A stretch of 64,000 bases of DNA from Clostridia bacterium (GTDB taxonomy: Bacteria; Bacillota; Clostridia; Oscillospirales; CAG-382): positions 17,776 through 81,775 of the forward strand of contig JAFZDO010000025.1 in NCBI GenBank assembly GCA_017561145.1, given 5' to 3'. Both the position numbers and the translations under genes were made by a program. The notes beneath the pieces were generated by a model. That model had not been told where the DNA came from. It made no database searches and was given only the letters and a program-made list of their open reading frames with translations. Positions 1 through 64,000 of the stretch are shown here, in pieces. Within the stretch, counting starts at the first letter, position 1; each line of letters opens with the position of its first letter.

Positions 1-1378
1 GCTTAAACGCCATTGGCAGTTCTGGGTATGCATGATCGCCTTGCACAAGCTCGGCGCGGTTGCGGTTCCCGCAACAAATCAGCTCGTTGAGCACGATTTC
101 GAATACCGCTTCAACGCGGGCGAGATCAGCGCGATCGTTTGTACCGCTGACGGCAATACCGCGATCGAAGCAGAGCGCGCTTTCCTCAAATGTCCCACTA
201 TGAAGACTAAGATCATGGTCAACGGCACGCGTGACGGATGGTTGGATTTCGATTCTAATTTTATGCGTTGCTCGTCCAACTTCCCGCGTGTTGAAAACAG
301 CAAGGATGACCCTTCGGTTATGTTCTTCTCGTCGGGCACGACCGGATATCCCAAGCTTGCGATGCACAGCTTCACCTATCCGCTCGGACATATCGTTACC
401 GCAAGACACTGGCATCACGTCGATCCCGACGGCTTGCACTTTACCATATCCGACACCGGCTGGGGCAAGGCGCTTTGGGGCAAGCTTTACGGTCAATGGC
501 TTTGCGAAGCGGCGGTTTTCGTTTACGACTTCGAACGCTTTGATGCGTCCAAGCTGCTTCCGATGTTCGCAAAATACAACATCACCACCTTCTGCGCACC
601 TCCCACAATGTATCGCTTCTTCATCCGCGAGGATCTTAATAAATACGATCTTTCTTCGCTTAAATATGCGACGATCGCAGGAGAGGCGTTAAATCCCGAG
701 GTATTCAAGCTCTTCTATAACGCAACCGGAATTAAGCTTATGGAGGCGTTCGGTCAGACCGAAACGACTCTTACCGTCGGCAACCTTATCGGCCACGATC
801 CGAAGCCCGGTTCTATGGGTAAGCCCAGCCCTGCGTACGATATCGACATCGTCCGTGAGGACGGAACGCCTGCCGCAGTAGGCGAAGAGGGCGAGATCGT
901 TATCCGCCTTGACAAGGGCAGACCCTTCGGCTTGTTCCTCGGTTATTACAAAAATCAGGAAGCGACCGATAACGTGCTTTACGACGGCGTCTACCACACA
1001 GGCGATACCGCTTGGCGTGATGAAGACGGCAACTTCTGGTACGTCGGACGTGTTGACGACGTTATCAAATCGAGCGGCTACCGTATCGGCCCGTTCGAGA
1101 TCGAAAGCGTTATTATGGAGCTTCCGTACGTTCTCGAGTGCGCTATCACAGGCGTGCCCGACGAAACGAGAGGCCAGATCGTTAAGGCGACGGTCGTTCT
1201 TACAAAGGACAAGCAGCCGAGCGAGGAATTGGTAAAAGAGATACAGAATTACGTCAAAACGCATACCGCGCCTTACAAATATCCCCGTAAGGTCGAATTT
1301 GTAGAAAGCCTTCCCAAAACCATTTCGGGTAAGATCAGAAGAAAGGTTCTGCGCGATAACGATAAAGCAAAGAATTAA
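1..1378 (+). CDS. AMP-binding acyl-CoA synthetase, 5'-truncated by the window edge
   Basis: AMP-binding motif FFSSGTTGYPK, EAFGQTET, YHTGD, RVDDVIKSSGYRIGP, LPKTISGKIRR; frame appears open upstream of 32. Confidence 0.9.
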   Translation, partial: LKRHWQFWVCMIALHKLGAVAVPATNQLVEHDFEYRFNAGEISAIVCTADGNTAIEAERAFLKCPTMKTKIMVNGTRDGWLDFDSNFMRCSSNFPRVENSKDDPSVMFFSSGTTGYPKLAMHSFTYPLGHIVTARHWHHVDPDGLHFTISDTGWGKALWGKLYGQWLCEAAVFVYDFERFDASKLLPMFAKYNITTFCAPPTMYRFFIREDLNKYDLSSLKYATIAGEALNPEVFKLFYNATGIKLMEAFGQTETTLTVGNLIGHDPKPGSMGKPSPAYDIDIVREDGTPAAVGEEGEIVIRLDKGRPFGLFLGYYKNQEATDNVLYDGVYHTGDTAWRDEDGNFWYVGRVDDVIKSSGYRIGPFEIESVIMELPYVLECAITGVPDETRGQIVKATVVLTKDKQPSEELVKEIQNYVKTHTAPYKYPRKVEFVESLPKTISGKIRRKVLRDNDKAKN

Positions 1379-1389
1379 TAAAAAATTCA

Positions 1390-1417
1390 TTGACTTTAAG
1401 CGATAATGTGTTAAGAT
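1390..1417 (+). promoter_or_regulatory. Putative sigma-A promoter of the miaA operon
   Basis: TTGACT-16nt-TAAGAT with extended -10 TG. Confidence 0.5.
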
Positions 1418-1493
1418 AATATTAGGAATAAAGTTAATATCAAGGCGCAGGAACCCCCTGCGCCTTGGTGCACCTTTAAAGTAGGAAAAAATC

Positions 1494-2372
1494 ATGGAAA
1501 AAATACCGCTTATCGTTGTTGTCGGCCCGACAGCCGGCGGCAAAAGTGCATACGCGATACAAAAAGCCACCGAGCTCGGCGGCGAAATAATAAGCGGCGA
1601 TTCCATGCAGATATACCGCGAAATGGATATCGGCACCGCCAAGCCTTCAAAGGCAGAGATGGAGGGTATACCTCACCATCTTATCGATATTTGCGATATA
1701 AGCGAGCCCTTTTCGGCGGCGCGGTTCGTAAAGCTGGCAAAAGAGGCGATAAACGACGTCGTTTCCCGCGGGAAATATCCGATAATCGCAGGCGGTACGG
1801 GACTTTATATCGACACGCTCATTTCGGGCACCGAGCTTATTGCTACCGAGGACGATCCGATACTGCGCGAAAGGCTTTTTGCCGAAGCAACTGAATTCGG
1901 AGCGGAGGCTCTGCACGCAAAGCTTGCGCAGATCGATCCCGAATCCGCAAACGCCATCCACCCGAATAATATAAAGCGTGTCGTTCGCGCATTGGAAATG
2001 TATTACAATACGGGCATCACGAAAACCGAGCTCGACCGAAGAAGCAGATTGCGTGAAAGCGAATATGATGCGCACACCGTTTATATCATCCCGCGTGAGC
2101 GTGAAACGATATATAACCGCATCGACGCGCGCGTTGACATTATGTTCGAAATGGGCTTGGAAAAAGAGGTGGAAGCACTTGTTGCCAAGGGACTTCGTGA
2201 AACGCCGACAGCGTCACAAGCGATAGGATACAAGGAATTTTATCCCTATTTCGACGGCTTGTACGGCATCGATTCGGTTAAAGAGGCGATCTGCCTTAAC
2301 ACCAGACATTACGCAAAGCGGCAGCTTACCTGGTTCAACCGCAAGCCTGCCGACGAGATGATTTATATTTAA
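1494..2372 (+). CDS. miaA: tRNA dimethylallyltransferase
   Basis: GPTAGGKS P-loop, DSMQIY, DIGTAKP, GGTGLY, YAKRQLTWF. Confidence 0.96.
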   Translation: MEKIPLIVVVGPTAGGKSAYAIQKATELGGEIISGDSMQIYREMDIGTAKPSKAEMEGIPHHLIDICDISEPFSAARFVKLAKEAINDVVSRGKYPIIAGGTGLYIDTLISGTELIATEDDPILRERLFAEATEFGAEALHAKLAQIDPESANAIHPNNIKRVVRALEMYYNTGITKTELDRRSRLRESEYDAHTVYIIPRERETIYNRIDARVDIMFEMGLEKEVEALVAKGLRETPTASQAIGYKEFYPYFDGLYGIDSVKEAICLNTRHYAKRQLTWFNRKPADEMIYI

Positions 2373-2408
2373 ATTTCACACGAAAAACAAAGAAAAGGAG
2401 GGAAAACG

Positions 2409-3770
2409 ATGAGCGAGCAAAACAAAAACCTGCCCGAAAATAAAACCGAAACTTCGGTTGCCACACGCCGCATAAAGCCGCAGGAAAACAAAAGCGACAA
2501 ATTTATTAAGTTTGCAAAGCGCTTTTTCGCACAGTTCGGCACCGCAATAATGGCGGTTGCCGTAGTCGCTTACGTTTTTCTTCAGCTCATGCTTAACGTA
2601 AGCGTGAGTCTCGACCGCGAAACCGCGACCTACGTAAATATAACCGACCGCGAAGAGCTTTCCGCTTTTTTGTTCCGTGACGAATATCTCATTCCCCAAG
2701 GCGCCGAGGGCACGGATTGCTTCCTTGCAGAGGATGGCGAAAAGGTCAGACTCGGTCAGGACATCGTTGTGACCTATTCCGACGAAAACGACGTTAAGAT
2801 CCAAAAACGTATAAGCGAGATCGACAACAGAATTGACATTCTCAAAAGGTCAAGCCTTACTACCGGCGCTTCGACGACCGATATAACCCTTATCGACGGC
2901 AGGATAAACGAGCTTATTCTTTCTATCGCACGTCAGGTCGATGAAAAGGATTTCGACAAGGTCCTCCGCGAAAAGGAAGAGCTGCTGATTTTAATGAACC
3001 GCCGACAGGCGTTGACTCATTCGGACGATTACAAAAAAGAGCTCAAGGAGCTTGAAGCCGAAAAGGAATCGCTTAATAATCAGCTGAGCGGGGCAAACTA
3101 CACCGTGCAATCGCCGAAGAGCGGATATTTTTATTCGACAGTCGACGGTTACGAAAATGCCTTTACTCTCGACGTGCTCGATCAGCTTACCGGCGAAAGC
3201 TTCGAAAAGCTTTCGGAATCGACACCCGACAAGGGCCTTATTTCGCAATCCTCGGGCAAGATAGTAATGTCGTCGACCTGGTATATTGCCGTTGCGGTAA
3301 ACAAACGCACCGCCGAGACCTTCAAAAACGGGAAGAATTATCCTATAACCTTCCAATATTCCAACAACACGGTTTTGGACATGACGCTCGAGCGTAAAAT
3401 AAACCGAACCGATAAGGACAGCACCGTTCTCGTGTTCAGCACGAAGCTCATGCCCGAAGGCTTCGATTATTCGCGTTGCCAGACGATCGAGCTTCCCACG
3501 ACAGTGCACGAGGGCATACGCGTCAATAACAATGCGATACGTATGCAGGACGGAGAGATCGGAGTTTACGTTGTAGTAGGCTCGAAGGTCGTTTTCAAAA
3601 AAACCACCGTTATTTACAATTACGGCAGCTATGCCGTTTGCGCAATACCCAAAAATCCCGCTTACCCCAACCGTCACGATATCGCGTATTCGTCACAGAC
3701 CGAGCTTTCGCTGCACGATTCGGTGATAATTAACGGCGAGGATCTGTTCGACGGAAAACGATTGAAATAA
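2409..3770 (+). CDS. HlyD-like membrane-fusion/periplasmic adaptor-type membrane protein of unknown function
   Basis: N-terminal TM helix, DGEKV half-lipoyl motif, coiled coil, SPKSGYF...VDGYE; typical clostridial gene between miaA and yggS. Confidence 0.65.
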   Translation: MSEQNKNLPENKTETSVATRRIKPQENKSDKFIKFAKRFFAQFGTAIMAVAVVAYVFLQLMLNVSVSLDRETATYVNITDREELSAFLFRDEYLIPQGAEGTDCFLAEDGEKVRLGQDIVVTYSDENDVKIQKRISEIDNRIDILKRSSLTTGASTTDITLIDGRINELILSIARQVDEKDFDKVLREKEELLILMNRRQALTHSDDYKKELKELEAEKESLNNQLSGANYTVQSPKSGYFYSTVDGYENAFTLDVLDQLTGESFEKLSESTPDKGLISQSSGKIVMSSTWYIAVAVNKRTAETFKNGKNYPITFQYSNNTVLDMTLERKINRTDKDSTVLVFSTKLMPEGFDYSRCQTIELPTTVHEGIRVNNNAIRMQDGEIGVYVVVGSKVVFKKTTVIYNYGSYAVCAIPKNPAYPNRHDIAYSSQTELSLHDSVIINGEDLFDGKRLK

Positions 3771-3784
3771 TTGGGGAAAAGATA

Positions 3785-4468
3785 ATGAACGATAAAAAAC
3801 AGGTTGCCGAAAGCATCGCACGGATAAAACGCGAGATAGACGGCAGAGCACGACTTCTTGCCGCAACAAAAACGGTTCCGCCGGAAATGATAAATTTTGC
3901 GTTGGAGCAGGGGATCGACCTTATTGGTGAAAATCGTGTAAACGAGCTTTTGGAAAAATACGATCAAATAAACCGCGACAAAACCGAAATTCACTTTATC
4001 GGCGCCTTGCAGACCAACAAGGTGAAATACATCATCGACAAGGTGGATATGATACATTCTGTGGACAGAGTATCGCTTGCCGACGAGATCGAACGCCAAG
4101 CCGCCAAGCACGGAATAATCATGCCGGTGCTTGCCGAGGTGAATATCGGAAACGAGATCACGAAATCGGGCGTTTCGCCGACCGAGATCTACGAATTTTG
4201 CAGGTATTTAAACAGCTTGCCGCACCTAAAGCTTCGGGGTTTGATGGCTATTCCTCCGAAATGCGAGGAAAAGGGCGGAAATAACGAATATTTTTGCAAA
4301 ATGAGGAAAATATTTGTTGACATATCGTACCAAAATGTAGATAATAGTAATATGGATGTACTGTCGCTTGGTATGAGTGACGATTATCTTGATGCCGTTG
4401 AATGCGGCTCGACAATGGTACGTGTCGGAAGCGGTATTTTCGGCAAAAGAATTTATAATAATAATTAA
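3785..4468 (+). CDS. yggS: YggS/PLPBP pyridoxal phosphate homeostasis protein
   Basis: LAATKT, IGENRVNE, HFIGALQTNKVK, LSLGMSDDY, VRVGSGIFG. Confidence 0.95.
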   Translation: MNDKKQVAESIARIKREIDGRARLLAATKTVPPEMINFALEQGIDLIGENRVNELLEKYDQINRDKTEIHFIGALQTNKVKYIIDKVDMIHSVDRVSLADEIERQAAKHGIIMPVLAEVNIGNEITKSGVSPTEIYEFCRYLNSLPHLKLRGLMAIPPKCEEKGGNNEYFCKMRKIFVDISYQNVDNSNMDVLSLGMSDDYLDAVECGSTMVRVGSGIFGKRIYNNN

Positions 4469-4496
4469 AATTAAACATATTTTCAGGAGGCACACT

Positions 4497-4958
4497 ATGG
4501 GACTTATGAATCGCTTGGGCGATCTCTTCAAGAGCGAAGAGGAATACGAAAACGAAGAATTTGAAGAATATGAAGAGGAAGAACAGGTAGTTGCAGCAGC
4601 GCCCGCACAGGCACCCAAGGCAGCTCCCGCATCCAGACCTACCGGCGGCATCTCCTCCGGCGCGGCATTGGAAATGAAGGTCGTCAAGCCCGAAAGATTT
4701 GACGAAGTTAAGGCTATCGGCGAGCATCTTCTTGCAAGACGCACCGTTGTTCTCAACCTCGAAGAAACCAACAAGGAAACCACCAAGAGAATCATCGACT
4801 TCCTTTGCGGCGTTGTTTTTGCAATTGACGGTCAGGTAAAGAAGGTTGCAAACGCTACCTACGTTGTTACCCCCAAGAACGTTGACGTTTCCGGCGAGCA
4901 GGCTGAAAACACCGCAGCTCCCGAGGAAGCAAAGCAGCCCAGAGAACTTTTCCGCTAA
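4497..4958 (+). CDS. sepF: Cell division protein SepF
   Basis: PERFDEV..IGEHL...VVLNLE...RIIDFLCG; AGGAGG RBS before ATG 4497. Confidence 0.93.
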   Translation: MGLMNRLGDLFKSEEEYENEEFEEYEEEEQVVAAAPAQAPKAAPASRPTGGISSGAALEMKVVKPERFDEVKAIGEHLLARRTVVLNLEETNKETTKRIIDFLCGVVFAIDGQVKKVANATYVVTPKNVDVSGEQAENTAAPEEAKQPRELFR

Positions 4959-4970
4959 GGTAGATAATAT

Positions 4971-5240
4971 TTGGAAACACTTTTTTATATCGTATCACGG
5001 TCGGTATATCTATTCTTAAGCATATTTATGTTCCTTCTTCTTGCAAGAGTCGTTTTGGGCTTCTTTGCGGATGAGGAATCAAGAGCGTTCAGCTTTTGCT
5101 ATGCGATTACCGAACCCGTTGTTTCGCCCGTGCGCGGATTGCTTTCGCACGTCCCCGTATTGGCGGATTCGCCTATCGACTTTTCGTTTATGGCGACCTG
5201 TCTTATAATTATATTAGTTCAAGACGCACTACCGCTTTAA
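4971..5240 (+). CDS. ylmG: YggT/YlmG family membrane protein
   Basis: ITEPVVSPVR...IDFS motif, position after sepF. Confidence 0.88.
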   Translation: METLFYIVSRSVYLFLSIFMFLLLARVVLGFFADEESRAFSFCYAITEPVVSPVRGLLSHVPVLADSPIDFSFMATCLIIILVQDALPL

Positions 5241-5350
5241 CGGTTTTTAATGCCAAAAAGCGTAGTGCTTTTGGGCTTTATTATGCAGGTTTGTATGCAA
5301 GGACCTTTTGAGCGTAAAGCGCTATATATAACCGAAAGGAGTGCTCTGCA

Positions 5351-6079
5351 ATGTTAGCACCGCACGAATTGAAAAATAAACAGTTTCAAAAAAGCTTTAA
5401 GGGCTACAATCCTCAGGAAGTAGACGAATATCTCGAATTCGTACTCGAAAAATACACGGAAGCATACCGCGAAAACAACGAGCTTGAGCGTAAGCTTCGC
5501 ATCGTTGTTACCAACCTCGACGAGATCAAGGACGAGGAGGAATCTATCCGCAGTACGCTTATTTCCGCACAGAAAATGGCGGAAAAGATCATTGCCGATG
5601 CAAACGACCGCGCCGATATAATCACCGGCGCTATCAAGGACCGTTGCGACGGCGTTATAGCGGAATTCCGTCAACAGCTTCAGGCCGAAAAAGAAAAGGC
5701 TTGGATCATGCGTACCCGCATAATCGACTTTAAAAAGCAGCTTTACGAGCTTTACGGAGCGCACATTGCCGACCTCAAGGATCTTTCGGTTAACGAGATC
5801 GAGGATATCGTTCTTCCCAACGACGACGTTTTGGTTGCGGGAATCTTTAACGACGTTAAGACGAGGATCGAAGAGGAAACCGAACGCAGAAAGAACGTTC
5901 GCGAATTAAAGAATGAGGAACCGCATTTTGCCGATGTGATCGAGGCGCCCGAGGCTTCCGAAGAAAAAGAGGAAGTTATCGACGTTAAACTTGACGATCA
6001 ACCCGAGCTCTCTGCCGAAGCAAAAACCGCAGAGGATGAATATCTTAAATACATGATGGGAGAAAGCAAGCCCGAATAA
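5351..6079 (+). CDS. divIVA: DivIVA domain protein
   Basis: F.KSFKGYNPQEVDEYL N-terminus, coiled coil, TLISAQKMAE. Confidence 0.9.
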   Translation: MLAPHELKNKQFQKSFKGYNPQEVDEYLEFVLEKYTEAYRENNELERKLRIVVTNLDEIKDEEESIRSTLISAQKMAEKIIADANDRADIITGAIKDRCDGVIAEFRQQLQAEKEKAWIMRTRIIDFKKQLYELYGAHIADLKDLSVNEIEDIVLPNDDVLVAGIFNDVKTRIEEETERRKNVRELKNEEPHFADVIEAPEASEEKEEVIDVKLDDQPELSAEAKTAEDEYLKYMMGESKPE

Positions 6080-6108
6080 TATCGGCAAAACGCTTTTTTA
6101 ATACGACA

Positions 6109-8913
6109 ATGAAGGACTACAAGGATACACTTAATTTGCCTGTCACCGATTTCCCGATGAGAGGCAACCTCCCCACAAAGGAGCCCGAAACACTTAACCG
6201 CTGGAACGAAGAGGAGCTTTATAAAAAGCTTCTCAAAAAGAACGAGGGCAAAACTCCCTTCGTTCTTCACGACGGCCCTCCCTTCTCCAACGGCTTTATC
6301 CATATGGGACACGCTCTTAACAAGGTTCTCAAGGACTTTATCGTCAAGTCCAAGGCAATGAGCGGACATTACACCCCCTACGTTCCCGGTTGGGACAACC
6401 ACGGTCTCCCTATCGAAAGAGCTATCGAAAAGACCAAAAAAGACCTTAACAAGGATATGACCGTTCCCGAATTCAGAAAGGCTTGCGAGGATTTTGCAGA
6501 GGACTTCATCCAAAAGCAGATGGCAGGCTTCAGACGCTTGGGCGTTGTCGGCGATTGGGATGCTCCCTATCGCACGATGGATAAGCACTTTGAAGCGCAA
6601 GAGGTTAAGATCTTCGGCGCAATGTTCGACAAGGGCTATATCTACAAGGGCTTGAAGCCCGTAACCTGGTGTCCCTTCTGTGCAACTGCGGTTGCCGAAG
6701 CGGATATCGAATATCACGACGATCCCTGTACCTCTGTGTACGTTAAATTCAAGATCAAGGACGATAACGGCAAGCTTGCCGGATTTGACCTTGAAAACAC
6801 ATATTTCGTTATCTGGACCACCACCATCTGGACTCTTCCCGGTAACATGGCAATCTGCTTGCACCCGCGTGAAAGCTATGCGCTCGTAAAGGCAGAAAAC
6901 GGCGAAACCTATATTATGGCGGAAGCTCTCGCCGAAAAGACCATGAAGGTAGGCGGATTCGAAAATTACGAAATTCTTGCGACCTTCCCCGGCGAATTTT
7001 TCGAAAATATGCTCGCCTCGCACCCCTTCCTTGACAAGACCTCGCGCCTTGTTTATGCCGAATACGTTACTATGGACAGCGGTACCGGCTGCGTTCATAC
7101 CGCTCCCGGCTTCGGTGCAGACGACTATCAGACCTGTATGAGATACGGTATGGACCTTGTCGTTCCCGTTGACGATTACGGCAAGCATACCGATTATGCG
7201 GGCAAATACGCAGGCCTCAAGACCGAGGAATCCAATCCCATAATTCTCGAGGATATGAGAGAATCGGGCGCGTTGTTCGCATCCGAAAACATCATGCACT
7301 CCTATCCTCATCACGACCGTTGCAAAAAGCCGGTCATCTTCCGTGCAACTCCTCAATGGTTCTGCTCGGTTGAATCCTTCAAGGATCAGGCTATCAAGGC
7401 GATCGAAAACGTTCAGTGGTTCCCTGCATGGGGCGAGGACAGAATGGTCAGCATGATCCGCGAAAGAGCCGATTGGTGTATTTCGCGTCAGCGCCGTTGG
7501 GGTCTTCCCATTCCCGTGTTCTACTGCAAGGATTGCGGCAAGCCTGTTTCCACTCCCGAATCTATCAATAAAATTTCGGCTCTCTTCGACGAATTCGGCT
7601 CGAACGCTTGGTTCGAACGCGACGTAGCAGAGCTTATCCCCGAAGGATTTACCTGCCCCCATTGCGGCGGCAAGACCTTCGAAAAGGAAACCGATACTCT
7701 CGACTGCTGGTTCGACTCGGGCTCGACTCACTTCGCTTCTCTTATGAAGGATACTCCCGACCTCTGGCCTGCAGACGTATATCTCGAAGGCGCAGATCAA
7801 TACCGCGGCTGGTTCCAATCGAGTCTTCTTACCTCTGTCGGTGCGCTTGACAAGGGCGCTCCCTTCAAGCAGGTTCTTACTCACGGTTGGGTTGTTGACG
7901 GTCAGGGCCGTGCAATGCATAAGAGCCTTGGAAACGGTGTTGACCCTGCAGACCTTATCAAGGATTTCGGCGCAGATATCGTTCGTCTTTGGGCGGCATC
8001 CTCCGACTATCACGCAGACGTTCGTTGCTCGAAGGAAATCTTCAAGCAGCTTTCCGAATCCTACCGTAAGCTCAGAAACACTCTCCGTATCCTTTTGGCG
8101 AACCTCGGCTCTGCCGAAAACGATTTCGACCCCAACAAGGATATGGTTTGCCCCGAAAGCCTTACCGATATCGATAAGTGGGCTCTTTCGCGTCTTAACA
8201 AGCTCGTTAAGCGCGTTCGCGAGGCTTACGATAATTATCAGTTCCATATCGTATATCACGAAATTCATAATTTCTGCTCTATCGATATGTCGAAGCTTTA
8301 TATCGACATCACCAAGGACAGACTTTACTGTGAAGCGAAGAACGATCCTGCGCGCCGCAGCACTCAGACCGCTATGTACGTAATCGCAAGCGCTCTTACA
8401 AGATTGCTCGCGCCTATCCTTTCCTTCACGAGTGAAGAAACCTGGAGCTTCATAAGCCATACCGATTCCGATGACGTCGAAAGCGTATTCTTTAACGATA
8501 TGCCCGCTTTTGAAGAAAAGTATGATTTCTCGGAGATCGAAGAGAAATATGAATCGCTCTTTAACTTGCGCGATGGCGTTATGAAGGCGCTTGAGCTTGC
8601 AAGAGCAGATAAGGCGATCGGTAAATCGCTCGAAGCCAGCGTTGCTATCTATGCAAAGGCAGGCAGCGAAGCGATGAACCTCTTCCGTGAATTTGAATCG
8701 ATCCTTCCCGACATTTTCATCGTTAGCAAGGTAAGCCTTTCGGATGAAAACGCTCCCGAGGGTGCGTATTACGACGAAGAAACCGGTATTTCTGTTGTTG
8801 TAGCTGTTGCAGAGGGCGAAAAGTGCGTTCGTTGCTGGATGCACAAGGACGATTGCACTGTCGATGAGGACGGTCAGCACCTTTGCGAACGCTGCCGTAA
8901 AGCAATATGTTAG
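6109..8913 (+). CDS. ileS: Isoleucine--tRNA ligase (type 1)
   Basis: HDGPP..NG.IHMGH, PGWDNHGLPIE, WTTTIWTLP, WCISRQR, EGADQYRGWF, C-terminal CVRC/CERC zinc finger. Confidence 0.98.
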   Translation: MKDYKDTLNLPVTDFPMRGNLPTKEPETLNRWNEEELYKKLLKKNEGKTPFVLHDGPPFSNGFIHMGHALNKVLKDFIVKSKAMSGHYTPYVPGWDNHGLPIERAIEKTKKDLNKDMTVPEFRKACEDFAEDFIQKQMAGFRRLGVVGDWDAPYRTMDKHFEAQEVKIFGAMFDKGYIYKGLKPVTWCPFCATAVAEADIEYHDDPCTSVYVKFKIKDDNGKLAGFDLENTYFVIWTTTIWTLPGNMAICLHPRESYALVKAENGETYIMAEALAEKTMKVGGFENYEILATFPGEFFENMLASHPFLDKTSRLVYAEYVTMDSGTGCVHTAPGFGADDYQTCMRYGMDLVVPVDDYGKHTDYAGKYAGLKTEESNPIILEDMRESGALFASENIMHSYPHHDRCKKPVIFRATPQWFCSVESFKDQAIKAIENVQWFPAWGEDRMVSMIRERADWCISRQRRWGLPIPVFYCKDCGKPVSTPESINKISALFDEFGSNAWFERDVAELIPEGFTCPHCGGKTFEKETDTLDCWFDSGSTHFASLMKDTPDLWPADVYLEGADQYRGWFQSSLLTSVGALDKGAPFKQVLTHGWVVDGQGRAMHKSLGNGVDPADLIKDFGADIVRLWAASSDYHADVRCSKEIFKQLSESYRKLRNTLRILLANLGSAENDFDPNKDMVCPESLTDIDKWALSRLNKLVKRVREAYDNYQFHIVYHEIHNFCSIDMSKLYIDITKDRLYCEAKNDPARRSTQTAMYVIASALTRLLAPILSFTSEETWSFISHTDSDDVESVFFNDMPAFEEKYDFSEIEEKYESLFNLRDGVMKALELARADKAIGKSLEASVAIYAKAGSEAMNLFREFESILPDIFIVSKVSLSDENAPEGAYYDEETGISVVVAVAEGEKCVRCWMHKDDCTVDEDGQHLCERCRKAIC

Positions 8914-9524
8914 CAGCTGTTATCGCGGTCTTGGCGATCATTGCCGACCAGATAACGAAATATATCGTTGTTGCAAATATCGAATATAAGGGTTCGGTGC
9001 CCTTTATTCCCGGATTTATGAGCTTTTTCCATACCAGAAATACGGGTGCCGCCTTTTCGATGTTTTCGGATCAGCGTTGGGTATATATGGTGTTTTCCTT
9101 CATCTCGATGGCCTTGATCATCTATATGCTCATCAGAGAATACAAGCGCCACAAGCTTCTTAACATAGCGCTTGCAATGGTGCTCGGCGGCGGTATCGGC
9201 AATATGATCGACCGCATTCGCCTTGGCTACGTTGTGGATTTCTTCAAAACCGAGTTTATGGATTTTGCCGTGTTCAACGTTGCCGATTGCTTTATTACGG
9301 TCGGTGCGGTGTTGCTTGGCGTATACGTCATCTTTTTCGAGCCGAGAGTCGAAAAACGTCTTAAGGCAGAAAAGGCCGCTCTTGCAGCCGCAACCGAATG
9401 TGCCACGGCAGAAACGGTTGCTCCCGTAACCGATGAAAAGGCAGAGCCTATAACCGAGGAAAAGACCGAAGAAGCCGTAAAAGCAGAAATAACGTCCTCC
9501 GAGGAAAACAGTGAAAATGGATAA
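8907..9524 (+). CDS. lspA: Lipoprotein signal peptidase II
   Basis: DQITK, NTGAAFS, GNMIDR...VVDF, FNVAD; long acidic C-terminal tail. Confidence 0.95.
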   Translation: MLAAVIAVLAIIADQITKYIVVANIEYKGSVPFIPGFMSFFHTRNTGAAFSMFSDQRWVYMVFSFISMALIIYMLIREYKRHKLLNIALAMVLGGGIGNMIDRIRLGYVVDFFKTEFMDFAVFNVADCFITVGAVLLGVYVIFFEPRVEKRLKAEKAALAAATECATAETVAPVTDEKAEPITEEKTEEAVKAEITSSEENSENG

Positions 9525-10428
9525 TTACACCGTTACTTTGCAGGATACCGAAGAAAAATGCCGATTGGACGTTTTGGCGTCACGTGTTTTCGAAATAAGC
9601 CGCGCAAGAGCGCAGGAGCTTATTTCGGACGGAAAAATAACCGTCAACGGCAAAAAATGCGAAAAAAAGCTTTTGCTTTCGGTCGGTGATATTTTGGAGA
9701 TCGAGCTTCCGCCCGAGCGTGAGCTCGAAGCTGTTCCTCAAAACATCCCGATCGATATAATCTACGAGGATGAATATCTCCTTGTGGTAGATAAGCCTCG
9801 CGGCATGGTGGTGCACCCCGCCGCAGGCAATCCCGACAACACCTTGGTAAACGCCCTGCTTTACCATTGTAAGGGCAGACTTTCGTCGATAAACGGAGTT
9901 ATTCGCCCCGGGATCGTGCACCGTATCGACAAGGACACTTCGGGCTTGCTTATAGTCGCAAAGACCGATGAAGCGCATCAGGGCCTTGCCGAGCAGATCG
10001 CCGTTCATTCCTTTACGCGAAAGTATGAAGCGATAATCGGCGGTCATTTGAAGGAAGAAAGCGGAACGGTCAGCGCACCTATCGGACGTCATAAGACCGA
10101 CCGCAAAAAAATGGCGGTCACCGCATTAAATTCCAAAGAGGCGGTAACGCATTACCGCGTAATTGCCGAAAGCAGGGAATATACCCATCTTGAGCTTACG
10201 CTCGAAACGGGCCGCACCCATCAGATCAGGGTGCACATGGCATATATCGGACATCCTGTCGCAGGCGATACGGTATATGGAAACGCACGTTACAGGCTTG
10301 GCATGGAAGGTCAATGTCTGTTCGCGAAATACATATCTTTTGTCCATCCGATAACGGGTGAGACCATGACGTTTGAAGCGGCAAGGCCTGCGTATTTCAG
10401 CGATGCGCTACGCCGCGCCGGGCTTTAG
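9511..10428 (+). CDS. rluD: RluA/RluD family pseudouridine synthase
   Basis: S4 domain, VHRIDKDTSG, LETGRTHQIRVH; follows lspA. Confidence 0.9.
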   Translation: MKMDNYTVTLQDTEEKCRLDVLASRVFEISRARAQELISDGKITVNGKKCEKKLLLSVGDILEIELPPERELEAVPQNIPIDIIYEDEYLLVVDKPRGMVVHPAAGNPDNTLVNALLYHCKGRLSSINGVIRPGIVHRIDKDTSGLLIVAKTDEAHQGLAEQIAVHSFTRKYEAIIGGHLKEESGTVSAPIGRHKTDRKKMAVTALNSKEAVTHYRVIAESREYTHLELTLETGRTHQIRVHMAYIGHPVAGDTVYGNARYRLGMEGQCLFAKYISFVHPITGETMTFEAARPAYFSDALRRAGL

Positions 10429-10439
10429 TCAGAAAGGAA

Positions 10440-11300
10440 ATGATTATGGAAAAAAGAACTCTCCTCACGCTGAAAGAAAGAGCCGCTAAGATCAGAATTC
10501 ATTCTGTCGACGCGGTATACGGTGCAAAAAGCGGCCATCCGGGCGGATCGCTGTCTATTGCAGACGTAGTTGCCTATCTCTATTTCCACAAGATGAACAT
10601 CGATCCCAAGGATCCCCAAAAGGAAGACCGCGACAGATTCGTTCTTTCCAAGGGTCACTGCTGTCCTGCGCTTTATGCCGCATTGGCAGAAAAGGGCTAT
10701 TTCGATGTTGAAGAGCTTAAGAAGCTTCGCAAATTGGGCGCAATGCTTCAGGGCCACCCCGATATGAAGGGCATCCCCGGTATCGATATGTCCACCGGCT
10801 CCCTCGGACAGGGCTTCTCCACCGCTTGCGGTATGGCTGCCGTTGCAAAGCGCAAGGGCTATGACTGGAAGGTTTACACCGCGCTCGGCGACGGTGAGAT
10901 CGAAGAAGGTCAGGTTTGGGAAGCGGCAATGTTCGCAAATATGTACGGACTTGACAATCTTATCGCATTTATCGACTGCAACGGTTATCAGATCGACGGT
11001 GCGGTAAGCGACGTTATGAACCCCCACCCCGTTGACGAAAAGTTCAAGGCATTCGGTTGGTTCGTTAAAGTTATCGACGGCCACGATTTCGAAGCTATCG
11101 ACAATGCGGTAAACGAAGCACTTGCTTGCGGCAAGCCTGCGGCGATCATTTGCAACACCGTTAAGGGTAAGGGCGTTTCCTTTATGGAAAACAATTATAC
11201 TTGGCACGGCAAGGCTCCCAAGGATGATGAATATGAACTCGCAAAGAAAGAGCTTTACGATGCATGGGTAAAGGCAGAGGAGGACGTTAAAAATGGCTGA
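10440..11300 (+). CDS. Transketolase, N-terminal (TPP-binding) subunit
   Basis: SGHPGGSLS, DRFVLSKGH, STGSLGQG, GDGEIEEG. Confidence 0.92.
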   Translation: MIMEKRTLLTLKERAAKIRIHSVDAVYGAKSGHPGGSLSIADVVAYLYFHKMNIDPKDPQKEDRDRFVLSKGHCCPALYAALAEKGYFDVEELKKLRKLGAMLQGHPDMKGIPGIDMSTGSLGQGFSTACGMAAVAKRKGYDWKVYTALGDGEIEEGQVWEAAMFANMYGLDNLIAFIDCNGYQIDGAVSDVMNPHPVDEKFKAFGWFVKVIDGHDFEAIDNAVNEALACGKPAAIICNTVKGKGVSFMENNYTWHGKAPKDDEYELAKKELYDAWVKAEEDVKNG

Positions 11301-12228
11301 AAAAGAAGCAACCAGAGTCGCGTACGGCAGAAAGCTTACCGAGCTCGGTGAAAAATATGATTTTTACGTGCTCGATGCCGACCTTTCTGGCTCGACACAA
11401 ACCGCTGTTTTTGCAAAAAAATATCCCGAACGCTTCTTCAACTGCGGTATCGCAGAGGGCAATATGATCTCGGTAGCGGCAGGTATTGCGGCAACAGGTA
11501 TTCCCGCATTTGCGTCCTCTTTCGCGATGTTTGCCTGCGGCAGAGCGTTTGAACAGATCCGCAACTCGGTTGCATATCCGCAGCTTCCCGTTAAGATCTG
11601 CGCATCTCACGCAGGTGTTACCGTTGGCGAAGACGGTGCTACCCACCAGTTCTGCGAGGATATGGCAATTATGCGTGCGCTTCCCAATATGACCGTTGTT
11701 TGCCCTGCAGACTCGGCTTCTACCGAAGCGCTTCTTGAAGAGATCGTTAAATTTGACGGCCCCGTATATATGCGTCTGGGCAGATATGCGGTTCCCCAGT
11801 TCTACACCAAGGGCGAACAGGAATTCAAGCTCGGTAAGGGTATCGTTCTTGCCGACGGTAAGGACGTGACCATCGTTGCAACCGGTATTATGGTTGCCGC
11901 GGCTATGGAAGCACGCGCTATCCTTGCCGAAGAAGGCATCGATGCGGCTGTTATCGACATCCACACCGTTAAGCCTCTTGACGTTGAGTTGATCACCGAA
12001 TATGCCGAAAAGACCGGCAACGTGGTTACCAGCGAAGAGCATTCGGTAATCGGCGGCCTCGGCGATGCGGTAATTTCCGCACTTTCCGAAAGCGCTTGCG
12101 CAAAGGTCGTTAAACACGGTATCGAAGACGTTTTCGGCACCTCCGCACCCGCAGGAGTTCTTTTGGAGCACTACGGTCTTAATGCGAACGGCATTGTCGA
12201 AAAGGTAAGAAAATTGCTTAAAAAATAA
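11293..12228 (+). CDS. Transketolase, C-terminal subunit
   Basis: GIAEGNM, GEDGATHQ, EEHSVIGGLG. Confidence 0.92.
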   Translation: MAEKEATRVAYGRKLTELGEKYDFYVLDADLSGSTQTAVFAKKYPERFFNCGIAEGNMISVAAGIAATGIPAFASSFAMFACGRAFEQIRNSVAYPQLPVKICASHAGVTVGEDGATHQFCEDMAIMRALPNMTVVCPADSASTEALLEEIVKFDGPVYMRLGRYAVPQFYTKGEQEFKLGKGIVLADGKDVTIVATGIMVAAAMEARAILAEEGIDAAVIDIHTVKPLDVELITEYAEKTGNVVTSEEHSVIGGLGDAVISALSESACAKVVKHGIEDVFGTSAPAGVLLEHYGLNANGIVEKVRKLLKK

Positions 12229-12232
12229 GATT

Positions 12233-12262
12233 TAAGGGGTATCGTTTGATACCCCTTAATTT
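12233..12262 (+). terminator. Intrinsic terminator hairpin after the transketolase genes
   Basis: TTAAGGGGTATC-GTTT-GATACCCCTTAA followed by TTT. Confidence 0.7.
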
Positions 12263-12280
12263 GAAATTCGGAGAAAGAAA

Positions 12281-13036
12281 ATGACAGTAGAGCAGTTAAT
12301 AAATGCACTTGATGAAATGATCCCCAAAACCCTTTCGGAGCCTTGGGATAACGACGGTATCGACGTTGTTCCCGATAAAAATTCCGAAATAACGGGCGTT
12401 CTTTGTGCGCTCGATTGCACGAGTATTGCCATTAACAGGGCAACAGAGCTTGGTTGCAACGTCATTATCACTCATCATCCTCTCGTTTTCAAGCCGCTCG
12501 GCGCAGTTTCGTGCGATGACAGCGTTGGAAAGCGCGTTATCGAATGCATAAGGCGCGGAATCGCCGTCGTATCGTTCCATACGCGTCTTGATATAATCGA
12601 AGGCGGCGTTAACGATATTCTGGCGGAAACGGTAGGACTTACAAACGTTGAAAGCTTCATCCCTTACGGCAGGATCGGCGATATCGAAGAAACGAAATTT
12701 GAAGTTTTTGCCGAATCGGTCGCAAACGCTTTGGGATTGAATATATATGAATTGGGACTTGTTAAGTCAAGCGAGAACGTAAAAAGAGTTGCGCTTGTTT
12801 CGGGCTGCGGCAAGGACGAGATCGGTGACGCGATAAAAGCAGGCGCCGATACCTTTATCACGGGTGAGGTAATGCATAACCATATGCTCGATTGCAGAGA
12901 AATGGGCATTAACCTTATCTGCGCAACGCATTACGCAACCGAAAGAATAGTTTTATCCTTCCTTGCAGAAAAGGTCAAGGAATTTGCAAGAGTTGAAGTT
13001 TTAGAATTTACAAGAGAAGAAGAATATGGCATTTGA
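12281..13036 (+). CDS. Nif3-like dinuclear metal center protein
   Basis: WDNDG, ITHHPL, HTRLD, ITGE, HYATE. Confidence 0.9.
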   Translation: MTVEQLINALDEMIPKTLSEPWDNDGIDVVPDKNSEITGVLCALDCTSIAINRATELGCNVIITHHPLVFKPLGAVSCDDSVGKRVIECIRRGIAVVSFHTRLDIIEGGVNDILAETVGLTNVESFIPYGRIGDIEETKFEVFAESVANALGLNIYELGLVKSSENVKRVALVSGCGKDEIGDAIKAGADTFITGEVMHNHMLDCREMGINLICATHYATERIVLSFLAEKVKEFARVEVLEFTREEEYGI

Positions 13037-14756
13037 CGGACTTTTTTGCGCCGCAGTAGCGCAGGAATTGAATAAATGGGCAGGCGCGAGGGTTGAAAAA
13101 ATTCACCAAAGCTCGCAAACCTGCTTTTATTTCCAAATATACCGCGACGGAAAACGCGGTAATTTCGTCATATCCGCGTCAGCCGCGCGTCCGATACTTG
13201 CCATAACCGAGGAATCGGTTGCCCGTCCCGATACGCCTACGCCGATATGTATGCTTTACAGAAAGCATCTGCAAAACGGCCGCTTTATAGCAGCAGAATG
13301 GGTTGAAAACGAGCGTATTATCCGCTTCGTTTTCGATTCTGCCGACGAAATGGGATATATAAAGCGTAAATTCATTTATGCCGAGATGATGGGCAAATAT
13401 TCAAATATTATCCTTACCGACGATAAGGACAGAATACTTGCGGCAAGCTCGACGTCGGACATTACCTCGGGCGTGCGCAGTATTATGGCAGGGCTTACTT
13501 ACGAGCAACCGCCAAAGCAGGATAAAATTTCTGTTTTTGCGGTCGACGATGCATCCTTTCTTTCGCTTTGCGAGGAAAAGAGTGGAATGCGTGCTTGCGA
13601 CTTTTTGCTAAAAAGCTTTCTCGGCTTTTCTCCCGTTGTGGCAAGGGAGGTTGCGTTCCGCGCTTTAGGCGACCCCGAAAGAGAAATATGCGCAGAAAAT
13701 GCACGTTTGTTGCTCGAAGAGTTTAAAAAGCTGGTATCGGCAATAAAAAATTGCGAATTTGTACCGAATGCGGTATATGATAACGAAAACAACGGGGTCG
13801 AATATTCCTTTATCCGTCTTACGCAATACGGCGAATCGGTTTCGATCCGCGAATACGAAAGCTTTTCGGCGCTTCTTACCGATTATTTCGGAAAAAAAGA
13901 GGAATCGGTCAATATCGGCAGATACTCGCGCGAGATATTAAAAACCGTAAATTCCCATCTTTCGCGCTCGCAAAAAAAGCTTGCGCTTCTTAAAACCGAG
14001 CTTAAGGAATGCGACGCGATGGAGGATATGCGTATCCGCGGCGACGTGGTGACCGCAAATATCTACCGTATCCGTCAGGGCGACAGCGAGGTTACGGGTA
14101 TGGATTACGAATCGGGCAACGAAATTACCGTTTCGCTCGACGTAGCACTTGCACCTGCGAAAAACGCACAGCGCTATTATAAAAAATATTCAAAAATGAA
14201 ACGTGCGTCGGTCATGCTTGCCGAGCAGATAAAAAAGACCGAGGCGGTTTGTGATTACTTGATCGGTGTTATCGGCTTTATCGACCGCGCGGCAAGCCCT
14301 AAGGAACTTGCGGAAATCAGGCTTGAGCTTGCAGAGGGCGGATTTATTTCCGACAAATCGGTTGGCGATAAAAAGAAAAAAACACCTGCATCAAAGCCGC
14401 TTTCCTTCACCACGACCGATGGTTTACTGCTTCGTGTCGGCAGAAATAACCGCCAAAACGATGCTCTTACCGGCTCGGCGGACAGAAACGAGCTTTGGTT
14501 TCACATCAAGGGCTTCCACGGCTCGCACGTTATCCTTACTCCCAACGGAAACGAGGAACCGACCGACCGCGATTATACCGAAGCGGCGATGGTTGCGGCA
14601 TATTTCAGCGAAAAACGCGGAAGCTCAAACGTCGAGGTCGATTATACCCGTGTCCGTTCTTTAAAAAAGCCTTCGGGCAGTGCCCCCGGATTTGTAACCT
14701 ATGAAAAATATTGGTCGGCTGTGGTCGATGCAATAAACCCGTTTGAAAAGCAGTAA
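13026..14756 (+). CDS. rqcH: NFACT family protein (RqcH/FbpA ribosome quality control factor)
   Basis: MAFDG start, EMMGKYSNIIL, NAQRYYKKYSK, VGRNNRQND, WFH..GFHGSHV, AAYFS, VDYT. Confidence 0.9.
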   Translation: MAFDGLFCAAVAQELNKWAGARVEKIHQSSQTCFYFQIYRDGKRGNFVISASAARPILAITEESVARPDTPTPICMLYRKHLQNGRFIAAEWVENERIIRFVFDSADEMGYIKRKFIYAEMMGKYSNIILTDDKDRILAASSTSDITSGVRSIMAGLTYEQPPKQDKISVFAVDDASFLSLCEEKSGMRACDFLLKSFLGFSPVVAREVAFRALGDPEREICAENARLLLEEFKKLVSAIKNCEFVPNAVYDNENNGVEYSFIRLTQYGESVSIREYESFSALLTDYFGKKEESVNIGRYSREILKTVNSHLSRSQKKLALLKTELKECDAMEDMRIRGDVVTANIYRIRQGDSEVTGMDYESGNEITVSLDVALAPAKNAQRYYKKYSKMKRASVMLAEQIKKTEAVCDYLIGVIGFIDRAASPKELAEIRLELAEGGFISDKSVGDKKKKTPASKPLSFTTTDGLLLRVGRNNRQNDALTGSADRNELWFHIKGFHGSHVILTPNGNEEPTDRDYTEAAMVAAYFSEKRGSSNVEVDYTRVRSLKKPSGSAPGFVTYEKYWSAVVDAINPFEKQ

Positions 14757-14774
14757 AATTTTAAAGGTGTTATT

Positions 14775-15479
14775 ATGAGCTTGCTTGAAAGGTCGCTTCC
14801 GCTTATTGGCGAGGACGGCGTTAAAAAACTGAATAATTCAAGCATTATCGTTTTCGGTGTTGGCGGTGTCGGCTCTTGGTGTGCCGAGGCGTTGGCAAGA
14901 TGCGGTGTCGGAAAAATTACCGTTGTCGACGGCGACGTTATTTCCGAAACGAACAAAAACCGCCAAATAATCGCTCTTTCATCGACCGAAGGACATGAAA
15001 AGGCAGAAACAAGCGCAAAAAGATTAAGGGATATCAACCCCGATTGCGAAGTGACAAGCGTGAATTTGTTTTATTCTGTCGAAACGAAGGATGAAATCGA
15101 CCTTTCGGAGTATGATTATATCGCAGATTGTATCGATACCGTAACGAGCAAGCTTTTGCTTATTACATCGGCGAATGAATTAAAGGTTCCGATAATTTCA
15201 TCGATGGGCACGGGCAACCGTCTTGACCCCTCGAAGATAACTGTAACCGATATATTCAAAACCTCGGGCGATCCTTTGGCGCGTATTATGCGAAAAGAGC
15301 TCCGCGCAAGAAACGTTGAATCGTTAAAGGTAGTTTGCTCACTTGAAGAGCCGGGAAAATGCTGCGAGGGCAGAAACGAAATTACAGGCAGAGCTACCCC
15401 CTCAAGCGCCGTTTTCGTACCCGCAACGGCAGGCTTGCGTATGGCTTACGAGATAGTTAAGGAGCTGCTTTATGTCTAA
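14775..15479 (+). CDS. tcdA: tRNA threonylcarbamoyladenosine dehydratase (ThiF/E1-like)
   Basis: GVGGVGSW..EALARCG, N.NRQ, SSMGTGNRLDP, DPLARIMRKELR. Confidence 0.9.
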   Translation: MSLLERSLPLIGEDGVKKLNNSSIIVFGVGGVGSWCAEALARCGVGKITVVDGDVISETNKNRQIIALSSTEGHEKAETSAKRLRDINPDCEVTSVNLFYSVETKDEIDLSEYDYIADCIDTVTSKLLLITSANELKVPIISSMGTGNRLDPSKITVTDIFKTSGDPLARIMRKELRARNVESLKVVCSLEEPGKCCEGRNEITGRATPSSAVFVPATAGLRMAYEIVKELLYV

Positions 15480-15724
15480 ACAGCAATGGAAGGGCGGGGC
15501 GAACGCTTCGCTTTCGATGAAAAACTAAAGTTTTTCACCGTTTTCCGCACGGCGGGACTTGTGAGTTGCGTTCGCTCGCGCGGAATCCGTGCGCACGGCT
15601 TTGCCGCTTGTCCGAATTCCCGCAACTCCAAGGTATATTTTTCAAGGCACATGTCCTTGAAAAATATGTTATTCTTTATTGTATAGGTAAAACTTATGTC
15701 TAAACAACAATGGAAGGGTGGGGC
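15470..15724 (+). repeat. 31-bp direct repeat (15470-15500 and 15694-15724) duplicating the first codons of the flavin reductase gene
   Basis: TTATGTCTAAACAGCAATGGAAGGGCGGGGC vs TTATGTCTAAACAACAATGGAAGGGTGGGGC, two mismatches. Confidence 0.95.
15501..15668 (+). repeat. Structured intergenic repeat element, copy A
   Basis: CGCTTCGCTTTCGA + hairpin TGAAAAACT-AA-AGTTTTTCA; GAGTTGCG...CGCAACTC stem; AGGTATA; ATATTTTTCAAGG-CACATGT-CCTTGAAAAATAT; same architecture as copies B and C. Confidence 0.85.
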
Positions 15725-16283
15725 ACTTTTGGCTCCCGTGCCGTCGGTGCTTGTTTCAAGCTCAAACGGCGAAAAGGACAATATAATAACTATCGGTTGG
15801 ACGGGGATTTGTGCCACACACCCGCCAAAGCTTTATATATCGGTCAGACCCGAACGCTTTTCCTATAATCTGATTAAGGAAAGCGGCGAATTTTGCGTTA
15901 ATCTGCCTACCGTGCAAATGGTGCGCGCGGTTGATTTTTGCGGCGTAAGGTCGGGCAGGGATATCGACAAATTCAAGGAAACCAAGCTTACCAAATCCGA
16001 TTCTTTTGCGGTAGGATGTAAGAGCATTGCCGAATGTCCCCTTACTCTCGAATGCAAGGTCGACAGAATCATACCGCTCGGCTCGCACGATATGTTTATC
16101 GCCGATATAGTTTGCGTTGCGGTTGACGAATCGATAATCGATGAAAAGGGAAGGCTGATGCTCGAGCGTGCCGACCTTTTGGCATATTCTCACGGCGATT
16201 ATTTTACCCTCGGCAAAAAGATCGGAGATTTCGGATTTTCGGTACGAAAGAAGAAAAATCTTAAAAGGAACTTCAAAAAATGA
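15696..16283 (+). CDS. Flavin reductase family protein (flavoredoxin-like)
   Basis: PVPSVLVS, NIITIGWTG, ISVRPERFS, GEFCVNLP, LECKV, GSHDMFIA. Confidence 0.88.
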   Translation: MSKQQWKGGALLAPVPSVLVSSSNGEKDNIITIGWTGICATHPPKLYISVRPERFSYNLIKESGEFCVNLPTVQMVRAVDFCGVRSGRDIDKFKETKLTKSDSFAVGCKSIAECPLTLECKVDRIIPLGSHDMFIADIVCVAVDESIIDEKGRLMLERADLLAYSHGDYFTLGKKIGDFGFSVRKKKNLKRNFKK

Positions 16284-16750
16284 ACTCTGTAACGATTATT
16301 CACGTCGGTGATTTTAAGGAAAAGTATTTCAAGGATGCCGAAAATGAATATATCAAGCGTTTGAAGGCGTTTTGCGATTACAAGACGGTCTGCATAAAAG
16401 AAGAATCCTGCTTTGGCGAGGATTCCGAAAAGCTTATTCTCCGTGCGCTTGAAAAGGAAGCAAACGGCATTCGCCAAGCGATTCCCAAAAACGCATTGAA
16501 GATAGCAATGTGTATCGAGGGAAAGCAATTATCGAGCGTTGAATTGGCGAACGTGTTCTTGAACGAATCGCGCCCGATATGCTTTATTATCGGCTCGTCG
16601 TTCGGTCTTGACGAAGCGTTGAAACGCGAATGTGACCTTCGCTTGTCGATGTCGAAAATGACCTTTCCGCATATGCTTGCGCGAGTTATGCTTGCCGAGC
16701 AGGTCTACCGAGCGTTTTCGATCAACAGCGGAAAGAAATACCATAAATAA
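16280..16750 (+). CDS. rlmH: 23S rRNA pseudouridine-1915 N3-methyltransferase
   Basis: EYIKRL, FIIGSSFGL, SKMTFPH, EQVYRA, YHK C-terminus. Confidence 0.95.
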   Translation: MNSVTIIHVGDFKEKYFKDAENEYIKRLKAFCDYKTVCIKEESCFGEDSEKLILRALEKEANGIRQAIPKNALKIAMCIEGKQLSSVELANVFLNESRPICFIIGSSFGLDEALKRECDLRLSMSKMTFPHMLARVMLAEQVYRAFSINSGKKYHK

Positions 16751-16755
16751 AAAGA

Positions 16756-16787
16756 AAAACCTGCGAATGAATCGCAGGTTTTATTTT
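16756..16787. terminator. Bidirectional terminator
   Basis: AAAACCTGCGA...TCGCAGGTTTT between convergent genes. Confidence 0.75.
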
Positions 16788-16791
16788 GCAA

Positions 16792-17256
16792 TTAATATGC
16801 AGCGTATACGCCCAAAACTACCAAGAAGATGAAGATAACGCTTAAGCCGATGCTGATAGCCGAGGTAATGATACCTGCAACTGCCATGCCGTTCTTTGCG
16901 CCAACGCTCTTTGCCTTGCTGTTACCGATGCAACCGAGGATAAGACCGGGGATGCTGAAAATAAAGGTGAAGTAGTAGAGAAGGCAGAAGAAAGAAACGG
17001 AAATGATACCGAGGATCATACCAACGATGCCAAGTGCCTTGCCGGGAACTGCAACGGGAGCAGTGGGAACGTAAGGAGGCTGATAAGGAGCCTGATATTG
17101 CTGTTGAGGTTGTTGATACTGGGGTTGTTGATATTGAGGTTGCTGATATTGAGGTTGAGCCTCCTGCTGAGGTTGTTGATTATCGAGCTTAGTACCGCAA
17201 TTAGCGCAGAAAGCTACGCCGTCAGCGTTATTCGAGCCGCAGTTAGGACAGAACAT
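16792..17256 (-). CDS. Zinc-ribbon, Q/P-rich, DUF4190-like two-TM membrane protein
   Basis: CPNCG...CANCG, QPQYQ repeats, two TM segments with GMAVAGII. Confidence 0.8.
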   Translation of the reverse strand: MFCPNCGSNNADGVAFCANCGTKLDNQQPQQEAQPQYQQPQYQQPQYQQPQQQYQAPYQPPYVPTAPVAVPGKALGIVGMILGIISVSFFCLLYYFTFIFSIPGLILGCIGNSKAKSVGAKNGMAVAGIITSAISIGLSVIFIFLVVLGVYAAY

Positions 17257-17348
17257 AATGATTATCTCCTTGTAAATTTGTTTTTAACAGTTTATCACAG
17301 AAAAATTGTAAAATCAATTGTTTTTCCCAAAAAACAACAATTATTTCC

Positions 17349-17783
17349 TTATAACATCAGACTGTTGATAAAGTAATAGTAATTGTAAAAACTTGAATCG
17401 ACAGTATCAAACAGGAAGATGACAAATACCAACGACAACAAGGCCATCACAATACCGATCACTGATGTGATGATACCGGCGGTCGCAAATCCGTTTTTAA
17501 GTCCGACTGCCTTCGCACGGGAATTTGCCATGCAACCGAGAATAAGACCGATTATAGCGCAGGGGAAGATGAGAACCGCATAGCAGAGGAACGCACAGGT
17601 GGTTGCACCGAGCACCATCGAGGTTATGCCCATGCCCAACGAAGGAATTTTGGGTTTGACCGTTTGGACAGGGGGCTGATAGGGCGAATAGCTTTGTTGA
17701 GCCGCATTTGTTATGGGCGCGCCGCAATTTCTGCAAAAGGAGGCGCCTTCGTTATTGTTAAAGCCGCATTTCTCGCAAAACAT
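17349..17783 (-). CDS. Zinc-ribbon DUF4190-like membrane protein (paralog of 16792-17256)
   Basis: CEKCG...CRNCG, LGC.AN.RAKAVGLKNGFATAGIITS. Confidence 0.8.
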   Translation of the reverse strand: MFCEKCGFNNNEGASFCRNCGAPITNAAQQSYSPYQPPVQTVKPKIPSLGMGITSMVLGATTCAFLCYAVLIFPCAIIGLILGCMANSRAKAVGLKNGFATAGIITSVIGIVMALLSLVFVIFLFDTVDSSFYNYYYFINSLML

Positions 17784-17899
17784 TTTATAAAACCTCCAAA
17801 ATATATTCTGTTAACAGTTTATCATAGGTTTGCGGAGAAATCAATCGTTTTGCCGATTTTTGTTGCAATAGCGCAGGTAAAAATTTAATACCTCTGCCG

Positions 17900-19174
17900 T
17901 TACGACAGAGGTATATTGTTCTCTTTGATATAATCGATCATCCTGCATAGCGCGTTTGCGGTCTCCTGCTTTGTAAGAGTGTGCGAGGGGGAAAGCGATT
18001 CGAAAAAGCCTGCCTTGTTAGCCGCAAGTATCGAAGAAAGCGTGCGGTCCTGCGATCCCGTGCTTACACTTTCGGAATTCGTTTCGGGTAGCTTAAGCGC
18101 AGAGCTTATCATATAAGCGGCATCGGCAACGGTTATCTTTTCAAACGGAGCAAAGGCGCCGTTGTCAAGCTTGATCAGATTTTGCTCGTTTGCGGCAGAA
18201 AGATATCCCTTCAGCCCCGACGATAATGCGTCATCGTCGCTGACTGCGCTGTCGGCAACCGCGGCGATTTCGGTATCAAGCCCTGCGGCATTCATCATCA
18301 TTACCAAAAATTCAATTTTCGAAACGGCGGCTTCGGGATCGAAATAATATTTTCCGTCGGTGATGCGGTAAACCATAACGTTCTGCGAGCAAACGCGGTA
18401 GGCATATAAATGATCCTCGCTGTCCTGCATATCCTCGAATACAAGGGAGCTTTCGTTCTCCTCGACGGTTATTGTAAGCGTTGCACGCTCGGAGGTCGCT
18501 CCGAAACGGTCGGTCACCGTATAAACAAGAGTATCCTTGCCCGAAAAGTCGGGGTTCGGGACGTAGGACACCCTACCGCTCTCTTCTATTTTGATCCTTC
18601 CGTCACGCGGATAGGTTATCACGTTTACGGTGAAGGAGTCGCCGTTTGGCTCGTTTATCTCAAGATTCGATTCGCAACCTATCCCCGAAACGGTTTTCAT
18701 AGTGCTGTCAAAAACAAGGGGAGAGAGGTTTTTTTGGTCGGTAAATGAGATCTCGCACTTGATCTCCTTGCCGTTAAGGCTTTGGGCATCGCATGAAAAG
18801 CCAAACGTCGCAAGCTCGATTTCGCCGTTGGGGACGAATTTCAGATATTCGAGCGTTGACGCGGGTATAGTCTGCCCTAAAATCACCGAGGCGCCTTTGT
18901 AAATAAGCGTGCCGAGGCTCGCTTCGGGAAGGGAAGCCACCTTGACGTACGTAAGCTCCTCGCCGACGAGCGCTTTGAAATCCTCCTTGTTAAAGGATGC
19001 CGTTTCACCCTTTTCGCTATGCTTGACAAGCGTTAATTGCTTTTGCAATATCGAAAAAGCAGGCGGTCGGTCGTACGTGTTTTCTGTAACGTTTTCGTTT
19101 CCGCTTGAGCAGGAAACAAGAAAAAACGCCATCATAATAGATAAGATCACAGCTATCGTTTTTTTCATAATCAA
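17900..19174 (-). CDS. Lipoprotein with Ig/cadherin-like domain and C-terminal S-layer homology-like region
   Basis: Lipobox LVSC; YVPNPDFSGKDTLVYTVTD; FDPEAAVSKIEF, FAPFEKITVADA, LTKQETA SLH-like motifs. Confidence 0.7.
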   Translation of the reverse strand: MIMKKTIAVILSIMMAFFLVSCSSGNENVTENTYDRPPAFSILQKQLTLVKHSEKGETASFNKEDFKALVGEELTYVKVASLPEASLGTLIYKGASVILGQTIPASTLEYLKFVPNGEIELATFGFSCDAQSLNGKEIKCEISFTDQKNLSPLVFDSTMKTVSGIGCESNLEINEPNGDSFTVNVITYPRDGRIKIEESGRVSYVPNPDFSGKDTLVYTVTDRFGATSERATLTITVEENESSLVFEDMQDSEDHLYAYRVCSQNVMVYRITDGKYYFDPEAAVSKIEFLVMMMNAAGLDTEIAAVADSAVSDDDALSSGLKGYLSAANEQNLIKLDNGAFAPFEKITVADAAYMISSALKLPETNSESVSTGSQDRTLSSILAANKAGFFESLSPSHTLTKQETANALCRMIDYIKENNIPLS

Positions 19175-19239
19175 GCCTTCCTTTGATTCGTGTCTATATA
19201 ATTAATACACGGGAGGAGCGAATATTATGACAAAATCGG

Positions 19240-19268
19240 TTGCAACATTTGCTTGCTTGTGGTAGAAT
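19240..19268 (+). promoter_or_regulatory. Putative sigma-A promoter of mnmA
   Basis: TTGCAA-17nt-TAGAAT with TG extension. Confidence 0.55.
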
Positions 19269-19293
19269 ATAAAAAACTAACGGAGGTGTCGGT

Positions 19294-20343
19294 ATGAAAA
19301 AATGCTTTGTCGCGGTAAGCGGCGGTGTCGATAGCGCGACCGCGCTTTTGTTGCTGCGCGAAAAGGGCTTTGACGTAGAAGGCGTCACGATGATCAATTT
19401 CGGCGAAGAGCTTGTGCCGAATTGCTCGCCCTCCGAGGCGAACGATGCGAAAAAGCTTTGCGATTCGTTATCCGTACCCCATCACACCGTTGATTTAAAG
19501 GAAGAATTCAAAAAAACCGTTGTCGGCGATTTCATTTCCGCCTATAAAATGGGCGAAACCCCAAACCCTTGCGTTGTATGTAACCGATATTTAAAATTCG
19601 GTGCGCTTTACGATTATGCGAAGGAGCACGGTGCTAAGGAATATGCAACGGGGCATTACGTCCGCGTGAAGCAATGCGGCGACCGCCGTGTTATCACCCG
19701 TGCCGCCGATGAGGATAAGGATCAAAGCTACGTGCTTTGGAGCTTGACTCAAGACCAAATTTCTCATTTCGTTGCACCGCTCGGCGAATTCTCGAAAAAA
19801 GAGGTGCGCGAAATTGCCGAAAAATACGGTATCCTCGTTGCGCACAAAAGCGACAGTCAGGATATTTGCTTTATCCCCAACGGAGATTACCGCGAATTTC
19901 TTAACCGCGTCGGCGGAAACAAGGACAAAAAGGGTGATTTCGTGCTTTCCGACGGCACAAGGCTCGGTTGTCATCTCGGACAGAGTCATTACACCGTCGG
20001 TCAAAGAAAGGGCTTGGGAATTGCATATAAGGAGCCGCTTTACGTTATCGGCAGAGATATGAAGAAAAATTCAGTAATTCTCGGCAGGAATGACGACCTT
20101 TTCACAACGAAGTTTACAGTAAGAAACGCGTCCTTCTCGGCACTTGATTTCCCAATATGTGATTTTGAATGCAGTGTTCGCATACGCTACCGCGCGCCCT
20201 TTGTTTCGGCAAAAATTATACCTATCGGCGAAAACCGTCTTCTCGTCGAAACACAGACCCCCGTCCGTGCGGCGACACCGGGACAGTCGGCAGTCTTTTA
20301 TGACGGCGAAACGCTTCTCGGCGGCGGCATAATCGAAGGATAA
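19294..20343 (+). CDS. mnmA: tRNA-specific 2-thiouridylase
   Basis: SGGVDS, TPNPCVVCN, ATGHY, KDQSY, DSQDICF, TPGQSAVFY. Confidence 0.96.
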   Translation: MKKCFVAVSGGVDSATALLLLREKGFDVEGVTMINFGEELVPNCSPSEANDAKKLCDSLSVPHHTVDLKEEFKKTVVGDFISAYKMGETPNPCVVCNRYLKFGALYDYAKEHGAKEYATGHYVRVKQCGDRRVITRAADEDKDQSYVLWSLTQDQISHFVAPLGEFSKKEVREIAEKYGILVAHKSDSQDICFIPNGDYREFLNRVGGNKDKKGDFVLSDGTRLGCHLGQSHYTVGQRKGLGIAYKEPLYVIGRDMKKNSVILGRNDDLFTTKFTVRNASFSALDFPICDFECSVRIRYRAPFVSAKIIPIGENRLLVETQTPVRAATPGQSAVFYDGETLLGGGIIEG

Positions 20344-20426
20344 ATTTACAAATCTATAACAAATCGAGAAAAGATTTAAAATATCACAATATTAAACTCA
20401 CGGTACAGAAAGGAGGAGTGTAAAAA

Positions 20427-21431
20427 ATGAAAAGTAAGACACTCGCACTTATCACTGCGGCACTTATCACCGCGGCGGCACTCGTTCTCACCGTGAGTCT
20501 TTCGCTTCTTAACGGCGCGGCGATCGATATCAGCGATGCTCTTGTTTCGGCGGCAGAACCCGCATTGGACGATGGAATCGCCGATGACGACGTAGCGTTT
20601 GAGGTCAACACCGAAGATGAAATCGACGTTGAGATCAATAACGACGTTGACGAAGAGATCTACGTTACTCCCGAGGATCAACCCGTTGTTGACGAACCCA
20701 CCGTTGACGAGCCTACCGTTGACGAACCCACCGTTGACGAGCCTACCGTTGACGAACCCACCGTTGACGAGCCTGTTGTTGACGAGCCTGTTGTTGACGA
20801 GCCCGCGGTCGATTTCGGCAACCCTGTATTTGCTCCGTCTGCAGAATGGGACGGCGTCGAATTGATAGAGGGCCACAGCGCACCCTATTTCATCTATGAC
20901 GTTGTTGTTCAGGTTTATGAGCACGCAACAGGCAAGCTCGTTTCCCAGACGATCTATATGGACGATCAGGTTTGGGAAGACATCAATCAGCTTCACCTTG
21001 ACGTTTATCAGCAGGGCAATTTGGTTTACGAGCCCGACGACAAGGACGCTGTTCCCGTGGGTATCCCCAACGGCAAATACCGTGTTGAAGTATACGCTAT
21101 CTGGTATGCCGACAACGGCGGATGCGGAAGCTTGTTCTTTGCTTACACCTATGGCACCAACGAGCTTATGGAAGTCTGGAAGCACGGTCAGCTTCATTCG
21201 GGCGCACAGGATTTCATCGCTTACGTCGATGCTCTTATCGCCGATGAAATGGCTCTCGTTGAAGCAGGTCAGGGCAATATCCCCGCACCTACGGACGATG
21301 TGACCTATATCTGCGGCTTTGGTGCTGACAAGGTAAGCCTTACCGCGTTTAATTGGAACGGCGATTACCACAAGATCTTTGAATCCGGACGCGGTGTTGC
21401 AAGATTCCCTTATCTCGAAACCGAAAACTGA
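20427..21431 (+). CDS. Secreted or membrane-anchored acidic protein with VDEPT repeats, function unknown
   Basis: Signal/TM N-terminus, strong AGGAGG RBS, 8 pentapeptide repeats, globular C-terminus. Confidence 0.8.
   Translation: MKSKTLALITAALITAAALVLTVSLSLLNGAAIDISDALVSAAEPALDDGIADDDVAFEVNTEDEIDVEINNDVDEEIYVTPEDQPVVDEPTVDEPTVDEPTVDEPTVDEPTVDEPVVDEPVVDEPAVDFGNPVFAPSAEWDGVELIEGHSAPYFIYDVVVQVYEHATGKLVSQTIYMDDQVWEDINQLHLDVYQQGNLVYEPDDKDAVPVGIPNGKYRVEVYAIWYADNGGCGSLFFAYTYGTNELMEVWKHGQLHSGAQDFIAYVDALIADEMALVEAGQGNIPAPTDDVTYICGFGADKVSLTAFNWNGDYHKIFESGRGVARFPYLETEN
20688..20813 (+). repeat. 15-bp coding tandem repeat (alternating variants give a 30-bp superunit) encoding VDEP(T/V/A)
   Basis: GTTGACGAACCCACC / GTTGACGAGCCTACC alternate, then GTTGACGAGCCTGTT. 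Confidence 0.95.
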
Positions 21432-21461
21432 TTCTTCACCTCTGAAAAACGGCTTTTAGCC

Positions 21462-21496
21462 AAAAAATCGGTACGATCAAATCGTACCGATTTTTT
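21462..21496. terminator. Bidirectional terminator
   Basis: AAAAAATCGGTACGAT-CAA-ATCGTACCGATTTTTT between convergent genes. Confidence 0.85.
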
Positions 21497-21498
21497 AT

Positions 21499-22182
21499 TT
21501 ATACAATGCTTATAAGTTTGCCAAGGTCGTCTATTTCGTAGGTAACGGGAAGGCTCAAAGAGTTGGGCTTGTGCGAAGGATTGAACCAACAGGTGTCGAT
21601 GCCCGAATTAAAGCCACCCTTAATATCGCCCGTGAGCGAATCGCCGATAATAAGAGCTTCGCTTTTATCGGTTATGCCGAGGGAGGCAAAAACGTGGTCG
21701 AAAAATTCCTTGTTCGGTTTTTCGTACCCGATGTCTTCCGAAATAAAGATAGCATCAAAAATCTGATCAAGCCCCGAAAGGCGAAGCTTTTTTTCTTGCG
21801 CGAGCTTTGTTCCGTTCGTGACTGCCGCAAGAACATATTTGCCCTTTTGGGAAAGGAGGAGCTCCTTTGCGTTGTCAACAAATTCGATATGGTCGCCAAG
21901 TGTGACCTGGTAATCGAGGTTAAAGCGTTCTGCGATCGAGACATCGACACCTATAAGCTCAAAAAATTCACGGAATCTGCCTATTAAAATTTCGGGCTTC
22001 GTAAGCTCGTTTCTTTCGAGCATTTTCCAATATTTCGTGTTTATGCTTGAATAGGTCGCAAGCATTTCGTCGTCGCAAACGCCGAGGTTGTATTTTTTAA
22101 ACAGAGCGCGTATTGCATATGCTTCGGCTGCAAGAAAGTTCAAAACGGTGCCGTCGATATCCCACAGTAAATATTTGTACAT
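21499..22182 (-). CDS. YjjG-family HAD nucleotidase
   Basis: WDIDGTVLNF, VTNG, EKP, IGDSLTGDIKGG. Confidence 0.88.
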   Translation of the reverse strand: MYKYLLWDIDGTVLNFLAAEAYAIRALFKKYNLGVCDDEMLATYSSINTKYWKMLERNELTKPEILIGRFREFFELIGVDVSIAERFNLDYQVTLGDHIEFVDNAKELLLSQKGKYVLAAVTNGTKLAQEKKLRLSGLDQIFDAIFISEDIGYEKPNKEFFDHVFASLGITDKSEALIIGDSLTGDIKGGFNSGIDTCWFNPSHKPNSLSLPVTYEIDDLGKLISIV

Positions 22183-22244
22183 AAAAAGCCTCTTTCGGAT
22201 GATCTTATATACAATTATACATACCGTTTAGCCAAACGCAATAG

Positions 22245-23273
22245 TTAAAAGCATTTGCGCCTTGAATTTTTGCAGCTTTCGGTTTTTCCGCAACGGTAGC
22301 AAAGCTCGTTTTCGCAAAAACCCTTTTCCGCGAATTCAACAATATTGCTCACCGTCGTTTCGGCAATGTTGTTAAGCGCCTCCTCGGTCAGAAACGCCTG
22401 GTGCGACGTAACAAGCACGTTTGGCATCGAAATAAGGCGCGCAAGCGTGTCATCGTCCATAATATGGCCCGAAAAATCGTTGAAAAAAATGTCCGATTCC
22501 TCCTCGTAAACGTCAAGACAAGCCGCGCCTACCTTGCGCGATTTTATCCCTGCAAGCAACGCTTCAGTATCGATAAGCGCCCCGCGCGAGGTGTTGATGA
22601 TAATTACGCCCTTTTTCATCTTGGCGATAGCGGCGCCGTTTATAAGATGCTTGGTTTCGTCGGTCAACGGGCAGTGGAGCGAGATAATATCGCTTTTTTC
22701 GAAAAGCTCGTTAAGCGAAACGTAATTTATATTTTCATCCTCGGACGGGAATTTATCGTAAGCAAGCACCTTCATTCCAAAGCCCTTGCAGATATCGGCA
22801 AAAACGCGTCCTATTCTGCCCGTGCCGACAACACCCACAGTCTTTCCGTGCATATCAAAGCCGGTAAGTCCGTTCAAGCTGAAATTAAAATCCTTCGTGC
22901 GGATATACGCCTTGTGGATACGGCGTACCGAGGTCAAAAGCATTGCTATCGCGTGCTCGGCAACCGCATAGGGAGAATATGCGGGCACGTGAAAAATATG
23001 AAGCTTGCCAAACGCATACTTTACGTCAACGTTGTTATAACCCGCACAGCGCAAAGCGACCGCGCGCACCCCGATATCATAAAGTCTGTCGATGGTTTCG
23101 CTATCTATAACGTCGTTGACGAAAACGCAAACGCCGTCGCACCCCTTCGCCAAAGACGCAGTGTCGCGGTTAAGCTTCGTTTCGAAAAACTTAAATTCAA
23201 TGCCGTGCTCGGCTCCGTATTTTTCAAACGACGGCTTATCATAGGGTTTCGTGTCAAAAAATGCATATTTCAT
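22245..23273 (-). CDS. ldhA: D-lactate/2-hydroxyacid dehydrogenase
   Basis: LRCAGYNNVD, VPAYSPYAVAEH, GTGRIG, INTSRG, LDVYEEE, SHQAFLT; start moved to ATG 23273 (GGAGG RBS). Confidence 0.9.
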   Translation of the reverse strand: MKYAFFDTKPYDKPSFEKYGAEHGIEFKFFETKLNRDTASLAKGCDGVCVFVNDVIDSETIDRLYDIGVRAVALRCAGYNNVDVKYAFGKLHIFHVPAYSPYAVAEHAIAMLLTSVRRIHKAYIRTKDFNFSLNGLTGFDMHGKTVGVVGTGRIGRVFADICKGFGMKVLAYDKFPSEDENINYVSLNELFEKSDIISLHCPLTDETKHLINGAAIAKMKKGVIIINTSRGALIDTEALLAGIKSRKVGAACLDVYEEESDIFFNDFSGHIMDDDTLARLISMPNVLVTSHQAFLTEEALNNIAETTVSNIVEFAEKGFCENELCYRCGKTESCKNSRRKCF

Positions 23274-23365
23274 ATTTTTCTGCCTCCTTGCTTTCTTTAT
23301 TATATTATACCCAAAAAACAAGAAGGACTTCGTTGCCTGCGCAACAAAAAACATCCCTAAAAAAC

Positions 23366-23391
23366 AAAGCCGCAGTTTCCTGCGGCTTTTT
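23366..23391. terminator. Terminator-like hairpin next to element copy B
   Basis: AAAGCCGCAG-TTTC-CTGCGGCTTT with T-runs on both strands. Confidence 0.75.
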
Positions 23392-23399
23392 CTATTGGA

Positions 23400-23527
23400 T
23401 TCTATATTTTTCGAGGACATGCGCCTTGAAAAATATACCTAAGATGTTCGCGAGCGGTGAGCGAGGCGCGAGCGCACGAACATCACAAAACCGACCAAAA
23501 TGCTTGCATTTTGTGTCGAGAGCGTAC
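23400..23527 (-). repeat. Structured intergenic repeat element, copy B
   Basis: Reverse complement: ACGCTCTCGA-CACAAAATGC-AA-GCATTTTG...GATGTTCG-TGCGCTCGCGC...CGAACATC-TTAGGTATA-TTTTTCAAGG-CGCATGT-CCTCGAAAAATATAG. Confidence 0.85.
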
Positions 23528-23644
23528 GGTTAAGTCGAACCGGAGGGGCGTTCAGGCGAGTACAGATTGGACAATCATAATCCGAAGCTGTAGAAATCTA
23601 CTGCGAGCGGTTATGATTGTTCAAAGGACAAAAAATACAATGAC

Positions 23645-23678
23645 AAAAAAAGAAGAAACCGCGAAATTGCGCGGTTTC
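23645..23678 (-). terminator. nagB terminator
   Basis: GAAACCGCG...CGCGGTTTC followed on the - strand by TTCTTTTTTT. Confidence 0.8.
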
Positions 23679-23738
23679 AACCTTATAAGAACTGAATTAT
23701 AGACTTTTTGTCCGTTCTGTGCCGTATGAACGACCCGA

Positions 23739-24461
23739 TCAACCTTCGTATGCGTCTTTGTCAACAAGAATAATAGTATTCGGATGGAGCTTAAGAAGGG
23801 TTGCAGGGTTTTGTGTGGTGATCTTGTCATCAAGAAGCTCTGCAACTGCCTGGTGCTTAGCCTTGCCGGTAGCGAGAAGGATGATGGTCTTTGCCTTCAT
23901 GATGGAAGCCATACCCATGGTAACTGCCTGGGTAGGAACGTCTTCCTTCTTTTCGAAGAAACGAGCGTTTGCATTGATGGTGCTTTCGGTAAGAGAGGTG
24001 AGGTGGGTACCTGCAACGAGCTTTTCATCGGGTTCGTTGAACGCGATGTGACCGTTCTGACCGATACCGAGAACCTGAATATCAACACCGCCTGCTGCGT
24101 CGATAGCTGCATCGTATTCTGCGCCCATAGCTGCAGGATCTTCAGCAAGACCGTCGGGAACGCGGGTGTTTGCCTTGTCGATGTCGATGTGATCGAAGAA
24201 GTTAACGTTCATAAAATAACGGTAGCTCTGATCATGGGTGGGAGCGAGAGGATAATATTCGTCAAGGTTGAAGGATTTGCAATCCTTGAACGAAATTTCG
24301 CCCTTTTGATTCATATCAGCAAGGATCTTATACATGCCGACGGGGGTGGAGCCGGTAGCAAGACCGAGAACCGAATTGGGCTTCATATAAACCTGTGCGG
24401 CAAAAATTTTAGCCGCTTCTTTTGCAACTGCTTCTGCGTTTTCGCAAACAATAATTCTCAT
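23739..24461 (-). CDS. nagB: Glucosamine-6-phosphate deaminase
   Basis: LGLATGSTP, FNLDEY, LGIGQNGHIAFNEP, TMGM. Confidence 0.97.
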   Translation of the reverse strand: MRIIVCENAEAVAKEAAKIFAAQVYMKPNSVLGLATGSTPVGMYKILADMNQKGEISFKDCKSFNLDEYYPLAPTHDQSYRYFMNVNFFDHIDIDKANTRVPDGLAEDPAAMGAEYDAAIDAAGGVDIQVLGIGQNGHIAFNEPDEKLVAGTHLTSLTESTINANARFFEKKEDVPTQAVTMGMASIMKAKTIILLATGKAKHQAVAELLDDKITTQNPATLLKLHPNTIILVDKDAYEG

Positions 24462-24497
24462 AATTTATCTTCCTCCGAAAATATTTTTCTACCTTGG

Positions 24498-24526
24498 ATT
24501 ATAGCACTCGATATCCCGAATGTCAA
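24498..24526 (-). promoter_or_regulatory. Consensus sigma-A promoter of nagB
   Basis: TTGACA-17nt-TATAAT with TG extension on the - strand. Confidence 0.8.
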
Positions 24527-24530
24527 TAGA

Positions 24531-24554
24531 AAAAAGCCCGAACAACGGGCTTTT
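24531..24554 (-). terminator. Terminator after ytfJ
   Basis: AAAAGCCCG-AACAA-CGGGCTTTT. Confidence 0.7.
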
Positions 24555-24568
24555 AAGCGTGTCTTTTG

Positions 24569-25051
24569 TTATTCTGCAACAGTTTCTTCGACTTCGACTG
24601 CAACAAGCTCTTCATCGGTATTTTCTGTGTTGCCGTTAAAGAGTGCCATGATCTTCGCAAGAATATCGGGTGCCTTGTCTACCACGCCGTTAATGCCGTC
24701 AAGCACGCGGTTTACGGGGTCGGTCGGTGCGTTGTAGGTTGCCGTATTGCCAAGCTCGACAACACGCGCCTTGCCCTGCTCAACGACGATAAAGCCAAGA
24801 GGAGACATTGTTACGCCTGCGCCGTTGCCGCCTGCGAAATATGCTTTTCCGTTGGGGGAAGGATGCTTGCCGCCAAATTCGGTACCGCCCGAGGCGAATC
24901 CTACCGCAACCTTGGAAAAGGGTATAATGGTCACGTCGCCCTGAATGGTAATGGGGTCGCCGATAACGGTGTTAACGTCAACAACTTCGCCGATTTTGGA
25001 AATCGCGGTGTCGATTATCTGTTTAAGCGGAATTTCGTTTGTGTTGTTCAT
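24569..25051 (-). CDS. ytfJ: GerW/YtfJ family sporulation protein
   Basis: VDVNTVIGDPI, IIPFSKV.VGFASGG, GGNGAGV..SP.GF. Confidence 0.88.
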   Translation of the reverse strand: MNNTNEIPLKQIIDTAISKIGEVVDVNTVIGDPITIQGDVTIIPFSKVAVGFASGGTEFGGKHPSPNGKAYFAGGNGAGVTMSPLGFIVVEQGKARVVELGNTATYNAPTDPVNRVLDGINGVVDKAPDILAKIMALFNGNTENTDEELVAVEVEETVAE

Positions 25052-25069
25052 AATGTTCCCTCTCAATAA

Positions 25070-25651
25070 TTATTCAGCAGTCGGTTCGGTTGCTTCCTCC
25101 GACGTAAAATCAAGCACTACCTGCTCGCCTGCCATCTGAAGCTCGGTCTTGGGAAGGTCGTCGATGCTTTCCAAGCCGAAGCAACGCAAAAATGCATCGG
25201 TCGTGCCGAAAAGGATCGGTCTGCCGGGTGCGTCAAGCGTGCCGCGCTCTGCAACAAGCCCCTTGTCGACAAGCGAAGCGACGATTGCCGAGCTGTCGAC
25301 ACCGCGCACCATTTCGATAAACGATCTTGTTACGGGCTGGTTGTAGGCGATAATGGCAAGAACCTCCAAGGATGCCTTTGAAAGCGGCGGTGCCTTGCGA
25401 AGCTCAAGCGCCTTTTTTACGTATTCTGCAACGTATGCCTTCGTGCAGAGCTGATATGCGCTTTCGACCGTAATGAGCTGAATGCCGCTTTCGCGGTCGT
25501 CCGCATATTTGTTTTTAAGCATCGCCGCCGCCTCGCGAAGACCTTCGGCGTTAACACCGAGTATATCGCAAAGACGGTCGAACGCGACCGGTCCGCCGCA
25601 GGCAAAAAGTATTGCCTCGAGCGCCGCGGGAGTTTCGTTATTAATATTCAT
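25070..25651 (-). CDS. scpB: Segregation and condensation protein B
   Basis: LEAILF, LSKASLEVLAIIAYNQPVTR, RGVDS, PGRP.LFGTT. Confidence 0.95.
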   Translation of the reverse strand: MNINNETPAALEAILFACGGPVAFDRLCDILGVNAEGLREAAAMLKNKYADDRESGIQLITVESAYQLCTKAYVAEYVKKALELRKAPPLSKASLEVLAIIAYNQPVTRSFIEMVRGVDSSAIVASLVDKGLVAERGTLDAPGRPILFGTTDAFLRCFGLESIDDLPKTELQMAGEQVVLDFTSEEATEPTAE

Positions 25652-25663
25652 AAACGCCTCCGA

Positions 25664-26401
25664 TTAAATGAGATTGCCTTCGGTAACGACCTGACCGTTA
25701 CCCTCGACAAAGGAAAGCTCGATATCCTCGCCGTTGCCCTCGACGTCTATCAAGCCGTCGCGCACAAGCTCGAGCAACGCCATAAATACGGCAACCGCCT
25801 CGCTTCTGCTGTGAACACCGGTGAAAAGGTCGATAAAGGTGCAGTTTCTTTTGCGCTCGAGATATTTCATAATATCCTGAGATTTTTCCTCGACCGAATA
25901 ATATCTTTCTTCAATACGCTTGAAAAGCTCGGGCTCGCCGTCTGTCTTGCGCGCGGCAACACGGTCGGCAATACGGGCAAACGCCTCGGTAAGCAATTCA
26001 ACCGCGTGGTCACGCGTGTAATCGCTCTTTTCAAGCTCGCTTGCGGGCTTTGTGAAGGTGTCGAAATGTCCTGCGCTTTGCAAACGCAAAAATTCCGCCG
26101 CCGCCTTTGCGCGTTGATGCTCAAGCAATGCATCGACAAGCTGTGCACGGGGGTCTTCGCTTTCTTCGGTACGGGGAAGGAGCATCTTGCTTTTAATAAG
26201 CATCAACTCCGCCGCCATAACGACAAATTCGCTTGTGACCTCCATATCGAGCTTTCGCATTGCATCGAGATAGGCGATATACTGATCGCATATTTCGGCA
26301 ATGGGAATATCGAAAATGTCTATTTTGTGTTTGGAAATTAGCGCGAGCAGAAGGTCAAGAGGGCCTTCGTATTGCTCAACCTTTAAATTAAGGATTTCCA
26401 T
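25664..26401 (-). CDS. scpA: Segregation and condensation protein A
   Basis: EGPLDLLL.LI, EF.VMAA.L..IKSKMLLP, F.ALLEL. Confidence 0.95.
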   Translation of the reverse strand: MEILNLKVEQYEGPLDLLLALISKHKIDIFDIPIAEICDQYIAYLDAMRKLDMEVTSEFVVMAAELMLIKSKMLLPRTEESEDPRAQLVDALLEHQRAKAAAEFLRLQSAGHFDTFTKPASELEKSDYTRDHAVELLTEAFARIADRVAARKTDGEPELFKRIEERYYSVEEKSQDIMKYLERKRNCTFIDLFTGVHSRSEAVAVFMALLELVRDGLIDVEGNGEDIELSFVEGNGQVVTEGNLI

Positions 26402-26421
26402 AAATCACCGTAATTATCCAA

Positions 26422-27138
26422 TTAAAATACAAAGCTGAATATCCAGTCTGCAAAATCAAATGAAATGCCGAAGAGAAACTCTCTGCCTACCGAAAGCGGC
26501 CAGAAGATGATTTGGGGAATGATTTCCAATTTCGGTATATTTTCCAGAATAATAAGACCCAAAAAGATATAACGCGAATAATATCTAACCTTTGAATACT
26601 TTGCCGCCAAGCGGTTGGGAAGCAAGCACATAACCACGTTCGAGCCGTCAAGCGGGGGAAGCGGTATAAGGTTAAACAAGCCCAAGCCGAAATTGAAGAT
26701 CGCCGAGTAATAAAACACCGACAGTATGGCTGTAACGGTCATATTTTCGATTTCGTTGGTTACAGCAATATAAACAACGAGCACGTAAAGCACCGTCGCA
26801 AAAAATCCGACGATAAAGTTTGTGAACGGTCCCGCCAACGAGGTAATGGCGAAATCACGGCGCGGCTTTTTGAAGTTGCGCGTCATAATAGGAACCGGCT
26901 TTGCCCAACCGAAGCCGACCAAAAGCATCATTATCGTGCCGAGAGGGTCAAGGTGATCGAGAGGGTTAAGCGAAAGCCGTCCGTCGGCTTTCGCTGTATG
27001 ATCTCCGAGCTTATACGCGGCAAAGCCGTGCGCCCACTCGTGAAAGGTCAACGCAGGAAGAAGCGCAACGACCATTATAAGCAGCTGAAGTAAAATTTCG
27101 CTGAACGAGCCGCCGCCGTATATAATGTCCAATAACAT
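26422..27138 (-). CDS. Site-2 protease (M50 family)
   Basis: HEWAH, NPLDHLD, FNLIPLPPLDG. Confidence 0.92.
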   Translation of the reverse strand: MLLDIIYGGGSFSEILLQLLIMVVALLPALTFHEWAHGFAAYKLGDHTAKADGRLSLNPLDHLDPLGTIMMLLVGFGWAKPVPIMTRNFKKPRRDFAITSLAGPFTNFIVGFFATVLYVLVVYIAVTNEIENMTVTAILSVFYYSAIFNFGLGLFNLIPLPPLDGSNVVMCLLPNRLAAKYSKVRYYSRYIFLGLIILENIPKLEIIPQIIFWPLSVGREFLFGISFDFADWIFSFVF

Positions 27139-27172
27139 TAAAAATCAGTCCTTTTTAAAATGCAATAGGGGT

Positions 27173-28804
27173 TTATTTAAGAGTGATCATCGATTTTTCC
27201 CACATATCGGGAGCTTCATAGCCCATCATGGTAACGACGGTTGCGGCAACGTTTGCAAGGCCGTAATCGCCGTCGATGCATTCGTATTTATCGCTGTAGA
27301 AATTATCGTAAATATAGCAGGGAACGGGGTTTAGGGTGTGGCTGGTCTTTGCCTTCTTGCTGCCGTCCTTGTTGGTCTTTGCAAGACCGGATTTCTTGTC
27401 GATCTCGTACATTTCATCGGCATTGCCGTGGTCTGCGGTGATGATCGCAATACCCTTTACCTCGTCGACTGCCTTAAGAATTCTTGCAAGGCAAACGTCA
27501 AGTGCTTCAACCGAGATCTTAGCCGCGATGAACGAGCCGGTGTGGCCGACCATATCGCCGTTGGGGAAGTTAACACGGAGCGCATCGTAATTGCCGCTCT
27601 TGATCTTTTCGATAAGAATATCGGTGATCTCGGCACACTTCATCCAGGGACGCTGCTCGAAGGGAACTACGTCGGAGGGAACCTCGATATATTCTTCCAA
27701 TTCCTCGCTGAACTTGCCGCTTCTGTTGCCGTTCCAGAAATAGGTAACGTGACCGTATTTTTGGGTTTCGGAAATTGCGAGCTGACGAACGCCCTTGTTT
27801 ACAAGGAATTCGCCCATAGTGTTGCTGATCTCGGGAGGAGAAACGAGATATCTGGAGGGGATGTGAGCATCTCCGTCATATTCAAGCATACCTGCGTAAA
27901 CTACGCTGGGAACACGCTTGCGGTCGAACTTGTCAAAGTCTGCGCCTGCTTCAAAGGTCTTGCTAATTTCAATAGCGCGGTCACCGCGGAAGTTGAAGAA
28001 TACAACGCTGTCGCCATCCTCGATGGTGCCGACGGGCTTGCCGTCGCGTGCGATAACGAAGGGTGCGAGATCCTGGTCGATAGCGCCGGTTTCGTTTCTT
28101 AAGGTGGTGATAGCTTCTTCGGCGGAAGCGAAAAGTCTGCCTTCGCCGAGCACGTGGGTAGCCCAGCCCTCTTCAACCATTGCCCAGTTTGCTTCATATC
28201 TGTCCATGGTGATGACCATTCTGCCACCGCCCGATGCGATGCAAACGTCGAAATTATCGTCGCGGAGCTCGCTTAAGAATTCTTCGAAGGGGCAAACATA
28301 ATCAAGCGCACTGGTTTCGCCGACGTCACGGCCGTCAAGAAGAATGTGGATACGAACCTTGCTGAGTCCTTCTTCCTTAGCGCGTACCACCATTGCCTTT
28401 AAATGGTCGATGTGAGAGTGAACGTTACCGTCCGAGAAAAGACCAAGGAAGTGAAGCGTGCTGTTTTTAGCGTTGTCAACGATCTGCTTCCAGGAATCGC
28501 TTGCGAACATTCTGCCGGTTTCGATAGCTTCGGAAACGAGCTTTGCGCCCTGAGCGAAGACCTGACCTGCGCCGAGCGCGTTATGGCCAACCTCGGAGTT
28601 GCCCATATCGTCGTCGGAGGGAAGACCTACTGCGGTGCCGTGTGCCTTAAGGCTGAAGCAGGGATATTTTGCGGCAAGCATATCGAGCGTGGGGGTGTCA
28701 GCCGCTTTGATGGCGTTGCCCTCCTCACGTGCGCAAATGCCGATGCCGTCCATTACAATTGTGATAACAGGGCGCTTTTCTGCGCCGAAAATTCCGTTAG
28801 ACAT
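27173..28804 (-). CDS. gpmI: 2,3-bisphosphoglycerate-independent phosphoglycerate mutase
   Basis: MGNSEVGH, DGNVHSH, LDGRD, FNFRGDR, DMVGHTG, TADHGN. Confidence 0.97.
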   Translation of the reverse strand: MSNGIFGAEKRPVITIVMDGIGICAREEGNAIKAADTPTLDMLAAKYPCFSLKAHGTAVGLPSDDDMGNSEVGHNALGAGQVFAQGAKLVSEAIETGRMFASDSWKQIVDNAKNSTLHFLGLFSDGNVHSHIDHLKAMVVRAKEEGLSKVRIHILLDGRDVGETSALDYVCPFEEFLSELRDDNFDVCIASGGGRMVITMDRYEANWAMVEEGWATHVLGEGRLFASAEEAITTLRNETGAIDQDLAPFVIARDGKPVGTIEDGDSVVFFNFRGDRAIEISKTFEAGADFDKFDRKRVPSVVYAGMLEYDGDAHIPSRYLVSPPEISNTMGEFLVNKGVRQLAISETQKYGHVTYFWNGNRSGKFSEELEEYIEVPSDVVPFEQRPWMKCAEITDILIEKIKSGNYDALRVNFPNGDMVGHTGSFIAAKISVEALDVCLARILKAVDEVKGIAIITADHGNADEMYEIDKKSGLAKTNKDGSKKAKTSHTLNPVPCYIYDNFYSDKYECIDGDYGLANVAATVVTMMGYEAPDMWEKSMITLK

Positions 28805-28847
28805 AAAAATTTACCTCTTGGTTTTAAAAATATATTTTAACAGATTA

Positions 28848-28876
28848 ATTATAGCGAAAAAATGTTGATTTTTCAA
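28848..28876 (-). promoter_or_regulatory. Sigma-A promoter of gpmI
   Basis: TTGAAA-17nt-TATAAT on the - strand. Confidence 0.7.
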
Positions 28877-28908
28877 GTGTTTTTTGCAATTATTTTGCAA
28901 CTATATAT

Positions 28909-28937
28909 TTGACAACAGCGGTAAAAGATGATATAAT
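28909..28937 (+). promoter_or_regulatory. Consensus sigma-A promoter of the nusB operon
   Basis: TTGACA-17nt-TATAAT with TG extension. Confidence 0.85.
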
Positions 28938-28970
28938 AACGTGATTTACTATGTACACATATACGAGGTA

Positions 28971-29465
28971 ATGAATATGACAAGACGTGAATCGCGCGAG
29001 GTCGCAATAACTCTGCTTTTTGAACGCAGCTTTGATTACGATCGCACCGCAGAAGAAATTATGGAATCGGCAGTTGCCGAACGCGATATCAAGATAAGCG
29101 AATTTGCCCGTCAGCTTTTTATCCGTGCGGATGAAAACCTTGGCGACATCAACGAAAAGATCGAGCGCTGCACAGATAATTGGCGCCTTGACAGAATCGA
29201 TCGCGTTTCGCTTACCGTTCTTCGCATTGCGGCGTGCGAAATAGATTATTTCCCCGAAATTCCTGTTGAGATCACCGTTAACGAGGCGCTTGAATTGGCG
29301 CGTCATTTCGGCGAGGAGGAATCTGTCGGCTTTATCCACGGCGTGCTTGGAAAATATGCAAAGGGCGTCGAAAAGCCTCTTGCAAAGAAAAAGCCGCTTG
29401 AAGCAGAGTCCGAAGAAGACAGCGAAGAAATTATCATGTCCGCTTCGGGAGAAGATGCCGAATGA
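28971..29465 (+). CDS. nusB: Transcription antitermination factor NusB
   Basis: RRESRE.A, WRLDRI, VNEALELA, FIHGVLG; start set at the ATG after GAGGT. Confidence 0.92.
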   Translation: MNMTRRESREVAITLLFERSFDYDRTAEEIMESAVAERDIKISEFARQLFIRADENLGDINEKIERCTDNWRLDRIDRVSLTVLRIAACEIDYFPEIPVEITVNEALELARHFGEEESVGFIHGVLGKYAKGVEKPLAKKKPLEAESEEDSEEIIMSASGEDAE

Positions 29466-30661
29466 ACGGTCAGACCGTAAAAACCATTACCGTTGAGCAA
29501 TTAAACACATATATAAAGGATTACCTTTCCACCTCTCCGCTGCTTAACAAGGTCGTTGTTAAGGGCGAGCTTTCGAACGTGCGCGTTTACGGCGGAAGCG
29601 GCCATATTTATTTCACCCTCAAGGATGAAAATTCCGCGATCCCCGCAACGATGTTCGGCGGTGCTTCGAAATTGAAGTTCAAGCCCGAAAACGGCATGAA
29701 GGTCGTTTGTACCGGCAGAGTTGCGGTTTTCGTGCGCGACGGACAGTACCGTCTTTATGCCGAGGAGATGGAGCCCGACGGAATCGGTTCGCTTTATATC
29801 GCCTTCGAGCAATTAAAGGCAAAGCTGCAAAAGGAAGGCCTTTTTGCGCCCGAGCATAAGAAAAGGATACCGAAAATTCCCTTTTCGGTCGGCATAATCA
29901 CCGCTCCGGGCGGTGCGGCAGTGCAGGATATGATAAACGTATCGCGCCGCCGTTTTCCTGCCGTTAAGCTTTATCTTTATCCCTCGTTGGTACAAGGACC
30001 GTCGGCGCCCGCACAGCTTATAAATGCGTTGAAAAATCTTGATGAATCGGGCCTTTGCGACGTTATTATCATCGGCCGCGGCGGCGGAAGCACCGAGGAC
30101 CTTTGGTGCTTTAACGATGAAGGCCTTGCGCACGCCGTTTATGAATGCAAAACGCCGATAATTTCGGCGGTCGGACACGAAACCGATTTTACAATATGCG
30201 ATTTTGTGGCAGATCTTCGCGCTCCCACTCCGAGCGCGGCGGCAGAGCTTGCCGTACCCGACGTGCGCGATCTGAAAAAACAGTTCGAAAACGTACAAAG
30301 CCGCCTTGTAAACACCCTTTCCGCAAGAACCGATTATTTGCGCCAGCGCCTGCTTACCTTGTCGCAGCGCCCCGTTCTTCAAAGTCCGCAAAGCTATTTT
30401 GACGACAGACGTATGGCGGTCGCAAGGGACGAGGAAAGATTGTATCAGCTTGTCGGCAACCGTATCGAGCGTGAACGGATGAAGCTATTCGCGCAGAACG
30501 AAAAATTAAACAGCTTGAACCCTCTTTCGGTGTTGGGACGCGGATTTTCGGTTGCCTTCGGCGAAGACGGCAAGGCGATAAGAAGCGTTGACGAATTACC
30601 CGAGGGAACGGAATTTGAGCTTTTACTTAAAGACGGCAAAAAGAAAGCGATAGCTAAATAA
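29462..30661 (+). CDS. xseA: Exodeoxyribonuclease VII large subunit
   Basis: GELSN, GHIYFTLKD, GRGGGS.EDLW.FN, SAVGHETD, APTPSAAAE. Confidence 0.96.
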   Translation: MNGQTVKTITVEQLNTYIKDYLSTSPLLNKVVVKGELSNVRVYGGSGHIYFTLKDENSAIPATMFGGASKLKFKPENGMKVVCTGRVAVFVRDGQYRLYAEEMEPDGIGSLYIAFEQLKAKLQKEGLFAPEHKKRIPKIPFSVGIITAPGGAAVQDMINVSRRRFPAVKLYLYPSLVQGPSAPAQLINALKNLDESGLCDVIIIGRGGGSTEDLWCFNDEGLAHAVYECKTPIISAVGHETDFTICDFVADLRAPTPSAAAELAVPDVRDLKKQFENVQSRLVNTLSARTDYLRQRLLTLSQRPVLQSPQSYFDDRRMAVARDEERLYQLVGNRIERERMKLFAQNEKLNSLNPLSVLGRGFSVAFGEDGKAIRSVDELPEGTEFELLLKDGKKKAIAK

Positions 30662-30683
30662 ATTAAAAGAAGAAGTTGTTGAT

Positions 30684-31574
30684 ATGGCAAGAATTTTAAG
30701 AGCAATGACAAAGGACGGCTCGGCAAGAGCCATTTTATTGGACGGCCGCGATATCGTTGAGCGCGCACGTCAGATACACAACACCACCCCCGTTGCAACC
30801 GCGGCGTTGGGCAGAACTCTGCTTGCGACATCGCTTGCGGGCTCGATGCTCGGCGAAAAGGAAGACGTTATAACCATCCGTTTTAAGGGTGACGGCGTTG
30901 GCGGAAGTGTTGTTGCAACGAGTGACTGGTGCGGCAACGTGCGCGGATTTATCCAGAACCCCTCTGCCGATCTGCCTCTTCGCGCCGACGGAAAATTGGA
31001 CGTTGGCGGCTGTATCGGTCAGGGCGAGCTTTATATCCTCCGCGATGCGGGCGGAAGCGAACCTTACGTTGGTATTTCAAAAATCCAAACCGGCGAGGTC
31101 GGTGACGATATTGCATATTATTATGCAACGAGCGAGCAGATCCCCACGGTTTGCGCTTTGGGTGTGCTTGTCGACAGAGATTATACCGTTCTTCGCGCAG
31201 GCGGTGCACTTATTCAGCTTCTTCCTTTCTATGACGATGAGGTTGCCGAAAAATTAGAGCAAAACGCGGCAAAAATGCGCCCCGTTACAAAAATTCTTTC
31301 GGAGGGCACTCTCGAGGACGTGCTTGCCGAGGTGCTCGACGGCATTGAATATGACCTTTTCGACGAGATCGAATGCGAATATAAATGCGCCTGCAGCCGT
31401 GAAAAGACCGATAACGCGCTTATCTCGCTTGGCACAAAGGAATTGACCGATATGATCGAAAACGGCGAAGACGTTACCGAAATGACCTGCAGCTTCTGCG
31501 ATGCCGTTTATAAATATTCGAAAAGTGATTTAAAGCATCTGCTTAAAATCGTTGAGAAAAACAATGAAAAATAA
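30684..31574 (+). CDS. hslO: Redox-regulated chaperone Hsp33
   Basis: TAALGRTL, SEQIPT, C-terminal CAC...CSFC zinc centre. Confidence 0.95.
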   Translation: MARILRAMTKDGSARAILLDGRDIVERARQIHNTTPVATAALGRTLLATSLAGSMLGEKEDVITIRFKGDGVGGSVVATSDWCGNVRGFIQNPSADLPLRADGKLDVGGCIGQGELYILRDAGGSEPYVGISKIQTGEVGDDIAYYYATSEQIPTVCALGVLVDRDYTVLRAGGALIQLLPFYDDEVAEKLEQNAAKMRPVTKILSEGTLEDVLAEVLDGIEYDLFDEIECEYKCACSREKTDNALISLGTKELTDMIENGEDVTEMTCSFCDAVYKYSKSDLKHLLKIVEKNNEK

Positions 31575-32283
31575 TATTAAAACCGCACTTGTTACGGGCG
31601 GCGCAAGAGGTATTGGCGAAGCGATATGCCGTGCGCTCTCGCGCGAGGGATTTTATCTGTATATCCATTGCAACCAAAGTATTGATACGGCGAAATCGCT
31701 TTGCGAGGAGCTTGGCAACGCCGAATATATTTCTGCAGATTTGACCGATCCCGAATCGGTAAAAATGCTTGCCGAGAAATGTGCCGACGTTGACGTTTTG
31801 GTCAACAACGCAGGCACTGCGCTTGTTTTTCCGTTTGACGCGATCAGCGATGAAGCGGCAAGAAAAATGTACGAGATCAATCTTTTTGCCCCGATAAATC
31901 TTGCAAGAAGGCTTTTGCCGAATATGATCAGCCGCAAAAGCGGTGTGATAATCAATATTTCATCGATATTCGGCGAGGTCGGCGGAAGCTGCGAGGTCGA
32001 TTATTCCGCCGCAAAGTCGGGTATCATCGGCTTTACAAAGGCGCTTGCCAAGGAGGTCGGACCTGCAGGCATTCGTGTGAACTGCGTTTGCCCCGGCATT
32101 ATCGATACCGATATGAACGGCGACCTTACATTTGAGGATATCGATTCGCTTTGCGATGAAATTCCGCTTGGCAGAATGGGCGAACCCGACGAGGTTGCAG
32201 AATGTGTGGCGTTTCTGGCGTCCGACAAGGCGAAATACATTACGGGAAGCGTTTTTGATATAAACGGCGGTTGGCAGGGATAG
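31564..32283 (+). CDS. SDR oxidoreductase, FabG/YmfI(EfpI)-like
   Basis: TGGARGIG, NNAG, SSIFGEVGGSCEVDYSAAK (YmfI-like signature). Confidence 0.85.
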   Translation: MKNNIKTALVTGGARGIGEAICRALSREGFYLYIHCNQSIDTAKSLCEELGNAEYISADLTDPESVKMLAEKCADVDVLVNNAGTALVFPFDAISDEAARKMYEINLFAPINLARRLLPNMISRKSGVIINISSIFGEVGGSCEVDYSAAKSGIIGFTKALAKEVGPAGIRVNCVCPGIIDTDMNGDLTFEDIDSLCDEIPLGRMGEPDEVAECVAFLASDKAKYITGSVFDINGGWQG

Positions 32284-32330
32284 CGCTACGCTCTCGACAC
32301 AAAAATCCAAGGATTTTCTTGTTCCGACAA
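32283..32330 (+). repeat. Partial copy (5' hairpin module) of the structured repeat, directly upstream of dut
   Basis: GCGCTACGCTCTCGACACAAAAATCC-AA-GGATTTT, sharing ACGCTCTCGACACAAAA with copy B. Confidence 0.75.
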
Positions 32331-32340
32331 GGAGTAAATT

Positions 32341-32811
32341 ATGAACCGTATTGCAAAGTTTTATAAGGTGTCCGAAGCGCAATTTAACCGCGAGGGCTAC
32401 GAAAATATAACCCTTCCGCGCCGCGCAACGGCGGGCTCGGCAGGTTATGATTTTATCGCGCCTTATGATTTTTCGCTTGACGTGGGCGAGGAGATCGTTA
32501 TTGATACCGGCATCCGTGCGAAAATTGCCGACGGTTGGGTTTTGGTAATACTTCCGCGATCGGGCTCGGGATTTAAATACGGCGTCCGCCTTGCGAACAC
32601 TGCAGGCGTTATCGATTCTGATTATTTCAACGCCGATAACGAGGGACATATTAAAATCAAGCTTGTCGGCGGAAGTAAAACCTATACCGTAAAAGCGGGC
32701 GACGCTTTTGCACAAGGCATATTTCTTCCTTACGGCATTACCGAGGACGATGATTGTGCCGAGGAACGCCACGGCGGGTTTGGAAGCACGGATAACCCCC
32801 GAAGTCGCTAA
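32341..32811 (+). CDS. dut: dUTP diphosphatase (trimeric dUTPase)
   Basis: SAGYD, PRSG, GVIDSDY, AQGIF, RHGGFGST. Confidence 0.95.
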   Translation: MNRIAKFYKVSEAQFNREGYENITLPRRATAGSAGYDFIAPYDFSLDVGEEIVIDTGIRAKIADGWVLVILPRSGSGFKYGVRLANTAGVIDSDYFNADNEGHIKIKLVGGSKTYTVKAGDAFAQGIFLPYGITEDDDCAEERHGGFGSTDNPRSR

Positions 32812-32976
32812 CGCTCTCCCCAAAAAATCTAAAGATTTTTTAGGGACCCCATAGTCGCTTCGCTCCGTTTGGATGTTCGTGCGCTCGCGCCAACCTTGTG
32901 CGCGCCTTCGGCTTGTCCAAGGTTGCGAACATCGAAGGTATAAAAATCGACGCACATGTCGCCGATTTTTATAGAA
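32803..32976 (+). repeat. Structured intergenic repeat element, copy C
   Basis: CGCTAACGCTCTC + CCCAAAAAATCT-AA-AGATTTTTTAGGG; GATGTTCG-TGCGCTCGCGC-CAACCTTG...CAAGGTTG-CGAACATC; AGGTATA; AAAATCGACG-CACATGT-CGCCGATTTTTATAG. Confidence 0.85.
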
Positions 32977-33091
32977 TAATTAATTGTATTTATATTGAAA
33001 ATTTATATTAAAAAGTTTTGAAGAGAGCGCGAGAGTGGCTTTTTCAAAAGACACTTTCGCATAAACAGAAAAAATATATTAAGGTGAAAGA

Positions 33092-33394
33092 ATGATTACG
33101 ACAAAACAAAGAGCATATCTTCGCTCGCTTGCAAACACAATAGAGCCGACAACTCAAATCGGCAAATTCGGTATTGGCGAAACGCTTATCGAAACGGTCG
33201 AAAAAGCGCTTGAGGCGCACGAGCTTATAAAGCTTACCGTTCTCGAAACCTGCCCCGAATCGCCCAAGGAAGCAATGGTTTCGCTCTGCGAGGCGCTTAA
33301 TTGCGAAGCGGTTCAGGTCATCGGCAGAAAGGTTGTCATCTACCGTCAATCGAGCAAGCCCGAAAACCGCAAGATAGTATTACCGAGAAAATAA
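33092..33394 (+). CDS. yhbY: YhbY/CRM-domain ribosome assembly RNA-binding protein
   Basis: KQRAYLRSLA, QIGK.G, HELIK, VQVIG...VIYR. Confidence 0.93.
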   Translation: MITTKQRAYLRSLANTIEPTTQIGKFGIGETLIETVEKALEAHELIKLTVLETCPESPKEAMVSLCEALNCEAVQVIGRKVVIYRQSSKPENRKIVLPRK

Positions 33395-33399
33395 AAGAA

Positions 33400-33436
33400 A
33401 GAGCTGTGCAATCCTAAAATTGCACAGCTTTTTTTG
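33400..33436. terminator. Bidirectional terminator
   Basis: AGCTGTGCAAT...ATTGCACAGCTTTTTTT. Confidence 0.8.
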
Positions 33437-33438
33437 TT

Positions 33439-34599
33439 TTATATGCTTACCTTTTTAACCCATTCGTTCCAACGAGGGTCGGATTTGATTTCTGCTTCAA
33501 CTTGTTTATAATCAGGATTGCACCAAAAGGGCCAGTCTTCGGGCAAGTGCTTAACAAGTTCTTTTGGATATTCAGCTTTGAATTTCACGAATGATACGAG
33601 AGGGGCTGTTAAGCTATGTTCTTTTCCGTCAACAAGCGTTTCGTATGCTTTGGCGTGATCAAGCGCCCTATCGAGCGATACAAAAGCATCATCGTGATAT
33701 CCGCGTTCCCACTGTAACCTTGAAAGATATAGGTAAAGCTTGCTTACGAAATCGTGATGAACACCCATATTTCCGTCGTCACAAATCAAATCGAATACCG
33801 CTATTGCACCCTTTACTTTCTCGATAGGCATATCGCTTTCGTAATGCTTGATATTGGCAATCAAACCGTAAACTAATTGCTCTGAAAATTGACGTGCTGA
33901 TTCCAACAGAAATTCGCCGATATATTCTGCTTCAAGTTTTCCGTCAGTTGCTTCAGTAAGCAAAAATTCTCTTGACTGTTGTAATTTCGGCATACGTTTA
34001 GCATAAGAGATTGCTTTTTCAAACTCGCCGTAATTACGGTAAAGAGGAACAAGAATGGCTACAGCCTGCGTAAAAATAATATTATCTTTGGTGTTATCTA
34101 CAAGCTGTTCACACACCTTTGCGCATTCCGACCAATACTCATTTTTCTTATGCGTATCGTAATGATATTGTATATATCCCTCATCGTCGTAATAAAGCCA
34201 CCCGTAATGCCTTCTCCAACCTGCTTCCCATAGTGTGTCGGCAAGGGTGAGCAGCAAGCGTTCATTGTTTGGAAATTCTGCAAGTCCTTCTCGAAGTATT
34301 GCAAGGCATTCTTCTACCCACGAGCCATCGTCACTATGTTTGATATCGTATGCATCTACTTTGCCAATAATTGTACTTATTTTCTTATCACGGTCATTTT
34401 CATAACCGAAAAGCTCGTCGATCGTGATACCGAAATAATTTGCGATAGCGGGTATCATTTCCATATCGGGATAGCTTCCGTCCTTTTCCCAACGGGATAC
34501 CGCTTGGTTTGTAACTCCGAGCGCATTGGCAAGGTCTTCCTGCTTTCTGCTGTCACGCTTGCGAAGCTCTTTTATTTTTTGTCCGAGTGTAAGCTTCAT
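33439..34599 (-). CDS. XRE-family HTH regulator with TPR-like helical C-terminal domain
   Basis: LGQKIKELRK...QEDLANALGVTNQAVSRWE...YPD...IANYFGITIDELFG followed by ~320 aa helical region. Confidence 0.85.
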   Translation of the reverse strand: MKLTLGQKIKELRKRDSRKQEDLANALGVTNQAVSRWEKDGSYPDMEMIPAIANYFGITIDELFGYENDRDKKISTIIGKVDAYDIKHSDDGSWVEECLAILREGLAEFPNNERLLLTLADTLWEAGWRRHYGWLYYDDEGYIQYHYDTHKKNEYWSECAKVCEQLVDNTKDNIIFTQAVAILVPLYRNYGEFEKAISYAKRMPKLQQSREFLLTEATDGKLEAEYIGEFLLESARQFSEQLVYGLIANIKHYESDMPIEKVKGAIAVFDLICDDGNMGVHHDFVSKLYLYLSRLQWERGYHDDAFVSLDRALDHAKAYETLVDGKEHSLTAPLVSFVKFKAEYPKELVKHLPEDWPFWCNPDYKQVEAEIKSDPRWNEWVKKVSI

Positions 34600-34637
34600 A
34601 AAAACCTCCGAAATATTTATTTCACCGGTGTGCTTTT

Positions 34638-34666
34638 ATTATAGCTTACGAAAACGACGGAATCAA
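34638..34666 (-). promoter_or_regulatory. Sigma-A promoter of the XRE-TPR gene
   Basis: TTGATT-17nt-TATAAT on the - strand. Confidence 0.7.
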
Positions 34667-34721
34667 TAATCAATCGGTTGTTTATTAATCAAATGGTGGT
34701 TGATTGAGCCGCTGAAAATTT

Positions 34722-34751
34722 AACGCCGAGGATAGTTGAGTCCTCGGCGTT
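34722..34751 (-). terminator. Hairpin after the ECF sigma gene
   Basis: AACGCCGAGGA...TCCTCGGCGTT. Confidence 0.6.
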
Positions 34752-34759
34752 CCCATTTT

Positions 34760-36385
34760 TTATTTATTAACAGACATCCAGCAGCCTTCGGCGCCGACGC
34801 CGTTTTCGGGCGGCGTGAGAATGCCTTTTTCAATAAGGTGCTCAACAACCGCGTCGAGTATCGGCAGATTCGCAAGACTGTTTGCATGCTCCCATTCGTC
34901 GAGAAGGTGCTCGGGAATGGATTTTTTGAAAAGAAGCGCAAGCTTATCGGCAACCGTTTTGGCGTGAGCATCAAAAACGCCCTTGTCAAGACCGTGGCTG
35001 ACTTTGAACAGATCGTCGCGGTCATCGAGCTTGCACGCAAGTATTTTGGTGTAAAGCATATCGCCGTCGCGGTAGAGATAACCGCATTCTATTGCCTTTG
35101 CAGAATGCTCCTTTTCGGTTTCGGTAAGGGTATTTATATCGAGTCCGTCAATAGCGCGGATGGCAAGCTGAAGTAACGGGTCGTTTGAAATATCGTGTCC
35201 GCAGCTAAAATGCTTTTTAATTCGTGCGATATAAATATTATCAAAATACACCTTTGAATATCCGCAGATATTTTCGGCACCGATACCGTCCCAGCCTCCG
35301 CCGTAAAGCTTGCCGTTGTCAACGTAGCCGAACACACTGAAGGGGCGGACCTTTGCAGTGCCCGTAAAGTGATCTGTGGTTAAGACCTTGTGAACGGAAC
35401 GGGAAAATGCGTTCGAAATGCTGTGTATCTGCTGCCAGTAAATAAGGTTTATATCTACGCTCTTGTTAAGATAAGGGAAGGCAAGATATTCGTCCCTATG
35501 CTCCTCGAAAAACTTTGCGATGCTGTCGCAGATCATCGGCAATTGGTCGTTGTAGATCGCAGTTGCCTTTTCAAGCACTTCCTTTTCAAGCAATACGAAA
35601 TTGATGGTATATTTGCCGTTATCCAAGCGGCGAAGAAGACCGTATTCTCCGTTTTCGCCCTTGCGTAATATTTCAAGCTCTTCTTCAACATAAACGGTAG
35701 GGACGTTCAATTCCTCTGCGATTTCGGATGCGCTCATCGCTTTTTTGCGGCAAAGCCAAAGAATATGCTTCGAAAAGGTGCGTCCGAAGCCATCGCGCGG
35801 GTCACCCCAAGAGGGGTTGCCGGTTCCCCAAATAACGTAATTGATATTTTCATCAAGGGATATCGGCTTATTATAAGTATCTGACATTTCTTCTACCTCA
35901 CTTTTGATCTTTTGTCTTGCCGAAAAAAGTCTTTGACGTATCGCGCCTTCGCTCGTTCCTTGCTTTTTTGCTATTTCTGCCGAGGAAAGACCGTCGAGAT
36001 AAAACATTATCATAACGTCGCGGTATGCCTTGGTCAAAAAAGCGATACGACGATAAACCGAGGTTAAAAGCTCGTTTGTATCGTCAACGTGCTCTTCCTC
36101 TGCGACGTTAAGCAAAACCGTTTCGGGGTCGCCGCTGTAAAAGGTGTCGGTGCGCTTTCTTTTCTTCTCGGAAAAGTCGGCATATACGTTTCGCGCAACT
36201 CTCCAAATGAAAGGGTAAGCGCTTTCGATTTCACCGTCGGTGTGCGCGGCTTTTACAAGGGCATAAACGATATCCGAGCAAAGCTCCTCTGCTTGATAGC
36301 TGTCATTTGTTCTCGAGTAACAGAAACCGAACAGCCTATCAAGCAGCTCGTCATTGACATAGTTCAGCAATTCTTGTTTTTTCAT
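34760..36385 (-). CDS. ECF-type sigma-70 factor with long C-terminal extension
   Basis: Region 2 (LFGFCYSRT...AEELCSDI...FIWRVARN) and region 4 (YRDVMIMFYLDGLSSAEIA...AIRQRLFSARQKIK); start moved to 36385 (GGAGA RBS). Confidence 0.85.
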   Translation of the reverse strand: MKKQELLNYVNDELLDRLFGFCYSRTNDSYQAEELCSDIVYALVKAAHTDGEIESAYPFIWRVARNVYADFSEKKRKRTDTFYSGDPETVLLNVAEEEHVDDTNELLTSVYRRIAFLTKAYRDVMIMFYLDGLSSAEIAKKQGTSEGAIRQRLFSARQKIKSEVEEMSDTYNKPISLDENINYVIWGTGNPSWGDPRDGFGRTFSKHILWLCRKKAMSASEIAEELNVPTVYVEEELEILRKGENGEYGLLRRLDNGKYTINFVLLEKEVLEKATAIYNDQLPMICDSIAKFFEEHRDEYLAFPYLNKSVDINLIYWQQIHSISNAFSRSVHKVLTTDHFTGTAKVRPFSVFGYVDNGKLYGGGWDGIGAENICGYSKVYFDNIYIARIKKHFSCGHDISNDPLLQLAIRAIDGLDINTLTETEKEHSAKAIECGYLYRDGDMLYTKILACKLDDRDDLFKVSHGLDKGVFDAHAKTVADKLALLFKKSIPEHLLDEWEHANSLANLPILDAVVEHLIEKGILTPPENGVGAEGCWMSVNK

Positions 36386-36527
36386 TTTGTTCTCCAAGCG
36401 ATCGATCAATGCTTTCGCCCTATAAGTCGGCAAGACTTTTGAAATGTTAGGTAGATCTTAAAAAATTCTTTTAACGATAAACGCCGAGAGAACCTTTTAA
36501 GGCACTCTCGGCAGTCTTTTATATTAT

Positions 36528-37448
36528 TTATTCGCCAAGGAAGCCTTCGAGGATCTTTTCTTCGGCTTCTTCCTCGGTAAGACCGAGCGTCATAAGCTTA
36601 ATCAATTGGTCGCCCGCGATTCTGCCGATAGCGGCTTCGTGGATAAGGTTTGCTTCGGGGTGCTCTGCCGCAACGGCGGGGATCGAGCTTATCGTTGCCT
36701 TGCCCATAAGGATCGAATCGCAACGGATATGACCGAAGCACTTTGCCTTGCCGGTAACACAGGGACGGAATACCTGCTTCGATTCGTCCTGACCGACCGA
36801 GCGCGAGATGATTCTGCCGTTTGCATTTTCGCCGTTAAGTACAAGATCCATATCCGATTCGGCATATTGCTTGCCGTGGGTAAGGAGCTTTTCGTTGATA
36901 ATTGCGTTGGCATCCTTTGCAAGCACTATCGTCGTTTTGCGGTAGGTCGAATCGATTCCGCGTATCTGTGTCGTATCCATCTGGATCGTCGAGCCCTCGC
37001 CCGCGTAAACCACGGTTTCGGGGTTCATAACACGTTCGCCGTTGCCGTCGCCGTCGCCGTAATGACGTTCTGCATAACGGACTACCGAATTGTTGCCGAT
37101 ATAGAAGGTGTGAACGCCATCGTGACGCGATTCGCCGTCTCCGCAGTTGTGAATGCCGCAGCCTGCCATAATGGTAACGTCGCAATCGTCGCCGATATAA
37201 AAATCGTTATAAACCGTTTCGGAATATCCGGTATCGGTGATAATAACGGGGATGTGAACCGTTTCGCCCTTTGTACCGCTTTTGATGTTTATATCGATAC
37301 CGGGCTTATCGGTTTTGTTTTCAATGCGGATGCTTTCGGTGGAAAATCTTCCTGCCGATTCGCCGTTTTTGCGGATATTGTACGCCCCCGTGGGGATGGA
37401 ATCCATAAGGGCAATTTCTTTAAGAAGAGTGAAATCAAGCTTGTCCAT
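36528..37448 (-). CDS. SufB/SufD-family Fe-S scaffold protein
   Basis: Beta-helix-like repeats, GCGIHNCG, GHIRCDSI, LIHEAAIGRIA..QL.KLMTLGL. Confidence 0.85.
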   Translation of the reverse strand: MDKLDFTLLKEIALMDSIPTGAYNIRKNGESAGRFSTESIRIENKTDKPGIDINIKSGTKGETVHIPVIITDTGYSETVYNDFYIGDDCDVTIMAGCGIHNCGDGESRHDGVHTFYIGNNSVVRYAERHYGDGDGNGERVMNPETVVYAGEGSTIQMDTTQIRGIDSTYRKTTIVLAKDANAIINEKLLTHGKQYAESDMDLVLNGENANGRIISRSVGQDESKQVFRPCVTGKAKCFGHIRCDSILMGKATISSIPAVAAEHPEANLIHEAAIGRIAGDQLIKLMTLGLTEEEAEEKILEGFLGE

Positions 37449-37449
37449 A

Positions 37450-38184
37450 TCAGTTGCCCTTTCTCATATATTCACAGCCGTAATTGATATCGCCTGCCAT
37501 AAGCTTGGGGAAGATATCGTCACGGTTGCCGTGCTGTGCGATCTTGCCGCCCGAGAGTACGCAAATTTCATCTGCAAGAGAAATAATGCGCTCTTGGTGG
37601 GAGATAACGATAATCGTAGCGTCGCTTTCCTTGTGAAGCTCGCGGAAGGTTTCGGTAAGCTTTGCAAACGACCAAAGGTCGATACCTGCTTCGGGCTCGT
37701 CGAATATCATCAAGCCGCTGCCGCGCGCGAGAATTGTTGCGATCTCGATTCTTTTAACCTCACCGCCAGAAAGCGAGGTGTCTACCTCGCGGTCAACGTA
37801 GTCTGCCGCGCAAAGTCCGACCTTGTTAAGATAGTTGCAGCAGTCAAGACGCGAAAGCTTTCTTCCGCCTGCCGCGATCTGCAAAAGTGCCTTTACCGTC
37901 ATACCTGTAAAGCGAGGGGGCTGTTGGAAGCCGTAGCTTATGCCGTTGTGTGCGCGTTCGGTGATCGACATGTTGGTAATATCAAGTCCGTTCCACAAAA
38001 TCTCGCCGCCCGTCGGTTGAACTATACCGGAAATTGCCTTTGCAAGCGTGGTCTTGCCGCCGCCGTTAGGACCTGTAAGCACCAAAAAGGTGCCGTCTTT
38101 TACAGTAAGGTCAATGTTTTTCAGTATATCGATCTTTTCCGCGCCGTCGGTTGCGGAAAAGCAAAGATTTTTTATTTCAAGCAT
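37450..38184 (-). CDS. SufC-like ABC ATPase
   Basis: GPNGGGKTT, ITERA, LSGGEVKRIE, DEPEAGIDL; adjacent to the SufB-like gene. Confidence 0.85.
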   Translation of the reverse strand: MLEIKNLCFSATDGAEKIDILKNIDLTVKDGTFLVLTGPNGGGKTTLAKAISGIVQPTGGEILWNGLDITNMSITERAHNGISYGFQQPPRFTGMTVKALLQIAAGGRKLSRLDCCNYLNKVGLCAADYVDREVDTSLSGGEVKRIEIATILARGSGLMIFDEPEAGIDLWSFAKLTETFRELHKESDATIIVISHQERIISLADEICVLSGGKIAQHGNRDDIFPKLMAGDINYGCEYMRKGN

Positions 38185-38264
38185 TTATATTATCGCTCCT
38201 TTCGTTCTGAGCTATTTTAATATTAACATATAGAATGAAAACAATCAATAGAGTAATAAAAAAA

Positions 38265-38293
38265 TTAACGCGGAAGAAAAAATTCCGCGTTAA
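38265..38293 (-). terminator. Terminator after the lipid kinase gene
   Basis: TTAACGCGGAA...TTCCGCGTTAA followed by a T-run on the - strand. Confidence 0.75.
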
Positions 38294-38311
38294 AAATTTC
38301 ACAATTCGGTT

Positions 38312-39244
38312 TCAGACCTTGGGAAGGATGATCTTTATTGCTCGGTCGATGATCCTTATCGTCGGGTTTTTCATAGGAACTATTTCGCCGTCGAGATTGA
38401 TATCTATCGGCTTGTCGGAAACAAACTGCATCGTTTTGCAACGCTTTGTTGCAACGATATCCTTGAATTCGTCGATATGTCTGCCCTCACGGAATTTGCC
38501 CACCAATGATAAAAGCTTAACGGGCGATACGGTGTCGATACGGATAAATTCCATAAACCCGTCGGAAATATCGGAATATGGCGATGCCTTGAATCCGCCG
38601 CCGTAATATTTTCCGTTTGCCGCAATGGCAAAAAGGTAAGGCCCTGCGCTGTCGCCAAAGCGTTGACCGTCAACCTTCAACACAAAATAGTGCTTGGTTT
38701 TTGTGAAAACGCTTTTTACGAGCGAGATATTATATGCCGTTTTTCCGCTGACCATCGGCCATTTTTTTACCTTTTCCTGACCTTTGCAAACCGCCGCGTC
38801 AAAGCCTGCCGAGATGATATTAAGGCTCGCACGCTCGTTGTTTTCGGCGTCCTTTGCCACAAGAAGGTCGATATCTATCGTTTCGCCGTCGACAAGGGAT
38901 TTAAGGTCAAGAAAGCATTGAACGGGTATGTCAAGACTTTTTACAAAATCGTTGCCCGAGCCGATAGGCACGACCGCAACTGCACACTCCGAGCTTTTCG
39001 AACGGTAAACGCCGTTTATTACCTCCGAAAGAGTACCGTCTCCTCCGCATGCATAAACGCGTACAAATTCGCCCTTGTGCTCTTCAAGATAACGGCAAAC
39101 CTCGTTTTCGGCGGCGCGAACGCCGTCGGTAACGAAAATATCGCAGTTGTCCTTCAGCTTAAGCTTCTGTATTGCCTCTTTAAGCTTTTCGGTGCGGTCC
39201 TTCGTGCCGGCAGCGGGGTTAAGAACAAATAAATGTCTTGTCAT
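38312..39244 (-). CDS. YegS/DAGK-family lipid kinase
   Basis: NPAAG, GGDGTLSEV, PIGSGNDF, NGKYYGGG, NLDGE. Confidence 0.92.
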   Translation of the reverse strand: MTRHLFVLNPAAGTKDRTEKLKEAIQKLKLKDNCDIFVTDGVRAAENEVCRYLEEHKGEFVRVYACGGDGTLSEVINGVYRSKSSECAVAVVPIGSGNDFVKSLDIPVQCFLDLKSLVDGETIDIDLLVAKDAENNERASLNIISAGFDAAVCKGQEKVKKWPMVSGKTAYNISLVKSVFTKTKHYFVLKVDGQRFGDSAGPYLFAIAANGKYYGGGFKASPYSDISDGFMEFIRIDTVSPVKLLSLVGKFREGRHIDEFKDIVATKRCKTMQFVSDKPIDINLDGEIVPMKNPTIRIIDRAIKIILPKV

Positions 39245-40404
39245 AGCGATTCTCCTATAAAAGGATTTCTTCCCACGTCCGCAGGAGAGGGGAGAGGGTC
39301 GGAAAGCGAAACAACGTCCTCGATTCCCTTTGCGAAAAGGAACGAGTCTTTTGTTGCCTCGCCGAATTCAAGCGCACGGACGGGCTTGTTTACGATATCT
39401 ATCTTTTTAAGAGCCTTTGCCTTTCGTAAAACCTCGCGTCCTTTTTCGTTGGTGGCAAGAACGGTCGTATAGGGTGGCTTTGCCGCAACCCTTTCCGCCG
39501 TAATGCCGAAAACAAGCGCGTTTACCGCGCGGCGTACACGGGCGTGAGTATAACATTTGTCGGCAACCGCGGAAATTATTTTTTCGGTTTCGGAATGCTT
39601 TATTGCGGCTTGGAGTATCTTCTTTGCAAGGTCTTGGGGGACGGAATAAAGCTCGTCGGTTGGGATTCCCAAGGAACCGATCCTTCGAAGCGTTGCGACG
39701 AAATATGCATCAAGCTTCTTTTCGTCTCTCGGAAAACGTTTTCCCAATTCACGTCCGAAAACCGAAGCGCTCCTTTCGGGGATGAGCGAGACCATCGTAT
39801 CGCCGTCTTTTCTTGCGCGTATCATCGAAGACGATTCGAATTTGGGATCTCTTTTTACGGTAAAGGGTGTAACGTCCGTTTCTTCAAGAGCCTTAAGATA
39901 TTCAAGCGAGAGTATGTTATTCGGCTTTTTTATTGCTTCCGCGGCATCGGTACCGAGATGCTTTTCAATCACCGACGTTATCGCCTGAGGGAAGGAGAGT
40001 GATTTGTTAAGCCTTACCGCCTCCTGTACCTCGGCGTTGAATTTTTCGTTTTTAGAAAGCTCGTGGATTTTAAAAAGCAATTCGCTTTCGTCCTCGGCGG
40101 AAAATGCAAGATGATCGCTTCCTATCGCCGAAGCAATATAAACGCCTGCCGAAGCAAAATCGCGTGCGGATGAGCAGCAATAGGGAATCGGAAGCTCGAG
40201 CACTAAATCTGCGCCGTTGTTGAGTGCCGCCTCGGCACGAAGATATTTATCGGCAACCGCAACGCTTCCGCGCTGGACGATATCTCCGCTTAGGATGCAA
40301 ACTATACGCTCGAAACGGGTTTTAAGCTCCTGAAGCTGATATTCGTGTCCAAAGTGGAACGGATTGTATTCGCATATTACCGAAACTGTTCCGTTTTGCT
40401 TCAT
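39241..40404 (-). CDS. tmcAL: tRNA(Met) cytidine acetate ligase (HIGH nucleotidyltransferase)
   Basis: EYNPFHFGH, SG..VQRG, GADLVLELP, PNNIL..EY, SSS.IR, YT.ARVRR. Confidence 0.88.
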   Translation of the reverse strand: MKQNGTVSVICEYNPFHFGHEYQLQELKTRFERIVCILSGDIVQRGSVAVADKYLRAEAALNNGADLVLELPIPYCCSSARDFASAGVYIASAIGSDHLAFSAEDESELLFKIHELSKNEKFNAEVQEAVRLNKSLSFPQAITSVIEKHLGTDAAEAIKKPNNILSLEYLKALEETDVTPFTVKRDPKFESSSMIRARKDGDTMVSLIPERSASVFGRELGKRFPRDEKKLDAYFVATLRRIGSLGIPTDELYSVPQDLAKKILQAAIKHSETEKIISAVADKCYTHARVRRAVNALVFGITAERVAAKPPYTTVLATNEKGREVLRKAKALKKIDIVNKPVRALEFGEATKDSFLFAKGIEDVVSLSDPLPSPADVGRNPFIGESL

Positions 40405-40422
40405 TTTCGCGTCAAAACCCCC

Positions 40423-40472
40423 TTGCATTTCATTTACAAAGGTAGTATAATGAAAAAAATAAAAAATGTCAA
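40423..40472. promoter_or_regulatory. Overlapping divergent sigma-A promoters for ackA (+) and tmcAL (-)
   Basis: + TTGCAT(40423)-17-TATAAT(40446); - TTGACA(40472)-17-TATACT(40449). Confidence 0.65.
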
Positions 40473-40486
40473 GTTAAGGAGCAATT

Positions 40487-41677
40487 ATGTATATTCTTGT
40501 TGTAAATGCGGGCAGCTCTTCGCTTAAGTATCAGCTTTTCGATATGGACAAGCAAGAGGTTGCCGCTAAAGGCCTTTGCGAGCGTATCGGTATTGACGGT
40601 AAGCTCACCCACACCTCCACCGGTAAAGAAAAAATTCAAAAGGATATCCCTATGCCCACCCACGCGCAAGCGGTTGCGGCATTGGTTGATTCCCTTACGG
40701 ATAAAGAACACGGCTGTATTTCCGATATGTCGGCTATCTCTGCGGTAGGCCACCGTATCGTCCACGGCGGTCCTTGGCTTATCAAGAGCGTGCTTGTTGA
40801 CGATAACGTTATCGCCGACCTTGAAAAGTGCCGCGATCTTGCACCTCTTCACACCGTGCCCCACCTTTTGGGTATCCGCGGCTGTCTTGAGGTAATGCCC
40901 GAAACTCCTCAGGTTTTGGTTATCGACACCGCATTCCACCAAACCATGCCTCCCGAAGCATATACCTATCCCATCAATTACGAGGTTGCACAAAAGCACA
41001 ATATCCGCCGTTACGGCTTCCACGGTACCTCGCACCGTTACGTTTCGGGCAAGGCTATCGAATATCTCGGAAACCCCAACGCAAAGATCGTTACCTGCCA
41101 CCTCGGCAACGGTTCCTCGATCACCGCTGTTGATGCAGGTAAATGTATCGACACCTCGATGGGCTTTACTCCTCTTGAAGGCGTTATCATGGGCTCGCGT
41201 TGCGGCGCTATCGATCCTGCTGTCGTTCCCTTCGTTATGGAAAAGGAAAACATTCCCGTTAACGAAATGGGCAACTGGATGAATAAAAATTGCGGCTTCT
41301 TGGGCGTATCGGGCGTTTCGAGCGACCTTCGCGAAATTACCGCAGCGATCGATTCGGGCAACAAGCGTGCAGAACTCGCATACAACATCCTTGCTTACCA
41401 GATCAAGAAATATATCGGCTCCTACACTGCCGCAATGAACGGACTTGACTGTGTTGTTTTCACTGCAGGCGTTGGCGAAAACGATGCTCGTCTCCGTGCT
41501 CTTGCACTTGAAAATATGGATTACTACGGAATCAAGATCGATCCCGAAAAGAACAACACTCGCGGCTGTGTGGATATTACTGCGGCTGACTCCAAGGTCA
41601 AGGTGCTTGTAATTCCCACCAACGAAGAGCTTGTTATTGCATCCGATACGATGCAGATCGTTTCCGAAATAAAGTAA
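40487..41677 (+). CDS. ackA: Acetate kinase
   Basis: NAGSSSLKY, GHRIVHGG, DTAFHQT, RRYGFHGTSH, CHLGNGSS, FTAGVGEN, PTNEE. Confidence 0.98.
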   Translation: MYILVVNAGSSSLKYQLFDMDKQEVAAKGLCERIGIDGKLTHTSTGKEKIQKDIPMPTHAQAVAALVDSLTDKEHGCISDMSAISAVGHRIVHGGPWLIKSVLVDDNVIADLEKCRDLAPLHTVPHLLGIRGCLEVMPETPQVLVIDTAFHQTMPPEAYTYPINYEVAQKHNIRRYGFHGTSHRYVSGKAIEYLGNPNAKIVTCHLGNGSSITAVDAGKCIDTSMGFTPLEGVIMGSRCGAIDPAVVPFVMEKENIPVNEMGNWMNKNCGFLGVSGVSSDLREITAAIDSGNKRAELAYNILAYQIKKYIGSYTAAMNGLDCVVFTAGVGENDARLRALALENMDYYGIKIDPEKNNTRGCVDITAADSKVKVLVIPTNEELVIASDTMQIVSEIK

Positions 41678-42360
41678 TGGAAACCGAAAAAGACAAAGTA
41701 AACGATACTTTAGGACACAGAAGCCGTTGTAAAAAACGGCTTCTTTCCGAAGGTGCGAAAAGCTTCAGCGATACGGAGCTGCTTGAAATGCTTTTGTTTT
41801 ATGCAGTGCCGCGTGCCGATACGAAGCCGATTGCCGAAGCGCTTATCGAAAAATTCGGCTCGCTCAACGCCGTTATCCGTGCGGATCTTGATGAATTAAC
41901 GTCCGTTCCGATGTTAAAGGACGGCGCAAGGGTGTTGTTTTCGCTTTTGGACGAGCTGTTTGCACGTACGGGTGTTTGTATCGGTGATAAGGACCTGCTT
42001 GAGGGCGAAAAATTAAAGGAATATCTGCTTGATCTTTACCGTGAAAGGGTGAACGAAACCGTTTATGCCCTTTATTTTGCCGCAGACGGCGAATATATCG
42101 GCAAGCAGGTTATTTTCCGAGGAGGCATAAGCTCCGCAAAGTTTTCGCTTCGCGCCATAACAGAGGGTATCATCCGCATAGGCGGAAAAACCGTAATACT
42201 TGCGCATAACCACCCGAGCGGAAGTCTTGTTCCGTCTTCGGACGATATTATTTCGACCAAGCGTATTGCCGCTCACCTTGCTGCCAACGAGATCGAATTG
42301 CTCGAGCATTATATCGTAGGCAAGGATGACGTTGCGGGAATAATGCATCCCGACATATAA
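41677..42360 (+). CDS. radC: RadC/JAB domain protein
   Basis: GHR.R, ELLEMLLFYAVPR.DT, AHNHPSG...PS..D. Confidence 0.92.
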   Translation: METEKDKVNDTLGHRSRCKKRLLSEGAKSFSDTELLEMLLFYAVPRADTKPIAEALIEKFGSLNAVIRADLDELTSVPMLKDGARVLFSLLDELFARTGVCIGDKDLLEGEKLKEYLLDLYRERVNETVYALYFAADGEYIGKQVIFRGGISSAKFSLRAITEGIIRIGGKTVILAHNHPSGSLVPSSDDIISTKRIAAHLAANEIELLEHYIVGKDDVAGIMHPDI

Positions 42361-42418
42361 AAAAGACGACTCATATACGTTGTGCCGATAAAGTCACGAG
42401 GTATATGAACCGTCTTTT
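42361..42418. terminator. Long interrupted hairpin between convergent genes
   Basis: AAAAGACG..TCATATAC...GTATATGA..CGTCTTTT. Confidence 0.6.
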
Positions 42419-42423
42419 ATTTT

Positions 42424-43989
42424 TTATATGCTCAAAATGAATTCCTCTGCGGAGCGGACTCCGTCGATAGCGGCAGAAATTATACCGCCTGCATATCCTG
42501 CGCCCTCGCCCAAGGGATAAATGCCTTTGATGTTGCTTTGCCTGTCGTCAAAGCGTTTGATGCGTATCGGCGAGCTCGTGCGGCTTTCGACCGCGGTGAT
42601 GATCGCACCGTTTGAATCAAAGCCCTTTATTTTTCTGCCGAAGGCGATCAATGCCTCGCGGAAGGAATCGTTTATCTCCTTTGAAAAGAGCTTTGAAATA
42701 TCGCAATATTTAACGCCGCGCGGATAGGTCGGGACAATATCGGCTTCGGCTTTGCTCTTTCCGAGATATTCACCGACAGTCATACAGGGGGCTGTGAAAT
42801 CGTTTCCTCCCATTTCAAAAGCGGCTCTTTCAAGGCTTTCGCGGTAATCGTAGCCCGCAAAAATGCCGTCACCTAAATCCTCGGGGAGAATTTCGCAAAG
42901 GATAGCGGAGTTTGCGTTTTTTCCGTCACGCGCGTGGTAGCTCATGCCGTTTGTGACAAGACGCTCGTTTTCGCTTGCCGCGGCAACAACGTGTCCGCCG
43001 GGGCACATGCAAAAGCTGTAAACGGTTCTGCCGTTTTTGCAATGCGTGAACAGCTTATATTCCGCGGGGGGCAAAAAGCGAAGATGGTCGCCCTCGCCGT
43101 ATTGCGAAATGTCGATATCCTTTTGCGGATGCTCGATGCGGAAACCCACCGAAAAGGGCTTTCTTTCAAGCTCTGCTCCGTGAGAATAAAGCATTTCGGC
43201 AATGTTTCTTGCCGACTGTCCGGTTGCGAGAAAGAGCGTGTCGGTTTCTATTTCGCCGTTTGAGGTAACTACCGAAACGATTTTGCTTCCGTCTGTGCGT
43301 ATATCGATAAGCGAATCTTCAAAGCGTATTTCACCGCCGAGCGAAATAATTTCCTTGCGGATCGTTTCTACAACGCCGCGCAAAAGATCGGTGCCGATGT
43401 GCGGCTTTGCAATATAAAGCGTTTCCTTCGGTGCGCCTGCCTTGACAAGCTCGTTCAAAACAAACTGACCGCGGAAGCTTTTATCCTTGACGAGCGTGTT
43501 GAGCTTTCCGTCGGAAAACGCACCTGCGCCGCCCTCTCCGTACTGAATATTGGAGCTTTCATTCAATTCGCCGCCGCCGAAAAATGCATCGACGTCCTTT
43601 TTTCGTTCGGATACCGCCTTGCCGCGCTCAAGCACGATAGGGCGCATACCCGACCTCGCAAGACAAAGCGCAACGAAAATACCCGCGGGACCGAAGCCTG
43701 CGATGACCGGGCGCTTTTCGGGAAGCTTATTCGCTGTGGGGAAGGTATATTCCACTTCCTTTTCGACAACCGTGCCGCCGCAACGGGATGCGATTCCTTC
43801 CTCATCACCCGAATGGACGAAAATATCGACGGTGTAAACGAATTTAACACGGTTCCGCCGCGCATCGATTGATTTTTTGCGGATCTCGAAATCAAAGCTG
43901 CCTAAAGGCTTGCCGATGATTTGCGAAATATGTTTTTCAAGAGGAAGAGCGTCCTCGTGCGGAGAACGCTCTAAATTAAGACGTACCAT
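42424..43989 (-). CDS. FAD-dependent oxidoreductase (uncharacterised NAD(P)/FAD family)
   Basis: GFGPAG, GEGGAGAFSDGKL, PHIGTD, FCMCPGG, GEGAGYAGGI.SAA.DG. Confidence 0.88.
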   Translation of the reverse strand: MVRLNLERSPHEDALPLEKHISQIIGKPLGSFDFEIRKKSIDARRNRVKFVYTVDIFVHSGDEEGIASRCGGTVVEKEVEYTFPTANKLPEKRPVIAGFGPAGIFVALCLARSGMRPIVLERGKAVSERKKDVDAFFGGGELNESSNIQYGEGGAGAFSDGKLNTLVKDKSFRGQFVLNELVKAGAPKETLYIAKPHIGTDLLRGVVETIRKEIISLGGEIRFEDSLIDIRTDGSKIVSVVTSNGEIETDTLFLATGQSARNIAEMLYSHGAELERKPFSVGFRIEHPQKDIDISQYGEGDHLRFLPPAEYKLFTHCKNGRTVYSFCMCPGGHVVAAASENERLVTNGMSYHARDGKNANSAILCEILPEDLGDGIFAGYDYRESLERAAFEMGGNDFTAPCMTVGEYLGKSKAEADIVPTYPRGVKYCDISKLFSKEINDSFREALIAFGRKIKGFDSNGAIITAVESRTSSPIRIKRFDDRQSNIKGIYPLGEGAGYAGGIISAAIDGVRSAEEFILSI

Positions 43990-44960
43990 TATTTAAGGCC
44001 GTTCTTTTTAAGCCAAGCAACGTAGTCCTGATAAAGCTTGACAGAATCGGGGTGACCCATATAAGCGGTAGTGCCGGGCTTGTTGAACATACCTTGATAC
44101 TGGTAAATAAGGATCTCGTCAACGTAGGGCGAAATGCTCTTGATCTGACGGTCGATTCTTTCCATATCTGCCGCATAAAGTGCGCTTCTGTAAACGTCGC
44201 CTTCAAATTCAAAAACTTCCATATCTGCCCAAAGAGCCGATCTGCCTGCCTTGTCGTGAGCTTTGCGGAGCGCTTCGTAGAACGCGGGAGTTTCCTCGGG
44301 CTTAGATTTGCGAACGCCGATTTCATCCTGGTATGCGATAATATCGCAATCGATGCTTTCGAGCTGAGCGATATATTTATCGTCAGCGATAAGATGGTTT
44401 GTGCCGTAAGGAGCGATGAGCATCTTGTGCTTGGGATCGATAGTTCTTGCGAATGCGGAATAGGTATTTACGTATTTGATAAAATCGTCCTCGTAATACG
44501 GATAAATGCCGGTTTCATCGGGGAGATACCAGCCGTAGAAGGATTTATAGTGGCCGTACTGAGCATAAAGCTGTTCCATTGCCTTGAATGCGCGTGCGGT
44601 AACCTCGGGGCTGACCATATTGTTGCGGGTCTGATTCCAGCTTCCGTAATAACCGCAAGAAACGAAAACCTTAATATCATTTCTTTCAGCGGCGCGGAGA
44701 AGTGCGCCCATAGGATCTTTTGCACCCATGTCAAAGAAGGGATAAATATCGGTGTTAAAATAAGCGAATCTGTTTCCGTCCTCATAAACCTGCGCGGTGG
44801 TAAGGAGAACGATATATTTCATACCGAGCTCTGCAATTTCGTCAACCTTAGCTTCCCATTGCTCGTCGGTGAACCAACGGCAGATAGGGTTCCAATATTT
44901 TCCTTCGGGGATGTTGTGGTGTTGGAATTCAAACCAAGTACCTCTGATGGGCTTAAGCAT
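43989..44960 (-). CDS. DUF4434-like putative glycoside hydrolase (TIM barrel)
   Basis: PI.GTW, YGHYKSFYGWYLPDE, IIAYQDEIG, LWADMEVF. Confidence 0.7.
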   Translation of the reverse strand: MLKPIRGTWFEFQHHNIPEGKYWNPICRWFTDEQWEAKVDEIAELGMKYIVLLTTAQVYEDGNRFAYFNTDIYPFFDMGAKDPMGALLRAAERNDIKVFVSCGYYGSWNQTRNNMVSPEVTARAFKAMEQLYAQYGHYKSFYGWYLPDETGIYPYYEDDFIKYVNTYSAFARTIDPKHKMLIAPYGTNHLIADDKYIAQLESIDCDIIAYQDEIGVRKSKPEETPAFYEALRKAHDKAGRSALWADMEVFEFEGDVYRSALYAADMERIDRQIKSISPYVDEILIYQYQGMFNKPGTTAYMGHPDSVKLYQDYVAWLKKNGLK

Positions 44961-45105
44961 ATCAAAAAACTTCCTTTCGATAGTTGTTTTTTAAGTTCTG
45001 CTTTTAGAATAACATTAATAATACTGTTTTTCAAGAGTTTTATAAAAAAACGGTTGCGAATAATGCGAAAAACGATTATAATAATAATCGTTCGGAGGTG
45101 TTTTT

Positions 45106-45948
45106 ATGAAAAAACTTCTATACTTTTTCGTTTCGCTTGTAATGATCGCCTCGATCCTTCCTTTTTCCGCTCTTGCCGACGATCTTACCGTCATTGCATT
45201 CGGCGACAGCATAACCGCCGCAGATAAATGGCAAAAGCATATCGAAGCCGAATACGGCATCGATATAATAAACGCAGGCGTAGGCGGCGACACCACCAAT
45301 TCCGCAAAAGCGCGCTTTAAAAAGGACGTTCTGAATAAAAAGCCCGATATTGTTTTTATATCCCTTGGCATTAATGATTGCGCGATAGATATGTCGCGCT
45401 ACGTCGACCTTGAGACCTATAAGGCGAATATGGCTTATTTTATCGACGAATGCGAAAAGGCGGGCGCAAAGGTCATTGTCAATATCCCGACGCCCGTTGT
45501 TGACGAGCAATATCTTACAAGACATAAAAAAGAACCCTTCGAGCCCTACGGCGGGCCGAACGGTATCGTAACGGTTTACGCCGATGCCTGCCGTGAGGTT
45601 GCAATCGAAAAGGGCGTTGTCTTCGCCGACATGAACGCTTATTTCAAATCGCTTGACGGCGGATATGTAAAATATTTTCCCGACGGAGTGCATCCGAGCG
45701 ACACGGGTTATAAAATGTATGCGTCGGTCGCGATGGAAGCATATCAAAGCTTATGGCGCGGCGACGTTAACTTTGACGGCACGATCGATAAGTTCGACTA
45801 TATTCTTGTAAAACGCTCTTGTATGAAGACGGTAACGCTCGGAGAAAAGCAATTGCTCTCTGCCGACGTCAACAAAAACGGAGAGAACGACACCTACGAC
45901 TATATCCTTATCAAGCGCCATTGTATGAAGACCTTCGTAATATTGTAA
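45106..45948 (+). CDS. Secreted SGNH/GDSL hydrolase with C-terminal dockerin
   Basis: Signal peptide, FGDSIT, NAGVGG, GIND, DGVHP; duplicated GDVNFDGTIDKFDYILVKR / ADVNKNGENDTYDYILIKR. Confidence 0.88.
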   Translation: MKKLLYFFVSLVMIASILPFSALADDLTVIAFGDSITAADKWQKHIEAEYGIDIINAGVGGDTTNSAKARFKKDVLNKKPDIVFISLGINDCAIDMSRYVDLETYKANMAYFIDECEKAGAKVIVNIPTPVVDEQYLTRHKKEPFEPYGGPNGIVTVYADACREVAIEKGVVFADMNAYFKSLDGGYVKYFPDGVHPSDTGYKMYASVAMEAYQSLWRGDVNFDGTIDKFDYILVKRSCMKTVTLGEKQLLSADVNKNGENDTYDYILIKRHCMKTFVIL

Positions 45949-45952
45949 AAAA

Positions 45953-45983
45953 CAAGCGGAAAGAGTTTTGCCCTTTCCGCTTG
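45953..45983. terminator. Terminator between convergent genes
   Basis: CAAGCGGAAAG...CTTTCCGCTTG. Confidence 0.7.
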
Positions 45984-45986
45984 ATC

Positions 45987-46580
45987 TTATTTTTTGTGAA
46001 GAATAGGAGAAACACGCTTGTAGATCAAGCCGGTGATGAGCGAACACGATAATCCCTTGACGAGATTGAAGGGAAGCGTCGCAAACAGGATCAGTCCCTT
46101 TAAGTCGGTTATCGAGGAATTTACCTTGTTTCCCATTCCGATGATCATTTCCATCTTGAAGCCCATAAATTTAACGTATGCGGGTATCATCATAAAATAG
46201 TTGACAGCGCTGCCAATGACGGCAAGTGAGAGCGTGCCGACCGCCATTCCGATAATTGCACCCGAAAGCGTTTTTTTGTATTTGTATATGAATGCGGCGG
46301 GCAAAACGAAGGCGAGCCCCATAAGAAGGTTCGACAATTCACCGATAAAGGCGGTATCGGTACCGTTGATAATGAGGTTGAGCAGTATTTTTATCAATTC
46401 GGTCAAAAATGCGGCAAACGGTCCGAGAGCGAATCCCGAAACCAAAACGGCGACCTCGCTGAAGTTAAGCTCATAAAATGCGGGCGCAAAGGGAAGCGGA
46501 AATTCCAAAAGCATAAGCAACGCCGCAACCGCGCTAAGACAAGCGACCTTTGTAAGATAAACCGTATTCTTGTTTTTCAT
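45987..46580 (-). CDS. ribU: ECF transporter S component, riboflavin-specific (RibU-like)
   Basis: LEFPLP, FSEV, GP, IGELSN, PFNLVKG; downstream of an FMN riboswitch. Confidence 0.88.
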   Translation of the reverse strand: MKNKNTVYLTKVACLSAVAALLMLLEFPLPFAPAFYELNFSEVAVLVSGFALGPFAAFLTELIKILLNLIINGTDTAFIGELSNLLMGLAFVLPAAFIYKYKKTLSGAIIGMAVGTLSLAVIGSAVNYFMMIPAYVKFMGFKMEMIIGMGNKVNSSITDLKGLILFATLPFNLVKGLSCSLITGLIYKRVSPILHKK

Positions 46581-46583
46581 AAC

Positions 46584-46616
46584 AAAAACCCCCGAAAAGG
46601 AAATTCCTTCGGGGGT
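46584..46616 (-). terminator. Riboswitch expression-platform hairpin next to the ribU start
   Basis: On the - strand ACCCCCGAAGG...TTCGGGGGT-TTTT ends just before ATG 46580. Confidence 0.7.
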
Positions 46617-46654
46617 AAAACATGTCAAAAAGCGGCAAAATGCCGTTATATTAA

Positions 46655-46766
<112 letters not shown>

Positions 46767-46800
46767 TACATTATATTCAAAATGCAAAATAAGTCAAGAG

Positions 46801-46829
46801 TTGATTTTATTATTTTAATGTGCTATAAT
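46801..46829 (+). promoter_or_regulatory. Sigma-A promoter of trkAH
   Basis: TTGATT-17nt-TATAAT with TG extension. Confidence 0.7.
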
Positions 46830-46873
46830 GCTGATAACTCGTATAGGTTTCCGTTTTTTCGGAGGTTATAATT

Positions 46874-48235
46874 ATGAAGATGATCATCGTCGGGTGCGGT
46901 AAGATAGGCGCCTCGATAATTTCAAGCCTTGTCGGAGAGGGTAACGACGTTGTTGCGGTCGATTCCTCGCCCTCGGTTATTGAAGAAATAGGCAACGTTT
47001 ATGACGTTATGTGTGTTTGCGGCAACGGTGCCGACACCGAAACGCTTGAAGAAGCAGGCGTTTCAAAGGCAGACCTTTTCGTTGCCGTGACCAATTCCGA
47101 CGAGCTTAATATGCTCGCCTGCTTTGTTGCGGAGCGTATGGGCGCAAAGCATACGATTGCGCGTATCCGCAACCCTGAATATAACGATAAAAGCCTTGAC
47201 TTTTTAAGCAAACAGTTAGGTCTTACCGTTTCCGTCAATCCCGAATGGATGGCGGCAAAGGAGCTTTTCAACGTATTAAAGCTTCCTGCGGCGGTCAATA
47301 TCGAAAGCTTTTCGGGCGGAAATCTGGAAATGGTCGAGCTTCGTTTGAAGCAGGAGTCGATCCTCGACGGACTTTCGCTTATCGAGCTGCGCCGTAAATA
47401 CAAGGCACAATACCTTATCTGCGCGGTACAGCGCGGCGAGGAGGTTTATATCCCCGACGGTAATTTCGTGCTTAAAAGCGGCGATAAGATAGGTATAACC
47501 GCTTCGGGCTCGGAAATACAGAAGCTGTTTAAAATGCTCGGCTTGGATCAGAAATCCGCAAAAAGCGTTATGATCCTCGGTGCAAGCCGTACAGCGTATT
47601 ATCTTGCGAAGCGCCTTTTGAACAGCGGCAACCGAGTTGTTGTTATCGACAAGGACGAGCGCATCTGCCGCGCATTTGCCGAGGAGCTTCCCGATGCAGT
47701 GGTTATTTGCGGCGACGGCACCCAACAGGAGCTTTTGCTCGAGGAGGGCTTGGGCTCGGTCGATGCATTTGTTGCTCTTACGGGCTTGGATGAGCTGAAT
47801 ATACTCATTTCCATCTTCGCCATGTCGCAAAACGTCCCAAAGGTTATTTCAAAGGTAAACCGCAACGAGCTTGCGATAATAGCAGACAAGCTTGGGCTCG
47901 AATGTATCGTTTCGCCCAAGAAGACGGTTTCCGACATTCTTGCACGCTATGCAAGAGCAATCAATAATTCCCAAGGAATAAACAGCATCGAAACGCTTTA
48001 CCGACTTATGGACGGAAGCGTTGAGGCGCTTGAATTCAACGTAAGTAAGGACTTTAAAGGTCTTAAAACACCGCTTAAGGATATGCAATTGAAACGCAAT
48101 ATGCTTATTGCCGGCATCGTACGCGGCAGAAAAGCGATCATTCCCGGCGGTATGGACGAGATTCTTGCGGGCGACCGCGTGATCGTTATCGTTTCGGGCA
48201 ATCAGGTGATCGATCTTGACGATATTCTTGAATAA
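46874..48235 (+). CDS. trkA: Trk potassium uptake NAD-binding subunit
   Basis: Two RCK units (GCGKIG; GASRTA), AVT.SDE.N, ARIRNPEY. Confidence 0.95.
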   Translation: MKMIIVGCGKIGASIISSLVGEGNDVVAVDSSPSVIEEIGNVYDVMCVCGNGADTETLEEAGVSKADLFVAVTNSDELNMLACFVAERMGAKHTIARIRNPEYNDKSLDFLSKQLGLTVSVNPEWMAAKELFNVLKLPAAVNIESFSGGNLEMVELRLKQESILDGLSLIELRRKYKAQYLICAVQRGEEVYIPDGNFVLKSGDKIGITASGSEIQKLFKMLGLDQKSAKSVMILGASRTAYYLAKRLLNSGNRVVVIDKDERICRAFAEELPDAVVICGDGTQQELLLEEGLGSVDAFVALTGLDELNILISIFAMSQNVPKVISKVNRNELAIIADKLGLECIVSPKKTVSDILARYARAINNSQGINSIETLYRLMDGSVEALEFNVSKDFKGLKTPLKDMQLKRNMLIAGIVRGRKAIIPGGMDEILAGDRVIVIVSGNQVIDLDDILE

Positions 48236-48249
48236 AAGGCGGAACAGCT

Positions 48250-49698
48250 ATGAACCGTAAAATGGTATTTTATATGTTCGGCCGTATTGGGCAGATAGCG
48301 GCGCTTTTGTTGCTGTTGCCTGCCGTGGTGGCGATCATCTACGGCGAATATAAGCAATTGTGGGCGTTTTTAATAACCGCCGCAGGCGCTGTTGCCGCAG
48401 GAACGGCAATTTCGCTCTTGTGCCGAACGAAAAACAAGGTAATATATGCCAAGGAGGGCTTTGCGATAGTAAGCCTTGCGTGGATCTGTATGTCGGTTGT
48501 CGGTGCCATGCCGTTTACGTTAAGCGGCGAGATCCCGTCGTATATCGATGCGATATTCGAAACGGTCAGCGGTTTTACCACGACGGGTGCTTCGATACTG
48601 CGCGACGTCGAGGCGCTGAGCTACAGCATGCTCTTCTGGCGAAGCTTCACCCACTGGGTGGGCGGTATGGGCGTTTTGGTGTTCGTTATGGCGATCGTTT
48701 CGAATATGACCGACCGTTCGATCCACCTTATGCGCGCAGAAATGCCGGGCCCGACAGTCGGCAAGCTTGTGCCCCGCGGACGCGACACGGCGAAAATTTT
48801 GTATCTTATCTATATCGTAATGACCGTTGTGCAGATAATAATGCTTTGGGTGGGCGACATGAACCTTTACGAAAGCATTGTGCACACCTTCGGTACCGCA
48901 GGCACGGGCGGTTTCGGTATCAAAGCAGACAGTATCGGAGGCTACAGCAGCTATTCTCAAATGGTGATTGCCGTGTTTATGCTGTTGTTCGGCGTTAACT
49001 TCAACCTGTTCTATCTCGTTATCATCGGCAGATTCAAAAGCGTTTTGAAAAGCACCGAGCTTTGGACGTATTTGGGAATAGTGGCCGTTGCCGTTGTGTC
49101 CATAACAGTTAACATTCTGCCGCTGTGTGGCGGTGTCGGCGATGCGTTCAGGCAAGCGTTCTTCCAAACGTCGTCGATAATGACCACAACAGGCTATTCA
49201 ACCGTTAATTTCGACCTGTGGCCTTCTTTTTCAAAAGGCATTCTGATGCTTTTGATGTGCTTCGGTGCGTGTGCGGGCTCGACGGCGGGCGGTTTGAAGA
49301 TATCGCGTGTTGTAATTCTGTTCAAGCTGTTTCTGGGCGAGATAAGACGTATGCTACATCCGCGCTCGGTATCCTCGGTGAAATTCGAGGGCAAGGCGGT
49401 CGACAAGCAAACGCTTGACAGCGTTGCCGTTTATTTTGCTGTGTACGTATTTTGTATTATCGCCGCATTTCTTGCGATAAGCTTCGAGCCCTTTGGCTTT
49501 GAAACTAATTTCTCGGCGGTGCTTGCAACCTTTAACAACATCGGCCCCGGCTTCGGAGCAGTGGGACCTTTCGGCGGATTTGCCGATTACAGCGGATTTT
49601 CAAAGATAATCTTCTCATTCGCGATGCTTTTGGGCAGACTCGAGATATTCCCGCTTATAATTGCCCTTTCCCCCTCCACGTGGAGAAAAAACAGATAA
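48250..49698 (+). CDS. trkH: Trk potassium uptake membrane subunit
   Basis: FETVSGFTTTG, GTGGF, TTTGY, GSTAGG.K, NNIGPG, GRLE. Confidence 0.95.
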   Translation: MNRKMVFYMFGRIGQIAALLLLLPAVVAIIYGEYKQLWAFLITAAGAVAAGTAISLLCRTKNKVIYAKEGFAIVSLAWICMSVVGAMPFTLSGEIPSYIDAIFETVSGFTTTGASILRDVEALSYSMLFWRSFTHWVGGMGVLVFVMAIVSNMTDRSIHLMRAEMPGPTVGKLVPRGRDTAKILYLIYIVMTVVQIIMLWVGDMNLYESIVHTFGTAGTGGFGIKADSIGGYSSYSQMVIAVFMLLFGVNFNLFYLVIIGRFKSVLKSTELWTYLGIVAVAVVSITVNILPLCGGVGDAFRQAFFQTSSIMTTTGYSTVNFDLWPSFSKGILMLLMCFGACAGSTAGGLKISRVVILFKLFLGEIRRMLHPRSVSSVKFEGKAVDKQTLDSVAVYFAVYVFCIIAAFLAISFEPFGFETNFSAVLATFNNIGPGFGAVGPFGGFADYSGFSKIIFSFAMLLGRLEIFPLIIALSPSTWRKNR

Positions 49699-49704
49699 TA
49701 AAGC

Positions 49705-49736
49705 AAAAAAAGAAGTCCCGAATCGGGACTTCTTTT
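49705..49736. terminator. Bidirectional terminator
   Basis: AAAAGAAGTCCCGA-A-TCGGGACTTCTTTT. Confidence 0.85.
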
Positions 49737-49749
49737 ATATTGCAATTAA

Positions 49750-51273
49750 TTACGAATAGCTTTCAACGCAGGAGTCGATTGCATCGAGAATAGCGTCCTG
49801 CTTAGCTTCGAAGGTGGAAACAACGTCGGTGCTGTTTGTCTTCATCATATCGGTGATCATACTGCTTACGCCGCCGAAGTCGTAGATGATACCGAGGTCG
49901 TAAACAACGTTGCTGAATACGAGGTCGAGCATTTCGCCGGATTCGTCATCGCGGAGGTCGCGGTACTTAAGAGTGGTTTCGTAGTAAGCGGGGGTGATGT
50001 ACTTTCTTCCGCCGTATGCCATAGCTTCGAGCATGAATGCAGAGAAGTTAGCCTTGTCGCCCTGGAGCGAGGTGGGGATAACTGCCGCGTATGCCATTCT
50101 TGCAGAGCAGTAGGTGTAGTACTGATCCTGTTCTTCGTTGACCATGGGGAAGGGGATGATACCGAATTCCTGAGCATCGTCATAAGCGCGGAGCTTCTTG
50201 ATAGCGGAGAATGCGCTGGTTCTGAAGAGAGCGCGGTTCTGACCGAATACGTCAAGAGAAACAACCCAGATGTTAGAACCGTCGGTAACGGTGTTGCAGT
50301 GGAAGCACCAGTCATCGGGAAGCTGAAGAGCTTCGAGGATCTTCTGGAGAGTGGTAACGGAAGCGGTGTCGTTCATCGAGATAACGGGAATGTCGTCTGC
50401 ATTCTTGGTGATGTAGTTCTTACCCGCGCCGATGAAGAAGCCTGCAACGTCGCCGTAGGAAGCGGAGAGGCCCCAGTTGTCGTGATAGGTCATGCCGGTG
50501 GTGCCGTCGGTTTCGGAGGTAACGGTACGGCTCATTTCGATCATCTTATCGAAGGTCCATTCCTTGTCCTTAACCATCTGATAAAGATCGGTTTCGGGGA
50601 AGTTCTTCTTAAGGATTTCCTTGTTGAAGGTGATAGCGGTGGAAACGATCTTGGGCATGATCGAGATGTCGCCGGTGTTGAAGTAAAGCTTGCCGCCGAT
50701 AGAAAGCGACTTGGTAGCGGACTGATCCCACCAGGGCTGATCGAAGTGGAGATAATCCGAAAATTCGTTAAGATCCCAGAGGTATCCTTCCTGTGCGAGA
50801 GAAGCTGCAGCGGGCATAAACATAAGCGCTGCATCGTACTGCATAAGGTTGGAGGTGATGTCTTCTTTAAGGTCTGCGCGAACGTCCTTAACGGGGTGAG
50901 CGTTAATGGTAACGCCGTACTTGGTAAGGATCTCGTCGTTACGCTTAGCAACTGCTTCGCTCAAGGAAGCGTCGGTGGTGGAGTAAGCGTTGGGAACAAC
51001 GTCTTCGCAGTAATAGGTAGCGTCGCCTTCCTGAGAAACAACGAGAACGTTGAATTCTTCGTATTCCGAGCCGGACCAAGAAAATTCAGGCATAAGCTCG
51101 TCGAAGTCTACAGCGGTGTCGCTTGCTTCTTTGCTTTCGTCGGTGGTACCTGCGTTGCTCTGATCTGCCAGGCTGTTTTCGGTAGTGGTTACGTCACTAC
51201 AGGAAGCCAAAAGCAAGGAGGTAGCAACAAAAAGCATGCAAAGCAAAACGGAAATAAGTCTTTTTGCGTTCAT
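49750..51273 (-). CDS. Extracellular solute-binding lipoprotein (sugar-ABC SBP-like)
   Basis: Lipobox LASC, QPWWDQ, GKLYF.TGDI, WTFDKM, FGIIPFP, YYETTLK, RDDES.EMLD; start moved to 51273 (AAGGAG RBS). Confidence 0.8.
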   Translation of the reverse strand: MNAKRLISVLLCMLFVATSLLLASCSDVTTTENSLADQSNAGTTDESKEASDTAVDFDELMPEFSWSGSEYEEFNVLVVSQEGDATYYCEDVVPNAYSTTDASLSEAVAKRNDEILTKYGVTINAHPVKDVRADLKEDITSNLMQYDAALMFMPAAASLAQEGYLWDLNEFSDYLHFDQPWWDQSATKSLSIGGKLYFNTGDISIMPKIVSTAITFNKEILKKNFPETDLYQMVKDKEWTFDKMIEMSRTVTSETDGTTGMTYHDNWGLSASYGDVAGFFIGAGKNYITKNADDIPVISMNDTASVTTLQKILEALQLPDDWCFHCNTVTDGSNIWVVSLDVFGQNRALFRTSAFSAIKKLRAYDDAQEFGIIPFPMVNEEQDQYYTYCSARMAYAAVIPTSLQGDKANFSAFMLEAMAYGGRKYITPAYYETTLKYRDLRDDESGEMLDLVFSNVVYDLGIIYDFGGVSSMITDMMKTNSTDVVSTFEAKQDAILDAIDSCVESYS

Positions 51274-51313
51274 GGTACTGTTCTCCTTAAAAATATTTAA
51301 ATTTAGCTGATTT

Positions 51314-51364
51314 ATTTTATCATAAGAAAAACCGATTGTCAAGTAGCTCTTGCTTGACAATCGG
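51314..51364 (-). promoter_or_regulatory. SBP promoter whose -35 lies inside the upstream gene's terminator hairpin
   Basis: - strand TTGACA(51342)-17-TAAAAT; inverted repeat CCGATTGTCAAG / CTTGACAATCGG. Confidence 0.6.
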
Positions 51365-51370
51365 CTGTTT

Positions 51371-53143
51371 TCATTTTCTCGTATAGGGGAAGGTCGGCTT
51401 TTCTCCGCTCTGATAAAGCGAGATCACTTCGTCCATCTGCTTTTCGGTTTCGGTGGTGAAAAGCAGGGTCATCAAGCCGACTCCCGCCTTCTTCAGCTCG
51501 CTTTTGCGGTCTAATCTGTATCCCGGAAGCGAATTGTAGATAACGTTTGTGTGGCTCGGACCGCTTATTATCGGGAATTTTGCGCCCGTGCGATCGGTAA
51601 GAAACGAAAAGCATTCGCTTTTGTTCTTACAGCCCTCGATATTTTGGATAATGCAGGTGCGCGTATACATCAGCGGTGTTCTTCCGTAGCCGATGTATTC
51701 AAGCGCGCAACGACTGAAGCGCACAAATTTTCCGTCGGTTTCGGGGGAGAGCATTACCGAAGAAAGCGAAAGTCTGTCGAACAGATCAAGCGATTCGCGG
51801 TTGACTACGTTCAAGGCGTAATCGCCGTGTAAAAGCATACCCTTGCACAGCTCAAAATGACATAACGATGAAACCGTCGCTCGGTTTATTCCGAATGCTT
51901 TTGCCTCCTCAAGCTGTTTTTTTACCGTTTCCTGCTCGGCAACGAAAACGCTTCTCGGCATTATTGCGGATATCTTATCGCAATAAGGAGCAAAACGGGG
52001 GTCGGTGCATTTGCGAAGCGGAACGTCTATTCTTGCGGCATTGGGCGCGTGCTTTTTTAAAAATTCGGCAGACGGCAATCTGCCCTCAAAGCGTAAAACA
52101 AAGCCCTTTTGCTTGCTTGGATGCAAGACCTTCGATTCATCCCGCTCGGGGATGATGCATTCGGCAGGCGGCACCGCCCTTTCGCGGGGCGGACGCTTTG
52201 CCGACTTTTTAAACGGCGGAAGGCAAAGCGATCTTTGCTTGTCCTCCTCACGGCGTATGCCGAACATCGTTTTATTTATTTTGGAGGTGAAATAACCGTC
52301 GGTAAATCCCGAGCGCGAGAAAAGCGACGTCAAATATTTGATCTCCTCGGCGGTTGCGTTGCGGTTTTCGTCCAAAAGACGGCGGTAAACCGATGTAACG
52401 CCGCCGACGTAATCGGGGCTTTTCATTCTGCCTTCTATCTTGAGGCTTGTAACGCCGATCTCGCAAAGCTCCTTGATATGCGATGCAAGACACATATCCT
52501 TAAGCGAAAGGGGATATTTATTTTCGCCCTTGCAGGGAAGACGGCAGGGCTGTGCGCATTCGCCGCGGTTGCCGCTTCGGTTACCGATGACCGAGCTCAT
52601 AAGGCATCCACCGCTTTCGCTGACACAGATCGCGCCGTGAATGAAGATTTCGGTTTCAAGTCCGGTGTCGGCAAAGCGCTTGATGTCCTCTTTAGGCAAT
52701 TCACGCGCAACCACCGCGCGTGTAAAGCCCAAGCCTTTAAGAAAATCGGCTTCGAGATGCGAATGTATTCTCATCTGGGTGCTCGCGTGCAATGCAAGCG
52801 ACGGGAATTCTTTTCTGAGAGCGCGGGCAACGCCTAAGTCCTGAACGATAAGGCCGTCGGGGTGAACCTCGTTTTCAAGGAAGGAAACGTAATCAAGTAC
52901 GCTTTTGAATTCCTTGTCATATATTAACGTATTGAGGGTGATATGCAACGCCACGTTCGAATCGCGGCAAAGCTCGCCTGCGCGTATCAATGCCTGACGG
53001 TCGAAGTTGGATGCGTTTATGCGTGCGTTGAACATTTCGCCGCCCAAATATACCTCGTCGGCGCCTGCATCGATCGCCGCCCTGAGCGCGGCAAAGCTGC
53101 CGGCAGGGGACAACAGCAACGGCTTTTTAGACATATCCTTCAC
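51371..53143 (-). CDS. U32 family protein (RlhA-like RNA hydroxylation factor)
   Basis: SPAGS, GADEVYLG, HASTQM, HGAIC...C..S...RSGNRG.C.QPCR, KIEGRMK. Confidence 0.88.
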   Translation of the reverse strand: MKDMSKKPLLLSPAGSFAALRAAIDAGADEVYLGGEMFNARINASNFDRQALIRAGELCRDSNVALHITLNTLIYDKEFKSVLDYVSFLENEVHPDGLIVQDLGVARALRKEFPSLALHASTQMRIHSHLEADFLKGLGFTRAVVARELPKEDIKRFADTGLETEIFIHGAICVSESGGCLMSSVIGNRSGNRGECAQPCRLPCKGENKYPLSLKDMCLASHIKELCEIGVTSLKIEGRMKSPDYVGGVTSVYRRLLDENRNATAEEIKYLTSLFSRSGFTDGYFTSKINKTMFGIRREEDKQRSLCLPPFKKSAKRPPRERAVPPAECIIPERDESKVLHPSKQKGFVLRFEGRLPSAEFLKKHAPNAARIDVPLRKCTDPRFAPYCDKISAIMPRSVFVAEQETVKKQLEEAKAFGINRATVSSLCHFELCKGMLLHGDYALNVVNRESLDLFDRLSLSSVMLSPETDGKFVRFSRCALEYIGYGRTPLMYTRTCIIQNIEGCKNKSECFSFLTDRTGAKFPIISGPSHTNVIYNSLPGYRLDRKSELKKAGVGLMTLLFTTETEKQMDEVISLYQSGEKPTFPYTRK

Positions 53144-53164
53144 CTCTCGATCATTTTACGGTAT

Positions 53165-53193
53165 ATTATAACCCGTAAGAGTCAATATGTCAA
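53165..53193 (-). promoter_or_regulatory. Consensus sigma-A promoter of the U32 gene
   Basis: TTGACA-17nt-TATAAT on the - strand. Confidence 0.75.
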
Positions 53194-53319
53194 ACTATTA
53201 ATATAAATTAATATAATTTCTACATATTGCGGTATTATTCCGCAAAGGGTCCTATAAATTGCTATTGAAAAGCGGATCAAAATATGATAGAATCAATTGA
53301 CTATGACTTTGGAGGCAAA

Positions 53320-53904
53320 ATGATGATAGCCAACCCTACTTTTTTTGAAAACGAAGGCGGAAGACAGAACGGTTACGACCTCTTTTCGCGCCTTTTGAAG
53401 GATAGAATAATTCTGCTTTTTAACGAGGTTAACGACGATCTTGCTTGCAGTATCGTTGCACAGCTTCTCTTTCTCGAGGCACAGGACCCCGAAAAGGACA
53501 TCACCCTTTATATCAACTCTCCCGGCGGAAGCGTTTCGGCAGGCTTTGCCATTTACGATACGATGAGAAGCATCAAGTGCGACGTTTCGACCGTTTGCGT
53601 CGGCTCGGCATGCAGCATGGGTGCTTTCCTTCTCGCCGCAGGTACGAAGGGCAAGCGTTATGCGCTTGAAAACAGCGAAATAATGCTCCATCAGGTCATC
53701 GGCTCTGCAGGCGGTCAGGCTTCTGACGTTATCATTGCGGCTAACTTTGCAAACCGTACCAAGGAGAGGATAAACCGTATCCTTTCCGAAAATATCGGCA
53801 GACCTTACGAAGAGATCGTGCGCGACACCGAGCGCGACAATTGGATGTTCGCCGAGGACGCGCTTGCATACGGCGTTATTGACGAGATAGTCAAGAAAAA
53901 ATAA
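53320..53904 (+). CDS. clpP: ATP-dependent Clp protease proteolytic subunit
   Basis: YDLFSRLLKDRII, YINSPGGSV, SMGAFLL, MLHQ, ERDNW; start after GGAGG. Confidence 0.95.
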   Translation: MMIANPTFFENEGGRQNGYDLFSRLLKDRIILLFNEVNDDLACSIVAQLLFLEAQDPEKDITLYINSPGGSVSAGFAIYDTMRSIKCDVSTVCVGSACSMGAFLLAAGTKGKRYALENSEIMLHQVIGSAGGQASDVIIAANFANRTKERINRILSENIGRPYEEIVRDTERDNWMFAEDALAYGVIDEIVKKK

Positions 53905-53931
53905 AACTTTTCACATTGATAGGTTATTGAT

Positions 53932-54867
53932 ATGTTTGCCATAACCGCATTAAAGGTGCTCATGATGATCGCTTACGGCGTTCCGGGGTATCTGCTTGTA
54001 AAACTCAAGGTGCTTGGCGAGGATTCGATAAAGGCGTTTGCAAAATTTCTGCTTTACGTCTGCCAGCCCGCTCTTTCGCTTTATACACTCACGTCGGTCG
54101 ACAGTACGCCGATACTTATCCGCGACCTTTGGATATTCTTTTTCGTTACCCTTTTGGCACAGATAGCGGTCATCGGGCTTTATTCGCTCTTCTTCCGCAA
54201 AAAGATGCACAAGGACCTCGGTCACCGCGTTTGCTCGGTCGCGGGTATTTGCGGTAACGTCGGATTTTTCGGTGTGCCTTTGCTTGAGTATCTTATTCCC
54301 GGTATGCCCGAGGTTCGCGTTTATTCCGCCGCGTTTTCGATCTCGATGAACGTTATCGGCTGGACGCTCGGACTTCTGATGATGACGGGTGACAAAAAAT
54401 ATATCAAACTCAAGGCGGTATTTTTGAATCCGTCGGTAATAACCTTTGCGGTTTCCTTTACCTTGTTTGCCTGCGGAGTAAAATTTCCCGAAACGATCGC
54501 GGATTTTATCGAAACGCTGGGAAGAATGTCGACGGTCGTTTGCATGACTGTGCTCGGAATGCGCCTTGCGACAAAGAGCCTTATAAGGATCTTCACAAAT
54601 TACCGCATATACATAGCAGCGGCAATAAAATTAATAATCAGCCCGATAATCATCGGACTTATGTTTTCTGTTCTTCCGGTCGGCAACGAGGTCAAAACCG
54701 CGGCGTTTGTTCTGGCTTGCTGTCCGGGTGCTACGATGATCCAAAGCCTTGCCGAAACCTATGGCGGCGATTCACGCACGGCGGCGGATATCGTGCTTTC
54801 CACAAGCCTTATATGTATCCTGACCATACCCCTTATGTGGACAATATATAATGCCATCGTTTTTTAG
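53932..54867 (+). CDS. AEC (auxin efflux carrier) family transporter
   Basis: Multi-TM, GNVGFFGVPL, NP, LGM.L, AIKL...P, ST...ILTIP. Confidence 0.85.
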   Translation: MFAITALKVLMMIAYGVPGYLLVKLKVLGEDSIKAFAKFLLYVCQPALSLYTLTSVDSTPILIRDLWIFFFVTLLAQIAVIGLYSLFFRKKMHKDLGHRVCSVAGICGNVGFFGVPLLEYLIPGMPEVRVYSAAFSISMNVIGWTLGLLMMTGDKKYIKLKAVFLNPSVITFAVSFTLFACGVKFPETIADFIETLGRMSTVVCMTVLGMRLATKSLIRIFTNYRIYIAAAIKLIISPIIIGLMFSVLPVGNEVKTAAFVLACCPGATMIQSLAETYGGDSRTAADIVLSTSLICILTIPLMWTIYNAIVF

Positions 54868-54880
54868 GAGGTAATCGACT

Positions 54881-55942
54881 ATGAAAAAGACAGTTGCAAT
54901 AATTTTCGGCGGTGAAAGCTCGGAATACGAGGTAAGCTGTGTTTCTGCGGCAAACGTAGCCGAAAACGTTGATAAAGATATTTACGACGTTGTTTTGGTA
55001 GGCATAACCAAGGACGGCAAATGGTGGATCTATCGCGGAAGTACCGACGATCTCCGCAACCATATCTGGCAGGAAAAGCGTGCGCTTTTGATCCCTGCCG
55101 TTATTTCGCCCTGCAAGGCGCATCACGGCCTTATCGCGCTTGACGGCGCAAACGGAAGCTTTGAGATCGTAAGGATCGACGTCGCATTCCCCGTGCTCCA
55201 CGGTAAAAACGGCGAGGACGGCACGATGCAGGGACTTTTGGAGCTTGCAGGTATTCCCTACGTCGGCTGTGATACATATTCGTCTGCCGTTTCGATGGAT
55301 AAGGCGGCAACAAAGACGATATGCTCCGCCGCAGGCATTCCCGTCGTTCCCTTCGTTTCGGCAAGCAAGCCCTGCGATATCGATTTGCTCGTTGCTTCGG
55401 TTGAAGAAAAATATGCATATCCCGTTTTCGTCAAGCCCGCAAACGCAGGCAGCTCTGTCGGCATAACCAAGGCAAAGGACAAAACCGAGCTTGTCAACGG
55501 CATTAAGCTCGCTTTTGAGCACGATAAAAAGCTGCTTATCGAGCCGAATACCGTCGGACGCGAGATAGAGGTTGCGGTTTGCGGTAACGAAAAGCCTTTC
55601 GCGTCGGTTTGCGGTGAGGTTATCCCCAACAGCGATTTTTACGATTACGAAACCAAATACGTTAACGATAAATCGGTTTGCCTTGCGCCCGCACCTATGG
55701 ACGAGGCAACCTCCGAAAACATTCGCGCTCTTGCCGTTGAGGTCTATAAGGCGCTCGGATGCAGCGGCCTTTCGCGCGTGGATTTCTTCCTTACCGAAAA
55801 CGGAGCGTTCCTTAACGAGATAAATACGATTCCCGGATTTACCCCCATCAGCATGTATCCGAAAATGATGGCTTGCATCGGAATCGAATACAAAGACCTT
55901 ATCACCAAGCTTCTTTCACTTGCCGAAGGATGCGAGGAATGA
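54881..55942 (+). CDS. ddl: D-alanine--D-alanine ligase
   Basis: FGGESSEYEVS, PVLHGKNGEDG, VKPANAGSSVG, FYDYETKY, NEINTIPGFT. Confidence 0.96.
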   Translation: MKKTVAIIFGGESSEYEVSCVSAANVAENVDKDIYDVVLVGITKDGKWWIYRGSTDDLRNHIWQEKRALLIPAVISPCKAHHGLIALDGANGSFEIVRIDVAFPVLHGKNGEDGTMQGLLELAGIPYVGCDTYSSAVSMDKAATKTICSAAGIPVVPFVSASKPCDIDLLVASVEEKYAYPVFVKPANAGSSVGITKAKDKTELVNGIKLAFEHDKKLLIEPNTVGREIEVAVCGNEKPFASVCGEVIPNSDFYDYETKYVNDKSVCLAPAPMDEATSENIRALAVEVYKALGCSGLSRVDFFLTENGAFLNEINTIPGFTPISMYPKMMACIGIEYKDLITKLLSLAEGCEE

Positions 55943-55946
55943 TATA

Positions 55947-56759
55947 ATGGAAAACAGAAAGCCGATAGGCATTTTCGATTCGGGACTGGGCGGATTAACG
56001 GCGCTTTCCGCATTAAGACGTCTTATGCCCGACGAGGATATTATATATTTCGGCGACAGTGCGCGTATCCCGTACGGCACAAAATCGCCTGCGGTAATAA
56101 AAAAATTCGCACTTCAGGACACCCGTTTTCTTATGTCCCTGGGCGTCAAGGCGATCCTTATTGCCTGCGGTACCGTAAGCTCGAACTGTCTTAGCGACGT
56201 TTCGGCTGTTGCAGGCGTGCCGGTAGTCGGCGTCATCGAAGAAACGGCAAGACAGGCGGCCGAAATTGCAAAAGGAGGCAATAACCGCGTTGCGGTGCTC
56301 GGTACGAGCGCGACGATAAACAGCGGCGCCTTTGAAGCCGAATTGAGAAAGAACGGTGTAGGTGATATTATCAATCAGGCGTGCCCGATGTTCGTGCCGT
56401 TGGTTGAAAATTGGCACCCCACGGCAGACGACTCTGCGACCAACGCCATCGTTTCGGAATATATCGCGCCGATCGCAAAGCAATTGCCCGATGCGGCGAT
56501 TCTCGGCTGCACCCATTATCCGCTTCTTGCAAACGTTATCGCAAAATATCTGCCCGAAACAAGGCTTATCAGCTCGGGCGAGGCGGCGGCGCTTGGAATA
56601 AAGAAGCTTTTGGCAGAAAAAGGTCTGCTTAACGGAGAGGGCGGCAAGACCGAATTTTACACAAGCGGCGGCGAAAAGCTCTTTTCGCAAAATGCTTCGC
56701 GCTTCCTCGGAGAGAATATCGCAGTAAGCGCAATGCATATCGATATTGAAAACTATTAA
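55947..56759 (+). CDS. murI: Glutamate racemase
   Basis: FDSGLGGL, PYG.K, ACGT, LGCTHYP. Confidence 0.96.
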   Translation: MENRKPIGIFDSGLGGLTALSALRRLMPDEDIIYFGDSARIPYGTKSPAVIKKFALQDTRFLMSLGVKAILIACGTVSSNCLSDVSAVAGVPVVGVIEETARQAAEIAKGGNNRVAVLGTSATINSGAFEAELRKNGVGDIINQACPMFVPLVENWHPTADDSATNAIVSEYIAPIAKQLPDAAILGCTHYPLLANVIAKYLPETRLISSGEAAALGIKKLLAEKGLLNGEGGKTEFYTSGGEKLFSQNASRFLGENIAVSAMHIDIENY

Positions 56760-56771
56760 AAAGGAAAAAAC

Positions 56772-57221
56772 ATGAAAATACCCGTAGATATACGTATTTC
56801 GAACGAGCGTATAAACGCCGCATCTATCCTTCGCGGCGAAGAACGCGGCGAGACCGAGGAGTTTTTCGTTTCGGGAACGATGAAAAATACCAGAAGAGGG
56901 CTTTGCATCGAGTATACCGAGCAGGAAAATTCCACAACGACAATAATAAACGTTTTTAAGGACGAAACCGTTTCGCTTAACCGCATCGGCCCGATGAGAA
57001 CGCATCTTGTCTTTAACGACGGCAAGGCTTACGATTGCATTATCGGCGCAGGCGACAGGCAATTTCAGCTTCGCGTCCGCACGAAAAATCTCGAAAACAA
57101 TCTTACAATGGACGGCGGCAGACTTTTTGTCGATTATTCCGTCGAAATCGTCGGTTCGCTCGCAGAGAAAAACAAGCTTACTCTTGCGATAAGCCCCGAC
57201 GTAAGTATTATTAAATCTTAA
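56772..57221 (+). CDS. DUF1934 family protein
   Basis: Beta-rich small protein (YTEQE...LNRIG...LVF...VDYSVE) after murI. Confidence 0.7.
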   Translation: MKIPVDIRISNERINAASILRGEERGETEEFFVSGTMKNTRRGLCIEYTEQENSTTTIINVFKDETVSLNRIGPMRTHLVFNDGKAYDCIIGAGDRQFQLRVRTKNLENNLTMDGGRLFVDYSVEIVGSLAEKNKLTLAISPDVSIIKS

Positions 57222-57231
57222 AAGGTGTAAA

Positions 57232-58146
57232 ATGGCTATTAAAACTCCCGCAGAAAACCTAATAATATTACCTCGGGACGTTTTATCCCATATCAAAAAC
57301 GCGTCCGCAGAGGAATTGAAAGCTCTTGTTTATTTCTTTGCAGAGCCCGAAAGCAGTGTCGCCGATGCCGCGCGTGAGCTTGGCTTGACGGTTTCGCAAG
57401 CAGAAGCCGCGATCGCATTTTGGCGCGGAGCGGCGGTTTTTTCCGAAAGCGAGGGCAAAAAGAAAAAGCTTGCAAGCGATACTGCCGTTTACCGCAATTA
57501 CGATTCGGAAACTATTACGGACGCGCTTATAAATCAAGCCGATTTTGCGATGCTCAATGAATTCGTTTGCGAAAGATTGGCGAAATCGGTGCTTACCAAA
57601 AACGATCTGAGCTCTCTTTTCTATCTTTATGATTACGCGCGCATCCCTGCACCGGTTATCTGCGGAATAGCAGAGGATTGCTGTGCAAACGGCAAAGCGA
57701 ATATGCAGTACATATTCAAGACGGCGATATCGCTTTACGAGCAGGGAATCGACACCTATGAAAAGCTCGAAGCATATCTTACCCGAAAAGCCGAGATAAA
57801 CAGTAACGTCGGCAAGCTCCGCAAGCTTTTCGGCATGGGTGACCGTGCGCTTACAAGCAAGGAAAAGAAGACCTTCGATCAGTGGTTCGGCGAATGGGCG
57901 TTTAAATTTGACGTTGTCGAGCTTGCCTATGAAAAGACGGTCGATGCGACCGGTAAGGTAAGCATCAGTTATATGAACACAATACTACGCCGTTGGTATG
58001 ACAGCGGATTTGCAACGGTCGAGGATATAAATACAGGCGATTCGAGCCGAAAAGCGGGAACCGATTCGAGCCTTGACGGAAGCGACGAATTCATAGAAGC
58101 GGCGCTTTCAAGAGGATTTGACGATCTGTTTGGTGATAACAAATGA
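57232..58146 (+). CDS. DnaD domain protein
   Basis: Two DnaB_2-like repeats, SYMNTILRRW motif. Confidence 0.8.
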   Translation: MAIKTPAENLIILPRDVLSHIKNASAEELKALVYFFAEPESSVADAARELGLTVSQAEAAIAFWRGAAVFSESEGKKKKLASDTAVYRNYDSETITDALINQADFAMLNEFVCERLAKSVLTKNDLSSLFYLYDYARIPAPVICGIAEDCCANGKANMQYIFKTAISLYEQGIDTYEKLEAYLTRKAEINSNVGKLRKLFGMGDRALTSKEKKTFDQWFGEWAFKFDVVELAYEKTVDATGKVSISYMNTILRRWYDSGFATVEDINTGDSSRKAGTDSSLDGSDEFIEAALSRGFDDLFGDNK

Positions 58147-59072
58147 AACTGAATGAAGCACTAAGTATAAAAACCGAAAACAGAATAGCCGCAATGGACG
58201 AAGCCGAAAGAAGACGTAACGAACTTCATTTGAGATTGCCTCGCGTTAAGGTTATTGACGATATAATGCGCGAGATACCTATGCGTGTGCTGATAGGCGA
58301 AAGCGTGGAAGCACTGCGTGCCGAAAGCACTGCTTTAGAGAAAGAGCGCGAACAAATTCTTGCCTCGTGCGGATATGACAAGGATTACGACGTTCCGAAA
58401 TTTGACTGTCCCGATTGCAACGACGGCGGATATTGCGGAATAAAGCTTTGCCATTGTGTAAGAGAGCTTATGTCGGTCGAAAACTACCGCGCAAGCAGTC
58501 TTGCGGGAGGCCTTTTGGATAAGACCTTCGAAAGCTTTTCGCTATCTTACTATGCACAGGGACCCGAGCGCGATCATATGGAGACCGTTCTTGAGGGTTG
58601 TAAGCTTTATGCCGATAAATTCCCCAACGATAACGCCGCAGGGCTTTATTTCTACGGCGGTACGGGCTTGGGCAAGACCCACCTTACAGCCGCAATCGCA
58701 AACGTCGTTTCGGCAAAGGGCTTAAGTGTTATTTACGAATCTGCACAGCAGATTTTTGACACGGTAGAGGCGGTGCGATTTAACCGTGCCGACATTTCCG
58801 AAAGAAAGAAATACGAAAATTGCTCGTTGCTTATTATTGACGATTTGGGTGCGGAATGTATGTCGCAATACAGTGTTTCTGCAATAACGAGCATTATCGA
58901 TATGAGAATCGTCAACGGCAAAAAAACACTTATTTCGTCCAACCTTAATCCCAACGGACTCAAAAAAACGTACGGCGAACGACTTTATTCGCGCGTGCTG
59001 GGAGAATTTCGTAATCTTTCCTTTTTGGGTAGAGATATCAGACTTCAAAAGGTAAAGGGTGTCAAGGATTGA
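58143..59072 (+). CDS. DnaC/IstB-like AAA+ ATPase (putative helicase loader)
   Basis: CPDCND.G...[32 protein letters not shown]. Confidence 0.85.
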
Positions 59073-59512
59073 AAACGGTAGATATTTATACAGACGGCGC
59101 TTGTAAGGGAAACCCCGGCGCAGGCGGTTGGAGTGCGATATTGGTCTTCGGCGGCAAGGAAAAAGAGCTTTTCGGCGGAGAAAGGGTCACGACCAACAAC
59201 CGAATGGAGCTGACCGCCGCGATCGAAGGCTTGAAAGCGCTTAAGGAGCCGTGCAAGGTAAATCTTTACAGCGACTCGCAATATCTCGTCAACGCGATCA
59301 ACAAGGGCTGGCTCGAAAGCTGGAAGAAAAAGGGCTGGCGCAAGGCGGATAAATCAGCCGTTCTGAACGACGACCTTTGGAAGACGCTTGATGAATTGCT
59401 TTGCACGCACGAGGTTGAATTTATCTGGGTGCGCGGACACGACGGGCACGAATATAACGAGCGTTGCGACGAATTGGCAAGCGGTTTTGCAGAGCGGCTT
59501 AAGGCAGAGTGA
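59069..59512 (+). CDS. rnhA: Ribonuclease HI
   Basis: [39 protein letters not shown]. Confidence 0.97.
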
Positions 59513-59516
59513 CCTG

Positions 59517-60383
59517 ATGAAAAAATTCGAAACGAAAAACTTTTTATTGCTTACGATAGCGGGCTTGATAAACGCATTTGGCGTTACCTTCTTTCTTGCG
59601 CCCGTAAAGCTTTACGACAGCGGTATTTCGGGTACCTCGATGCTTTTGTCGCAAATAACCCCCAATTGGATGTCGCTTTCGGTGTTCCTTATTTTGCTTA
59701 ACGTTCCGTTGTTTGTTTACGGCTTGAAAAAGCAGGGAATTCATTTTACCGTCTATGCGATATACACGGTTGCGATGTATTCGCTTTTCGCGTTTTTGAT
59801 AAACGACGTATTACCGGTCGACGTGAGCATGGCTTCGCCCTTGGCGGAAAGCGACCTTTTGCTTTGTGCGCTTTTCGGCGGACTCATTTCGGGTGCGGGA
59901 AGCGGTTTGGCAATACGCTTCGGCGGCGCGATGGACGGCATCGAGGTCCTTGCGGTAATATTCGCAAAGCGCATAGGAATTACCGTCGGCACCTTCGTTA
60001 TGGTCTATAACGTTATCCTTTACGTAATATGCGGACTTATCCTTCAAAGCTGGATATTGCCGCTTTATTCGATAGTTGCATATATGGCGGCGCTCAAGAC
60101 CGTAGACTTTATTGTAGAGGGTTTTGACAGATCGAAGGCGGCAATGATCGTAACTGCGTGCCCCGACGACGTGTGCAAGGCGCTTTCGGAAGAATTCGGA
60201 AGCGGAATGACGCTTCTAAAGGCGCAGGGCTTTTATTCGGGAAGCGATATGGTCGCGGTTTATTTCATCGTGAACCGTTTTCAGGTAGGCAGAATGAAGA
60301 GCATCGTCCACGAATGTGATCCCAAGGCATACATTTCGATCACCGAGGTGGCAAACGTCTATTCCTCAAACGCAGACAAATAA
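59517..60383 (+). CDS. YitT family membrane protein
   Basis: GISG.S, LNVPL, GG..DG.E, DPKAYISI; start set at ATG 59517. Confidence 0.85.
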   Translation: MKKFETKNFLLLTIAGLINAFGVTFFLAPVKLYDSGISGTSMLLSQITPNWMSLSVFLILLNVPLFVYGLKKQGIHFTVYAIYTVAMYSLFAFLINDVLPVDVSMASPLAESDLLLCALFGGLISGAGSGLAIRFGGAMDGIEVLAVIFAKRIGITVGTFVMVYNVILYVICGLILQSWILPLYSIVAYMAALKTVDFIVEGFDRSKAAMIVTACPDDVCKALSEEFGSGMTLLKAQGFYSGSDMVAVYFIVNRFQVGRMKSIVHECDPKAYISITEVANVYSSNADK

Positions 60384-60390
60384 AAACACA

Positions 60391-60426
60391 CCACCCGAGG
60401 CGATCTGCTTCGGGTGGCTATTTTTT
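60391..60426. terminator. Terminator between convergent genes
   Basis: CCACCCGAGG...CTTCGGGTGG followed by TTTTTT. Confidence 0.75.
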
Positions 60427-61303
60427 AAAGCTCGTTTATAACCTTTAAAAGTGTTTTCATATTATCGCGCGATAGCTCGGTAAGCGGTGCGCGGAGAATG
60501 TTTTTGCAAAATCCGCGTTCGGCAAGAGCTGCTTTTAAGGGTATCGGGTTGACCTCGCACCTTAAAGCATCGCAAAGCGGAATCAGGCGCGTTTGCAATT
60601 CTGCGGCTTTGGAAATGTCGCCGTCGAAATAAAGGGAGCATAACCGTTTCACGTCAAACGGGATAAGGTTTGACATGACCGAGATAACGCCCTTTCCTCC
60701 CAAAGAGAGGACGGGAAGTATTCTGTCGTCGTTGCCCGAATAGACCGGAAGCTCGTCGCCGCAAAGCGAAATTATACGCGCCGTGTCGGCAATGCTGTCG
60801 CCTGCGTCCTTGAATCCGACGGCTTGCTTGTTTTCTGCAATTTTCACCGCTGTTTCGGGCTCGATCTTCATTCCCGTGCGCGCGGGCACGCTGTAAGCGA
60901 TAAAGGGAAGGCTTGAAGCCGATGCGATATCCGAATAATAGGAAACGAGTCCCTTTTGTGTGCATTTGTTGTAATAGGGCGTAACGGCAAGTAACGCGTC
61001 CGCACCTGCGCTTGCGGCATATTCCGACATTTTGCAGGCTCGCTTGGTGTCATTGCAGCCGGTCCCTGCGATAACCGGTACGCGATGGCGCACCTGACGG
61101 ACGGCAAAGGAGATAAGCTCTTTCTTTTCATCCTCCGAAAGCGTTGACGATTCGCCCGTGGTGCCGCAAACGACAAGCGCATCGACCCCGTTCGAAAGCT
61201 GGAAATCTATCATTTTGGCAAACGAGATATAATCAATGCCTTTTTCATCAAACGGAGTGGCAAGTGCTGTTGCTACTCCGCGAAAAACAATCGACTTTTT
61301 CAT
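60425..61303 (-). CDS. dapA: 4-hydroxy-tetrahydrodipicolinate synthase
   Basis: ATPF, GTTGES, VTPYYNK, GFKDA, YSGND, NPIP.K. Confidence 0.9.
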   Translation of the reverse strand: MKKSIVFRGVATALATPFDEKGIDYISFAKMIDFQLSNGVDALVVCGTTGESSTLSEDEKKELISFAVRQVRHRVPVIAGTGCNDTKRACKMSEYAASAGADALLAVTPYYNKCTQKGLVSYYSDIASASSLPFIAYSVPARTGMKIEPETAVKIAENKQAVGFKDAGDSIADTARIISLCGDELPVYSGNDDRILPVLSLGGKGVISVMSNLIPFDVKRLCSLYFDGDISKAAELQTRLIPLCDALRCEVNPIPLKAALAERGFCKNILRAPLTELSRDNMKTLLKVINEL

Positions 61304-61323
61304 GCTATATTTTCCTTTTTAAG

Positions 61324-61352
61324 TTGAAAATTTTTAGACGATGTAGTATAAT
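61324..61352 (+). promoter_or_regulatory. Sigma-A promoter of queA
   Basis: TTGAAA-17nt-TATAAT. Confidence 0.65.
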
Positions 61353-61426
61353 ATCAAAAACATCCTCAGAACGAACCAAGCGCCCTCGAAATAAGTATAT
61401 TCCGAAAGTAAGGAAAATGAAACTTT

Positions 61427-62467
61427 ATGGATCTTTTAAAACGCTCAACCTATTTTTATGACCTTCCCGAGGAGCTTATTGCCCAAACTCCGTCGCCCGT
61501 GCGTGATATGTCGCGTCTTTTGTGTCTCGGCAAAAACGACGGAAGTGTCGAGCATAAGACCTTTCACGATATAATCGACCGCCTTAAAGAGGGCGATTGC
61601 CTTGTTATCAACGATACCAGGGTTATTCCCGCGCGCCTTTTCGGCAAGGCGGAGGGCAGAGAGGGCGAGATCGAAACGGTTTTGCTTTCGCGCGTTGAGG
61701 GTGAAGAGGGGGAGGTTTGGAAATGCCTTACCCGTCCCGGCAAGAAAACCAAAATCGGTCAAAGGGTCATCTATTCCGATGAGCTGCAAGGCGTTGTTAC
61801 CGACGTGCTTGAGGGTGGTATCCGCGTGATAAAATTCGAATACGAAGGCGTTTTTGCCGAAATACTCGATAGGGTGGGCTTAATGCCGCTTCCGCCTTAT
61901 ATTACCGAAAAGCTTGCAGATAAAAACCGCTATCAAACCGTATATGCGAAAACCGACGGCTCTGCCGCCGCGCCTACCGCAGGCTTGCATTTTACTCCCG
62001 AGCTTTTGAAAAAGGCAGAGGAAAAGGGTGTCGAGATAGTGCGCGTGCTTCTTCACGTCGGCTTGGGCACCTTCCGTCCTGTTAAGGAGGACGATCTTAA
62101 AAATCATATAATGCACGCCGAATATATTAAGGTCACCAAGGAGGCGGCGGACAGAATAAATGCCGTGCACGCCCGTGGCGGACGCGTTATTGCGGTTGGC
62201 ACGACAAGCGTGCGCACGCTTGAAACCGCGACCGACGAATCGGGTGTTATCCACCCGTACGAGGGCGATACCTCGATATTCATCCATCCCGGTGTGAAAT
62301 TCAAGTGCGTTGATGCGATGATAACCAACTTCCACCTTCCCGAAAGCACTCTTATAATGCTCGTTTGCGCCTTTGCGGGATACGACAACACGATGAACGC
62401 TTATCGCGAGGCGGTAAGCAGAAAATATCGCTTCTTCTCCTTTGGCGACGCGATGTTTATTGAATAA
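61427..62467 (+). CDS. queA: S-adenosylmethionine:tRNA ribosyltransferase-isomerase
   Basis: LPEELIAQ, PLPPYI, AAPTAGLHF, LHVGLGTF, TNFHLPES, YRFFSFGDAM. Confidence 0.98.
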   Translation: MDLLKRSTYFYDLPEELIAQTPSPVRDMSRLLCLGKNDGSVEHKTFHDIIDRLKEGDCLVINDTRVIPARLFGKAEGREGEIETVLLSRVEGEEGEVWKCLTRPGKKTKIGQRVIYSDELQGVVTDVLEGGIRVIKFEYEGVFAEILDRVGLMPLPPYITEKLADKNRYQTVYAKTDGSAAAPTAGLHFTPELLKKAEEKGVEIVRVLLHVGLGTFRPVKEDDLKNHIMHAEYIKVTKEAADRINAVHARGGRVIAVGTTSVRTLETATDESGVIHPYEGDTSIFIHPGVKFKCVDAMITNFHLPESTLIMLVCAFAGYDNTMNAYREAVSRKYRFFSFGDAMFIE

Positions 62468-62478
62468 AAAAGCAAAAA

Positions 62479-62508
62479 GAAAACGGCTCCGTGATCGGAG
62501 CCGTTTTT
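62479..62508. terminator. Bidirectional terminator
   Basis: AAAACGGCTCCG-TGAT-CGGAGCCGTTTT. Confidence 0.85.
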
Positions 62509-62518
62509 GTTGTTTAAA

Positions 62519-63676
62519 TTAAAGTGCGCGAACCTTTGCAACGCCTGCGATTGCAGTGATGTCATCGATAACGACCTGGTTGATCGCGTCGTTGGTATCG
62601 AAGAAGGAAACCGCGTTGTTACCCTTTGCCTGCGAGAAGAGCGATTCGATATTTACGTTATCCTTCGCGAGTGCCGCAGAGATCTGGGTGATGATGTTGG
62701 GGATGTTCTGGTGAAGAACTACAACACGGTTGCTTTCGGTTCTGTTCATCACGATTTCGGGATAGTTAACGCTGTTGCGGATGTTGCCGTTTTCGATGTA
62801 ATCGATAAGCTGTTCAGCCGCCATAACCGCACAGTTGTCCTCCGATTCGGGGGTGGAAGCGCCGAGGTGGGGGATACAAACAACGTGGGGAACGCCCAAA
62901 AGCTCTTCGCAGGGGAAGTCGGTTACGTAAGAAGCAACCTTGCCGCTTTCAAGCGCTTCGATAAGGTCGGGAATGTTTGCAAGATCACCGCGCGAGAGGT
63001 TGATAATGCGAACGCCGTCCTTCATCTTTGCGATGTTTTCCTTGTTGATGATGCCCTTGGTGGTGGGAAGCGAGGGGATGTGATAGGAAATATAATCCGC
63101 TTCTGCATAGATAGCATCGTAATCGTCTGCCTTGCGAACCGCACGGGAGATCGACCAAGCGTTTTTAACGGTGATATAAGGGTCGCAGCCGACAACCTTC
63201 ATCTTGATATCGCTTGCGGTGTTTGCAACCATACCGCCGATAGCGCCGAGACCGATAACGCCGAGAGTCTTGCCCTTGATTTCGGGGCCGACGAACTGGC
63301 TTTTGCCCTTTTCGACCTGCTTTGCAACGTCGGGAGTGCCCTTGAGGCTGCTTGCCCAGTTGATACCGCCGACGATATCGCGCGATGCGAGGAGGAGAGC
63401 CGCGATAGCAAGCTCCTTAACGCCGTTTGCGTTTGCACCGGGGGTGTTGAAAACAACGATGCCGTTTTCGCTGCAGCGATCTATCGGAATGTTGTTAACG
63501 CCTGCGCCTGCACGTGCGATAGCGAGAAGCTCCTTTTCAAAGGGCTCGTCGTGCAATGCCGCGGAACGGACGAGGATACCTTCTGCCTTTTCGGCGGTTT
63601 CGGAAACGTTATAGTTTTCGTTAAATACGTCAAGACCAACCTTGCTGATCTTGTTATGAAGCTTAATGTTATACAT
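62519..63676 (-). CDS. serA: D-3-phosphoglycerate dehydrogenase with ACT domain
   Basis: RAGAGVNNI, FNTPGANAN, GLGAIG, PHLGAST.ESE.NCA; coupled to serC. Confidence 0.92.
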   Translation of the reverse strand: MYNIKLHNKISKVGLDVFNENYNVSETAEKAEGILVRSAALHDEPFEKELLAIARAGAGVNNIPIDRCSENGIVVFNTPGANANGVKELAIAALLLASRDIVGGINWASSLKGTPDVAKQVEKGKSQFVGPEIKGKTLGVIGLGAIGGMVANTASDIKMKVVGCDPYITVKNAWSISRAVRKADDYDAIYAEADYISYHIPSLPTTKGIINKENIAKMKDGVRIINLSRGDLANIPDLIEALESGKVASYVTDFPCEELLGVPHVVCIPHLGASTPESEDNCAVMAAEQLIDYIENGNIRNSVNYPEIVMNRTESNRVVVLHQNIPNIITQISAALAKDNVNIESLFSQAKGNNAVSFFDTNDAINQVVIDDITAIAGVAKVRAL

Positions 63677-64000
63677 TATGCGTTCTCCTTTTCATAGTCA
63701 GCCATGAACTGAACGAGCTTTTCAACGCCTTCAATAGGCATTGCGTTATAGATAGATGCACGCATACCGCCGACAACGCGGTGACCCTTGAGGTTTACAA
63801 AGCCTGCCTTGGAAGCGGCGGAAACAAACGCCTTGTCCTTGTCGGCATCGCCGGTAACGAAGCAAACGTTCATAAGCGAGCGAACCTCTTTATCTGCGGT
63901 TGCCTTGAAGAGCTTGGAGTTATCGAGATAATCGTAAAGAATGTTTGCTTTCTTTACGTTGATCTTTTCGCGTTCTTCAAGACCGCCGGTAGCAAGGAGC
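63676..64000 (-). CDS. serC: Phosphoserine aminotransferase, C-terminal part (truncated by window edge)
   Basis: [25 protein letters not shown]. Confidence 0.93.

Follow-up and report, generated by a model that had tools for sequence, protein, structure and literature searches.

What kind of sequence recurs with the same succession of hairpins in this stretch of Clostridia bacterium DNA, and how did it come to lie there? In the 64,000-nt stretch analyzed (hereafter the window), the first-pass annotation had described three copies (A, B, and C) and one partial copy of a dispersed structured family, taken for a non-autonomous element mobilized in trans, with hairpin caps likened to those in substrates of HUH enzymes. 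All four are present in the sequence with the motifs given for them, and the size of the family had been understated: the source genome, 1.55 Mb long and 68% complete, has at least 25 copies, with 28 nhmmer matches at E<1e-8 and the core pattern at 26 places. Other public genomes hold the core pattern at no fewer than 110 loci, and 100 of 134 profile matches in them, among the matches listed, are full-length. The element was found in 33 of the 61 genomes of the genus and, in an order-wide sample, in 10 of 151 genomes (G000 included) belonging to five families, usually with 6–23 copies; other families of the order carry diverged relatives of it. All genomes examined are metagenome bins, and misassembly is unlikely overall because orthologous junctions recur in independent bins and runs, although single loci may still be affected.

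The family is regarded here, with moderate confidence, as one of non-autonomous mobile DNA elements of approximately 140–230 nt, which are mosaics of palindromic modules and spread with long target duplication. The element has no genes, is built of hairpins, and uses gene ends of uncultured gut Clostridia as landing sites, where 20 to about 110 bases are duplicated; it is presumably primarily selfish. The earlier interpretation is thereby kept as far as a non-autonomous, structured, and dispersed family is concerned, whereas its link to an HUH enzyme is not.

The modules follow a fixed order. A head (CGCTnCGCTCT) is followed by between one and three of the small hairpin units and then by module 2, which is branched; next come the linker AGGTATA and the hairpin of module 3, whose loop CRCATGT is fixed, and last a ragged tail rich in A/T. 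No conserved open reading frame was found in the element. Two points of the first description are corrected. The element does not stop at module 3, since the tail (TATGnnATTTTTATTGTATA) continues on its 3′ side, and the former module 1 is a separate small unit, an independent mini-hairpin that also moves alone into the loops of other repeats. Of the 100 full-length copies, 14 have small units nested in module 2, the module 3 loop contains them in 3 of 27 source-genome copies, and 30 of the 49 small units of the source genome lie away from module 2. Tandem arrays of the element occur at L088, L134, and G044:C1.

The features in the window are given in Table 1. The covariance model used to scan it was built from 40 copies of other genomes together with A and C, so A (15559–15667, +; 112.6 bits, E 2.5e-26) and C match by construction and B does not. 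Beyond these three, no match in the whole window was better than E 0.0026, the weaker ones being module 3 on the opposite strand. Copy B is absent from a DNA contig of another sample, which joins 23390 to 23526. The site of the partial copy P is empty in G016, and G003 has there only the right arm of module 3 and a tail.

Table 1. Features of the element copies in the window (positions of the window; strand as written).
Feature	Position	Strand	Evidence or remark
Copy A, upstream copy of 31-nt target duplication	15470–15500	+	Present once at the empty orthologous site of 6 related genomes; final codons and stop of ThiF-family gene plus dead copy of the next gene's first 9 codons
Copy A, head CGCTTCGCTTT (15504–15514), module 1 hairpin (15515–15540), small GC hairpin	15501–15558	+	
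Copy A, module 2: outer stem, 2-bp TCGC hairpin, inner stem, apical hairpin	15559–15628	+	Covariance model; pair counts
Copy A, linker CAAGGTATA and module 3 (13-bp stem, invariant loop CACATGT)	15629–15667	+	Covariance model
Copy A, ragged tail GTTATTCTTTATTGTATAGGTAAAAC	15668–15693	+	AGGT 8 nt ahead of the restored ATG
Copy A, downstream copy of 31-nt target duplication	15694–15724	+	Working start of flavin-reductase-like gene
Copy B: head, module 1 (GCAAGC-capped hairpin), short-form module 2, module 3, short tail	23391–23529	-	Covariance model at 23404–23488 (69.7 bits, E 1.3e-15)
Partial copy P: head and module 1 hairpin only	32284–32328	+	Between stop of SDR gene and dUTPase gene
Copy C, 5′ part: small-unit remnant, head CGCTAACGCTCT, one full small C4A5 hairpin unit, second head	32796–32867	+	Head CGCTAACGCTCT contains the dUTPase stop codon (32809–32811)
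Copy C, modules 2 and 3	32868–32972	+	Covariance model, 110.5 bits; site empty in L132
Copy C, tail with ATTGTAT	32973–32998	+	

The annotation had noted that stems are exchanged with pairing kept while unpaired bases stay fixed and had read this as selection on structure. That reading is supported, and very strong covariation was indeed found among 42 distinct sequences (1,456 cells in 36 pairs). Paired cells made up 95.5% of the total versus 71.0% in shuffles, the observed value being reached by 0 of 500 shuffles, and both sides had changed in 28 of the 36 stem pairs; with the structures slid by one to three columns, only 34%–46% of the cells were paired. A 4-bp block of module 3 flips from TTTT/AAAA to AAAA/TTTT (23 versus 19 sequences), and the linker AGGTATA and the module 3 loop are invariant in all 42. 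No Rfam 15 family reached its gathering score on the element, in line with the annotation, in which no named family had been assigned; the sole match in the window was an FMN riboswitch, and in E-value mode over 15300–33200 the best hit on the element was STnc40, with 36.5 bits against a gathering score of 45.

Strong covariation with conserved loops is also what a structured RNA would give, be it a cis-acting 3′ or 5′ UTR element, a terminator or stabilizer, or a small RNA, with selection at the RNA level and spread as a secondary matter. The A5-stem-T5 form of module 3 resembles a two-way intrinsic terminator, and 94 of 147 distinct tails have TAYAAT on the opposite strand. The gene end and the 5′ half of copy A, for which co-transcription and an RNA-level role may apply, are covered by a contig from an RNA library with identity across 221 nt; this contig, however, gives neither strand nor ends, and the library may contain DNA. 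G-U intermediates are almost absent and one-sided changes are limited to 2 of the 1,456 cells, and such a near-absence is seldom the case in RNA helices and is what one expects of DNA palindromes. Moreover, the element occurs in every orientation relative to neighbor genes, the T-run precedes the stem in half of the module 3 copies, which are therefore not terminators, and Rfam offers no match. A structured RNA is thus unlikely to be what the family primarily is.

Returning to the mobile DNA reading, the element is mobile, since some species carry it at sites where others have the orthologous sequence without it. Copies occupy site A in G000, G003, G017, and G022; G016 and G002 retain a 3′ remnant there, and six genomes have the site empty. 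Further filled and empty orthologous pairs were found for copy C, L064, L128, L143, and L144. What is new in this analysis is that about a dozen independent insertions are surrounded by long, variable direct target duplications. A flanking direct repeat scoring at least 14 was detected for 23 of 114 copies as against 0 of 114 mismatched upstream and downstream pairs, and the exclusion of two tandem-array matches, two matches on other repeats, one double count, and orthologues leaves about a dozen independent loci with duplications of 20–106 nt, several of which are 100% identical. The upstream repeat ends 2–8 nt 5′ of the head, and the downstream repeat begins 0–45 nt beyond module 3. The 31-nt repeat around copy A had been missed in the first-pass annotation.

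The length of the duplication varies even at one site. At site A, G000 and L058 have a duplication of 31 nt, G017 one of 47 nt, and G022 one of about 85 nt; in G017 and G022, the duplicated stretch takes in the tail or as much as the right arm of module 3, so that the moved unit is not sharply defined, and local tandem duplication of the element and its flank could yield part of the pattern. At a second site in G017, 67 nt are duplicated, including the first 14 codons of the gene, and at L128, for which L122 is empty, the 106-nt duplication carries the last codons and terminator of a 915-aa dockerin protein. Other duplications, read from filled sites alone, measure 71 nt (L132), 55 nt (L092), and 54 nt (L090), and L205, from another family of the order, has the same signature with a gene start duplicated. 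The duplication often restores a gene end cut by the insertion, as with the ThiF-family stop and the flavin-reductase start at site A, the second G017 site, and L128, and this restoration would be what lets insertions in first or last codons survive. A duplication is seen in only about a fifth of the copies; the remainder may have followed a different insertion route or lost one repeat.

As the annotation had stated, the window has no gene for a cognate enzyme, and the copy-in step is one that we infer, because no enzyme or host factor was found for the element. In the HUH reading, the copies would be REP/REPIN-like or IS200/IS605-derived substrates of a tyrosine enzyme (RAYT/TnpA) acting in trans on single-stranded DNA hairpins. 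The hairpins do have fixed caps, and single-strand folding favors one strand: non-Watson–Crick cells on the written strand comprise 38 A.C versus 2 G.T, and the complement of the strand written in the annotation gives the more stable fold in 103 of 115 copies under DNA parameters (94 of 115 under RNA parameters), an asymmetry that comes mainly from a single recurrent A.C pair in each of module 3 and the small unit, in copies that are related. RAYT-like genes, with NCBIfam REP_Tyr_transpos scores of 61–81 bits (cut-off 80), are present in the genus, and G003, the closest relative, is among their carriers; approximately 10 of 26 source-genome copies are followed by a GTAG-headed REP, and the small unit often has (A/G)TAG on its 3′ side. 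However, it is this REP, distinct from the element, that flanks the RAYT-like genes, and the occurrence of these genes is flat, at 10 of 33 genomes with the element versus 7 of 28 without it in the genus, and at 2 of 9 versus 31 of 141 across the order. They are absent from four element-rich genomes of family f7 (90%–98% complete) and from G077 (99%), G012 (96%), and G066 (95%). The Y1 transposase family PF01797 has no member in the source genome (68% complete) and is equally flat in the genus (11/33 versus 10/28). Furthermore, IS200/IS605 and REP/RAYT systems cause no target duplication on insertion, although duplications of 20–106 nt are seen here. With a different flanking repeat, flat occurrence, and long duplications, the HUH link is not supported and is quite improbable.

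Several named types were rejected on the same grounds. A REP/REPIN with its RAYT does not fit, as modules 2 and 3 lack the GTAG head, the element is not an inverted doublet, and RAYT genes are neither flanked by it nor associated with it in occurrence; the GTAG REP/RAYT system of the genus is a separate neighbor. An IS200/IS605 derivative was set aside given the PF01797 counts and the long duplications. The element shares with IS200/IS605-derived palindrome-associated elements and REPINs that it is non-autonomous, hairpin-based, and favors one strand, but those need a Y1 HUH enzyme and leave no duplication, neither of which is true here. A TnpB/IscB guide RNA (omega RNA) locus was rejected with PF07282 (TnpB) at zero in the source genome (68% complete) and no Rfam match at gathering score.

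The polarity of the junctions brings in a SINE-like retro-element, whose complementary-strand RNA would be copied into nicked targets by target-primed reverse transcription. Such copying would leave the 3′ end (the head) precise and the 5′ end (the tail) ragged, with duplications of variable length, and the polarity of the junctions fits; the complementary strand folds better, G.U replacing A.C, and head-only partial copies such as P exist. Tail-only and module-3-only remnants exist too, however. Reverse transcriptase genes occur in 12 of 33 element-bearing versus 4 of 28 element-free genomes of the genus, a weak excess among genomes that are kin, and they are absent from four of the five element-rich genomes that are 95%–100% complete and from G044, G012, and G066. 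Such a retro-element is very unlikely.

IS1634 and IS1549 are autonomous, 1.6–1.9 kb long, and have a DDE transposase and inverted ends. Their direct repeats are reported to vary from 8 to 514 bp, no mechanism being proposed (PMC2266710), and the 20–106 nt seen here fall within that range, so that a miniature derivative of such an insertion sequence could be imagined. The element resembles them in its long, variable-length, and unexplained repeats but has no open reading frame, inverted ends, or consistent partner transposase. When 12 bodies delimited by their duplications were scored for inverted ends, a single one lay above the 95th percentile of shuffles. The 3′ end is ragged and lacks a defined boundary, and IS4-type transposase (PF01609) is absent from three of five element-rich near-complete genomes (found in two), with 0 of 3 in genus g7. 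Descent from this type has a very small probability indeed, and membership of the IS1634 family itself was rejected on the missing reading frame, the missing inverted ends, and the PF01609 counts. A MITE was likewise rejected, as terminal inverted repeats are lacking and the duplications are variable, not short and fixed.

The closest parallel to mobile DNA with long target duplications is that of restriction-modification units, for which insertion with long target duplication has been described and double-strand breakage by the restriction enzyme suggested as a common property (Furuta et al., 2010; PMC2853133). The likeness extends to an insert that one genome has and a relative lacks at the orthologous site, to direct repeats of more than 30 bp, variable in length and single-copy in the empty site, to the lack of an attached mobility gene, and to repeats that overlap gene ends and allow amplification. 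Unlike the element, which is a 140–230-nt, non-coding, structured, multi-copy family and encodes nothing for double-strand breakage, those units are kilobase gene cassettes occurring once. By its empty orthologous sites, its repeats of more than 30 bp that are single-copy there, and its lack of a mobility gene, the element counts as an insertion with long target duplication.

We tentatively suggest that the family may be the first small non-coding multi-copy element to spread by insertion with long target duplication through host replication or repair, with no transposase of its own, guided by AGGTATA and the CRCATGT-loop hairpin, through template switching at hairpins or widely spaced nicks. 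In the mobile DNA reading as such, the modules would form hairpins in single-stranded DNA, on the complement of the strand first written, and the invariant AGGTATA and module 3 loop would be the recognition site of a trans-acting factor. Either a copy would be laid into the target between two nicks 20–110 nt apart, or a nascent strand would switch template into the element and then back upstream; both routes would duplicate the target. The 5′ (head) junction would vary by no more than a few bases, and the 3′ junction would lie between 0 and about 45 nt past module 3. The flanking repeats would then permit precise loss and tandem amplification by unequal recombination, and new 5′ leaders (tail AGGT-N7-8-ATG), short C-terminal extensions, and terminator-like hairpins would be side effects. 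If the family is indeed the first element of this kind, its many events (dozens in each genome) and its recent duplications with 100% identity would make directly testable an insertion mechanism that is so far unexplained for restriction-modification cassettes and IS1634/IS1549 alike.

Enterobacterial BIME/REP mosaics and pneumococcal BOX are intergenic, have palindromic boxes in fixed order with one box variable in number, lack coding capacity, and occur in many copies that cluster with other repeat types. As these families are generally described, the element is like them in architecture; long target duplications, coding-end insertion, and nesting of one box in loops of the others are not known to be among their features. 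Strictly lagging-strand single-stranded DNA elements are usually more strongly biased in orientation than this element, whose bias is weak, with positive GC skew on the written strand in 86 of 137 copies and, by a crude ORF call, a co-oriented upstream gene in 84 cases versus 46.

All three copies in the window, and the partial one there, belong to a new family of DNA elements that are non-autonomous and built as mosaics of palindromes, and the initial observation is both confirmed and extended. The first-pass annotation had described copies A, B and C and a partial copy, P, as one dispersed multi-hairpin architecture, and this description was borne out when the sequence was read again. The family reaches beyond these copies: in their own genome, 28 places are matched by a profile made from A, B and C (E<1e-8) and 26 by a core pattern. 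The most informative new feature is a long target duplication of variable length, which rebuilds the ends of the genes interrupted by insertion.

The host bin was obtained from a metagenome (1.55 Mb, 45 contigs, 68% complete, 47% G+C). The genes beside the copies are ordinary housekeeping genes: ThiF-family and flavin-reductase-like genes at copy A, glucosamine-6-phosphate-isomerase-like and 2-hydroxyacid dehydrogenase genes at copy B, and SDR, dUTPase and YhbY-type genes at P and copy C. The anatomy of the element was drawn from alignments of the copies of this genome and of 99 foreign copies, and its parts are listed in the table together with other repeats and features. Module 2 is also found in shorter forms, and about 10 of the 26 own copies are continued, after a further hairpin, by a GTAG-headed REP. 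The complement of the tail reads TAYAAT in 94 of 147 distinct tails, and inspection of the tail by eye for a -35 box showed none; the tail as a promoter is a lead only.

Parts of the element, its copies and other features located in the window and on other contigs of the same genome
Feature	Position	Strand	Description
Head	5'-most part		CGCTnCGCTCT
Small hairpin units (module 1)	one to three per copy		three types, commonest CCCC-A5...T4-CGGGG-ACCCC
Small CCCGCGCGGCGGG hairpin	3' of small units		often present
TTTGTGA	directly before module 2
Module 2			8-bp outer stem, 2-bp stem with TCGC loop, 8-bp inner stem round GTGCGC, apical hairpin, CTTGTCC
Linker	between modules 2 and 3		(C/T)(A/T)AGGTATA
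Module 3			13-bp stem, loop C(A/G)CATGT
Tail			consensus TATGnnATTTTTATTGTATA; ATT(G/A)TA in 94 of 147 distinct tails
Copy A	window 15501-15668	+
Copy B	window 23400-23527	-
Copy C	window 32803-32976	+
Partial copy P	window 32283		head and module 1
Repeat beside copy B	window 23528-23737, core ~23548-23632		long hairpin ACAATCATAA...TTATGATTGT
FMN riboswitch aptamer	window 46652-46766	-	105.7 bits (gathering score 66.2); sole Rfam match in window
Small C4A5 unit, tandem run	contig C2, 59839-59960		39-nt period
Small C4A5 unit, tandem run	contig C3, ~5393-5510	-	39-nt period
Small C4A5 unit, tandem run	contig C26, 268-385	-	39-nt period
GTAG-headed REP	contig C2, e.g. 87283 onward

With one genome per species, the exact core pattern occurs at 110 loci or more (at least 110), and nearly all of those listed come from bins of ruminant, yak or sheep gut that bear the labels Eubacteriales, Clostridia or Oscillospiraceae; the loci listed yield 134 hits to the profile, of which 100 are full length and 99 distinct. 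Within the window's genus, the element was found in 33 of 61 genomes, mostly in many copies. In an order-wide sample, a covariance model detected relatives that have diverged and occur in multiple copies, in 10 of 151 genomes (this genome included) from five families, and these retain the order of a hairpin, a branched module, an AGG(T/G)(A/G)TA-like linker and a hairpin with a C(A/G)CATGT loop. Eight further loci, one of them in an Agathobaculum isolate, match by module 3 alone (33-40 bits) and have a different module 2. Viral contigs searched with the core pattern gave no match, and hence no indication of a master copy carried by phage. Among genomes of the genus at least 90% complete, 4 of 23 carry the element, against 33 of 61 overall, the carriers being mostly less complete bins; either one clade has the element, or the repeats fragment assemblies and depress completeness estimates.

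The claim that whole stems are replaced while pairing is kept held in a set of 42 distinct module 2 and 3 sequences (A and C plus 40 foreign ones). Pairing was found in 95.5% of 1456 cells, against 71.0% in shuffles, and none of 500 shuffles reached that value, although in this comparison kin sequences may exceed shuffles without any structure. When partners were slid by one to three columns, 34-46% of cells paired, and this control together with the number of pair types argues against an artefact of kinship for the stems of the element. Changes on both sides were seen in 28 of 36 pairs (367 cells) and one-sided changes in 2 of the 1456 cells. The outer and inner stems each have 329 of 336 cells paired, with positions showing three or four Watson-Crick pair types; the 2-bp stem switches between GC/CG and AT/TA with all 84 cells paired, and four adjacent base pairs of module 3 flip together (23 versus 19 sequences). 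Compensated stem changes also distinguish the orthologous copies at the place of copy A (site A). The unpaired bases, said in the same annotation to stay fixed, do so: the linker and the module 3 loop are invariant.

On the strand as originally written, the non-Watson-Crick cells comprise 38 A.C and 2 G.T, with 25 of the A.C cells at a single module 3 pair, and the commonest small unit shares the A.C feature, with a T-run-CGGGG end in 29 of 49. Of 115 distinct copies, the complement is the more stably folded strand in 103 under DNA parameters (mean 2.8 kcal/mol) and in 94 under RNA parameters (mean 5.0). These figures, in which the asymmetry comes from few positions and related copies, are read as suggesting palindromes maintained as DNA, whose folding strand would be the complement of the written one. 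The RNA evidence consists of contigs of one RNA run and one possible RNA run, and copies B and C, like most of the window, are without a listed contig. The orientation of copies relative to genes was noisy in a crude ORF-based call, copy C being mis-called owing to a spurious long ORF, and GC skew shows a weak orientation bias.

Filled and empty sites document the movement of the element. Site A is filled in this genome and in the related genomes G003 (flanks 90% identical), G017 and G022; G016 has only part of module 3 with the tail, and G002 the tail only. It is empty in G009, G012, G013, G015, G018 and G021; in these six, the gene start is present once and is overlapped by the upstream stop codon. 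The site of P is empty in G016; this genome has a module 1 unit there, G003 the right arm of module 3 with the tail, and G022 a small gene. Copy C is absent at locus L132, and further pairs of filled and empty sites are L064 against this genome, L128 against L122, and two sites of G017 and G022 against several genomes. One DNA contig from another sample links 23390 directly to 23526, leaving out copy B (a single contig, its shorter side 33 letters), and another joins 15452 to 15664, these joints being called at 90% likeness and possibly stemming from relatives. Tandem forms also occur: the element and flank units are repeated in L088, and five head-to-tail copies stand in L134 and in contig C1 of genome G044.

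The small unit also moves alone. It occurs 49 times in this genome, 19 times directly before module 2 and 30 times elsewhere, the latter including tandem runs of 39-nt period and copies within the loops of other hairpin repeats, such as a further repeat GGCTTCCCC...GGGGAAGCC that carries the small C4A5 unit in its loops. In 14 of 100 full-length foreign copies the unit is nested within module 2, at several different points; among the 27 own copies, it lies inverted in the module 3 loop in three and in the apical loop of module 2 in one.

Copy A is flanked by a direct repeat of 31 nt with two mismatches (15470-15500 and 15694-15724), which is single-copy at the empty sites. When the 160 nt before the head were aligned to the 260 nt after module 3 in 114 copies, 23 reached the score threshold of 14, against none of 114 when flanks of different loci were paired as a control. 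The 23 include two tandem arrays (L134), one repeated small unit, one REP, one locus counted twice and four site A orthologues, and two further pairs look orthologous; about a dozen independent duplication events are left after these exclusions. The duplications measure 20, 22, 25, 31, 31, 39, 47, 48-49, 53, 54, 55, 57-85, 71 and 106 nt, and several are 100% identical. The upstream repeat mostly ends 2-8 nt 5' of the head and the downstream repeat starts 0-45 nt 3' of module 3, which makes the 5' end of the element precise and its 3' end ragged. The inserted bodies bounded by the duplications have no inverted ends. The repeat at site A takes in the tail in G017 and G022, and part of module 3 too in G022, with a similar case at L092. 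Junction microhomology, judged by eye, follows no consistent rule, some dockerin targets resembling the head (TGACGCT).

Many of the duplicated stretches hold gene ends. As read from the sequences, at five or more loci (at least five) the repeat comprises the Shine-Dalgarno site and first codons of a co-oriented gene, and at L205, in another family of the order, a gene start was duplicated by one copy. At six loci, it comprises the last codons of an opposite-strand gene, ending ...CCGAAGTAGTGACG. At L128, one of these six, the gene encodes a protein of 915 aa that carries a type I dockerin domain at its C-terminus, and its terminator is duplicated too. In each case of a gene-end duplication, the copy adjoining the rest of the gene keeps the gene intact and the other is a non-functional leftover. 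The upstream gene at site A also takes its stop codon from the first repeat copy. At two sites, the tail ends AGGTAAAA directly before the restored ATG.

This signature corresponds to the "insertion with long target duplication" of restriction-modification cassettes, which were described with long variable duplications and no other mobile element, and for which the authors hypothesize that the flanking repeats drive later amplification (PMC2853133). The long variable repeats also resemble those of IS1549 and IS1634 (8-514 bp), for which there is "no mechanistic model" (PMC2266710). Rfam, searched in gathering and E-value modes, has no family that the element matches at threshold, and the annotation too had assigned it to no named family; no published description was found in a search that had most subscription journals outside its reach. 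The architecture presumably recalls the BIME and BOX mosaics. The repeat beside copy B is a separate family: its whole stretch is missing at the orthologous place in G003, and other loci in G002, G016, G017 and G022 resemble its core at 85-88% identity.

The annotation had further linked the element to HUH enzymes (RAYT or IS200 type), an attribution left without support, as PF01797 and RAYT-like genes show no clear association with the element. The own genome, at 68% completeness, has no match to PF01797 or PF07282. Within the genus, PF01797 is found in 21 of 61 genomes (11 of 33 element-bearing, 10 of 28 element-free), RAYT-like proteins of 167-186 aa in 17 of 61 (10 of 33 and 7 of 28, two being weak or fragmentary) and reverse transcriptase (PF00078) in 16 of 61 (12 of 33 and 4 of 28); for none of the three is the association clear. 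The RAYT-like proteins were first met as weak PF01797 hits and score 61-81 bits with NCBIfam REP_Tyr_transpos, one of four passing the cut-off of 80. A search for copies beside a RAYT gene had been proposed; the RAYT-like genes at L180 (contig C46 of G069) and L182 (contig C40 of G003), of 174-203 aa, lie instead between inverted GTAG-headed hairpins, with 81-nt-period arrays of these downstream, which is the classical REP/RAYT arrangement with a repeat other than the element. This REP is also the one that continues about 10 of the 26 own copies. Across the order, the RAYT profile is found in 33 of 151 genomes, in two of the nine other element-bearing ones and in none of the seven sampled from family f7. 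Reverse transcriptase is absent from four of five element-rich genomes that are 95-100% complete, and PF01609 is absent from all three tested genomes of genus g7 and largely absent among the five element-rich genomes. No candidate enzyme emerges from these profile searches.

Small palindromic repeats are common in bacteria, and for most families how they move is unknown. The present family offers three handles: strong covariation that defines the required recognition, with a fixed linker and loop and variable stems; one module that nests into the hairpin loops of others; and a clear, recurrent insertion signature, in which variable long duplications restore the gene end struck by the insertion. 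For working out the mechanism, a miniature element of high copy number with this signature would serve far better than the restriction-modification cassettes and two insertion sequences for which it has been reported with no mechanism (PMC2853133, PMC2266710). The element also matters for the annotation of rumen and gut Clostridia genomes, as it leaves non-functional second copies of gene starts and ends, lengthens reading frames, provides new leader sequences and fragments assemblies.

Two side observations concern the window itself. At 27341-28674, in three of four runs, summed contig depth reaches 20-100 times the value of adjacent bins, probably because a highly conserved gene (ORF 27173-28804, - strand, 543 aa) recruits contigs of other organisms. 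A motif AAGTTTTGAAGAGAGCGCGAGAG...CTTTTT with a hairpin recurs upstream or downstream of genes, at window ~33010-33060 and behind many other copies of the element, for example at L043 and L128 and on contigs C37 and C3 of the same genome; at L128, it is the terminator region of the dockerin gene, inside the 106-nt duplication.
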